A DNA stretch of 43,486 bases from a virus (taxonomy: Duplodnaviria; Caudoviricetes): positions 1 through 43,486 of IMG/VR virus record IMGVR_UViG_3300035105_000308, one strand, 5' to 3'. The position numbers were made by a program, and so were the translations under genes. Below, piece after piece: positions 1 to 43,486 of the stretch (its first letter is position 1; each line of letters begins with the position of its first letter). The notes under the pieces were generated by a model. It did no database searches. It was not told the DNA's origin and worked only from the letters and a program-made list of their open reading frames with translations.

Positions 1-171
1 AATTATCAAGTGGTAAATAACATGGGAAATGTGTTTTATAATAAAGGCAACATAGAAAAAGCCCTGCATTTTTTTGAAAGATCTTTAATCCTGAACCCAA
101 ATCAACCCGGATTAAGAGAAGTAGTTGAAAAACTAAAAAAGGAGTTGGGTCAGAAGCAAAAAACAGAATAG
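1..171 (+). CDS. 3' end of host TPR-repeat protein (partial)
   Basis: Frame 1 reads NYQVVNNMGNVFYNKGNIEKALHFFERSLILNPNQ...KTE*, which fits the TPR consensus (G, A, F, P spacing). Confidence 0.75.
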   Translation, partial: NYQVVNNMGNVFYNKGNIEKALHFFERSLILNPNQPGLREVVEKLKKELGQKQKTE

Positions 172-747
172 GGTCAGGGCTGTACATTGTACAAAGCCTT
201 GACAAGAAGCCAACACGCAACGACACACCCGCGCCCTGGGGCACATGCTCTTAAACCACGGGGTCAGGCCTCGAAACAAATTGGCGTGTAGCGAAACGGT
301 ACCTATAATCGTTAGAGGCCACTCTCGAATCGATAAAACGTTGATCTGGCGCCCATATTTGCCGTATAAGCGACGATCTTTCTTAAGTAATGGTGTTTGA
401 CCGGTGAAAAGCGGAAAGTTTTATACCCTAAAATCCATTTCGTACTATCCGACCTTAAAATAAAAGAATCCCTGAAGATCAGTATGTTTTTAAAAAAGTT
501 AGCGGGAGATCTTAAGAAATAACGATCTCCGTTCGGTGACTTAGACCTTTTTCAGCTTATGAGCGTGAAAGACCGTATTCGAATAAGCACGGGCGCGCAG
601 ATAGAAAAGGTCAGGGACCCGAGGAGAATAAACAGACCTCTTGTAACGTAGCAGAAACATTATCGGTTTAATTTCCGCTTTTTTCATCAACGTCCGTACC
701 CGAAAGTTTAGAAGTTAAGGGACTCAAAGAACAAAAAACAGACGTTT

Positions 748-775
748 TGTTAATCACCGGAACATTATCGGACGC
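748..775 (-). repeat. Inverted dif-like site
   Basis: Reverse complement GCGTCCGATAA TGTTCC GGTGATTAACA; XerC arm 10/11 identical to attL/attR. Confidence 0.6.
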
Positions 776-803
776 AAAGAGCGTATTTTGGCATTTCTCT
801 TCA

Positions 804-831
804 ACGTCCGATAATGTATGATTAGTAAAAT
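804..831 (+). other. attL: dif-like site with degenerate XerD arm
   Basis: ACGTCCGATAA TGTATG ATTAGTAAAAT; XerC arm and spacer identical to the right site, XerD arm 6/11 identical. Confidence 0.85.
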
Positions 832-890
832 AAACAGATAGTTGTATGTAGGTTAAACATTTATCGGTAGTTAGATTAAACCTTTTTGTT

Positions 891-931
891 AACCCTTGTT
901 TGATGCAAATGCATCAGACAGGGGTTTTTTT
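891..931 (+). terminator. Intrinsic terminator-like hairpin
   Basis: AACCCTTGTTTGATGC-AAAT-GCATCAGACAGGGGTT stem (two G-U pairs) followed by a T run. Confidence 0.6.
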
Positions 932-1008
932 AGGCACACAGCGAAGAGGGTATACCCTGCCCGATGCGCCTCGTGAGAACGAGGTCCTTTGCTGTGTGCC
1001 TTTTTTTT
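932..1008 (+). promoter_or_regulatory. Structured leader (three-way junction) ending in T8; attenuator or ncRNA candidate
   Basis: 15-bp outer stem 932-946/987-1001, inner hairpins AGGG-TATA-CCCT and CCTCGT-GAGA-ACGAGG, directly upstream of RBS GGGAGG. Confidence 0.5.
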
Positions 1009-1021
1009 ATGGGAGGTTTAT

Positions 1022-1441
1022 ATGTTACGGGATGTTTTTTTCGGGATCGTAGTTTTGGGGTTTTTGAGTTTTTCTTCGTTAGTATCCGCGCAACAAACAA
1101 TTCCTATCGATCTACCTGCGAGCGAGATATCAATCATCAACGACGTTGCGGACCAGTATGGACTGGAGGGTGACGCTCGACTTCTTCTTTTTATAATCCG
1201 GAAAATTGAAAATGGCCGTCCTGGATACGCCGAGTTTGGAGTTTTACATCCGCGGGCTATCGGGCGGGGGTTCAGGGTGCAGTGCGAATGGGCTGCCGGC
1301 ACACTCAGAAAGCGATACAACGGTGATTTACAGGCTTTCGCTGAGCGCTGGTGTCCGTCCGACGCGCACCCTTTGAACCGAAACTGGTACACGAACGCTA
1401 TGTTTTATATGAAAAAGTGGGGAGCGTATGCCGGAAGTTAA
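1022..1441 (+). CDS. Secreted lysozyme/lytic transglycosylase-like protein
   Basis: RBS GGGAGG; signal peptide ending VSA-Q; SLT-like pattern VADQYGL...LLLFIIRKIENG...FG. Confidence 0.5.
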   Translation: MLRDVFFGIVVLGFLSFSSLVSAQQTIPIDLPASEISIINDVADQYGLEGDARLLLFIIRKIENGRPGYAEFGVLHPRAIGRGFRVQCEWAAGTLRKRYNGDLQAFAERWCPSDAHPLNRNWYTNAMFYMKKWGAYAGS

Positions 1442-2378
1442 ACCCCAACTGCATCAGTCACATTTGAGCTGTTTATATCGCTGTGGGGAGCAGTTTTATC
1501 GCATATATATTTGCGGGGAAAAAGAACCACCTGGCGTTGCTTTACTCGTCGGATCCGCTACGCACGAATCAGTGCAGAAAAATCTTATAAATAAAGTTGA
1601 GAAAGGATCCTTGCTGCCGGATGAGGCTGTCGGGGATTTTGCCCGGGACGCTTTTCTCCAGAGGTGGAGTGAAGGCTCTGTGCTTTTGGACAAGGACCAG
1701 CGATCTCTTGGGTTGAAAGCTGTCCAGGGGAAGGGCATAGATGAGGCTGTCAGGCTATCCCTTCTACATCATAGGGAGCTGGCTCCGGCTTTGAGGCCAC
1801 GTCCGGACGGGATTGAGAGGCCCTGGGTGCTTAAGTGCAAAGGGTATCCGTTCGATATTGCCGGACAGATAGACGTTCAGGAGGAGTATTTGATAAAGGG
1901 GCCGAAGGACGTTGTCTATTCTGCTATCCGCGACACGAAAACGCGAACAGTGGCTCCACCGCGTAACTGGGCGGACACTTCCGAGGCGATGACGCTCTAT
2001 GCTATGGCCGTCAAGGTTATAGACGGACGGATTCCTGACGAGATCTGGCTTGATTGCCTTATTAAAGGTGAAAGGCCGAGGCTTATATCCCTGCCAAGCA
2101 AACGAACGGAAGTTGATTTTATTGTCGCAAAAAACAGGTTTGAACGAGCTTGCGAGATCATAGAAAAAGGCGCTTTCACGCCTGCCAGCCGATCAGACTG
2201 GTGGTGTAGTGAGAAATTCTGCGGTTTCGCAGCGAATGGATCCTGTCGATTTTTTAATAAAGGTAATGGACCAAAAATACCAGTAAAAGTCAAAAAACAA
2301 GAAGGAGGTCGTTATGGTCGAGAGAAAGGAACAATCATCCCTGCCGGTTCAGAGCGCTGGTGGAACGCAATCCGTTGA
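1428..2378 (+). CDS. PD-(D/E)XK (RecB/Cas4-like) exonuclease
   Basis: GSATH, GQIDV, IRDTKT motifs; N-terminal Cys plus C-terminal WCSEKFCGF...C cluster. Confidence 0.75.
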   Translation: MPEVKPQLHQSHLSCLYRCGEQFYRIYICGEKEPPGVALLVGSATHESVQKNLINKVEKGSLLPDEAVGDFARDAFLQRWSEGSVLLDKDQRSLGLKAVQGKGIDEAVRLSLLHHRELAPALRPRPDGIERPWVLKCKGYPFDIAGQIDVQEEYLIKGPKDVVYSAIRDTKTRTVAPPRNWADTSEAMTLYAMAVKVIDGRIPDEIWLDCLIKGERPRLISLPSKRTEVDFIVAKNRFERACEIIEKGAFTPASRSDWWCSEKFCGFAANGSCRFFNKGNGPKIPVKVKKQEGGRYGREKGTIIPAGSERWWNAIR

Positions 2379-3318
2379 GACGGGGAGCGTAGTCAAGGCT
2401 TTCAGCTCGGAGGAACAGAAGCTGTCTATGGAGCTGGCATCCACGCAGGTGGCAGCGTCAGCGAAGGCTGAGGTGGAGGCTGCGTATGTTATGGCAATGC
2501 ATAACCGCAGGAATGAGGACGATGCCCGGGCAAAGATACTCAATCGGTGCAAAAACCTGATATTTGCGGAATCGGCGAAGTACAGCAAGCCTGTCGGGGG
2601 ATCGAAGATCACGGGTCTTTCCGTGAGGTTCGCGGAAGAGATGATCCGGCTCTGGGGTAATATCAAAACCCTACAGAACGTCATCTATGAGGATAACCTC
2701 AAACGGGTCATAAAAGTGACCGTCATCGATCTCGAGGCGAACTCATCGTATTCCTCTGAGATAACCATACAGAAGATCGTTGAAAGAAAGAACTCGTCCG
2801 GACGTGATGTCGTGGACGAGCGTGTCAACTCTTATGGTCAGAAAGTGTTTATCGTTGTGGCCACGGAGGATGAAATGCAGACGAAGGCGGGCGCTTTGGT
2901 ATCCAAGCTGATAAGGAATAACGGGCTCAAGCTTATCCCTGCGCATATCAAGCAGGAGGCGCTTGACGTCATAGAGAAAACCGTGCGGTCAGGAATAGAC
3001 GCGGATCCGGACGCTCATAAAAGAAAAATGGTTGACGGGTTCGCCAATATCGGCGTTAAGGCGTCAGATCTCGAGAGGTTTCTCGGGCATTCGCTGGATT
3101 CCGTATCCCCGAAAGAAGTGCAGGAGCTCAGGGACGTATATAACTCCATAAAGGACGGCGAATCTACCTGGGCGGAATACCTCAAAAAAGGAGCGGAGAA
3201 GGATCCCGAATCCGGGGATCTCTTTGAGGGAGGCGACGCGTCAACTCACACTCATCCCGGCGAGGCGTTTTCGGAGCAGGGCGGTAAAAAGAAAACGTCG
3301 AAAGGGGAGAGTAAGTAG
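2314..3318 (+). CDS. Putative single-strand annealing/recombination protein
   Basis: Coupled to the exonuclease; conserved phage-type motif YSKPVGG..I.GLSVRFAE....WGNI; low-complexity tail. Confidence 0.5.
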   Translation: MVERKEQSSLPVQSAGGTQSVETGSVVKAFSSEEQKLSMELASTQVAASAKAEVEAAYVMAMHNRRNEDDARAKILNRCKNLIFAESAKYSKPVGGSKITGLSVRFAEEMIRLWGNIKTLQNVIYEDNLKRVIKVTVIDLEANSSYSSEITIQKIVERKNSSGRDVVDERVNSYGQKVFIVVATEDEMQTKAGALVSKLIRNNGLKLIPAHIKQEALDVIEKTVRSGIDADPDAHKRKMVDGFANIGVKASDLERFLGHSLDSVSPKEVQELRDVYNSIKDGESTWAEYLKKGAEKDPESGDLFEGGDASTHTHPGEAFSEQGGKKKTSKGESK

Positions 3319-3774
3319 TGGAGCATACGATCCGTTTCATTGTCAAGGGCCATCCCAAACCGAAAGGAAGCAGGACCGCTTTCCGGCACAAGTATACCGG
3401 GAAAGTCGTGACCATAGAGTCGAGCAAGGGATGTAAACCGTGGATGAATACGGTCGCTATTTACGCTCAGCTTTACGCTCCAAAGACCGGCCCGTGGAAA
3501 GGCGAGGTCGAATTAAACGTGATCTTCTGGATGCCAAAACCGAAAAGCCACCCGAAGAAGAAGTACGTTACGTCCTGATGTAGACAAGCTTATGCGCGCT
3601 ATTCAGGACGCTTTGACGGGGATATTCTATGCCGACGACAGCCAGGTAACAAGTGGATATCGGCGCAAGGCTTACGCGGACGCTCCGGGGATCGAGGTCG
3701 AGATCATAAATGTGGATAAATATAGAGAAATTGAGGAGGCGGAGAAAAATGACGGAAGAAAAGAAAGTAAATAA
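3318..3774 (+). pseudogene. rusA: RusA-like Holliday junction resolvase, frameshifted near 3570
   Basis: N-half G.PKPKGS...GEVEL..IF.MPKPKS stops at 3578; the catalytic RPDVDKLMRAIQDALTG..Y.DDSQV continues in another frame. Confidence 0.8.
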
Positions 3775-4519
3775 CGAGCTCATCAGCCTATCCCCGAGTA
3801 AACTCAGCGTTTTGGTTGAGTGTCCTCGGTGCTTTTGGCTGCAGATGAACGCAAAAATAAAAAGACCGCGCGGTCCGTTCCCATCGTTACCCGGAGGAAT
3901 AGACCGTAAATTAAAGCCCTACTTCGATATGTACAGGGCAAAAGGTCAGATGCCACCGGAGTTTGAGGGGAAGTTGCCGGGCGTGCTTTTTCACGACCAG
4001 GCGCTACTCAGCAGATGGCGCAATTGGAGATCTGGCCTGTATTACAGGGACGAGGTTTTAAACGTGGAGATGGTCACGGCATTGGACGACCTTCTGGTCC
4101 TGGTGGAAGACGATCCGGATTCCGATGTAGGGAAAAAGAACGTTTATGTGCCTTTTGATTACAAGACTAAGGGGGGAGTTCCGAAGACGAACGGTGCTGA
4201 GTTTTATCAGACTCAGCTTAACTGTTACGAATTGGCGCTGAAAGCTAACGGATACGACACTTGCGGGAAAGGGGTACTTGCATATGTGTACCCAGAGGAT
4301 CTGGAACGCATCGACGATATGGTGCGACGTGTTGTGCCGTTTGATTTCGGGGTTGATGTCTACGAACTCCCCACCTCTATTGACGACGCAAAAGCGTTAA
4401 TTGAGAGGGCGTGTACTGTCCTGCGGGGACCGGCTCCGGCCTCGAATGCCGGGTGTGAGTATTGCAAGTATGCGTTTGAGTACGCTGAGTTCGAGGAGGC
4501 TGATAACGATGACAGATAA
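3749..4519 (+). CDS. Second PD-(D/E)XK nuclease
   Basis: LSPSKL....ECPRCFW, LDDL, FDYKT, QL..Y, CEYC. Confidence 0.75.
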   Translation: MTEEKKVNNELISLSPSKLSVLVECPRCFWLQMNAKIKRPRGPFPSLPGGIDRKLKPYFDMYRAKGQMPPEFEGKLPGVLFHDQALLSRWRNWRSGLYYRDEVLNVEMVTALDDLLVLVEDDPDSDVGKKNVYVPFDYKTKGGVPKTNGAEFYQTQLNCYELALKANGYDTCGKGVLAYVYPEDLERIDDMVRRVVPFDFGVDVYELPTSIDDAKALIERACTVLRGPAPASNAGCEYCKYAFEYAEFEEADNDDR

Positions 4520-5804
4520 AAACTACCAAATAATCGAGCTTAAAGCCGAGAACGTGCTTAACCTCAAGGCCGTCAGGATCCGTCCGGAGGGCAAATCCGT
4601 CGTTTTAACGGGCGATAATGAGGCGGGTAAGTCTAACGTCCTGAACGCTATATTTATGGCTCTGGCGGGCGACAAAGCGCCTGTACCCATAAGAAAAGGC
4701 GAGGAACGTGGTGAGGTCGTTGTTGATCTTGGGGATATCCTGGTCAAAAAAGTCTATACCCAGAAAGGCGAGAGGCTTGAGGTCATGAATGCTGAGGGGG
4801 CAAAGTTCGCAAGTCCGCAGACCTTGCTCAATAACATCCTGGGCAGGCTTACGTTTAACCCTATAGAGTTCGCGGAACTATCAAAAAATCCGGAAGGCAG
4901 ACGCCGTCAAAGGCAGATACTTGTGGATATGCTCGGGCTGGATTTCGAGCAGAGTGACGCAAAAATTGAGGAGCTTAAACAGCAGAGAGCCGAAAAACGC
5001 AAGGCTTTCAAACAGGCGGAAGCACTCCTGGGCGAGATGGATGCTCCGGAGGGAGGGTTGCCGGATGAGGAGCTGTCCTTGAGGGCCGAACTTGAAAAGG
5101 TCGAGGCGCTTGAGGCCAAGCAGGAGGCTTATCTGGACGCCGTTGCAGAGAGGGATAATCACCAGGCGGAGATCGAGGATAAAAAGGCGCATATCGTTGA
5201 GCTTGAGAAAATGCTCACGGAGGCCAGAGAGGATCTGGTGCGTTTGCAGACAGCGTCTATCCCTGTTCCGGACGAGGTAACCCCGGAACAGGTCCTTGAG
5301 GCAAAGGAAAAACTGGGAGAGATCGAGCAAACAAACAAGCTGGTCCGGCAGGCAAAACGCTACCGGGAACTGCAACAAGTATGCGAGGACACGGAAACTG
5401 AGATCTACGGGTTTGAAACGGAGATGTCTATTCTCCAGGCTGAGAAAAACCGAGCGTTGGCTGAGGCAAAATTCCCGGTTGAAGGGCTCGGGTTTGATGA
5501 GGAGAACGTCACGTTCAATAGTCTACCTTTCAGCCAGCAGTCAACGGCCAGGCAGCTTATTCTCTCCACGGCTATATGTATGGAGCTTAATCCTAAGCTC
5601 CGTGTGATATTGCTCCGGGACGCGTCTGTGGTGAGCACCGGGAACCTGAGGGCAATATGTGAAATGGCCGAAAAGAACGGATACCAGGTCTGGATTGAGC
5701 GTGTGGACGATTCCGGGAAGGTTGGATTCTATATTGAGGATGGTGAGGTTAAAGCCATAGACGGCAAGGAGGTGAAAAATGACGATGTTAATGACGCACA
5801 ATAA
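4509..5804 (+). CDS. SbcC/SMC-like coiled-coil ATPase
   Basis: Walker A GDNEAGKS, long coiled coil, C-terminal signature-like and Walker B-like (VILLRDAS) segments. Confidence 0.75.
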   Translation: MTDKNYQIIELKAENVLNLKAVRIRPEGKSVVLTGDNEAGKSNVLNAIFMALAGDKAPVPIRKGEERGEVVVDLGDILVKKVYTQKGERLEVMNAEGAKFASPQTLLNNILGRLTFNPIEFAELSKNPEGRRRQRQILVDMLGLDFEQSDAKIEELKQQRAEKRKAFKQAEALLGEMDAPEGGLPDEELSLRAELEKVEALEAKQEAYLDAVAERDNHQAEIEDKKAHIVELEKMLTEAREDLVRLQTASIPVPDEVTPEQVLEAKEKLGEIEQTNKLVRQAKRYRELQQVCEDTETEIYGFETEMSILQAEKNRALAEAKFPVEGLGFDEENVTFNSLPFSQQSTARQLILSTAICMELNPKLRVILLRDASVVSTGNLRAICEMAEKNGYQVWIERVDDSGKVGFYIEDGEVKAIDGKEVKNDDVNDAQ

Positions 5805-6060
5805 CTCGTTTTTATCTTCACGCGAAACCGAAAAATATAACCGCAGGCAGATGATCCTGGATTGTTACGGCAGTCAGGCTCTTACGGATAGAGAGGTCAG
5901 GGATATGTGCGGGTTCAGCGACATGAACTCTGTCCGGCCTCGTATAACGGAGCTTGTGGAGGAAGGGTTCCTGGTCGAGGGGCCGTCGGTGAAGGACGCT
6001 CTTACAGGCAGGACGGTAAGAACGACGAGCAAGAAAGTCCAGACGGACCTGTTTGAATAG
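5779..6060 (+). CDS. Small winged-HTH protein
   Basis: LTDREV...SVRPRITELVEEGFL pattern; RBS AGGAGG. Confidence 0.6.
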   Translation: MTMLMTHNNSFLSSRETEKYNRRQMILDCYGSQALTDREVRDMCGFSDMNSVRPRITELVEEGFLVEGPSVKDALTGRTVRTTSKKVQTDLFE

Positions 6061-6093
6061 CGGAGAAAACAAGAAAGAAGGAGGTCGCTAAAA

Positions 6094-6375
6094 ATGGAGA
6101 ACACAAAAACAAAGAAATACTTATTGAAAAAGGAGCCAAAGCAGGGAGAGTTCGAAGGGCTGCCACCGAAGGACGATCTTGTAAAGGCTGCGGAAAACTA
6201 TCTTTGCGGGATGCAGGAACTGCAAATCTGTAAGGAGCAGGTCGACAAGGACCGGGAGGAGCTTGTTGCAGCCTTCCAGAAAGACGGCCGGGATAAGCTG
6301 AAAATCGACGGCAAGTGGGTATCGTATCAGCACGTTGAAAAAGACCAGATTCGGGTTGAAAAGCCGAAGGGGTAA
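6094..6375 (+). CDS. Hypothetical phage protein
   Basis: RBS GGAGG; operon position. Confidence 0.6.
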   Translation: MENTKTKKYLLKKEPKQGEFEGLPPKDDLVKAAENYLCGMQELQICKEQVDKDREELVAAFQKDGRDKLKIDGKWVSYQHVEKDQIRVEKPKG

Positions 6376-6376
6376 C

Positions 6377-6961
6377 ATGGAAAAAGAAAACAATGATATT
6401 TTTTCAATAGTGTCTTTAAGACCGGAAGTTTGCCCTTTGGGGTCGCATAAAAGTTTTCATTGTGAATGGTACGTTAATAATTCAAATGAAACCTGTGAAA
6501 TAAAAAAGGAAAAAAGTTACCTCAATTGCCCCGCTTTTTCGGCATGGTTTTGGTTTAAAGTCGCAGCCGAGGCTGGAAAACCAGTAAATGAAAGTGAGCT
6601 ACCACAAGAAACTGTTCAGCGTATTTTTGGAAAAGGAAAGATTGAAGGTTTTGATAGCGGGTGGGAGAAAGGACACACTCGTGGCTTTTTTGAAGGTTAC
6701 AAATCAGGTGTAGTGCTGATGATGAAGGCTGCTATCTTGGAGCTTAGAAAGTTTCCAGACGAAATGAAGGAGGATGTAAAAGCAAGCAAAGAAGATATAA
6801 AACACCTTTTAAGTTGGATTGAGAATATCTATCTAACTTATCGGCCAGACAATAAAAAGTCTATTTTTAATCCAGATCAAATAAACCAAAATGACAGCGT
6901 TTCCAAACTATTGGAAGAATATGATCGGAGGATAAATGGAGGAAAAGGTGATAGAGGTTAA
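6377..6961 (+). CDS. Hypothetical protein (Cys-containing N-terminus, AT-rich)
   Basis: Long ORF coupled to its neighbours. Confidence 0.55.
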   Translation: MEKENNDIFSIVSLRPEVCPLGSHKSFHCEWYVNNSNETCEIKKEKSYLNCPAFSAWFWFKVAAEAGKPVNESELPQETVQRIFGKGKIEGFDSGWEKGHTRGFFEGYKSGVVLMMKAAILELRKFPDEMKEDVKASKEDIKHLLSWIENIYLTYRPDNKKSIFNPDQINQNDSVSKLLEEYDRRINGGKGDRG

Positions 6962-7196
6962 CGCCTGGGATGGAAAAGCTGTTATACGCCATGTCCGGGA
7001 TATATCGGAGAAGTTAAACGAGGAGTTGAGTATGAGTCGTAAAAACAGAGAGCTTAAAAAAATGAGGAAGGCCGTTCGGAGAGAAAAGGAGAAAGTTGCC
7101 GGATCCGTGGTTGACGATTTCCGGATATTTATCAATGAACTGCCTTTCAAAAAGAGGCTGAGTTTAGCCTGGAGGATATTATGGAAAACGTATTGA
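6936..7196 (+). CDS. Hypothetical protein
   Basis: RBS GGAGG; overlap coupling. Confidence 0.55.
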   Translation: MEEKVIEVNAWDGKAVIRHVRDISEKLNEELSMSRKNRELKKMRKAVRREKEKVAGSVVDDFRIFINELPFKKRLSLAWRILWKTY

Positions 7197-7333
7197 AAGA
7201 CCTAATCAAGCGCGTTGAAAGGATCGAGGCGATATTGAGTGATTATCGTGTATGTAACTGTTGCGGGTGCGTTTATCACGATTCCTATGTCCGTCAGCAG
7301 AAGTGTCCAGCGTGCGGTGAGGGGGTGAGCTGA
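7181..7333 (+). CDS. Small Zn-ribbon protein (50 aa, not in ORF track)
   Basis: RBS GGAGG; MENVLK...CNCCG...KCPACG*; TGATG overlap with next gene. Confidence 0.65.
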   Translation: MENVLKDLIKRVERIEAILSDYRVCNCCGCVYHDSYVRQQKCPACGEGVS

Positions 7334-7647
7334 TGAATATCAGAGGACTTAGTGTTTCGAGAAGTGTTTTTGTCGACGGCAAATATTTAAACCCGGGGCC
7401 AAGTCAGGCGATACGAAATCATTCCCCGGACGGATTTAACTGGGGTTATAGCGGTTCCGGTCCGGCTCAGCTTGCGCTCGCCTTGTGCCTGTACGGCTCC
7501 GAAAAGTACAACATCCTGCAAATAAAGGTTCTTCCGTGGTATCAGACTTTTAAAAGCGAGATCGTGGCCGGGCTGCCGAAGGGAGATTTCGAGATAACAA
7601 TCGACTTTATGGAATGGCTAAGATCGCACAGCACGGAGGTTATTTAA
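7333..7647 (+). CDS. DUF6166-like protein
   Basis: NHSPDGFNWGYSGSGPAQLALAL signature. Confidence 0.7.
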   Translation: MNIRGLSVSRSVFVDGKYLNPGPSQAIRNHSPDGFNWGYSGSGPAQLALALCLYGSEKYNILQIKVLPWYQTFKSEIVAGLPKGDFEITIDFMEWLRSHSTEVI

Positions 7648-8372
7648 TGGAAAGCCATAATGCTATAAATATGGAAAACTGGACCATTCTGTGCCCTGGG
7701 CCATCGTTGAATAGCGTTGTCGGTATGAAAGGTTGGTTTGCCGAACATCGTGACGAGGTCGGCGTAATTGCTGTTAATGGAGCGATATTGCATCTTCCTT
7801 TTGCAATAGACTATTGGGCGGTAGTGGATCCAGAAGTTTTCACAACGGTATCTAAACTGATGGACCTGGAGAACTTATCATCGGCCGTCAAAATCTGGAC
7901 ATACTGGGGGTTTGAGGATATGGGCCGATCTCATGACGGGGCCCGCTGGGACGACAACGTCTTGTCGCTTGCGCAGAAGTTCGAGAAGGAAGTCTGGCAC
8001 AGGCCGGAGAACCCGGACGACATAAAAGAGCAGTATCCCGAGTCTATCGTGCCGTTCAAAACGCCAGAAGTTGAGATCCCCTGGAACGAGTTTACCGTAT
8101 TTACGGCAATATCTCTTGCTATCAAAAAGGGTGCACGCTCAATCACCCTTTATGGGGCGGACATGGCCGGGGAAGGTTACTTCAAATCCGGGCTTACAAA
8201 CTGGCGGATGAACCATAAAGAGAACCGGTGGTTCCGTGAGAGGCATTACATGAACCACATAATATGCGCGTGCGCAAGTCGGGGAATAAAAATCGACGTT
8301 TTTCAGGTCATAAAACCGGAAAAGGAAGAAAAGAAAAAGGAGAAAAATGGAAGCCGTATTAACAAAGCCTGA
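7647..8372 (+). CDS. Maf/DUF115 (sialyltransferase-like fold) protein
   Basis: ILCPGPSL, IAVN, DYW...D, AISLAIKKGARSITLYGADM motifs. Confidence 0.6.
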   Translation: MESHNAINMENWTILCPGPSLNSVVGMKGWFAEHRDEVGVIAVNGAILHLPFAIDYWAVVDPEVFTTVSKLMDLENLSSAVKIWTYWGFEDMGRSHDGARWDDNVLSLAQKFEKEVWHRPENPDDIKEQYPESIVPFKTPEVEIPWNEFTVFTAISLAIKKGARSITLYGADMAGEGYFKSGLTNWRMNHKENRWFRERHYMNHIICACASRGIKIDVFQVIKPEKEEKKKEKNGSRINKA

Positions 8373-9459
8373 GACCAAAGTACAGGCCGAAAATAAAGAG
8401 GAGGGAAGAGAGGATATGATTGCAAAAAAGTATTTAATTACAGGTATCACGGGTTTCGCGGGTCCTCACCTGGCGAAGCTCTTACTGCGGGAAGGGCACA
8501 TCGTCTATGGCCTTATTAGGGGCTCCAACGGCCGGGAGAACGACCTTCTGGACATCCTCTCCCCGGACGAGCTTTCACAGATCAGGTGGGTTTATGGCGA
8601 TCTTACGGATATATTCTCGCTTGAGGAGGCTTTCGCTCATGAGCAGTACGACGGTGTTTTTCATCTTGCTGCGCAGAGCCACCCGCCGACAAGCTTTACA
8701 AACCCGGTCCTCACGTATCAGGCGAACGTCATGGGCACGGTTAACCTTATAAAGGTTATTGAAGAGTATCAGCTCGATTGTCATTTTATGTTTTGCTCCA
8801 CGTCGGAGGTTTATGGGGACGCCTGCAAGGACGTGGGGATCCTCACCGAGGATCTTCCACTTACGCCGTCAAACCCCTATGGGGCCAGCAAGGCTGCTAT
8901 GGACCTATATGTCCGCGAAAGGTGTAAAAACAAGAAGATCAAGGGCTTTATAACCCGGGCGTTTTCTCATACGGGCCCGCGTCGGGGTCATACATTCTCG
9001 ATATCCTGTGATGCTTATAACCTTATCCTGGCAAAGCTCCAAATGGAGAAGGCTCAGCGTTACGGTAACGTTACGCTTAAGGTGGGGAACCTTGAAACGA
9101 AGAGGATCGTCGTGGATGTGAGGGATATGGTCCGGGCGTACTATCTGCTTATGCAGAACTACGAAAACGGCGAGTCTTATAACATCTGTGGTCCTGCCGA
9201 TTCTGTTCAGAGAATGGGCTTTTTTACGGACGAGCTCATCCGGATTGCGGAGGCTTTCAACGTGAAGAAGGAGGTGGATCCGAGGTATTTCCGAGAGATA
9301 GATATTCACGTGCAGATCGGCAGCACAGAGAAGCTTTTAAGCCGTATTGACTGGGAGCCTGTAATCACGATAGAGCAGACCTTGCGGGACTTGCTGGAGT
9401 ATTGGGAGGTTAAACTCAGGAAAAAAGACGCGTCTATGACGTTTTCGGAAGGAGTGTAA
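8347..9459 (+). CDS. NDP-sugar dehydratase/reductase (GDP-mannose 4,6-dehydratase/Rmd-like SDR)
   Basis: LITGITGFAG, HLAAQSH, STSEVYG, PYGASK; true start may be 8416. Confidence 0.88.
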   Translation: MEAVLTKPETKVQAENKEEGREDMIAKKYLITGITGFAGPHLAKLLLREGHIVYGLIRGSNGRENDLLDILSPDELSQIRWVYGDLTDIFSLEEAFAHEQYDGVFHLAAQSHPPTSFTNPVLTYQANVMGTVNLIKVIEEYQLDCHFMFCSTSEVYGDACKDVGILTEDLPLTPSNPYGASKAAMDLYVRERCKNKKIKGFITRAFSHTGPRRGHTFSISCDAYNLILAKLQMEKAQRYGNVTLKVGNLETKRIVVDVRDMVRAYYLLMQNYENGESYNICGPADSVQRMGFFTDELIRIAEAFNVKKEVDPRYFREIDIHVQIGSTEKLLSRIDWEPVITIEQTLRDLLEYWEVKLRKKDASMTFSEGV

Positions 9460-11513
9460 TGGTTGCCGTGAAAAACGAAGAAAAGACGAAAATCGTCATA
9501 TTCGGGTACGCCGGGTTCGGGGATTGTATCTATCAGTTTCCTTTCGTCCGGGAGGCCAGCAAGCAGTATAAAGAGGTTTATCTATACACGCCGTTTCCGT
9601 TTCTGTACGAATCTTTGCCGAACGTGAAGTTCATCCCGCTGGAGACCAAGCTTGCGACCTGCGCGGAGACAATGAGCAAGTATGAAGAGTCGTTCTGGCA
9701 TGACGAGCCGGGATCCGGGTACGATACTGACCGTGTCCGTTTCAACTATCACGACGGCATGAAAGCCGGCCGGGGCATGATCGAGTGTTGGGACCAGGCC
9801 ATACCTATCCCGGGCAAAAAGATTGATTTCCAGATACCTCTACGTCCGGAATGGCTGAAAGAGGCAGGAGATATCATCCGGCGTATTGGCGCAAAGAAGA
9901 AGGTATGCCTTATAAAGCCACCCGGATATCGCAAAGAATGGCCGAATACCGCACGCATACCAAAACCCGAGTATTTTCAGCACCTTATCGACGCTTACCA
10001 GGATGAGTATTACTTCATATCCATAGGGAACCGGAACCATGAGAAATACGTCGGCAAGCTCCGGGGGATAGATTACCGGTTTGATTTTGGGGAACTGTCC
10101 TTGACCACGATCTTGGGTCTTACGGCCTTGTCGGATATGGTGATTGCTTATATCAGTATGCTGTTCGCGTGTGCCGTGGCTACCGGGACGAAGGCATTTT
10201 GTCTTTTTGGGGGATATTCTCCGTCGGAGCTCTGGATCGATACCGAGAGAATGCCGATGGACCGTATCGGCTACCTGGGCCCGGACGATCCTTGCTCATG
10301 TCTTGATATTCGGCATAACTGTAACCGTGATCTTGACCTTGAAAAGCTCGATAAAAGGTTCGGGGAGCTACATAACCGTCAAATAGGCTCTAAAACGGCC
10401 GTAAATGTGCCCAGAATAGGCAATAAGAAGCAAAACATGCTCATCTGCAGGGTAAGAGCCGAAAGAGCTGCAAAGATCGCTCAAAACCCCTATATACGCG
10501 ATAATTTCAACGTTTTTACGGTAGATCACGACACCGTCACGTCATATCTGGAGCATACCGGCGTTTTCGCGCGTTGTTACACTTACCCGGCTCTGGATAA
10601 TCCTACCTTATCGCTTTATTCCGAGCGCCAGGAGAAGAACACTCGGCAGATGATCGACGAGATCCTGGACTCCCATAAAATCGAGCTGGTTATAAACGCT
10701 CAGAGGTTGCATCCGTACGCGAACTGGATGGATGAGGCGTGCAAAGAAAGAGGGATCAGGCGGATTTATGCCGAGAGTTTTTTTGACGAACGCATGATAT
10801 TTGACTGGACCGGGCTCCAGTATGACTTCCCGAACGATATATCCCGGTTTATTGATCTCGTTCCGGCGAGCGAATCTCCGGTCCTGCCGTACGGGACGCG
10901 TGAAAATCAGCCACCATTCATTTCGAAGAAGGCGCTTTTGGAGAAATACGGCACGACAGAAAAGACAAAGACGATCGTTGTCTTGGGCCAGCTTTTATGG
11001 GATATGAGCATTAAAAAAGCACCGTTTCCATGCACGGGCGGGTACGTGGAATGGCTTGCGTCGATATTTAACCTCAATCCGGACACTATGTTCCTTTTCA
11101 AGATGCACCCGCGGTACAGGCGTGTGATTTCCGAGGAGATGGAGTTTTTGATGTCCTTCCCGAACGTTCAGCTCATCGAGGAGAGCCTGGATTCCCTGTT
11201 TGAGGCTTATGACTTCTTCCTGGCATATTCGTCCACGACAATATTTGAGGGGCTCATCAAGAACAAGGTATTCGCTACCGGGGGATATCATCTCTGCGGG
11301 AATGATTTCATAACGTATCAGATAAAGAATAACCGTCAAAAAGAGGATCTACACACGAAAATGCGGGCGTTTTCAATAGATCCGGATGTCCGTCACAGGT
11401 ATTTAAGTTTTATTTGCAACTATTACGCGGTTCCGCTCGGCTCGAAGAGGCTATATGACAAGCTGACGCTGGATCCGCATGACTATTACTCGGGGGTGGA
11501 AAATTGTGGATAA
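9459..11513 (+). CDS. Two-domain glycosyltransferase (GT9-like plus KpsS/KpsC-like)
   Basis: N-terminal GFGD..Y.FP and later SDMVIA...A.A.GTK...LFG; C-terminal VLGQ...D.SI, FKMHP, SSTTIFEGLIKNK. Confidence 0.65.
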   Translation: MVAVKNEEKTKIVIFGYAGFGDCIYQFPFVREASKQYKEVYLYTPFPFLYESLPNVKFIPLETKLATCAETMSKYEESFWHDEPGSGYDTDRVRFNYHDGMKAGRGMIECWDQAIPIPGKKIDFQIPLRPEWLKEAGDIIRRIGAKKKVCLIKPPGYRKEWPNTARIPKPEYFQHLIDAYQDEYYFISIGNRNHEKYVGKLRGIDYRFDFGELSLTTILGLTALSDMVIAYISMLFACAVATGTKAFCLFGGYSPSELWIDTERMPMDRIGYLGPDDPCSCLDIRHNCNRDLDLEKLDKRFGELHNRQIGSKTAVNVPRIGNKKQNMLICRVRAERAAKIAQNPYIRDNFNVFTVDHDTVTSYLEHTGVFARCYTYPALDNPTLSLYSERQEKNTRQMIDEILDSHKIELVINAQRLHPYANWMDEACKERGIRRIYAESFFDERMIFDWTGLQYDFPNDISRFIDLVPASESPVLPYGTRENQPPFISKKALLEKYGTTEKTKTIVVLGQLLWDMSIKKAPFPCTGGYVEWLASIFNLNPDTMFLFKMHPRYRRVISEEMEFLMSFPNVQLIEESLDSLFEAYDFFLAYSSTTIFEGLIKNKVFATGGYHLCGNDFITYQIKNNRQKEDLHTKMRAFSIDPDVRHRYLSFICNYYAVPLGSKRLYDKLTLDPHDYYSGVENCG

Positions 11514-12661
11514 TACCGAAAAATCACAAGCTGTACTCAGCTTTTGCTCAGGATATGGTGGAATTGAGCTCGGACTTGAGCTTGCCGGAGTTAATGTTAG
11601 ACCAGTCGCTTATGTGGAGATCGAAGCCTTCGCAATTGCGAACTTGGTTGCAAAGATGGAACAGGGTTTATTGGTTCCGACACCTGTGTGGACGAATCTT
11701 AAAATCTTCCCATTGGAAAAATTTCGAGGAAAAGTTGACGGCATCACTGGAGGATATCCTTGTCAGCCCTTCAGCCACGCCGGAAAACGCAAGGGGGGGG
11801 GCGATCCCAGACACCTGTGGCCCTTTATGCGAGAAGCAGTTGTCGTTCTTCGACCACGATGGGTGTTTTTCGAAAACGTCGAAGGACACATTTCGCTGGG
11901 ACTCTCCACGGTCATCTCAGATCTGGAAGAAATTGGTTACAAAACGACGTGGGGAATATTCTCAGCGCAAGAAGTCGGCGCACCTCACCAGAGAAAACGA
12001 GTTTTTATCTTGGGCTACTCCGAATGCGTCAGCAAGGTCGGGAAAAAACCCGAATACGGGGAAAGGGGAAGGGCTTTATTATCAGGTCAGGGAAAGCCAG
12101 CGGAATTGGCCAACAACAACAACAACAACAGATGCTTATACGGACAAAATGACGAGCAGCCAACAGAAAGAAGGGAGTATGCACAGTGTGACGCTACCTC
12201 AGGCGGTACAAAAGAATTGGGGAACACCTCGAGAAGCGATGAGCAGGGACAGGGACAGCGGAAAGCACAAACTCGGGGAGATGGTGCAGGACCCAAAGAA
12301 CTGGCCGACGGCGAGCAGTCGGGATTGGAAGGATACTCCGGGGATGAGCAAAGATCGGCCCGACAGGAAGTCAGGGAGAGTGGATCAGCTACCGAGAGCC
12401 GTATACCATTATGGCCGGCAAGACCAGGAGAAGAACAACACGGATGGGAAGAGCCGAGGGTCGTGGCCGACACCAAACAGCCCCAGCGGAGGAGCAAAGG
12501 CGGACGGGACTGCCCCACAGGGGATGAACGGCGGGAAGGGACACAGAGAGATGCTCAGGACAGTGTTTCAGCCGGGGGCGAAGCTGAATCCTCGGTGGGT
12601 AGAGCAATTAATGGGATTACCAGTCGGGTGGACGAACTTAGGCTCTTGGGGAACGGAGTAG
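11504..12661 (+). CDS. Overlapping-frame beta-type polypeptide of the C5 methyltransferase (repeats plus motif IX)
   Basis: 385-codon ORF overlapping the MTase in another frame; five W-x-T repeats; LNPRWVEQLMGLPVGWT motif IX-like end. Confidence 0.7.
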   Translation: MWIIPKNHKLYSAFAQDMVELSSDLSLPELMLDQSLMWRSKPSQLRTWLQRWNRVYWFRHLCGRILKSSHWKNFEEKLTASLEDILVSPSATPENARGGAIPDTCGPLCEKQLSFFDHDGCFSKTSKDTFRWDSPRSSQIWKKLVTKRRGEYSQRKKSAHLTRENEFLSWATPNASARSGKNPNTGKGEGLYYQVRESQRNWPTTTTTTDAYTDKMTSSQQKEGSMHSVTLPQAVQKNWGTPREAMSRDRDSGKHKLGEMVQDPKNWPTASSRDWKDTPGMSKDRPDRKSGRVDQLPRAVYHYGRQDQEKNNTDGKSRGSWPTPNSPSGGAKADGTAPQGMNGGKGHREMLRTVFQPGAKLNPRWVEQLMGLPVGWTNLGSWGTE

Positions 12662-12735
12662 TTCCACAGACAGCGTGTAAGGCGTGGATTACGCTTAACA
12701 ATCAATTGAAGGAGGAATCATGCCAGACAAAATAA
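11506..12735 (+). CDS. C5-cytosine DNA methyltransferase, alpha-type polypeptide (motifs I-VIII and X)
   Basis: FCSGYGG, GGYPCQPFS, ENV, HQRKRVF, LGNGVVP; start GTG 11506 (alternatively ATG 11479). Confidence 0.88.
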   Translation: MDNTEKSQAVLSFCSGYGGIELGLELAGVNVRPVAYVEIEAFAIANLVAKMEQGLLVPTPVWTNLKIFPLEKFRGKVDGITGGYPCQPFSHAGKRKGGGDPRHLWPFMREAVVVLRPRWVFFENVEGHISLGLSTVISDLEEIGYKTTWGIFSAQEVGAPHQRKRVFILGYSECVSKVGKKPEYGERGRALLSGQGKPAELANNNNNNRCLYGQNDEQPTERREYAQCDATSGGTKELGNTSRSDEQGQGQRKAQTRGDGAGPKELADGEQSGLEGYSGDEQRSARQEVRESGSATESRIPLWPARPGEEQHGWEEPRVVADTKQPQRRSKGGRDCPTGDERREGTQRDAQDSVSAGGEAESSVGRAINGITSRVDELRLLGNGVVPQTACKAWITLNNQLKEESCQTK

Positions 12736-12941
12736 AAACACGTATTTGCCGATCTTGCGGAGCTGACATTGTATGGATGAAAACCGTTAATGGGAAGTCT
12801 ATACCGGTGGACGCCGAAACCGTTCACGATTCAGGAGCAGAGCTTTTCGATTCAAATTTCCATGTGTCGCATTTCGCGACGTGCCCGGACGCGGATAAAT
12901 TCAGGAAAAAGAAGGAGGAGGGAAAAGGTGGATCTAACTAA
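12720..12941 (+). CDS. Small Zn-binding phage protein
   Basis: CRSCGADIVW...SHFATCP; RBS GGAGG. Confidence 0.7.
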   Translation: MPDKIKTRICRSCGADIVWMKTVNGKSIPVDAETVHDSGAELFDSNFHVSHFATCPDADKFRKKKEEGKGGSN

Positions 12942-13101
12942 GCACATAACCATTATGGAGGGTCTGTCGTTACAGGTCAAATGCGTTAACTCGAAGGGGG
13001 AGTATAGCGTATATAGCGCTGAAATAGGCAAGGGAGCGGTCGCAGGCGATGGTCTTGATTTCTTTTTGGCAGAGACCACCGGGGTTGAGGTAGACGATTA
13101 A
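12928..13101 (+). CDS. Hypothetical protein
   Basis: GTG start after GGAGG; fills the operon gap. Confidence 0.4.
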   Translation: MDLTKHITIMEGLSLQVKCVNSKGEYSVYSAEIGKGAVAGDGLDFFLAETTGVEVDD

Positions 13102-13127
13102 GTTACAGGCAGGGAGAATAATGTTTT

Positions 13128-13640
13128 ATGGCATTACAGAATCCGTGGAAGAAATACTCGAAGGTTAATCCTCAGAGGGAGAAAGGTAACCGTCAGATAT
13201 CGACTGAGCTCTTGTTAGCCTTGATACGGGCCAAGCTGAGCGATGTTGAGTATCAGATAGTGTTCTTTATCATCCATAAAACTTGGGGCTTTCAGAAGAT
13301 GTCCGATGCTATCCCGGCGAAGCAGTTTATGGAGGCCTGTGATCGATCGGAGAGGTGTATCCGGGAGAATACCGGGAAGCTGGAAAAGAAGAAAATCATC
13401 TATTCGAGGAACTCAGAAAGGGTGCACCGTGGTTCACCCATAAAGGAGTATATGTTCAATAAGCATTACGATACTTGGTTTGGAGGATCTGTTGATGAGC
13501 TACTTTCGTCCTGTGGAAAACTTGTTGATAACCCTGTGGATAACTCAAAGAAAGGGTGCACGGAGACGTATGAAAAGGGTGCACGGAGACGTATGAAAAG
13601 GGTGCACGGTCGTTCACCCTCAATAGATACTATTCAATAG
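13128..13640 (+). CDS. Phage replication initiator (lambda O-like N-terminal domain)
   Basis: G..QI..ELL.AL....LS..EYQIVFFI.HKTWGFQK..D.I motif; iteron-like repeats in the 3' end. Confidence 0.75.
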   Translation: MALQNPWKKYSKVNPQREKGNRQISTELLLALIRAKLSDVEYQIVFFIIHKTWGFQKMSDAIPAKQFMEACDRSERCIRENTGKLEKKKIIYSRNSERVHRGSPIKEYMFNKHYDTWFGGSVDELLSSCGKLVDNPVDNSKKGCTETYEKGARRRMKRVHGRSPSIDTIQ

Positions 13641-13730
13641 ATACTATTCAATAGAAGAAAGCGATCTAAAGATCGCACTGCTACTGTAAAAAGATTTTTT
13701 TAAAAAAGGGAAAAAACAAAAAACAGAAAA
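13512..13730. repeat. Probable phage replication origin
   Basis: DnaA-like boxes TGTGGAAAA 13512, TGTTGATAA 13523, TGTGGATAA 13535; 23-bp repeats 13551-13619; 14-bp repeats 13620-13655; A/T-rich tract. Confidence 0.7.
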
Positions 13731-13744
13731 ACGGGGAGCAAACA

Positions 13745-14026
13745 ATGACAGGGAGGAACAGAATGCAAAAGTATTTCGATGGAGATAATAATGGAAAGAA
13801 GGAATCCATTAAGTATGATCAGGAGAAACTACAGAAGCTTATGGTGCGTTTAGCAGAGATTGGTGACGAGTTATACGACATCCTTGATCCTGGTCTTACC
13901 GTAGAGCTTAATCTTCCTACAAAGGAAACAATCCTTTTACCAAACAAGAGACCGGAACTTCGTCAGCTTTTAATAACAAGACCTTACGGTCATCTTAAGA
14001 TCACCGTTCCTAAGGGGGAAGTGTGA
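13745..14026 (+). CDS. Hypothetical protein
   Basis: ORF with RBS. Confidence 0.5.
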   Translation: MTGRNRMQKYFDGDNNGKKESIKYDQEKLQKLMVRLAEIGDELYDILDPGLTVELNLPTKETILLPNKRPELRQLLITRPYGHLKITVPKGEV

Positions 14027-14295
14027 GAAATAAAACAAAGGAGAGTACGATGGATAAGCACAGACCTACCCGCGTCGCTGCGGAGGATGTGCGAGGGGAC
14101 GCTCGGTTTAAAGTGATAGACACAAAGACAGGTGATGTGGTGAGGAATGCCTTTGTTCTATTACCAGAGGTTGATTCTGCTGCCCGGACGGCGTTGGCAA
14201 CGTACGGAGAAGCCACGAGGAATGTAAAGGTTGCCAGATATATTCGTCGTATGCTGCACGGGATCCATAATGTCCGGGCTGAAAGGAGGGAGTAA
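14023..14295 (+). CDS. Hypothetical protein
   Basis: ORF coupled to its neighbours (alternative start 14049-14052 region). Confidence 0.55.
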   Translation: MRNKTKESTMDKHRPTRVAAEDVRGDARFKVIDTKTGDVVRNAFVLLPEVDSAARTALATYGEATRNVKVARYIRRMLHGIHNVRAERRE

Positions 14296-14296
14296 T

Positions 14297-14881
14297 ATGG
14301 ATAGAAATTGGCAAGAAAAGGTTTCACAGATACAAGAAAACGAAAGGAAAAAATACAAACACCAAGCATCTAAGTGGGGGAAAAAAGTTGATTCTTTGGT
14401 TTCGTCTTGGAATCTATGGATTTACAAATTGAACTACATAAAGCCAAAATATGTTTCAGCAAGAAAAAACACTTGCTGGGAAGATTGTTTTGTCTACTCA
14501 ATTTATAGGTGGAATCAAAAACTAAGAATGCAGGGATGGACAAAAAAAATAGATTCAATAAGAAGAAACGCTCAAGAGGTTTTTAAAAGAACAAAAGGAG
14601 GGATGAGAGACATGGAAGAAACAAAAACAATTCAAAAAATAGGGACAAGAGATATTAAAGAGATGCTAAAAGAACAAAAATACCAGTGTGCATTAACGGG
14701 GAGAGAGTTAACGCCAGAGAACTGTTCTCTTGATCACATAGTTCCCCTGAGCAAAGGGGGATCACACTCTCCCGATAATGCTCAGCTTGTTGTAATGGAA
14801 GCCAACAAAGCTAAGGCTTCTTTGACAGAACAAGAGTTTTTAATTTTATGCAAAGACGTTGTGTCTTGGAAGAAAATATAA
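14297..14881 (+). CDS. HNH endonuclease
   Basis: CALTG...SLDHIVPLSKGGSH...N.QLV...AN.AK. Confidence 0.85.
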   Translation: MDRNWQEKVSQIQENERKKYKHQASKWGKKVDSLVSSWNLWIYKLNYIKPKYVSARKNTCWEDCFVYSIYRWNQKLRMQGWTKKIDSIRRNAQEVFKRTKGGMRDMEETKTIQKIGTRDIKEMLKEQKYQCALTGRELTPENCSLDHIVPLSKGGSHSPDNAQLVVMEANKAKASLTEQEFLILCKDVVSWKKI

Positions 14882-14931
14882 AGACAGGGGGGACAGTGGT
14901 GACACGGACGACATCGAATATATACGGGCTT

Positions 14932-14975
14932 GGGTCCTTCCGGGGCCTATCCCCCTCGCGGGTCGGGCGAGCGCG
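14932..14975 (+). other. Candidate lambda-type cos site
   Basis: cosQ-like GGGTCCT at 14932, then GGGTCGGGCGAG followed by CGCG, resembling lambda cosN; intergenic, upstream of the terminase genes. Confidence 0.55.
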
Positions 14976-15073
14976 TTTAATTTATGAGCATAAACTATTT
15001 TTTTGGCGTGTCGGTGTCGGGTTGCTCAACACCCTTGAAAACGTTAAAACACAGCAAAATAAGGGGGTATAGG

Positions 15074-16407
15074 ATGTCTAACCTTTCAATAAAACCCGAC
15101 ATACGCCGTCTGAGCGTGTCGGATATCAAGCCGGATCCACGAAACCCGCGAAAAATCTCCGAGGACGCCATGTCGGGGCTTACAAAAAGCCTGGAGAGAT
15201 TCGGTCTTGTGGACCTGATCGTGGTCAATTCGAAGAATATGCAGGTCGTGTCCGGACACCAAAGACTTAAGGTTGTAAAGAAATCCGGGGAGAAACACGT
15301 CTATTGTCTTATGGTGGATCTGGACGCCTCGGAGCAGAAGGCTCTGGCGGTGACGATGAATAACCCGGCGATCATGGGAGAGTTTACGCAGGGGATTATA
15401 GATATCCTGGACGAGATACGGAGCGAGGACGCTGATGCTTATTTGGAACTACGAATGAAAGAGCTCCGGGAGCAAGTCAACGATCTCGAGGTTGAAAAGA
15501 TAGGCAAGACGCAGGAGGACGATATTCCGGAAGCGCCGGAAAAGTCGCTGACCAAGAAAGGCGATATCTGGATTCTGGGAGATGAGGACACGGGGCATAG
15601 GTTAATGTGCGGATCCAGCCGAAGCCGTGAAGATATAAAAAGTTTGATGGGGGGGGCGTGGCGAAGCTATTTGCGTCTGATCCACCGTACCTTGTTGACT
15701 ATACTGGTGCTGCTCGTCCTAACGGCGGGAAGGATTGGTCGGAAAAATTCAAGGAGATAGACATCCTGGATCCGACAGAGTTTATGCGGGACTACCTGAC
15801 GCTGGGCCTGGAAGTGTGCGTGGAGAACGTGGCTATATACCAATGGTTTGCGTTTAAAAAGTATTCGATGATCGAGAAGGTCTGGCTGGAGCTCGGGCTT
15901 TTGGTCCATCAACAGATCGTGTGGGTGAAGCCGTGTTCGGTTTTGAGTTTTGCCATTTATCCCTGGAAGCACGAGCCGTGCCTGTTCGGGTGGAAGCAAG
16001 GGAACAAAGCGAAGTTTCGCGTGGGGCAGAAGTCTATCGGGACGACATGGGAGCTTGGGTTGGTCAGGTCCGGAGATCCAGAGGATCCTGAGCACTATTC
16101 GGATATCTGGCATTTGGACTGGGAGGGGAAGAAGCGCGGTAGCACGGTTGCGGATCACCCCACGGTCAAGCCGGTGGAATGTTTTGCTGTTCCGATGAGG
16201 GTGCATACGGATCCGGGTGATATATGTTTCGAACCGTTTTGCGGGTCAGGCTCACAGATAATAGCTGCGGAAAAGCTGGGACGCAGGTGTTTTGCTATGG
16301 AGCTTGAGACGCATTTTTGTGATGTGGCGGTTAAAAGATGGGAAGAGTATACGGGGCAGAAGGCGACGAGGATCCCGGCGAAGGGGGGTAAGGTATCAAA
16401 AAAATAG
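15074..16407 (+). pseudogene. ParB-N plus N6A/N4C DNA methyltransferase, frameshifted at G8 (15649-15656)
   Basis: ParB motifs NPRKI, VSGHQR; MTase motifs DPPY, HPTVKP, EPFCGSGS; one extra G fuses the frames as LMGGGVAKLFASDPPY. Confidence 0.85.
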
Positions 16408-16595
16408 CAAGGGTTTTCCCTACAAAAACAAAAATGAGTCCTAACGATCAAGACGCATACTTTGATGCGCCAGATATGTTTACGCCTGTATATGATGAGG
16501 TACATATGGCCTCGGAAGATCAAGGATATGCACTATGGTCATAAAACGCAAGTTAAGGACATCTTTGACCGAGTGAAGAAAAGGATCAGCAAATA

Positions 16596-17237
16596 GTGGC
16601 GAAAAAAAGAAAAACACAGACTAAGCGAAAGAAAAAAAAGGAGAAGAAACCAGAAAAGAAAAAACTGGATATTCTCGAGGTTGCTAAAAAAAAGCGACAT
16701 CTTGCTCTTTTGGAAAAGGTGAACAGGGGTTCAGCGCTATCGGCGGGTGAGCTGAAAGAGCTCAAAAGGTTTCAGGGCGAGGATGAACTTCCGGCGGGCC
16801 AGGTTGATTCTATGGAAGCGGTTGCCCGGGCTTTTGGGGTCAGTTCCAGAACGGTAGAGCGCTGGGCGAAGGCCGGGATGCCTAAGTCCGAAGAGGGGGG
16901 GTATGACCTTATCGAGATACAGGCCTGGCGGACGCTTAGGGGATCGCAGCATAAAGACGACAGCGAAGATGAAAAGACGCAGTGGGATGTCAAGTATAGG
17001 CAGATGAAGGCTCTCATTGCAGAGATACAGTATAAAAAGCTGACTGGGGACCTTATCCCGCGGGAAGAGGTCGAGGCTACGATGATGAATAGGATCGTTG
17101 CTATTAAGAGGCAGTTTTTGGCTTTACCAAAGCGGGTTGCTCCGCAGCTCGAAGGGTTGGAGGTGATCGAGCGCGAAGAGCTGTTAATGGACAGGCTTAA
17201 AGAGATCATACAGGGTTTTGCCGATGGGAGGTATTGA
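16596..17237 (+). CDS. Terminase small subunit (Nu1-like)
   Basis: HTH VARAFGVSSRTVERWAKAGMP...YDL; G.LI and LALP motifs; precedes the large subunit. Confidence 0.8.
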   Translation: MAKKRKTQTKRKKKKEKKPEKKKLDILEVAKKKRHLALLEKVNRGSALSAGELKELKRFQGEDELPAGQVDSMEAVARAFGVSSRTVERWAKAGMPKSEEGGYDLIEIQAWRTLRGSQHKDDSEDEKTQWDVKYRQMKALIAEIQYKKLTGDLIPREEVEATMMNRIVAIKRQFLALPKRVAPQLEGLEVIEREELLMDRLKEIIQGFADGRY

Positions 17238-17422
17238 TGAAAAATAAAGCACGGGTTGAGACGGATGTGGCCACAGGGGATTATATAATTTTAAACACAA
17301 AAGGCGTCAAGGATATCGTCGGAGACCATGTCGAGCCGAATCAATATCCGAATAGATATAAAATTGAGATTGACGAGTTTGGGGCTCCGATAGTCACGAA
17401 AGTATTGAGGTGCTATGGATAA
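17234..17422 (+). CDS. Hypothetical protein
   Basis: Coupled between the terminase genes; RBS GGAGG. Confidence 0.5.
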   Translation: MMKNKARVETDVATGDYIILNTKGVKDIVGDHVEPNQYPNRYKIEIDEFGAPIVTKVLRCYG

Positions 17423-19280
17423 GACTACGGGCTTATTGGACTCAATCCGAAATGCCTGGAGCCTTCCAGAAGAGCTTAGCGTATCAGAATGGGCAGATAA
17501 TAACCGGGTACTGGATCCGATGACATCGGCGGAGCCGGGTATCTGGCGGACCGACCGAACGCCGTATCTTAAAGAGATAATGGACGCTTTTAGGGATCCT
17601 TTCGTCCGGGACATAACGATCATGTCCTCGACGCAGGTGGGCAAGACCGAAACGCTTTTGAATATGATCGGGTATGTGGCTGATCAGGATCCCGCGCCAA
17701 CGCTTTTTGTTCTGCCCGACGAGAAGGTGGCAAAGGATATGTCCTATGACAGGGTCCAGCCAATGATCATGGGCTCGCCTGCCTTGCAAAATCATTTAAC
17801 CGCAAAAAAAGACGACGTTACAAAGGCAAAAATCACGCTTGATCGCATGATTCTGTATTTTGCCTGGTCAAACTCTCCGAGTTCGCTGGCGTCGAAGCCT
17901 ATCAGATATCTGTTTATGGACGAGATTGATAAATACCCGAAGTTCTCGGGCCGGGAAGCGGATCCGGTAAAGCTGGCCACAGAGAGAACGAGAACGTTCT
18001 GGAACCGCAAAATCGTTAAATGTTCCACGCCTACCACCCGGGAAGGGTATATCTTCCGCGAGTATGAGCGTTCTGACCAGAGGCAATACTATATTCCATG
18101 TCCGCATTGCGGTAAATACCAGATCTTAGTTTGGAAGCAGGTGTCCTGGCCGGACGAGGAACGCCGTCCGGAGGCGATAAAAGAGAAACGCCTGGCGTGG
18201 TATGAGTGTATCGGGTGCAAAGGGAAGATCGATGACGAGCATAAACTCAAGGCTATCCGGAAGGGCGTCTGGGCTCCCCAGGGGGCAAGCGTGGATAAAC
18301 ATGGGCACGTGCGCGGGGCGAACGCAAGGGAGGCACGTAGAGGTTACTGGCTTAATGCGCTATATTCGCCGTGGCTGACGTTTTCGGAGGTCGCAGCGGA
18401 GTTTTTATCGTCACAGGATTCGATCGAGGCGTTGATGAACTTCGTCAACTCGTGGCTGGCGGAGGTCTGGGAGGAAAAAGCGGAGGAAACTTCCGCGGAA
18501 AACGTGACAAAACTGGCCGTGGATTATCCTTCCGGGCTGGTTCCGGATCAGGTTCAGGTGCTTACCGCGGGCGTGGACGTTCAGAAGGATCACTTCTATT
18601 ACGTCATCCGGGGCTGGGGTTTTGGGGAAGAGTCGTGGTTAATACGCTCTGTACGGGTGGAATCCTGGGAACAACTGATCGCTGACCTTTTCCAAACGAC
18701 GTATTTAAAGCAGAATAAGGATCCCATGTCTGTCCGGATGGCGTGTATTGACTCGGGGTATAACACCGATGAGGTATATAACGTGTGCCGGCACTGGAGG
18801 GACGTGTCCAGGCCGATAAAAGGTGAGGAGCACCTGGGCGGGGTTCCGTATAGGGTGACCAAGATAGACAAGGCTCTGGACGGCCGGGCGTTTAAAGGGA
18901 GCATTCTGCTCTGGCGTATTGACACTTTCTATTTTAAAGACAAAGTCACCAGAATGATTCAGTCGGGACCGGACGATCCAGCGCAGTTCCATATTCCACG
19001 GGATTTTACCGAGGATTATATCAAGCAGATGACCTCGGAGCACAAGGTTATCGTCCGGGATAGGAAAACGGGCCGGGCGCAGGAAGTCTGGAGGAAGAAA
19101 ACGTCCGGAGCGCAAAACCACTACTGGGACTGCGAGGTTTATGCTGCGAGCGCTGCGAAGATGATCCACGTGGAGGCGCTTCGAGAGCACGGGCAGGCGG
19201 TTACCCACCGGCCGGGGGGCGAGCCGGCGTATAAAAATAAATGGGTCAGCCGGAGCGCGAGGAGGTGGGTTAAAAGATGA
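17415..19280 (+). CDS. Terminase large subunit (GpA family)
   Basis: TPYLKEIM, STQVGKT, DEIDKYP, STPT, CPHCG, GVDVQ, NHYWDC. Confidence 0.95.
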   Translation: MDKTTGLLDSIRNAWSLPEELSVSEWADNNRVLDPMTSAEPGIWRTDRTPYLKEIMDAFRDPFVRDITIMSSTQVGKTETLLNMIGYVADQDPAPTLFVLPDEKVAKDMSYDRVQPMIMGSPALQNHLTAKKDDVTKAKITLDRMILYFAWSNSPSSLASKPIRYLFMDEIDKYPKFSGREADPVKLATERTRTFWNRKIVKCSTPTTREGYIFREYERSDQRQYYIPCPHCGKYQILVWKQVSWPDEERRPEAIKEKRLAWYECIGCKGKIDDEHKLKAIRKGVWAPQGASVDKHGHVRGANAREARRGYWLNALYSPWLTFSEVAAEFLSSQDSIEALMNFVNSWLAEVWEEKAEETSAENVTKLAVDYPSGLVPDQVQVLTAGVDVQKDHFYYVIRGWGFGEESWLIRSVRVESWEQLIADLFQTTYLKQNKDPMSVRMACIDSGYNTDEVYNVCRHWRDVSRPIKGEEHLGGVPYRVTKIDKALDGRAFKGSILLWRIDTFYFKDKVTRMIQSGPDDPAQFHIPRDFTEDYIKQMTSEHKVIVRDRKTGRAQEVWRKKTSGAQNHYWDCEVYAASAAKMIHVEALREHGQAVTHRPGGEPAYKNKWVSRSARRWVKR

Positions 19281-19519
19281 GCGCATGGGAAAGCAGAAAT
19301 AAAAAAGGATGGATCTCCGGGAAAAAGAGAGAAGTTTCTGTCAAAAAAGTGCAACATCAGTATGGTGTTTTTTTTACTCCGGCACAATGTCCGAACCCAC
19401 AATGCCACTCTTTAGACTTAGATTGTTATTCGTCGACCGTAGATCTCAGATATTACCGCTGTCGCAAGTGTGGTGCGAATTTCAAGGCGATAGTTCAGTA
19501 CCAGTTTAACCTTCAGTAA
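19277..19519 (+). CDS. Ogr/Delta-like zinc finger (putative late regulator)
   Basis: CPNPQC...RYYRCRKCGANF. Confidence 0.6.
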   Translation: MSAWESRNKKGWISGKKREVSVKKVQHQYGVFFTPAQCPNPQCHSLDLDCYSSTVDLRYYRCRKCGANFKAIVQYQFNLQ

Positions 19520-19529
19520 AAATGCGCTT

Positions 19530-19581
19530 TACTACTCAGTAGTATAGGCTTTTTGACAAAACGAAAGAAGTCATATATCCT
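19530..19581 (+). promoter_or_regulatory. Head-operon promoter with upstream palindrome
   Basis: TACTACT-C-AGTAGTA (19530-19544); TTGACA-N17-TATCCT (19553-19581). Confidence 0.55.
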
Positions 19582-19646
19582 TTGGGTAGTTGACGGGACG
19601 CCTTTTTTTTACGGCGTACATTTTCGGGAGTAGCATAAAAATTGAT

Positions 19647-19689
19647 GGGTAGTTAAGTTTCGGGAAGGAACTTGCTACCTATTTTTTTT
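19647..19689 (+). terminator. Leader hairpin with T tract
   Basis: GGGTAGTTAAGTTTC...GGAACTTGCTACCT followed by T8. Confidence 0.45.
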
Positions 19690-19703
19690 ACTCGGAGGTG
19701 TAC

Positions 19704-19919
19704 ATGGCGACGTCACAGGAAATGCTTACCGCGGTTGAAACCGCAATATACGCCCGGCTTAACGGCGGGGCGGTCCAGTCTTATTCCATCGGCGGACGCA
19801 ATATCCAGTATGCCTCATTAACAGAGCTTGAAAAATTACGGGACCGGTTCAAGAAAGAAGTCAATGCTGCAAACGGCTTGAACACGAGAACGTTCGCAAG
19901 TTTTAAGAGGCCTATATGA
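19704..19919 (+). CDS. gpW-like head-to-tail joining protein
   Basis: GAVQSYSIGGRNIQYASL.EL; located before the portal. Confidence 0.8.
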   Translation: MATSQEMLTAVETAIYARLNGGAVQSYSIGGRNIQYASLTELEKLRDRFKKEVNAANGLNTRTFASFKRPI

Positions 19920-21592
19920 AAGAAATCGTTGACGGAAAAATAAAAAGGAAATCTTTCGGCGAGCGGGTTGACGACGCTATCGGTTTTTTCTCTCCGATGA
20001 CGGCCGTTAAACGTAAAGCTGCAAGGATGGCTTACGATATCCAGAAAAAACAGAGGCGTGGGGCGTTTTCGTCTTACCGGGGGGCCAGTAAAGACAGATT
20101 GAGGTCCGCGTGGATCCCCGGGAGCGGTTCTGCTGATCAGGACCTGTTGCCGGAGCTACCGGATCTCCGTGATCGCAGTCGGGACCTTGTGAGAAACGAC
20201 GCTACTGCTGCCGGGATAATCGGGACGGTTAATACCAACGTGGTGGGTTCGGGGATAAAACCGCAGAGCAGGATCGTCGCGGAAGATCTTGGAGTGTCTG
20301 AAGAAGAAGCTATTCGCTTGCAGAGGGAATGCGAGAAAATCTGGAAGGAGTGGGTTCCTTTCGCGGACGCGGGGGAACGGCTGGACTTTTACGAGATACA
20401 GTCGCTGGTTGACCGTCAAATCCTTGAAAATGGGGAGATATTCCTCGTTCCTGTGGTTAAAAAGGGCGGAAATCGTCCTTTAAGCCTGGCATACCAGCTT
20501 GTTGAGGCCGACAGGGTAAGCACTCCGAGCGACAAAACGCAGGATAAAACGATCAGAAGCGGGATCCGGATTGGGGATACCTATGGCGAACCTGTATCGT
20601 ATTTCATAAAAAAGGCGCACCCGGGCAACGTTACTATCGGCAAAAGCGCTTACAGGAACAACACTTCGGACAGTTATCAAGAAATTGAGGCGGTAAACCC
20701 TGCCACAGGGCGCAAAAACGTCTATCACTTCTATATGCCTTTAAGGCCGGACCAGACAAGGGGTATTCCGTTCTTTTCTCCGGTCCTTACGTACTTCAAA
20801 GATCTTGCGGATTATCTTGAAGCCGAGCTTGTTACGGCTCGAATCGCTGCGTGTTTTTCGATTTTCGTTAAAAAAGAGCAGGCTTATGAAGCTGCCCTGG
20901 GCAATACCGACAGCACAAATGCCAAAGCGCAAAGGATACAGGAGTTTGAACCCGGGCTGATCGAGTATTTGAACCCGGGCGAATCCATAGAGAGTTTTTC
21001 TCCGCAGCGACCAGGAGGCTCGTTTGAGCCGTTTGTAAATCGGATCTTGCGTTCGATTTCGACGGCTCTCGGGCTCCCTTACGAGCTTGTCGCAAAGGAT
21101 TTCAGCCAGACAAACTATTCCAGCGCAAGGGCTGCGCTTATCGAGGCGATGAAATACTTCCGGACACGGCAGGCATGGCTTGAGAGGAAGCTTTGCCAGC
21201 CGACATGGGAGCTTGTCATCGAAGAGGCATATCTCAAAGGAAAAATAAACGCGACAAACTTCTATAAGGATCCGGCCTCGTATACCAGGGCGATATGGAT
21301 ATCTCCGGGGAGCCAGTGGATTGATCCTCTGAAAGAGGTCAAGGCATCCAAAGAGGCGATGGATGGAAATATAACCAGCTTAGCGGATGTCTGTGCCAGC
21401 CAGGGGAAAGACTGGGAAGAGGTAATGGAACAAAAGGCGCGGGAAGCTCGAAAGAAAAAAGAGCTTGAGGATAAATATGGGGTGACGATCGGGGCGAATG
21501 ACTCCGTTGTGGATCCGGCAGAAATAGAACCCGAGGAGGATCCTGATGAAACAGACGAAAAAGAAAGACAAGAAGCTGCAGGAGAAAAATAA
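19916..21592 (+). CDS. Portal protein, lambda family
   Basis: RSRDLVRN, RPDQTRGIP, DFSQTNYSSARA, WIDPLKE. Confidence 0.95.
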   Translation: MKEIVDGKIKRKSFGERVDDAIGFFSPMTAVKRKAARMAYDIQKKQRRGAFSSYRGASKDRLRSAWIPGSGSADQDLLPELPDLRDRSRDLVRNDATAAGIIGTVNTNVVGSGIKPQSRIVAEDLGVSEEEAIRLQRECEKIWKEWVPFADAGERLDFYEIQSLVDRQILENGEIFLVPVVKKGGNRPLSLAYQLVEADRVSTPSDKTQDKTIRSGIRIGDTYGEPVSYFIKKAHPGNVTIGKSAYRNNTSDSYQEIEAVNPATGRKNVYHFYMPLRPDQTRGIPFFSPVLTYFKDLADYLEAELVTARIAACFSIFVKKEQAYEAALGNTDSTNAKAQRIQEFEPGLIEYLNPGESIESFSPQRPGGSFEPFVNRILRSISTALGLPYELVAKDFSQTNYSSARAALIEAMKYFRTRQAWLERKLCQPTWELVIEEAYLKGKINATNFYKDPASYTRAIWISPGSQWIDPLKEVKASKEAMDGNITSLADVCASQGKDWEEVMEQKAREARKKKELEDKYGVTIGANDSVVDPAEIEPEEDPDETDEKERQEAAGEK

Positions 21593-21684
21593 AATTTCGA
21601 GTCTTGTCGCAATAAGCGTTTTCAATCCTTGTTGTATGGAGCAGGCAAGAAACTATGAATTTCAAGTTGAGGAGGGACAGGACA

Positions 21685-22893
21685 ATGGCAGATAAAAACA
21701 AATATTTAAGAGCTCAGGTTGCCCGCGGGATTGAGGCCGGGGCCGATGGTGTGGATAGAGAAAAAAACATCATCAACGGGTTCGCCGTGATGACAAAGGG
21801 TTTTGTGAAGGATATGCGGGGCTGGGAGATTGACGACCTAACGCTTGAGCAGATCGTTGAGGCCGGGAACGAGTACAAGCTCGGGCTTAAGTCGAGGTTT
21901 GGTCATCCCAATATGAGCAATACGGCGTTGGGGACCTTTTTGGGACGTGCAAAAAACTTCCGCGTTGACGGGGATATGGTGCGGGCAGATTTGCACATAT
22001 CGGATTCTGCTTTTAAGACTCCGGACGGAGATCTTGGCAGTTATGTCATGGATCTTGCCGAGCAGGATCCGGATGCGTTCGGAACATCTGTCGTTCTGAG
22101 GGGCTACGAGTTCGAATACCGGTTAGAAGCAGACGGGACAAGGGCGAAAGACGAGGATGGGAACGACTTGCCACCACTCTTAAGGGTCAAGGGGTTGTCT
22201 GCGGTCGATGCTGTCGATGAGCCTGCTGCCAACAACGGTATGTTTGGAACTCAGTTTTTCAGTGAGTCTGTGGTTCCCTCGGCAGTAATGACAGATTTTT
22301 TAAATAAATTGATAGAACAGCCTGAAGCGCTGGACACGATCATTTCGTTCCTATCGCGGTATCAGGCCAACAAAGAAGAAGCGGAAATCCGCGATGAGGA
22401 AGAAAAAACAGAAAAAAAGGAGGGCGTTATGGAATTGAAGGATCTCAAACTTGAGCAGCTAAAGGAAGAAAGGGCTGATCTGGTTGAGGCTTTACACAAA
22501 GAGGGTAAGGACAGTGTAAAACTTGACGAGGTCAGGGCCGAAGCGCTTAAGACGGAAAGAGTGAGGTCATCTGCTATTCTCGGGCTCCTGGAAAACGAGG
22601 CCTATGATGGGTATCTGGGTCTTGCAGTACAGGGAATCAAGGACGGCGATACTCTCGAAACCGTTGAAGGCAAAATGAAAGACCAGAGGATTCAGGATCT
22701 GGAAGCAAGCGCGACCGAAACCCCGGGACCGGGCGAGGGAGAAGAGGAAAAACCCGCGATGGCTTTGTCTGTTGAAGAGCAGGCGAAGAAAGATTGGGAA
22801 ACGGATCCTAATCTGCACCAGGAGTTCGGGAAGTACGAAACCTACCTTGCTTATTTGAAGCATAAAAGCAAGGTCAGGGTGTTGGGTAAGTAA
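21685..22893 (+). CDS. Prohead protease/scaffold
   Basis: SRFGHP, FGTSVV, AVDAVDEPAA; acidic helical C-terminus; position after the portal. Confidence 0.7.
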   Translation: MADKNKYLRAQVARGIEAGADGVDREKNIINGFAVMTKGFVKDMRGWEIDDLTLEQIVEAGNEYKLGLKSRFGHPNMSNTALGTFLGRAKNFRVDGDMVRADLHISDSAFKTPDGDLGSYVMDLAEQDPDAFGTSVVLRGYEFEYRLEADGTRAKDEDGNDLPPLLRVKGLSAVDAVDEPAANNGMFGTQFFSESVVPSAVMTDFLNKLIEQPEALDTIISFLSRYQANKEEAEIRDEEEKTEKKEGVMELKDLKLEQLKEERADLVEALHKEGKDSVKLDEVRAEALKTERVRSSAILGLLENEAYDGYLGLAVQGIKDGDTLETVEGKMKDQRIQDLEASATETPGPGEGEEEKPAMALSVEEQAKKDWETDPNLHQEFGKYETYLAYLKHKSKVRVLGK

Positions 22894-22956
22894 AAAACGG
22901 GCCATGTAGAGGCGTGTTTTTAAATAGTCAATAACGAAAAAACAGGAGGGACAAAA

Positions 22957-23367
22957 ATGGCATTATCAGCAGATACTCCAAGAGCCTATGAATTGGGAGA
23001 CATGAACGATCTTCCGGTGAAGGCGTCAACGACAATCTATGAAGGCGCAGCGGTAGGGCTTTCGAGCGGGTACGCTCGCGGTCTTGTTGCTGGCGATGAA
23101 TTTCAGGGGTTTGCGACAAAGAAAGCGGACAATTCCAGTGGCGACGCTGCTGCGATAAACGTTCGCGTAAAGAAAAAAGGTTGTATTCAGCTGCCGGTTA
23201 CCGGAGTTTCAGGCGTCACGGACGTTGGAGACACGGTTTACGCGTCGGCTGACGGGACCTTTACTCTTACCTCAAGTGGCAATTCGGCCATAGGTAAGAT
23301 AATCAGATACATCTCGAGCACCACTGTGGTTGTGGCGTTTGAAGGTGTTGCTGAGCGTTCCGTGTAA
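22957..23367 (+). CDS. Head decoration/cement protein
   Basis: IYEGAAV, DVGDTVYASADGTFT...IG; precedes the major capsid gene. Confidence 0.7.
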   Translation: MALSADTPRAYELGDMNDLPVKASTTIYEGAAVGLSSGYARGLVAGDEFQGFATKKADNSSGDAAAINVRVKKKGCIQLPVTGVSGVTDVGDTVYASADGTFTLTSSGNSAIGKIIRYISSTTVVVAFEGVAERSV

Positions 23368-23459
23368 GGTGATCAAGCACTCCTGGGCATGAGTGATCGC
23401 AATAAACTGCCCACTTTGACAAGGAAGAAAGCAAAGACAATAAAAAAGGAGGAACAAAA

Positions 23460-24407
23460 ATGGGAATTTCAGGTCTTGGTTCAAGGGCAATCATCGGGAA
23501 GTTTTACGGAACTCTCGAGCAAAACAAGGATATGTCCTGGCCTTTTCAGGTTGGTATGGAGATGCCTTCCGATCAGGAGTCAGAGACATATAAGTGGCTG
23601 GGATTCGCTCCTGCGCTTAGGGAGTGGGTTGGTGGCCGTCAGGCGAAAGGTCTGAGGGAAAATGGGATCACAATAACAAACAAAAAGTACGAAGCAACGC
23701 TTGAGTTTGACGTTGATGATCTTCGTAGAGATAAAACAGGGCAGGTTGATGTTCGCATAGGCGAGCTTGCCGACAGAGTAAACGAGCACTGGGAAGATCT
23801 TCTGACCACGCTTGTTACGGGCAACGGCCTTTGTTACGACGGTCAGAACTTCTTTGACACGGATCACTCGGAAGGTGACAGCGGGACTCAGGTTAACGCT
23901 CTAACTTCCAGCCATGTCGGAAATCTGGATGTGTCGGACACGTCCAACGTTACAGCGGTGGAAATGGCAAAGGCCATTCTGGGCGTTATCCAGTATATGT
24001 ACAGCTACAAGGATGACCGCGGGAAACCGATGAACAGGAACGCGAAAAAGTTTCTTGTTATGGTTCCGGTTGAGATGTGGGCTTCTGCTATACAGGCGAT
24101 ATCGTCCAATCTGCTTAGCACGGGCACGGGCGCGATAGATAATCCGCTCAAACTGTCCTCGGCAAAGCTGGAGATAGACGTTGTTTGTAATCCGCTTTTG
24201 AGCACTTCCACTGTTTTCTACGTATTTCGCAAAGATGGACGCGCAAAACCGTTTATTTTGCAGAACGAGAAGGACATGGAAGTCAGCTACATAGGCGAAG
24301 GGTCCGAACTCGAGTTCAAAGAAAATCTGCACCAGATGGGTGTCAAGGTTCTCAGGAACGTCGGTTTCGGGTACTGGCAGCAGGCAGCAAAAGCTACCGT
24401 ATCTTAA
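23460..24407 (+). CDS. Major capsid protein (Mu gpT-like)
   Basis: YKWLG..P.LREW.G.R, NKKYEAT, CYDGQNFFDTDH, GFGYWQ.A. Confidence 0.9.
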   Translation: MGISGLGSRAIIGKFYGTLEQNKDMSWPFQVGMEMPSDQESETYKWLGFAPALREWVGGRQAKGLRENGITITNKKYEATLEFDVDDLRRDKTGQVDVRIGELADRVNEHWEDLLTTLVTGNGLCYDGQNFFDTDHSEGDSGTQVNALTSSHVGNLDVSDTSNVTAVEMAKAILGVIQYMYSYKDDRGKPMNRNAKKFLVMVPVEMWASAIQAISSNLLSTGTGAIDNPLKLSSAKLEIDVVCNPLLSTSTVFYVFRKDGRAKPFILQNEKDMEVSYIGEGSELEFKENLHQMGVKVLRNVGFGYWQQAAKATVS

Positions 24408-24468
24408 GCGATACGGGTTTCGGGACAGTTATGTAACGGTGTAGTTTTTTTAAAATAACGGGAGGGTT

Positions 24469-24744
24469 GTGATGGGAAAAAGTACAAAAAAAGAAACAAA
24501 GACCAAACTCGAGCAGGTTGAAGGTCTGGTTTGCAGTGTTGACAACGAGTGTAAGGGCAAAATGCTACCGGCAGGGACGGTCATCTTTGTCGGGGAAAGC
24601 CGGGACGGGATGAGCATCGAGGATGTCAACAAGGCAATAGCCAGGGGCAACGTTGAAGCGAGGATGGCGGAAGTATCTTTTGAGGATACGGACAAAAAAA
24701 GCGATGAGATCGAAAAATCCAAGGACAACCGGGGTTCCGAATAG
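24469..24744 (+). CDS. Hypothetical virion-region protein
   Basis: RBS GGAGG; follows the capsid gene. Confidence 0.55.
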   Translation: MMGKSTKKETKTKLEQVEGLVCSVDNECKGKMLPAGTVIFVGESRDGMSIEDVNKAIARGNVEARMAEVSFEDTDKKSDEIEKSKDNRGSE

Positions 24745-24787
24745 GAACCCCGGGAGGCCTTAAACTGACAAACAAGGAGAAAACCCG

Positions 24788-26239
24788 ATGCCCAATAAAC
24801 TTTTTCCAGATGACCTGTCAGCCGTCGCTCTGTCGGAAGACGATTTCTTTTTAATATCAGACAACAGCGATGATGACGCGATTAAAACGATAGCAGGCTC
24901 GGGCCTTGTAACTTTTTTTGACGGGAAATACCTTAACATAGCCAACACAGATGAATTTACTCCTACCGAAGACTATCATCCAGCAACGAAAAAATATGTA
25001 GATGAGGCAGTAGCAACCGCAAATGAATTTATCGAACTCACGGATTGTCCCGCAAGTTATGTAGACAACGCTGGAAAGTTTTTGCGGGTAAACGCTACCC
25101 CTGATGGGATTGAATTTATCAGTTTGACGGCAGATCTTATCGGAGCTGGTGCGCTTAATATCGGAGGGAACGCTTTTACTGTCAATGAAATAGAAATCGT
25201 TGGTGCCGACGGGGAAGTAAATGCGGCCGCAATAGAGGATAAATTTTTAAGAAATGACGGGGACGATACTACAAGCGGAACCATCACAGCAGCAGGTTTC
25301 ACAGACGGCACAGCCACACTAACAGGCGGTGCTTTAAGCGGTATTACAAATATCGCTGGCGGCGTTGTATTTAACGAGGGCGGGTCAGATTTAGACTTCC
25401 GAGTAGAGAGCGATACAATGCCCTATGCTTTCTTTGTAGACGGTACGACAGGTGATGTCGTGGGACAGACTATCGCCACTTCAAATCAGCACAACGAAAT
25501 AGGCATCCTTTTAGACATACTTACTGACCCCAGAGCAATAGTCGGGTTTACGGGAACAGGTGCTGATGGCTCGACCGAAGACGGGTATGAAAGCGGTGAC
25601 GGTAGAACATGGACTTATTCTGGCGGTCTATCTACCGACAAGATATTTCAGGGACAGACTTATGTTTACTCGTTTGATGGTTCAAGTAAACTCTCAACTC
25701 CAGATACAGCAGATATGAGTTTTGACGATAGCGGAAGTAATCCGTTTAGTATAGGTGGCTGGATAGAAGTTACAGACCAATCTTCAATACAGAACATAAT
25801 TAGCAAATGGGACGAAACTACAGGTTCTGAACTAAGAGAATGGCAGCTTGTTCTTGGTAGCACCGAAATTCTATTACTTATCATTTACGATGAGAGTGAG
25901 AATGTACAATGTTACAGAGCCACAGATTCTGCTCTATCTGTAGGGTGGCATTTTGTAGTAGCAACTTATGATTCAAGTGGTGGAGCTACTGCTGGGAATG
26001 GAATAACAATATATGTTGATGGTGTGGCTGTCGCAAGCACAGCAGTAAATAATGCAAGTTATGTGGCTATGGAAAACTCAACATCATTACCTCAAATAGG
26101 TGTTATGACAAATTCGGCTGGTGTTGATGGTTTTACTTTTGATGGCGCTATGGGCAGACTATTCGTAACAGCAGAAGAACTATCAGCGGCAGATGTCTGG
26201 AAGATATATGAGAAAACTCGCTCGTTTTATAACAAATAA
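24788..26239 (+). CDS. Fibre-like virion protein with C-terminal LamG domain
   Basis: ATKKYVD, FIELTD.P.SY...GKFL.VN fibre motifs; FSIGGW, GWHFVVATYD, IYVDG, LSAADV. Confidence 0.75.
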   Translation: MPNKLFPDDLSAVALSEDDFFLISDNSDDDAIKTIAGSGLVTFFDGKYLNIANTDEFTPTEDYHPATKKYVDEAVATANEFIELTDCPASYVDNAGKFLRVNATPDGIEFISLTADLIGAGALNIGGNAFTVNEIEIVGADGEVNAAAIEDKFLRNDGDDTTSGTITAAGFTDGTATLTGGALSGITNIAGGVVFNEGGSDLDFRVESDTMPYAFFVDGTTGDVVGQTIATSNQHNEIGILLDILTDPRAIVGFTGTGADGSTEDGYESGDGRTWTYSGGLSTDKIFQGQTYVYSFDGSSKLSTPDTADMSFDDSGSNPFSIGGWIEVTDQSSIQNIISKWDETTGSELREWQLVLGSTEILLLIIYDESENVQCYRATDSALSVGWHFVVATYDSSGGATAGNGITIYVDGVAVASTAVNNASYVAMENSTSLPQIGVMTNSAGVDGFTFDGAMGRLFVTAEELSAADVWKIYEKTRSFYNK

Positions 26240-26255
26240 ACTTAGGAGGCAACTA

Positions 26256-26366
26256 ATGGCTAAAGGCAGACCTAAAAGAGACGGTAGCGGAAAAGGTACG
26301 AGAGCAAACCGTGGACGTGGTGGGTGCAAGACCACAAGAAAGTCAGGACGAGGCAGAGGGCAATGA
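26256..26366 (+). CDS. 36-aa Arg/Gly/Lys-rich peptide (not in ORF track)
   Basis: RBS AGGAGG; MAKGRPKRDGSGKGTRANRGRGGCKTTRKSGRGRGQ*; ATGA overlap with next ORF. Confidence 0.6.
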   Translation: MAKGRPKRDGSGKGTRANRGRGGCKTTRKSGRGRGQ

Positions 26367-26545
26367 AAACAGGATACCTCATATTAACGTGCTTGCAAGA
26401 GGTTATGCAGAAGAACACCGAAGTGGTGGCAGAGAACTATATCCGGGATCAGTATAAGCGAGCGGTTCAAGGCAAGAGCCTTTCGGAACTGAAAGCGATT
26501 TGTCCGGATATGAAAGTGGAGAGGGTAGGCCAAAAAAGGAGATGA
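26363..26545 (+). CDS. Hypothetical protein
   Basis: Translationally coupled ORF. Confidence 0.45.
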   Translation: MKTGYLILTCLQEVMQKNTEVVAENYIRDQYKRAVQGKSLSELKAICPDMKVERVGQKRR

Positions 26546-26548
26546 AAA

Positions 26549-26920
26549 ATGAGAAAAGCTATATGTTTCCTACTGCTTGTATTGTTTTTATTTTCCCCGT
26601 TTTTATATGCTTCTGACATAGACTGGGAATGGGAAGCCGGACGGATGTATCTAAAATATTTCGGAGAAAAGCATACTCCGGACTGCGAGAACAGGGTTCG
26701 TATGCTTTCTGAAAAAATGCAGAAAGCCGGCCAGGGACATTTTATTTGTACGGGGTGGTGTAAGGGGCCCTACAAAGACGATTTTGGAGTAGTAAGGTTT
26801 AATCACGGAGAACACGGTCACGCGTGGATAAAATTGCCTAATGGAGAGATCCTTGACCCGTCTGTCGCAAAGCCAGAAGGGTGGTATGTGCAAAAAAGCA
26901 TCCGTTGGGTATCTCCATAG
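26549..26920 (+). CDS. Secreted transglutaminase/papain-like protein
   Basis: Signal peptide; DC...HAW...ILDP triad pattern. Confidence 0.5.
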   Translation: MRKAICFLLLVLFLFSPFLYASDIDWEWEAGRMYLKYFGEKHTPDCENRVRMLSEKMQKAGQGHFICTGWCKGPYKDDFGVVRFNHGEHGHAWIKLPNGEILDPSVAKPEGWYVQKSIRWVSP

Positions 26921-26987
26921 GAATTTGAGTTAACGAAACGTTACGGGATGTAGGGGGGATACAACCCCAAACAAGGAGGCAAACGCA

Positions 26988-27404
26988 ATGAAAATAAGCA
27001 TTGAACAGTTAATAGAAAAAAAGGGATCGCTTGACAAGGTTTTACAAAAAGACATGCCGTTTAAGCTCTCTTATAGACTCTCTAAGCTGGCGGCAAAGGT
27101 TATGCAGGAAATTAAGCACATCGATAAAACGCGCAACGAGATGATTAAAAAATACGGAGAAAAGACAGATCAGGGGCATAGGGTCCCAAAAGACAAACTT
27201 GAAGAGTTCAGGGCAGAGTGGGCGGATCTCGTACAAGAAGAGATTGATTTTACTGTCGAGAAGATCCCTATGGAGACGCTTGAGACTATAAATCTGAGCG
27301 CTTTCGACATTGCTAACCTCGAGTGCTTTATTGAACAAGAGCCCGAGGGAAAAGAACCAGAAAAAAAGGAAAAAGATGACGTTTCAGGACCAGACGCTAA
27401 ATGA
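26988..27404 (+). CDS. Hypothetical phage protein
   Basis: RBS AGGAGG; helical MPFKLSYRL...R..MIKKYG family. Confidence 0.65.
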   Translation: MKISIEQLIEKKGSLDKVLQKDMPFKLSYRLSKLAAKVMQEIKHIDKTRNEMIKKYGEKTDQGHRVPKDKLEEFRAEWADLVQEEIDFTVEKIPMETLETINLSAFDIANLECFIEQEPEGKEPEKKEKDDVSGPDAK

Positions 27405-27723
27405 CGCCAAAGATTGTCTGATGAATACGGACGAGTTTGCCGAAGAGGTCGTTTATACGCCTTACGGCGGATCGGCGAAAACCGTCGATGCGATTGTAGT
27501 CCGGGAACAGATCCAGAAAAACGAGCAGGCGTTAGGTCAAATCGGGGAACGGGTTTTTGAATTGTACATATTAAACGATGCCACGTTGGGGGTTACTTCC
27601 GTGAAAAAGGGACAGGATATCGTATCCTTGCCGGTTCTTATCGGGGGATCCTCTGTAAATTTCAGCGTTGTTGACATTATCTCCAAAGACGACGCCTTGT
27701 GGCACTTAAGCATACAGAGGTAA
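27376..27723 (+). CDS. Head-tail joining protein (FII-like)
   Basis: N.DEFAE.V.Y.P motif; position. Confidence 0.65.
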   Translation: MTFQDQTLNDAKDCLMNTDEFAEEVVYTPYGGSAKTVDAIVVREQIQKNEQALGQIGERVFELYILNDATLGVTSVKKGQDIVSLPVLIGGSSVNFSVVDIISKDDALWHLSIQR

Positions 27724-27726
27724 TCG

Positions 27727-28344
27727 ATGGATGTAGGCGTAAAAATTAACACTAATCAGTTAATGAGGGCATATCATTTGGTTCCGAAAGAGCTGGAATA
27801 TGAGCTTAAGGACGCCTTTGACCATCTGAGTCGCAAGTTTCTCAAAGTGTTTAGAAATAAAAGACTATCCGGACCGCCTGGGGTAAAGGCAAGACCGCGC
27901 GGTCTTTTTACTCATTTTAAGAGGAACGTTGTTTTTCGAGGAATGAGAGGCACGGACAGTTATGCCGAAATATATACAGAGTCAAAAATTGCGAAATTAC
28001 ACGAAGAAGGCGGAACGCTCCGGGATCCTTCCGGGGGCAAGATAGCGGTTCCTTTGTCGGCAAGGACGCAGATGTTTACTTCTTCAGGGGCGCTCAGGAA
28101 GCGTTATAAGAACATCGCGGGCCTGCGAAACATAATCCCCAAAATAATCAACGGCAAGGTGTTCCTGGTCAGAGTTAAAAAGCGGGATAAGTCTATCCTG
28201 CCGTTATACGTTTTAAAAAAATCAGTCCGAGTGAAGCCTCGTTTGGAGTTCTATGAGACGTTTCATGCGACAGCGCCTGTGATGTATGGGATTTTAAATA
28301 AGGCTTTTGATAAGGCGTTACAAAAAGGATGGGGTAGAGCGTAA
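27727..28344 (+). CDS. Neck/tail completion protein
   Basis: Basic protein; HEEGG.L, PLYVLKKSV.VKPRL. Confidence 0.6.
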   Translation: MDVGVKINTNQLMRAYHLVPKELEYELKDAFDHLSRKFLKVFRNKRLSGPPGVKARPRGLFTHFKRNVVFRGMRGTDSYAEIYTESKIAKLHEEGGTLRDPSGGKIAVPLSARTQMFTSSGALRKRYKNIAGLRNIIPKIINGKVFLVRVKKRDKSILPLYVLKKSVRVKPRLEFYETFHATAPVMYGILNKAFDKALQKGWGRA

Positions 28345-28808
28345 TGGCGGAAACGGTAAGAGAAAGCATTTTAGCGAACATAAAAACAAAACTATCGGCG
28401 ATAAGTGTCGCTAATGGATACAGGACCGCCGTGGCAAGCGTTCAGAGATGGAATCAGCACGGGAATACGCTGGTGAGCGTACCGTGCATTATAATCTCGG
28501 CCGGTGAGGATAAATGGGACGCAAGCAAGACGCCTGTTATCCGGGCTCAAATGGACGTTGTTCTGACGGCATGGATCCGGCAGGCGGAGGACGATACAAA
28601 CCCCACCGACAAAGTTTTAAACGACCTTTTAGCGGATATTTTCGAGTGTCTATGGGCCGATACCACCCTGGGAGGGAAGGCTATTGACCTGGACTTCGAT
28701 AGCATTTATCCGTTTGAGACGATAGAAGGGAACCCCTTTTCGGGGTTGGAAATAGTGATCAAAGTATTGTACGGATTTCAGCAAAGTGATCCGGAAACAG
28801 TAGGATAA
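28344..28808 (+). CDS. Tail terminator
   Basis: RESIL.NI, NGY, D.TLGG.A; precedes the tail tube gene. Confidence 0.7.
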   Translation: MAETVRESILANIKTKLSAISVANGYRTAVASVQRWNQHGNTLVSVPCIIISAGEDKWDASKTPVIRAQMDVVLTAWIRQAEDDTNPTDKVLNDLLADIFECLWADTTLGGKAIDLDFDSIYPFETIEGNPFSGLEIVIKVLYGFQQSDPETVG

Positions 28809-28823
28809 AAAGGAGGGCACAAA

Positions 28824-29762
28824 ATGAGTTTAATGACAAGAAAAACTGTTTTGTTAGCGAAAAAAGAGACTACTTACGGCCAGGACGCGAGCCCTGTGGG
28901 GAGTGCAGACGGGCTGTTGGTGTCTGACCTGACGATAGAGCCGTCAGCAGAGCTTCTACAGAGGGACTATAACAAAAATTCGTTTACACGGCAGGCTCCG
29001 GTAATGGGGGCCAAACGGAACCAGCTGTCTTTTAAGATCGAGCTCAAAGGTTCCGGGGCTGCCGGAACAGCTCCGGCAATAGGCAAACTCTTGAAAGCGT
29101 GCGGGATGTCGGAAGCCGTTAGTGAAGGGGTTTCTGTAACGTATGCGCCTGAGTCAGACGATGCCAGCGTTGATTCTTTGACTTTTTATGTGCATAAGGA
29201 CGGGATCAAGCACATAGTAACCGGGGCGAGAGGGACCTGGACTATGGATCTCCGGGCGGGCAAATACGGGACGTTGACCTTTACGTTTCACGGTCTTTTC
29301 ACGTCCGTGGTAGACGGAAGCAATCCGACCTTGTCAAACCTGGAATCGACTCTCCCGCAAATCATACAGCAGGCCAGTTTTAGCTGGGGCTCGTATGAAG
29401 CGGTTGCCTCGAAGCTGGATCTCGATTGGGGCGCGAACGTGGTTGCGAGTGAAAGTTTCAACGCGACGAACGGTATATACGCTTTCAGGATTTCCGACAG
29501 GGAAGTCAAGGGATCCTTTAATCCGGACGCGGTTCTTGAAGCCACTCACCCGTTCTGGGGGGACTGGGAAGATGTAACGACCAGGGCGCTTTCGATCGCC
29601 ATTGGGCAGAGCGCAGGGAATATATGCACGATATCCGGGCCGAAATGCGTCAATCTGGGACCGAAGTATGAGGACAGTGACGGGGTTATGGCTTATAACA
29701 TACCGTTTCTGCTTGTAGAGGATTCTACGGATGACGATGAGCTGACGGTAGTGTTTACGTAA
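28824..29762 (+). CDS. Major tail tube protein
   Basis: LAKKETTYG, ELKGSGAAGTAP, GARGT. Confidence 0.8.
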   Translation: MSLMTRKTVLLAKKETTYGQDASPVGSADGLLVSDLTIEPSAELLQRDYNKNSFTRQAPVMGAKRNQLSFKIELKGSGAAGTAPAIGKLLKACGMSEAVSEGVSVTYAPESDDASVDSLTFYVHKDGIKHIVTGARGTWTMDLRAGKYGTLTFTFHGLFTSVVDGSNPTLSNLESTLPQIIQQASFSWGSYEAVASKLDLDWGANVVASESFNATNGIYAFRISDREVKGSFNPDAVLEATHPFWGDWEDVTTRALSIAIGQSAGNICTISGPKCVNLGPKYEDSDGVMAYNIPFLLVEDSTDDDELTVVFT

Positions 29763-29820
29763 TAATGGCCGAGGAAGCCGTTATTTTTTTTCGGGGAATT
29801 TAAAATTTAAGGAGGAAGTT

Positions 29821-30237
29821 ATGGTTAAGGCGATAGATATTGATGCTGTCAGTGAGTATATCTGTAAAGAGGATAGGGAGCTCCCGGAGGAAGAACAGAC
29901 CAGGTGGAAGCTTGGAGTTATAGACTCTCTTTCCCTGGTGAAGATAGATAGATGCGACGTTGAGTTCGATCCTGATTCTAATGAGGCAAAAGTGACCGCG
30001 GATATTCTCGGACGCGAAATGGAGTATGTTCGTTACGGTCTTAAGGGTTGGGATAATTTCAAAGACAAAAACGGGCAGGAAATAAAACCCCGGCTTAATA
30101 CTCTTAGTAAAGGGGGCCGGATTGCCGAGGTTCTGCACGACGATTGTTTGCGTCGGATCCCGAAAAAAATAATAGTTGAGCTGGCTCAGGTTCTCCGTGG
30201 GGAAACAGAGCTTTCAGGGGCTGAACGAAAAAACTGA
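29821..30237 (+). CDS. Tail assembly chaperone (G)
   Basis: Between tube and tape measure; ends in slippery A AAA AAC. Confidence 0.75.
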   Translation: MVKAIDIDAVSEYICKEDRELPEEEQTRWKLGVIDSLSLVKIDRCDVEFDPDSNEAKVTADILGREMEYVRYGLKGWDNFKDKNGQEIKPRLNTLSKGGRIAEVLHDDCLRRIPKKIIVELAQVLRGETELSGAERKN

Positions 30238-30554
30238 GGATGGCGATTCAGGTATCTTCGTTGGACCTGGATTGCCGTAAATGTTCGGAAGCGAATAGAA
30301 AGAATTATGGATGTACCGGGGAACCAGCGATCCCGACCATGTGGGAGTTTGAGGGAGAGTATCTCAAAAAATGTCCGGTACGTTTGTTAAAAAAAGAGAG
30401 CCTATGGTTCATTAAATATTATCGATTTTTCAAGCAGGGTTATCTGGCAAACGACGGTTCGATCGGGCATCAGCCAGCGAAAATGCTGGAGGCATTCACC
30501 GTCATTGATGCCGAAATTGACAAGGTAAGATCGGAGGGGAAGGGTAATGAATAA
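30228..30554 (+). CDS. Tail assembly chaperone -1 frameshift extension (T)
   Basis: The -1 frame from 30228 reads KKLR into the ORF starting at 30240. Confidence 0.7.
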   Translation, partial: KKLRMAIQVSSLDLDCRKCSEANRKNYGCTGEPAIPTMWEFEGEYLKKCPVRLLKKESLWFIKYYRFFKQGYLANDGSIGHQPAKMLEAFTVIDAEIDKVRSEGKGNE

Positions 30555-32529
30555 AAAAGAACTTCAAGCCGTATTAACTCTGAAAGACAGGCTTTCTCCG
30601 CACCTTAGGGGAATAAGGGGGAAGCTCAAAGTTTTTGCGGGCGAGGTAGCCCGTCTTGCCAAGTATGGGTTTATTGCCCTGTCTGCTGCTGTTACCGCTG
30701 CTGCTTTTGCCCTCAAAAAAATGATATCTACCGCGGTGGATTATGGCGTCCAGTTGGATAAAGTCGCAAAACAAACCGGGATTACTACCGAAGAGTTCTC
30801 AAAACTCGCCTACGCTGCCGAACAGGAACACACCAACGTTGAAAGCCTTCAAAAAGCCTTGCCCATAATGGCCAAATATATGGAATATGCCCGGCAGGGG
30901 ATGGTTACGTATTCCAGGGAGTTCGATAAGATGGGGATCACTGTCACGAATGCCCGGGGCGAGCTTAAGTCTACGTATGAGGTTTTGCTTGAAATGTCGG
31001 ACTATTACTCTAAAGCTGAAAATAAAACGCAAGCTTTGGCTATAGCCACCACTCTTTTAGGACGCCGGGGAGCGGAATTGGTTCCTTTGCTCCAACTGGG
31101 GAGAGAAGGCATCGAGGCTTTGGGAGAAGAAGCTTCCCAGCTCGGGATAGTGATGGACCAGAAAACAGCGTCAGCCATGAAGGTGTTTGCGGACAAGGTT
31201 ACTGCTATTAAAACGGGAATCAAAGGGTTCAGCATATCTGTTACAAAGGGCTTGCTCCCGGCAATAACGGTTTTAGCCAATAAAATAAAAAACATTAACT
31301 GGGCCGATGAGCGCGTCCAGATGTGGGCAAAAAAGGTCGTTGTAGGGGTTCTCGACGGGTTGTCTGCTATCTCGCGTTTTGCTCTTGGCGTCCGGACGGT
31401 ATGGCGGGCTTTGATTTATGCCATGACGGTTTTAATCGGTACGATTCTCATAAAGTTCGAAAACTTCAAAATAGCCATAGAAACGCTTAAGATCGGGGTT
31501 TTTTCTGCTGCTCAGAATATCGTTGAGAGTTTAAAAACCGCCGTGGAGAGGATTAAGCCGATAGCGGATATTCTCGGGATTGAGGTGGTTGACAATATCT
31601 ATAACCGTTTGGGGGACGCCGTATCTGATTTTACCGAAAAAATGGACGGCTCAAAAGGGGCGATCGATCAGGCAAAAGAAAACATCAAGGCGTACGGGGC
31701 CGAAATGGAGACCGCTTGGGAAAATGTAAAGAACGCGGGCAAAGAGATAAACGTTGTAGATAACGTGACAAAGGGCTTTATAAAAGACGTGCGAGAAAAC
31801 ACTAAGGTTGTTAAGGAAAACGTCAACGCTATTCGCGCGAATGCCGACGCTTATGAAGATCTGGGAGAATCTACGGAAGAGGCGCGGGAAAAGGTTAAGA
31901 GCTTTCAGGACTATATGAAAGATTGGGCCGACGGGGCGAAGGACGTGGCAAAGAATACGGCCGATATTGTAACGACTACGATGGACGGGATATCATCCGG
32001 GACGGCATCGGCGTTCAGGAAGGCTCTCCAGGAGGGCAAGGACTTCGGGGCATCAATGAAGGCAATGTTTCAGGACCTTCTTTTTGACATAATGGAAATG
32101 CTTATCAAGAGCCAGATCAATCAGGCTCTTGCAGGTCTGTTTAATATCGGGGGTGCTGCCGGCGGGGGAGCCGGCGGAGGCCTTTTAGGCGGTATTTTTG
32201 GCTTTATCGGAAGCCTTTTTGGACATGAAGGCGGTATGGTTACAAAAAAAGGCATTCAGCGGTTTCACAATGGCGGCTGGCCCGGATTAAGGAACGATGA
32301 GGTCCCGGCGATACTCCAGACCGGGGAGAGGGTCCTCAATAGGCGGGAGGCTTCGGAATATTCGGGCAAGGAAAAAGAGCCGCCGATATATAATATAACA
32401 ATCAACGCTGTAGACGCTCAGTCGTTTGCTATGCTGGTCCGGAGAAACCCGGAAGCGATTATCGGAGTTGTGGGAGAGAATATGTCGCGAAACGGATCCT
32501 TGAGAAGCATATCCAGAGCAACAGCATAA
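30547..32529 (+). CDS. Tape measure protein
   Basis: Ala-rich helical protein; C-terminal FHNGG...DEVPAILQTGERVL, NAVDAQSF. Confidence 0.9.
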   Translation: MNKKELQAVLTLKDRLSPHLRGIRGKLKVFAGEVARLAKYGFIALSAAVTAAAFALKKMISTAVDYGVQLDKVAKQTGITTEEFSKLAYAAEQEHTNVESLQKALPIMAKYMEYARQGMVTYSREFDKMGITVTNARGELKSTYEVLLEMSDYYSKAENKTQALAIATTLLGRRGAELVPLLQLGREGIEALGEEASQLGIVMDQKTASAMKVFADKVTAIKTGIKGFSISVTKGLLPAITVLANKIKNINWADERVQMWAKKVVVGVLDGLSAISRFALGVRTVWRALIYAMTVLIGTILIKFENFKIAIETLKIGVFSAAQNIVESLKTAVERIKPIADILGIEVVDNIYNRLGDAVSDFTEKMDGSKGAIDQAKENIKAYGAEMETAWENVKNAGKEINVVDNVTKGFIKDVRENTKVVKENVNAIRANADAYEDLGESTEEAREKVKSFQDYMKDWADGAKDVAKNTADIVTTTMDGISSGTASAFRKALQEGKDFGASMKAMFQDLLFDIMEMLIKSQINQALAGLFNIGGAAGGGAGGGLLGGIFGFIGSLFGHEGGMVTKKGIQRFHNGGWPGLRNDEVPAILQTGERVLNRREASEYSGKEKEPPIYNITINAVDAQSFAMLVRRNPEAIIGVVGENMSRNGSLRSISRATA

Positions 32530-32541
32530 GGAGCTTACAAA

Positions 32542-32883
32542 ATGGCAGATTTCACATATGTGGCAGATAGGGTAGTCGAAGAAGAAGTAATGTTCGACAC
32601 CCTTATCTCCGAGGCAGAAAACGGTTTTGAGCAGAGAAGATCCCGTCGTGAAAGTCCATTGCGAAAGTTTAAGCTTTTTTTCACCAACCGCACAGTTTCG
32701 GAAATGGAAGAAGTAAGAGACTTTTTTATTTCAAAAAAGGGCGCTTTTACAAGCTTTACCTGGGAGAACCCTAACGACTCCACAGAGTATACGGTCAGGT
32801 TCTTAGATGACGCCTTTAAGCAAAAAAGAGTAGCGTTTAATGTATTTTCTTTTAACTTTGAAATATTGGAGGTCCGGGCGTGA
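32542..32883 (+). CDS. Distal tail protein (lambda M-like)
   Basis: ENGFEQR, FF..KKG...SFTW.NP, VRF. Confidence 0.75.
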   Translation: MADFTYVADRVVEEEVMFDTLISEAENGFEQRRSRRESPLRKFKLFFTNRTVSEMEEVRDFFISKKGAFTSFTWENPNDSTEYTVRFLDDAFKQKRVAFNVFSFNFEILEVRA

Positions 32884-33572
32884 GGACACCTGATTCAGTA
32901 TTTATTCAAGAAAAAAACAAACAAGAGAATGCCCCTATACGGCTTTATGAAATAGAGGACTACGACGGGGCCGGAAACAACCTCTATCTCGCCGAAAACG
33001 ACGAAGATGTCTCCTTCGGCACGCTATACTATCTTGCTGACACAGACGGGAATAGGATCACTGATACAGACGGAAACTATATTATTGTTAACTACACGCC
33101 TCAAACAACCTATACCCGGTTCCCGATAATATGCGAAAAAATAAACGAGAACACGCAAGGTGAAATTGACTATGTCAGGGTGACCCTGGCAAATGTGTCT
33201 CAGGTTATCCAGTCTTATTTAAAATCTTATGATTTCCGAGAAAAAAAAGTAACTATAACAACAATATGGAGAAATCATCTTGACAATGAGGATATATCTA
33301 TATCCGACATCTATTATATTGACAGTTATGTTTCCGACATTAAAAACGTTACATTTACGTTAACGAGTAAATTTGACCTTTTAGATGTAGAAATCCCTTT
33401 CAGAAAATATGGGAGAACCTATTGTAGTTGGAAGTTTAAGTCGACTGAATGCGGATATTCTGGAGGAGAATCAAGTTGCAATCGTTCTCTCCAGAGATGT
33501 AGAGAACTAAGTAATGTTTTAAGATTTGGGGGATATCCCTCGGTACCGGCGCGGAGGCTCTTTATACAATGA
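32880..33572 (+). CDS. Minor tail protein (lambda L-like)
   Basis: CSWKFK..ECGY...C......C...RFGGYP. Confidence 0.85.
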   Translation: MRTPDSVFIQEKNKQENAPIRLYEIEDYDGAGNNLYLAENDEDVSFGTLYYLADTDGNRITDTDGNYIIVNYTPQTTYTRFPIICEKINENTQGEIDYVRVTLANVSQVIQSYLKSYDFREKKVTITTIWRNHLDNEDISISDIYYIDSYVSDIKNVTFTLTSKFDLLDVEIPFRKYGRTYCSWKFKSTECGYSGGESSCNRSLQRCRELSNVLRFGGYPSVPARRLFIQ

Positions 33573-33994
33573 TAACTCAAAATAAGCTATGTAAAAAATA
33601 TGTAGGCATTCCGTTTGAACATCGTGGGCGAACGGCGAATGGAATAGATTGTTGGGGCCTGATTATTTTAGCTTATAGAGATATTGGAATAAATATATTG
33701 GATTTAGAAAACTATGAGTATGAATGGGAAAAAAATGGGAAAAATCTTTTTTTACAAAATTATTATGAAAACTGGGAAAAAGTAGACGATTTGAAAGATA
33801 TAAGATTTATGGACCTTTTAATGTTGAAAAATAAATCCGAGATACCTTGTCACGCAGGGCTATATTTAAGCGATGGTAGGTTTCTTCAATGTGCAAATAA
33901 GGTCGGAGTTGTTAACTGTGTGCTGAACGATAATTGGAAAAACAAAATTTATGGTATATATCGATATGTTTCGAATAAGGATAAAAAAATATGA
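33569..33994 (+). CDS. NlpC/P60 tail assembly protein (K-like)
   Basis: YVGIPF...GR...GIDCWGL, HAGLY. Confidence 0.85.
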   Translation: MITQNKLCKKYVGIPFEHRGRTANGIDCWGLIILAYRDIGINILDLENYEYEWEKNGKNLFLQNYYENWEKVDDLKDIRFMDLLMLKNKSEIPCHAGLYLSDGRFLQCANKVGVVNCVLNDNWKNKIYGIYRYVSNKDKKI

Positions 33995-36900
33995 TAAAAA
34001 TTATATGGATACCTAATATTGTTGATTCAAAAAACAGAAAAGAACGGGTATTTAAATATAACCGGGATTTAACTATTAAGGATTATATGCAAAAAGCTGG
34101 AATAAATCTTGATAAAAACAAGGTTATATTATCTGGTAAAAAAATAGAAGATCTGACGTTAAAGCCCAAAAAAAACGAAGATATCATTATTACTCCGGAT
34201 GTTGAATTGTTTTCTACGGTAGCTGGAATGTTTTGGTTTTGGGGAAGCAGTTTGATATATGGAGCGCTACAAATAGCTGCTGTGTCTGGTATGGTAGCTT
34301 ATGGAATATATTCTATGGTATCAAATCCGCGAAAACCTGTTTTAAATACTGCGACACCAAATAGCCCCAGGGGGATAGATGAAAGCTCTCCAACTTATGG
34401 ATGGGATGGAATACAAACAATTCAGGATGTGGGCGTTCCTGTTCCAATCCTTTATGGCGAGCACAAAGTAGGTGGAAATATAATAAATTCATTTATCAGG
34501 TATGATGGGGACGACAGCTATCTTAATGTTTTATTGTCATTATGTGAAGGAGAAGTATATTCAATATCAGATGTGAAAATAAATGAAAATCCAGCGAGCA
34601 ATTATGACGATGTTACGACAACCACAAGAATGGGAACAAATTCTCAGTCAGCAATTGATAATTTTGAAGACGCGCACAATATTTACAGCGTCAATGTGGA
34701 CCTACCAAAAGACAACCCATATGTTTATACAACAGTTGACAATGATGTTGAGGCTTTGGAAATACATTTATCGTGTCCTGGAGGTTTATTTTCTATTTCC
34801 GGAGAAGGCGGTATGGGAAGCTCTAATGTTACCTATAAAATTGAGTATAAGGTTCACACAGATCCAGCCTATACAGATCTTGGAGAGACTACGGTTTCGG
34901 CATCTTCGAGATCTGCTGTAAGGAGAATATATCGTATAGAGGGCCTTTCTCCAGAACAATATGACGTAAGAGTAACTAAAACGTCAGAAGATAGTGGCAC
35001 GGAAAATCAAAGGGATTTAAAGTGGGTACAAATAGATGAAATTAAAACAGACAATTTATCATATCCTAATACAGCCTTGCTTGGTATAGAGGCGATGGCC
35101 ACTAATCAACTTTCAGGCAGTATGCCTAATTTTAGCTGTATAGTTAAAGGTCGAAAAGTATCAGCGCCAGTGATAATGAACGGAGCCGTTCAGATAGATT
35201 GGGAAGACTACTATTGGGATTCCAGTTCAAGTCAGTTTAAATTACTATCGGACGATACCGTTTTATCCTGGGACGGGACCTCATATTCAGAGCAATATTG
35301 TGCAAATCCAATTTGGTGCATAAAGGATCTTTTAACTAATTCACGGTATGGCCTTGGAGAGTTTATTACATCATCTTTTATGAGCGATACACAGCTTGTT
35401 GAAATGGCAAAATACTGCGAAGAAAAATTGGACGATGGAAATGGGGGGTATGAGAAACGATTCCGGTTGGATGTAGTCATCGATGGCGGGGGGAAAGCCC
35501 TGGACGTTATATCTCAGCTGGCTACTGTTTTCAGGGGGCTTCCGTTCTATTCCGCAGGCAATATTAACCTTCGGATAGATAAGCCGGGGACCCCGGTCCA
35601 GGTCTTTGGGATGGGCAATATTTTAAAAGATACCTTTAATCAAAGCTGGAAGTCCATCAAAGAAAAACCTAACGTTGTTGAAGTTCAGTATTTAAATAAG
35701 GATAAAGATTATAAGCAGGAAACTATCGGATACATCGATGAGGCAGCAATAACCGCTGGGGATCCTTTACGCAAAAAAACAGTTAAATTATTCACGACTC
35801 GGACCAGTCAGGCTATGCGTGAAGCCAGATATGCTCTCAAAGTAGCCAAGTATATCGACCGTACCATTAATTTTAAGGCCAGCATCGATGCTATCGCGTG
35901 CCAGGCGGGGGATCTTATTGCGGTATCACACGACGTTTTAAATATTGGCTCAAGCGGAAGGGTCTTGACGGGGGGCACTACTACCTCGGTCCCTTTAGAC
36001 CAATCAGTTACTTTGCAGGCTGGAGAAACATATAAGCTCAGGATCCAGTTTTCAGACGATACAATTGAGGAAAAAACCGTCAGTACAGGGTCCGGCACAC
36101 ATAGCACAATAGAAGTTGTCGGGGATCCTTTTACATCCGCGCCATCAGCATATGATAAGTATATGATAGGCACGTCCGAAACTGTAAAAGAGGATTTTCG
36201 TATTATTTCAATGTCTAAGGACAATAAGTTCGAAGTTGATATAACGGCAATTGCATATGATGAAGATGTTTATGATGATACCGCGGTGACTTTACCTGAG
36301 GATAATACCAGTAATCCTGATTATACTATCCCACCAGTATCCGACCTGCAGTTGAATGAACGAATTTATACTCGAGATGATGGGACCGTAGAATCGGCTA
36401 TTGATGTCTATTTTTTGAAGCCGGACCTATCGGACTATAGCGAAGCGAATAGGTATAAAGGGGCAAATGTTTATATCCGGGAGGATTCCGATGCCGCGTG
36501 GAGGTTCGCAGGATATACCGAGTCTGACCACCTTCAAATAACAGGGAACCTGTCAGTGGGTACAACTTATTATATTTGCGTGACCAGCGTGCCTTATGAG
36601 GGCAATGAGACCGCAAAAAGTACAGCTCCCAATGACAGTATAACCCTTGCCGGAAAAACTTCGGCTCCGTCAGACGTGACTAATTTTGACTATGATTTTA
36701 CAGATGAGCTGCTTTTGACGTGGGACAAAGTGTCTGACGCGGATATTGCTGGATATGAAATTAGAGACACGGACAGCAGCTGGGGGGTAGACAATCCGGA
36801 CTTGGTATATCGCGGGGCAGTCAATAGCTATACTTACAGGCCGGGAACGCGGTCACCAGGGACGCTTAATATAAAAGCGTATAACACCAGCGGGGTATAT

Positions 36901-38157
36901 TCAGATAATGCCGTAACTGTTACCCCGACAAACTCGGCCCCTGGAGCACCTACAGGCTTTGCGTCAACGGTATTTTTTAATATCGCTCAGCTTGACTGGT
37001 CGGACGTGGCCGACGCTGATATCCAATACTATGAGGTTTACCGATCAGAGTCTAACGCCTGGACGGGGGAAGAAGCTCTGGAGTGTAAGGTGTCCGGGAA
37101 AATGGCCATAGTGGAGGCGAGGAAACCCACCGATGGGGAGGCAGACAGCGCTACAGATAGTACCGTGGTTGATGCGGATCTTATCGGGGAGGACGACGAC
37201 TTTTGCGTTGGGGATATTATAAAGATTTCTACCGGGGATAACGCCGGTGAAGAAAAAACAATTACAGAGTTTGACGGAGATACTGGGACGATAACTATAT
37301 CCGGTACCTGGAGCACTAATCCCAGCGCCACGGATAAGTTTTATATCTACGACAAGTCATATTTCAAGGTTCGGGCGGTAGACAGCTATGGCAACGGAAC
37401 GTTTTCCTCGTCGCTGGCTGTGGCTTTTGAAACCCTTACCGAAGCATCCTTGGGCGACAATATAGTAACGGCCAGAAAGGTTACGACAGGGGAGCTTATA
37501 ACTTTGGCAGCGCAGATCAAAGACGCCATTATAACCGCGGCTAAAATAGCCGATGCAACCATAACAAATGCAAAGATAGCCAACGGGACAATCGAAAACG
37601 CTAAGATAAAAGACGGAACCATAGAAAGTGCAAAAATATCATCATTAGATGCAAATAAAATCTCGGCATCTCAGCTTGACGCAATTACAGCTAATACGGG
37701 AACTCTATCGGTAGATGAAGAAATAACCGTTGGAGAAAATACGATAATTGATGGTGACAATGAAGTTATAAAAGTTTACAGCGACAATATTACGATTGAA
37801 AGCAATGTAAATGATATGCTCGATTGGCTTGAAAATGATGGAACAGATCATACATATGCAACAACATTGACAGCCGGTGATTACACTCCTGCGGACCTCG
37901 CTACGCATATACAGACGTTAATGAGAACCGCGGGTGATAGCAACACAACCGTAACGTGGGACTCGACTACAAAGAAATTTACAATAGCAAATTCAACGTT
38001 ATCTGCACTTACCTTGGAATGGTCTACCGGCGCAAATGATTCAGAAAATTGCGGACAAGCATTAGGGTTTGATATAACAGCGGACGATTCAGGATCGCTA
38101 TCATATACAGGGGATGAAGAGGCAACTTTACGAGTCAAATTGGGGAAACTATCATAA
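33991..38157 (+). CDS. Tail tip/host-specificity protein (J-like, fused I-like N-terminus)
   Basis: PVPILYGE, YPNTALLG, NP.W...DLLTN.RYGLG, FN3-like repeats, IT.AKI repeats. Confidence 0.9.
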   Translation: MIKIIWIPNIVDSKNRKERVFKYNRDLTIKDYMQKAGINLDKNKVILSGKKIEDLTLKPKKNEDIIITPDVELFSTVAGMFWFWGSSLIYGALQIAAVSGMVAYGIYSMVSNPRKPVLNTATPNSPRGIDESSPTYGWDGIQTIQDVGVPVPILYGEHKVGGNIINSFIRYDGDDSYLNVLLSLCEGEVYSISDVKINENPASNYDDVTTTTRMGTNSQSAIDNFEDAHNIYSVNVDLPKDNPYVYTTVDNDVEALEIHLSCPGGLFSISGEGGMGSSNVTYKIEYKVHTDPAYTDLGETTVSASSRSAVRRIYRIEGLSPEQYDVRVTKTSEDSGTENQRDLKWVQIDEIKTDNLSYPNTALLGIEAMATNQLSGSMPNFSCIVKGRKVSAPVIMNGAVQIDWEDYYWDSSSSQFKLLSDDTVLSWDGTSYSEQYCANPIWCIKDLLTNSRYGLGEFITSSFMSDTQLVEMAKYCEEKLDDGNGGYEKRFRLDVVIDGGGKALDVISQLATVFRGLPFYSAGNINLRIDKPGTPVQVFGMGNILKDTFNQSWKSIKEKPNVVEVQYLNKDKDYKQETIGYIDEAAITAGDPLRKKTVKLFTTRTSQAMREARYALKVAKYIDRTINFKASIDAIACQAGDLIAVSHDVLNIGSSGRVLTGGTTTSVPLDQSVTLQAGETYKLRIQFSDDTIEEKTVSTGSGTHSTIEVVGDPFTSAPSAYDKYMIGTSETVKEDFRIISMSKDNKFEVDITAIAYDEDVYDDTAVTLPEDNTSNPDYTIPPVSDLQLNERIYTRDDGTVESAIDVYFLKPDLSDYSEANRYKGANVYIREDSDAAWRFAGYTESDHLQITGNLSVGTTYYICVTSVPYEGNETAKSTAPNDSITLAGKTSAPSDVTNFDYDFTDELLLTWDKVSDADIAGYEIRDTDSSWGVDNPDLVYRGAVNSYTYRPGTRSPGTLNIKAYNTSGVYSDNAVTVTPTNSAPGAPTGFASTVFFNIAQLDWSDVADADIQYYEVYRSESNAWTGEEALECKVSGKMAIVEARKPTDGEADSATDSTVVDADLIGEDDDFCVGDIIKISTGDNAGEEKTITEFDGDTGTITISGTWSTNPSATDKFYIYDKSYFKVRAVDSYGNGTFSSSLAVAFETLTEASLGDNIVTARKVTTGELITLAAQIKDAIITAAKIADATITNAKIANGTIENAKIKDGTIESAKISSLDANKISASQLDAITANTGTLSVDEEITVGENTIIDGDNEVIKVYSDNITIESNVNDMLDWLENDGTDHTYATTLTAGDYTPADLATHIQTLMRTAGDSNTTVTWDSTTKKFTIANSTLSALTLEWSTGANDSENCGQALGFDITADDSGSLSYTGDEEATLRVKLGKLS

Positions 38158-38450
38158 TGTCATATGGACTTAAAGCTAAAGACGACCGGGGCCATCTTGT
38201 TCTTGATACTGATTTCCTGCTTAACAGAGTAGCATTTACGAAAAACGTTAATTCTGGAGCAAGCAGTTCTGAGTCTGTGCCAGCGCTTTCCGGAAAGAAA
38301 TCGGTCGAGACCGCAATTTGTGTTGATCCATCGGCGGCCTATCAATCGCCCCATGAGGTCAGCCGGAGTGGAACCACGGTGTCGTGGTCTGCTCATTCGG
38401 AATCGTGGGTTCGTTGTGCAAGTGTAGTTTTTAGTTTTATTTATAACTGA
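38157..38450 (+). CDS. Small tail-tip associated protein
   Basis: MSYGL...D..G motif typical of genes directly after J. Confidence 0.6.
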   Translation: MSYGLKAKDDRGHLVLDTDFLLNRVAFTKNVNSGASSSESVPALSGKKSVETAICVDPSAAYQSPHEVSRSGTTVSWSAHSESWVRCASVVFSFIYN

Positions 38451-38452
38451 TT

Positions 38453-39139
38453 ATGTCGAGATATAACCTTCAAATATACAACAAAAAAAATCAGGTCCTG
38501 GTGGACGGGGTCTACAAGAACTTTTCTGTTTATGAACAGGGCACAGAATCTCTTTCGGCCCGGACATTAACATCGGTTAGTTTTTCGAATACTACTTTAC
38601 AGATTCCCCTGATAGCGATACGTCCGTCAACATCCGGGTTTGTTTCGGTATTTGGATACACAACGTCTGGAGATGAGTGGAGTGGGTTCAAGGTTATGTC
38701 CGATTCGGATCTTGATGTTGACTGGAAAGCATATCTTGCACATCCGCAGGCTGAGGCAGCAAGTCATGGGCTGATTGTGAAAAATGATAAAGGCGAATAT
38801 GTTTTTGATTCAGCCCGAGAATATTTCAGCATATTCGATGTCGAGAAGAATATATCAATTGCTATTGCAGCGCCGGATGCCACTTCCGGGGGGTATCAGG
38901 ATATTACGCATTCGGGCATAAGTAATCCTTATTATGTCCTGGCTCCGCTTGGGTGGTGGGAACGGCGTTATGTTATGCCATATCAAGGTCCGGTATATTT
39001 TTTTAGAACGGGGATAAAAAAACTATCCTCAACATCTGTCAGAGTAGGGTGGACGTATTGTTATGAGGGGGTCACGAATTATGCAGATAGCTTTGGGTAT
39101 AACCCAGATTATAATTTAATAATTTTAGAAAATAGATAA
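38453..39139 (+). CDS. Tail-tip associated protein
   Basis: Y.LQIYN and GL.V.N..G..VFDS repeats. Confidence 0.6.
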   Translation: MSRYNLQIYNKKNQVLVDGVYKNFSVYEQGTESLSARTLTSVSFSNTTLQIPLIAIRPSTSGFVSVFGYTTSGDEWSGFKVMSDSDLDVDWKAYLAHPQAEAASHGLIVKNDKGEYVFDSAREYFSIFDVEKNISIAIAAPDATSGGYQDITHSGISNPYYVLAPLGWWERRYVMPYQGPVYFFRTGIKKLSSTSVRVGWTYCYEGVTNYADSFGYNPDYNLIILENR

Positions 39140-39213
39140 AAATCGAGGATAACTTTGATTAGAATAAATTTTGTTTTTATGTACACTATACGTCAAAAAA
39201 AAGGATCAAAAAC

Positions 39214-39513
39214 ATGGAATGGGTACTCGGAGGCGGAGCGTTAATGGCTTTTATAGGGTTGATGGGCGTTGTGGTTCGCATGAGTCACAAACTTGACGAC
39301 AGGGCAGAGATGATAGACGCAAAGGTCAACAATGTCTACAAGCGAATAGACACTGAACGCGATGACACAGAAAAAAAATACGTCCAGCAGAAAGTCTGCG
39401 AGATTTTACATCGACAACTTCGGAACGATCTTTCCGAAATAAAAACAGACGTTAAACTTTTGTTGCTGCAATCGGGAGCAAGCGGAGATGCAAGTAAACG
39501 CGGAAAGGCTTGA
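39214..39513 (+). CDS. Holin-like protein (1 TM plus coiled coil)
   Basis: N-terminal TM; post-tail position. Confidence 0.5.
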   Translation: MEWVLGGGALMAFIGLMGVVVRMSHKLDDRAEMIDAKVNNVYKRIDTERDDTEKKYVQQKVCEILHRQLRNDLSEIKTDVKLLLLQSGASGDASKRGKA

Positions 39514-39643
39514 CAGGGCATTACATCAGATCCCTCTGGCGATCAAACACTTGCAGGACATAGAGCTTGAGCTTATGGAGTTAAGACAGAGCATTATAAA
39601 GTCAATCGAGGACGAAAAAAAGGAGGACAAAAATGGTAGATAA
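39488..39643 (+). CDS. Small coiled-coil protein (51 aa, not in ORF track)
   Basis: MQVNAERLD...NGR*; overlaps both neighbours. Confidence 0.4.
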   Translation: MQVNAERLDRALHQIPLAIKHLQDIELELMELRQSIIKSIEDEKKEDKNGR

Positions 39644-39788
39644 ACTTATCAAAGCGGGTGCAATTTTTGTAGGAGCCGGCGTAGGTTCTTTGGCGGTCTG
39701 GAGCCTGATGACGCTTATGCCAAACACAACAATCATAGCCGGAGGGATAGCCGGAGGATATATAACCTATCTCAAAGTCTGGAAATGA
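39633..39788 (+). CDS. Small 2-TM holin candidate (51 aa, not in ORF track)
   Basis: RBS AGGAGG; MVDKLIKAGAIFVGAGVGSLAVWSLMTLMPNTTIIAGGIAGGYITYLKVWK*. Confidence 0.6.
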   Translation: MVDKLIKAGAIFVGAGVGSLAVWSLMTLMPNTTIIAGGIAGGYITYLKVWK

Positions 39789-40126
39789 AAGGCGAGAAGT
39801 TCCAAGTCAGTAAGTTTTTTGACTTTTCTCCGGAAGCCTGGTATAAGGTTTTCGGACTGGCTTTCAAGGTTTTTATATTTTGTTTAATTGTCCTCGGGGT
39901 GGTCTGGGTGAAAAACTTTCTTTTCCCGCCCGCCTCGCAGAACGTTAACGAGCCGAATATTCACGTCGCTGAGGGTGGATCCCTGGCTTATACGGTACAT
40001 CAGGGCAAGAAAGAGCGATCCTGGTGGGTTCCGTCGCCGTTTGTAGAGGTCTATGGATTCGGAGAAAAGGCCAAAGACGATCGTATGGGCGTGGGAGCAA
40101 AGGGCGGGCTCAGGTGGGAGTTTTAA
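39785..40126 (+). CDS. Membrane protein with C-terminal beta-hairpin ending in Phe
   Basis: TM FKVFIFCLIVLGVVWV; ends GVGAKGGLRWEF. Confidence 0.6.
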   Translation: MKGEKFQVSKFFDFSPEAWYKVFGLAFKVFIFCLIVLGVVWVKNFLFPPASQNVNEPNIHVAEGGSLAYTVHQGKKERSWWVPSPFVEVYGFGEKAKDDRMGVGAKGGLRWEF

Positions 40127-40171
40127 TCCTTATTCTCGATGAAGTGGTAAGTCAGAGACCAGATCCTCTGG

Positions 40172-40205
40172 ATAAAAAGCCCCCATTTTATTGGGAGCTT
40201 TTTAT
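40172..40205. terminator. Bidirectional terminator
   Basis: ATAAAAAGCCCCCA...TGGGAGCTTTTTAT between convergent genes. Confidence 0.65.
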
Positions 40206-40408
40206 TTGATATACCCTTTTATAGGGTGTCCGCACTGAGAACAGCGCCATCCGCCGATCCGGACGGATGAAAGGATCCACACGATAGACCATATTCCGCA
40301 AGTTATAAGGGTAAGGATGAAATGCATCCAATGGTTTGTTCCTTTCCGGCGAACAAGGACCTGTTTGTCGCAGGTCTTACAAAATCCTGACTTTTCGTCA
40401 ACTGGCAT
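40202..40408 (-). CDS. Membrane-associated Zn-ribbon (LITAF-like) protein
   Basis: CKTC...NH..HFILTLITCGIW..VW...CSQCG. Confidence 0.7.
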   Translation of the reverse strand: MPVDEKSGFCKTCDKQVLVRRKGTNHWMHFILTLITCGIWSIVWILSSVRIGGWRCSQCGHPIKGYIK

Positions 40409-40850
40409 TCTCGCTCCTTTCTTCTATTTCCTCTTTTATGTCATCAAGGATGTCCTTGCGCAGTTTGAACTTCTCGCTTAAAACATCCCACGCTTTCATC
40501 TTCTTCATGGAAAATGTCCGGACATCATCCTGCTGATTGCACCAGGCGTGCAGGCGACCGTTCTCGATGAGATACGGATCCACGGTCCGGCGTGATGTTC
40601 CGTATTCTGTCGCGTAATCAAAAGCGATCTTCTCCCGGGCCTTTATGGCCTGGTTGAGGATGTCCACGGTTAAAGGCAGGCTCCGGGCGCAGTTTGAGCA
40701 CATTATCTTATCGAGTTTTAATGTGAGTTTGCCGGACATGGCGTCCAGGCGGGAAAAGGCCTTATTGCAGACTTCGCATTTGGTGGTTTTTCGGCTCATC
40801 CAGATCAGGACGGCCAGTAGAACGATTCCTATAAAAATTAAAGCTCCCAT
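40398..40850 (-). CDS. TM plus Zn finger plus WYL-domain protein
   Basis: N-terminal TM; CEVC/CSNC; FDY......SRRTVDPY.......LHAWC.....VRTF. Confidence 0.75.
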   Translation of the reverse strand: MGALIFIGIVLLAVLIWMSRKTTKCEVCNKAFSRLDAMSGKLTLKLDKIMCSNCARSLPLTVDILNQAIKAREKIAFDYATEYGTSRRTVDPYLIENGRLHAWCNQQDDVRTFSMKKMKAWDVLSEKFKLRKDILDDIKEEIEERSENAS

Positions 40851-40967
40851 AATATCACCCCTTTTTATGCTTTCAACACAAGTATACCGCAAATCCCGAT
40901 TCAAGTCCACTGCACGAGGATCCGGGGGCAGTAAAGAACTTCACAGAAAAAAGCCAGATTAATTTAC

Positions 40968-40996
40968 TTGCTTATCGTGGCACAATGTGGCACAAT
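40968..40996 (+). promoter_or_regulatory. Promoter overlapped by a tandem operator-like repeat
   Basis: TTGCTT-N17-CACAAT with extended TG; GTGGCACAAT twice (40977-40996). Confidence 0.55.
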
Positions 40997-41043
40997 TACA
41001 ACGTAGTTAGTTGATGGAAAGTGAGCTAAAAAAGGAGGGGATC

Positions 41044-41355
41044 ATGAAAATTAAAACTGAAATAGAAGTCGCAGTTGTGATGGGAGGGGTTTCGCATAAT
41101 AGCACAAGTTGTCAAGGGTATCTGCCAGAGGGAACTCGTCACGAGGATGTTGTCCGGGTCTTTGGCTTGCCCCAGATTGGGGGATCCCTGGACAGCAAGG
41201 TCCAGGCCGAGTGGGTAGGGAAGATCAACGGACTGGTTTTTACAATCTACGATTACAAGTCAAACGTCGCTGTTGAAGAAAACACCGACTGGCACATCGG
41301 AGGCGAACAGAAGTTCGTCGCAGATCTGGTAAATATCTATTTCAACGCTCGCTAA
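41044..41355 (+). CDS. Conserved-looking small phage protein
   Basis: RBS AGGAGG; KVQAEW...FTIYDYK...WHIGG. Confidence 0.65.
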   Translation: MKIKTEIEVAVVMGGVSHNSTSCQGYLPEGTRHEDVVRVFGLPQIGGSLDSKVQAEWVGKINGLVFTIYDYKSNVAVEENTDWHIGGEQKFVADLVNIYFNAR

Positions 41356-41377
41356 CAAATAGGGGGAGGGGGAGCAA

Positions 41378-41545
41378 ATGAAAAAACAAGACTTAAAAAA
41401 CAAGTTTTTGACGGTCAGGGTGTCATCGGAGGAGTTGGAGCAAATATATGATGATGCCAAGAAGCACGAACGTTCGGCCAGCAGTTTTATTCTGTGGGTA
41501 TACCACGAATGGAGGAAACGGTTCAGGCCGAAAAAGAAAAAATAG
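41378..41545 (+). CDS. Ribbon-helix-helix (Arc/MobC-like) regulator (55 aa, not in ORF track)
   Basis: MKKQDLKNKFLTVRVSSEELEQIYDDAKKHERSASSFI... Confidence 0.7.
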   Translation: MKKQDLKNKFLTVRVSSEELEQIYDDAKKHERSASSFILWVYHEWRKRFRPKKKK

Positions 41546-41557
41546 AGGAGGTTGGTT

Positions 41558-41878
41558 ATGTTTCCTAAATACGCAAAAGTACGTTTAAAATGGAAGGCGT
41601 TTCGTTTTTACTGCCGGATGAGAAAAAAGCTCGGATCCCCGGATTTTAAAAACGATTCAAAAATGGCGGAGTTTTTCGGGTATAGCCGGGGGTTGATCAG
41701 TCAGATCCTGACGGCGTCTAAGGATTCGGACAAGTATCCGAACTTCCACCTGTCCAGCGAGTTTATAGCCACGGTGCTTTATAAAACCGGCGCGCGGTTC
41801 GATGAGTTTTTCGATATCGTGGAGGATCCGGATTACGATCCGAACAACAAGTACACCAAGTTTTTCAAAAATGATTAA
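41558..41878 (+). CDS. Xre/Cro-like HTH protein
   Basis: DSKMAEFFGYSRGLISQIL...S.EFIA......GARFDEFF; RBS GGAGG. Confidence 0.65.
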   Translation: MFPKYAKVRLKWKAFRFYCRMRKKLGSPDFKNDSKMAEFFGYSRGLISQILTASKDSDKYPNFHLSSEFIATVLYKTGARFDEFFDIVEDPDYDPNNKYTKFFKND

Positions 41879-41898
41879 TGCCTTTTTTCCATTTTTAC

Positions 41899-41926
41899 TT
41901 GACTTTTTTCCGGGGTATGGTAAAGT
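41899..41926 (+). promoter_or_regulatory. Outward-facing sigma70-like promoter toward attR
   Basis: TTGACT-N16-TAAAGT with extended TG. Confidence 0.45.
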
Positions 41927-41988
41927 CTGTTTAATCGCGTTAAACAAAAGCGATTTGTTCTTTCAAAGATTGCATCAGATAGGGGTTC

Positions 41989-42012
41989 GGGATTGCGGGA
42001 GCAATCCTTTTT
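41989..42012 (+). terminator. Intrinsic terminator just inside attR
   Basis: GGATTGC-GGGA-GCAATCC followed by T5. Confidence 0.6.
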
Positions 42013-42024
42013 AAATCATTGCCA

Positions 42025-42052
42025 ACGTCCGATAATGTATGTTATGTTAACT
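42025..42052 (+). other. dif: attR = chromosomal dif site (XerC/XerD)
   Basis: ACGTCCGATAA TGTATG TTATGTTAACT; XerD arm 10/11 and spacer 5/6 to E. coli dif; flanking genes converge on it. Confidence 0.9.
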
Positions 42053-42152
42053 TGGCGAAAAGAGCTTTTCACGTTTCCTCAAAAAAGCTGTTTAGGGCTG
42101 GTCTCCCGAAAATTATTTTGTTAGTTTATCTGGACGACGGTTCAGGAATGCG

Positions 42153-42965
42153 CTATTTTTTGATATCTGCGGCATTTTCGATGCATTCGATAAGAAAAGT
42201 CCGTTTTTCGCCTCTTAAGTGGCAATATGAATGTAGATATTTACCATTGATGCTTATGGGGGTTATTGCCCGTTTTGTGGAATTGTCTGACCACTTGGAC
42301 CTGTAATGGATGAAAACAGGTCTTTGCTCCCTCATAGCTTTATGTAAGATGTCCAAAAACGGTTTGTTACGGTGCAAATCTTTGTTTATTATTTCACCGC
42401 ATGGAACAGCGATATCTTCAACATTATCGATTTTCTTTTGTTTTAATAACGGATAAGCTTTATCGAATACTTCCAACGCGGTTTTGGCGTCGGATAACGC
42501 TCTGTGTTCGTTTTTGCGTTCAATTCCCAAAAAATCGGCGACATTTGAAAGTGTGTAACGTCTCCCCGGTATGCTAAAGCATTTCCTCGCGATCTTCAGC
42601 ATATCTATCACATACATGTTTTTTAGAATAATATTATCATTTTTCAGAGCTGCGGCCAGAAATCCGATGTCAAATGGAGCGTTATATGCCATAAGCACGG
42701 TATTTTCGATGAATTTTATGAAACACGGCAAAATTTCGCTTATTCCGGGTTTTCCCGCCAGCATCTCCGGTGTTATCCGATTTATACGGTATGCCGCTTT
42801 TGAGATAGGTCTTCCGGGGGCAATAAGTTCATCAAAAACAGATCTTTTGCCTTCAGGTGTGACCTTTACCGCCCCTATTTCGCATATACGGTCACCCCCC
42901 GGCCCCGGAAAAAGGCCGGTTGTTTCCAGGTCTAAACTTGTAATTACCGCCTTGCTGAGTTTCAT
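42153..42965 (-). CDS. DEDDh 3'-5' exonuclease (DnaQ-like) with C-terminal WYL domain (host)
   Basis: DLETTG, AYNAPFD, HRALSDA; IHY....R.ITP...YLHSYCHLRGEKRTF. Confidence 0.88.
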   Translation of the reverse strand: MKLSKAVITSLDLETTGLFPGPGGDRICEIGAVKVTPEGKRSVFDELIAPGRPISKAAYRINRITPEMLAGKPGISEILPCFIKFIENTVLMAYNAPFDIGFLAAALKNDNIILKNMYVIDMLKIARKCFSIPGRRYTLSNVADFLGIERKNEHRALSDAKTALEVFDKAYPLLKQKKIDNVEDIAVPCGEIINKDLHRNKPFLDILHKAMREQRPVFIHYRSKWSDNSTKRAITPISINGKYLHSYCHLRGEKRTFLIECIENAADIKK

Positions 42966-42979
42966 ATAACCTATTATTA

Positions 42980-43486
42980 TTAATTATTTACTATGTGAAG
43001 TAACCGGCTTCTGGCTATATCTCCCGGACTCGTGACAGCGCTGAGAGGAACATCTGGAACTATATCCAATCCTCCGAAATCAAAAGCTTCGTAGCATAGT
43101 TCAGAACAGAAATAATCTCTTTCTTTTTGCCACCGGTTCGCTGTTTCTGAAATATTTTTTTTGAATTTGGAAGCCAGCTTGAGTATGCCCAACCATAATA
43201 CACCTTTATAATCATAGCCGTTATTAAGCTGTTTTACCAGATAAGCAAGACACATCCCCAGATCATAATCGTATTCTTTTTTTACCCGATATACGTCATA
43301 AGAAGAACTGATCCCACTTACAGACCTTGCCCTTACTCCTCCTCTGGTTATTGCTTCAATAGCCAAGTCAAGTTCAGGTGATACACAAACGGCAACATGA
43401 GAATATTTGCTGTCAGTTCCCCATGCTATCATGCGGGAAATTAGATCGTTCTCCGCCTTGAACAAAAGAATATCTCCGGATTTCAT
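42980..43486 (-). CDS. Permuted papain-like (YiiX/YebB, NlpC/P60) protein (host)
   Basis: GDILLF, YSHVA, GYDY, YFCSEL, PGDI. Confidence 0.8.
   Translation of the reverse strand: MKSGDILLFKAENDLISRMIAWGTDSKYSHVAVCVSPELDLAIEAITRGGVRARSVSGISSSYDVYRVKKEYDYDLGMCLAYLVKQLNNGYDYKGVLWLGILKLASKFKKNISETANRWQKERDYFCSELCYEAFDFGGLDIVPDVPLSAVTSPGDIARSRLLHIVNN

Follow-up and report, generated by a model that had tools for sequence, protein, structure and literature searches.

A long-tailed phage with no detectable integrase occupies the likely dif site of its host

Overview

The 43,486-nt stretch of viral DNA analysed here (the window) contains a near-intact 41-kb siphovirus flanked by an exact 19-bp direct repeat, CAACGTCCGATAATGTATG, whose content corresponds to the XerC arm and spacer of a dif site. 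The phage encodes no detectable integrase and lies exactly within what is likely the host dif, and it therefore likely borrows XerC and XerD, the recombinases of its host. Integration by some XerCD route is very probable, and to the specific reading of an element of the TLC/GGI type, integrated by host XerCD, we assign a probability of roughly 0.68. Features are collected in Table 1.

Table 1. Features of the prophage, its ends and its host flanks (window positions)
Feature	Position	Strand	Evidence
Host flank: end of TPR protein gene	1..171	+	profile match
Older degenerate copy of the 748..775-type unit: inverted XerC-like arm (ends 670) and half arm at 690	643..700	.	alignment
Inverted XerC arm and TGT just left of attL	748..775	-	pattern and matrix comparison
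Left copy of 19-bp direct repeat (2 bp, XerC arm, spacer)	802..820	+	exact repeat search
attL: XerC arm and 6-bp spacer identical to dif, then degenerate XerD arm	804..831	+	repeat, matrix score, bridging contig
Third inverted XerC-like arm, inside phage left end	844..871	-	similarity to 643-670 unit
16-pair terminator-like hairpin inside left end	891..926	+	pattern match only
First phage gene, 139 aa, hydrophobic N-terminus	1022..1441	+	297 relatives
Recombination and repair module	1428..5804	+	profile matches
Sugar epimerase, likely glycosyltransferase (9459-11513), C5 DNA methyltransferase with overlapping second frame	8347..12735	+	profile matches
Lambda O-like replication initiator with internal tandem repeats	13128..13640	+	PF04492 E 1e-14; repeats
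Packaging and head genes	16596..24407	+	Pfam, PHROGs
Long non-contractile tail: terminator, tube, tape measure, lambda M/L/K/J-like tip proteins	26988..39139	+	Pfam, PHROGs
103-aa gene	41044..41355	+	24 viral loci; synteny
Small NikA-like (ribbon-helix-helix type) gene and HTH gene adjoining attR	41378..41878	+	PF21983 E 3e-4; phrog_3642 E 1e-3
Terminator-like hairpin just before attR	41989..42008	+	pattern match only; count not above shuffles
Right copy of 19-bp direct repeat	42023..42041	+	exact repeat search
attR: complete canonical dif	42025..42052	+	identical 28-mer in metagenome loci and MAG G101
Host flank: DnaQ-like exonuclease-WYL gene and YiiX-type peptidase gene	42153..43486	-	profile matches, relatives

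The element ends within a dif-type site

The sequence-only reading had taken the boundary repeat for the XerC arm and spacer of dif and the right end for a restored, near-canonical dif. Both proposals are borne out: the repeat is exact and stops precisely at the spacer/XerD-arm border, and the right site, ACGTCCGATAATGTATGTTATGTTAACT, is a canonical 28-bp dif. At the left site the right arm, ATTAGTAAAAT, agrees with the dif XerD arm at 6/11 positions. Scored with a matrix derived from 32 different dif-like 28-mers, the right and left sites reached 48.4 and 29.2 bits, against 1.2 bits for the next best site in the window; the training set of the matrix was gathered with a pattern taken from the window itself, so these scores rank sites rather than prove their identity. 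By length, the repeat ranks third among exact direct repeats in the whole window, after two local tandem repeats near 13.6 kb, and only ~6e-7 such repeats would be expected by chance between two end zones of 400 nt. The degenerate XerD arm of attL presumably derives from the phage, and attR would be the working chromosomal site.

An independent contig (run X4, 456-1439) spans the left junction with zero differences; contig depth in X4 was 15 in the far flank and 6.5-7.6 over the phage, per-contig values that give no copy number. Half or more of positions 1-9000 is present in 17 oil-field metagenome runs, three of which are possibly the source. The exact right-hand 27-mer had zero matches in viral contigs. 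Neither the attP junction nor an empty dif was present among 69 metagenome matches, a set that may exclude records of the window's own genome, or in the contigs, which drop rare forms, of four runs over positions 1-3000 (X21 and X22 barely cover this interval). KOPS-like octamers point towards attR at 8:1, a ratio that the G-rich strand bias (skew 0.17) alone would yield, and they were set aside.

Further XerC-like arms surround the left end. Together with the arm of attL, the inverted arm just outside, possibly the scar of an earlier insertion at dif, makes up a perfect inverted repeat of 13 bp. The older unit farther left aligns with this outside unit at a score of 49 (shuffle maximum 48), narrowly beating 1000/1000 shuffles. 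The arm inside the phage resembles the 643-670 unit (score 40 versus a shuffle maximum of 36) and carries one extra base at the arm/spacer border.

The likely host dif and its recombinases

Among the 120 matches listed for the right-flank peptidase, the 8 that name an organism are all Omnitrophota/Omnitrophica, and Omnitrophota is the likely host phylum. The left flank (172-803) had no match among the host loci compared. That the insertion site is the host dif, as the sequence-only reading supposed, gains support from host relatives, in which the motif is conserved across genomes and lies at GC-skew switches. All 69 metagenome loci carry the canonical XerD arm and 12 the 28-mer identical to attR; among 28 MAGs chosen by flanking gene, 7 have a single copy of the exact core motif. 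In the four MAGs with two matches, the second half-site did not mark a prophage border but was a chance hit or belonged to a duplicated end of a contig. At the motif, GC skew changes from + to - in 4/5 MAG contigs, the fifth having neither XerD arm nor switch, and left skew exceeds right skew in 24/25 metagenome loci, several of them near-duplicates.

The Omnitrophota genome G101 carries the identical 28-mer at its GC-skew switch together with two XerC/XerD-type recombinases. Across five MAGs, XerD and XerC were the best matches for 9/9 recombinases, 7 of them above the curated cut-off; both enzymes were thus found in MAGs of the likely phylum. The junctions follow the pattern of known Xer-exploiting elements (IMEXs): insertion at a chromosomal dif, as judged on relatives' genomes, with a conserved XerC arm and spacer, a divergent XerD arm and one working dif restored.

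Gene content of the phage

The sequence-only reading had recognised no recombinase motif, and profile searches agree. Pfam and PHROGs, run on 70 of the 172 ORFs of at least 60 aa, gave no recombinase, nor did PF00589, PF00239, PF00665 and PF07508 when the entire record was searched in six frames. Custom serine-integrase and XerC/D profiles reached best E-values of 2.5 and 2.3 over 1272 six-frame segments, and a six-frame search with PF12375 (XafT, DUF3653) was empty. No tyrosine, serine or DDE recombinase, or remnant of one, was therefore found in six frames, and the phage has no recombinase of its own by profile searches (small ORFs are not excluded by structure). Of the early ORFs left without annotation, the two largest look like viral hypothetical/annealing and glycosyltransferase proteins.

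The first phage gene occupies the place held by the integrase in relatives. Its product is probably a lysozyme-fold hydrolase, as suggested by an all-helical model with weak lysozyme-fold matches (best E 1.7); one search of viral loci gave no match. The recombination module encodes two PD-(D/E)XK nucleases, an SbcC-like ATPase, a possible ssDNA-annealing protein (2314-3318) and RusA split across two frames (3318-3774). The tandem repeats within the replication initiator gene are the likely origin.

Structural genes uphold the description of a 41-kb GpA siphovirus. The packaging and head module pairs a small terminase with the GpA-type large terminase (17415-19280) and also encodes a portal of the lambda family, a probable protease, a cement protein and a major capsid protein like Mu gpT; no sheath family occurs among the 70 ORFs scanned. 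Together, terminase, portal, major capsid, tail tube, tape measure and lambda-like tip place the phage among Caudoviricetes with long non-contractile tails. Judging from the GpA-type terminase, packaging would be of the cos type, and virion DNA would be double-stranded. In related prophages the 103-aa gene lies at the distal end or close to it. The NikA-like and HTH genes beside attR are candidate regulators or a candidate Xer activator. For the HTH protein, single-sequence structure prediction gave a model too poor to use (pLDDT 48). A CI-like repressor with a peptidase domain was not found in the phage; one relative, G598, has one.

Related phages and their integrases

All 14 MAG prophages of this terminase family that could be scored (54-59% terminase identity) encode an integrase of their own at the left end, serine in 12 and tyrosine in 2, and none was located at dif. 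A left-end integrase also occurs in 8/24 viral records that share the terminal gene, the remainder being mostly fragments, and 9/40 records of terminase relatives have a tyrosine recombinase. The nearest relative by terminase, G004 (60% identity, 73% complete), has neither an integrase nor a dif-like site across the equivalent junction; a quick-search terminase tree did not resolve the nearest relative of this phage. The early region of our phage is a different module from that of integrase-bearing relatives and is common to G004.

The proposed screen of terminase relatives for a dif-like attP came back empty: the canonical pattern occurs in 0/40 records, mostly distant (30-46%) fragments, and no dif-like site lies near the shared terminal gene in 24 relatives or in DNA around 17 MAG prophage loci. 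A loose half-site pattern returned only scattered one-mismatch matches in 29 relatives, and a conserved look-alike that some relatives have 200 bp beyond the 103-aa gene falls in a coding region; both were rejected. Conservation of a dif-like attP along the phage lineage is thus unsupported among the relatives examined.

The dif mimic probably replaced an integrase module, because 14/14 relatives have an integrase and none was found at dif. The sequence-only reading would have been undermined by close relatives bearing an integrase that was simply deleted here; relatives at 54-59% terminase identity do bear one, but replacement fits better than deletion after insertion, because no remnant persists and the early region is a different module.

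Proposed mechanism and alternatives

After infection, the phage genome would circularise as double-stranded DNA carrying an attP with a perfect XerC arm and spacer and a poor XerD arm. XerCD could then make a single crossover between attP and dif, a step triggered either by FtsK, as happens with the gonococcal island, or by an activator of the phage's own that has no relation to XafT. Integration would restore a working dif on the right and leave a weak site on the left, so that excision would be rare. The dif mimic may represent a third interchangeable integration module in this phage family, beside serine and tyrosine integrases.

Among the alternatives, one with some appeal, though unlikely, is that the Xer site mainly resolves multimers of circular phage DNA, like plasmid cer/psi, with dif insertion a by-product of host XerCD. 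Full Xer-type sites are common on non-integrated tailed phage contigs, mostly with spacers unlike this dif: there are 120 matches in 8/64 parts of the viral collection and an estimated 1000 or so overall (both figures without a chance control). A terminase is present at 12/16 of the large Xer-site loci inspected, and in 16/17 the site falls between genes. Here, however, the spacer is that of the host and the XerD arm is poor, which suits stable integration over efficient resolution. There is also no ParA among the 70 ORFs scanned, and in two other copies the ParB-like domain is joined to a methyltransferase. Appreciably less probable is insertion by an ancestral dif-aimed phage integrase whose gene was later lost: the left-end integrases of the relatives favour it, but six frames yielded no integrase remnant, no integrase-bearing relative was found at dif, about 190 bp separate attL from the first gene, the left arm still retains 6/11 dif bases, and the integrase-less G004 shares the early module.

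We consider equally improbable a CTX-like route, in which the attP arm pairs with the inverted arm at 844-871 into a hairpin or cruciform and XerC alone performs the exchange. That arm, with its TGT spacer start 30 nt inside the left end, and the two related units left of attL invite such a model; the hairpin is weak, however (-5.6 kcal/mol, z -1.28, not significant), with a bulge at the cleavage border, the attL spacer matches dif over all 6 bp, which a hairpin does not need, and the virion DNA is presumably double-stranded. Least credible of all is homologous recombination over 19 bp by the phage annealing system, or mis-assembly. The phage does have nucleases and a possible annealing protein, and independent assembly support covers the left junction but not the right; yet either explanation leaves the half dif site on the phage unaccounted for, the left junction is bridged in another run (X4), and the repeat is shorter than the 31-letter words of the contig sets. 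Integration by host XerCD remains the preferred reading, although several observations count against it: no attP junction or empty dif was seen in the material covered, XafT and a CI-like repressor were not found, RusA is split, and neither G004 nor the other relatives screened showed a dif-like site.

A broader proposal is tentative, and we would sooner doubt it than not: that 17-19-bp dif mimics routinely substitute for integrases in long-tailed phages, that this family swaps serine integrase, tyrosine integrase and host XerCD, that a small non-XafT XerD activator (with a candidate beside attR) is involved, and that many of the hundreds of integrase-less, Xer-site-bearing tailed phages at present classed as lytic are really temperate. 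Lifestyle predictors rely on the integrase to recognise a temperate tailed phage, and an element like this one is therefore missed once off the chromosome. The analysis also places the dif motif of an uncultured phylum at GC-skew switches, and the serine- and tyrosine-integrase sister prophages offer a natural comparison for trading an integrase against a host site. Lack of XafT points to FtsK-driven integration or an unknown Xer activator.

Comparison with known systems

The suggestion of a possibly undescribed lifestyle is not supported. The 30-kb short-tailed Legionella phage LME-1 already integrates at dif with a dif mimic via host XerL (PMC9765430, PMC12407071). Like our phage, LME-1 is a tailed dsDNA element some tens of kb long that carries a dif mimic of reduced length and an O-like replication gene (PMC9765430, PMC12407071), and its integration leaves one intact dif and a weakened copy that stabilises the prophage, the outcome proposed here as well. 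LME-1 is, however, T7-like and uses a single XerL at a palindromic site, whereas our phage has a long tail, a GpA terminase, lambda-like tail proteins and a canonical XerC/XerD site; LME-1 integration was shown by experiment, whereas ours is read from sequence. The description of LME-1, as far as consulted, does not state outright that an integrase gene is absent (PMC9765430, PMC12407071).

The Vibrio cholerae satellite TLC-phi and the gonococcal genetic island share the dif-like XerC arm and spacer, the divergent XerD arm and a double-stranded substrate, as presumed here, but they are not tailed phages; TLC-phi depends on XafT (DUF3653), for which our phage gave no match, and the gonococcal island also lacks it (PMC5357621, PMC6744903). 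Vibrio dif-type double jelly-roll prophages and inoviruses include integrase and dif-targeting forms within one group, differing in the lysogeny module; they have a 'left-armed 17-bp' attP like that of our phage and form arrays at dif, but are tailless or filamentous, smaller than 16 kb and end in rstR/xafT genes (PMC12715192, PMC11630473). The related prophages in MAGs of the class to which G041 belongs match our phage in terminase (54-59%), portal (49-62%), head-tail order and often the 103-aa terminal gene, and differ in their left-end serine or tyrosine integrase and in not being found at dif.

The literature searched, mostly open texts, contained no long-tailed phage integrated at an XerCD dif. 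Xer hijacking is thereby extended beyond LME-1, whose tail is short and whose recombinase is unusual, to a phage with a long tail and the canonical XerC/XerD pair. The novelty lies in the long-tailed virion, in the use of a two-recombinase XerCD system and in the probable exchange of an integrase for a dif mimic.

A prophage bounded by dif sequence

The provirus record coincides with the window (43,486 bases), and its ends carry an exact 19-bp direct repeat, for which ~6e-7 occurrences between the end zones would be expected by chance. Both copies stop exactly at the border between spacer and right arm, in agreement with the sequence-only reading, which took the boundaries to be the XerC arm and spacer of dif, the chromosomal site of XerC and XerD. 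GC content is 0.47 within the repeats and 0.41 in each flank, and a contig of metagenome run X4 bridges the left junction with zero differences. The dif-bounded prophage is a real feature. Window DNA is present in 2020 oil-field metagenomes, possibly from a single campaign.

Coordinates of features in the window
Feature	Position	Remarks
Inverted XerC-arm unit, left	643-670	
Inverted XerC-arm unit, middle	748-775	Pairs with the attL arm as a perfect 13-bp inverted repeat
Inverted XerC-arm unit, right	844-871	
19-bp repeat, left copy	802-820	
attL	804-831	Final 11 bases ATTAGTAAAAT, 6/11 alike with the right-end arm
17-nt stretch, left	910-926	Right half of a 16-pair hairpin
RusA gene	3318-3774	Split over two frames by a frame change
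C5 methyltransferase gene	11479-12735	
Tandem 23-bp and 14-bp repeats	13551-13655	Contain the end of the O-like gene
WYL-domain phage gene	40398-40910	Small, reverse strand
Promoter-like site	41899-41926	Directed across attR; scan not above chance
17-nt stretch, right	41971-41987	Near-identical to the left one
19-bp repeat, right copy	42023-42041	
attR	42025-42052	ACGTCCGATAATGTATGTTATGTTAACT, continuing the right repeat copy
WYL-domain host gene	42153-42965	Adjacent to dif

Pfam and PHROGs place a long-tailed phage inside the repeats, with a GpA-type terminase, a lambda-family portal and a Mu gpT-like capsid protein, accompanied by tail tube, tape measure and lambda-like tip genes, an O-like initiator, methyltransferases and nucleases. 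A single additional G, absent from two other copies, breaks the ParB-methyltransferase gene. The C5 methyltransferase gene is overlapped by a 385-aa frame also matching a phage methyltransferase-associated family, both being open for >1 kb.

Beside attL, positions 631-871 hold three units of ~45 nt that are related to one another; each consists of an inverted XerC-like arm plus the first three spacer bases (TGT). The two left units may be scars of earlier insertions at dif. The right unit could enable a CTX-like hairpin, but its folding is weak. Strains differ in this region: in run X4 a second allele with about one third of the depth diverges after base 251 (at 252), and a six-change variant spans 362-485.

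The right-end site and the host

A pattern derived from both window ends matched 69 metagenome stretches, all with the canonical right arm; 12 carried a 28-mer identical to the right site and none the left-end form with its degenerate right arm. Among 28 MAGs sampled via the flanking exonuclease gene, 13 had the dif core with at most one mismatch and 7 a single exact copy, with 4 matches for the reversed control. GC skew was positive before and negative after the motif in four of five MAG contigs (40 kb sampled per side), the fifth having neither a XerD arm nor a switch. In G101, a genome with the identical 28-mer, skew went from +0.14 and +0.13 to -0.04 and +0.01. Of 25 metagenome loci with at least 4 kb on both sides, several being near-duplicates, 24 had the higher skew on the left and 21 a change of sign. 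Nine recombinases from five motif-bearing MAGs best matched XerD (4) or XerC (5), seven above the cut-off. Checked in this way on MAGs and metagenome loci, the earlier assignment stands, and the right-end site is, by its sequence, dif. All 8 entries naming an organism among 120 listed peptidase matches were Omnitrophota; the closest exonuclease (42%) belonged to a MAG whose title says Planctomycetia, and tree entries so labelled are interspersed with Omnitrophota ones. The host is likely a member of the Omnitrophota.

Integration modules in the phage and its relatives

Pfam and PHROGs revealed no recombinase among 70 of the 172 ORFs, six-frame searches for PF00589, PF00239, PF00665 and PF07508 were empty, and none of 1272 segments matched profiles of the relatives' serine integrases or of XerC/D (lowest E above 2). 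The suspected absence of a recognisable recombinase was thereby upheld. A 334-aa ORF resembled hypothetical proteins of viruses, its nearest named lead being annealing proteins (0.76), a 684-aa ORF resembled glycosyltransferases, and the first phage gene gave only weak lysozyme-fold matches.

The terminase family was found in 15 of 301 MAGs of the class of genome G041, at 17 loci: a large serine integrase sits close to the left end in 12, two have a tyrosine integrase (one also with a CI-like repressor) and three are cut by a contig end. None of these prophages was located at dif, the motif lying ~200 kb (G190) and ~1,100 kb (G242) away on the same contig and, in the other MAGs, on different contigs or not found; DNA fetched around them contained no dif half-site. 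A 103-aa terminal gene is common to 24 viral records, eight with a serine integrase, one of these also with a tyrosine integrase, the remainder being mostly fragments. Like the window, G004 (73% complete; terminase 60%) has the early nuclease module, and it covers the tail-to-early junction, where neither an integrase nor a dif-like site occurs. A quick tree placed the window with these phages in one 14-row clade (support 100), nearest G004 and the serine-integrase G445, with the order among them unresolved. The terminase family thus appears to swap its integration module, a dif mimic standing here where others have a gene. Close relatives yielded no second copy of the window's attP. The sequence-only reading had been wary of integrase-bearing relatives; these exist, with serine or tyrosine integrases in 14 MAG prophages, and the window's six frames contain no integrase match. 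In another genome, the related G598 prophage has consecutive Lcl-C domain, Avd-like and reverse transcriptase genes (L514:11435-13574), a diversity-generating retroelement set in the early region, not at the tail.

Proposed integration through host XerCD

The circular phage genome would offer an attP whose XerC arm and spacer are perfect but whose XerD arm is poor, and host XerCD would recombine this attP with dif; insertion would rebuild a working dif on the right, and the weak left site would hold the prophage in the chromosome. The same att pattern is described for TLC-phi, a Vibrio cholerae satellite, and the gonococcal genetic island (PMC5357621, PMC6744903), and for Vibrio dif-type phages with a left-armed attP (PMC12715192). 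We put the probability that the prophage behaves as a Xer-exploiting element (IMEX) of the TLC/GGI type at roughly 0.7, and integration by any XerCD route is very probable. TLC-phi uses the activator XafT, whereas the window's six frames have no match to its domain (DUF3653, PF12375); activation would therefore come from FtsK or another factor, and the lack of XafT sets the phage outside the TLC subtype. A small NikA-like gene and an HTH gene adjoin attR and are candidate activators. Four contig sets contained no excised or empty-site junction. The promoter-like site would face the early genes in the excised circle, and integration might uncouple them; the 17-nt stretches lie either side of the att core, one on each phage arm.

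Alternatively, the phage site might mainly resolve multimers of circular DNA, insertion at dif being a by-product, and the abundance of Xer-site matches on tailed phages favours this. The canonical pattern hit 120 stretches of viral sequence across 8 of 64 parts (~1000 estimated), as raw matches without a chance control. A tyrosine recombinase occurred in 9 of 35 records picked by size, including 6 of 16 near-complete ones, and a serine recombinase in 1 of 11 of the others (families searched: tyrosine and serine). Terminase was present in 12 of 16 loci examined, the site was intergenic in 16 of 17, and spacers were mostly unlike that of the window's dif. The window's arm and spacer recur in four further tailed phages, drawn from 26 matches of which many are probably chance; neither recombinase was matched, and right arms agreed at 6-8 of 11 positions. 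Such matches support Xer sites being common in tailed phages. Among viral contigs L284-L403, many tailed phages lacking a tyrosine recombinase have one full Xer-type site, often adjoining the terminase gene and shared within recurring families. A 1.4-kb metagenome contig (L260) bears two full dif-like copies, at 639 and 1031, 392 bp apart.

Comparison with known systems

Gokushoviruses use dif. No case of a long-tailed phage sitting in a XerCD dif emerged from the literature searched, whose coverage was partial. A lead to an oral inovirus at dif proved false (10.1101/633727). In Vibrio, tailed prophages are described with their own integrases, dif being occupied by filamentous and tailless ones (PMC11630473). 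The suggestion of a possibly undescribed lifestyle does not survive comparison with LME-1, a 30-kb Legionella phage described as having a 22-bp dif mimic, as leaving one intact and one weakened site on insertion, and as an IMEX of the host's XerL recombination system (PMC9765430); its virions are reported to be infectious, T7-like and short-tailed (PMC12407071). Since LME-1 integrates at dif and forms tailed virions, the use of host Xer at dif by a tailed phage is already in print. LME-1 is short-tailed and uses XerL, whereas the phage of the window is long-tailed and would use XerCD.
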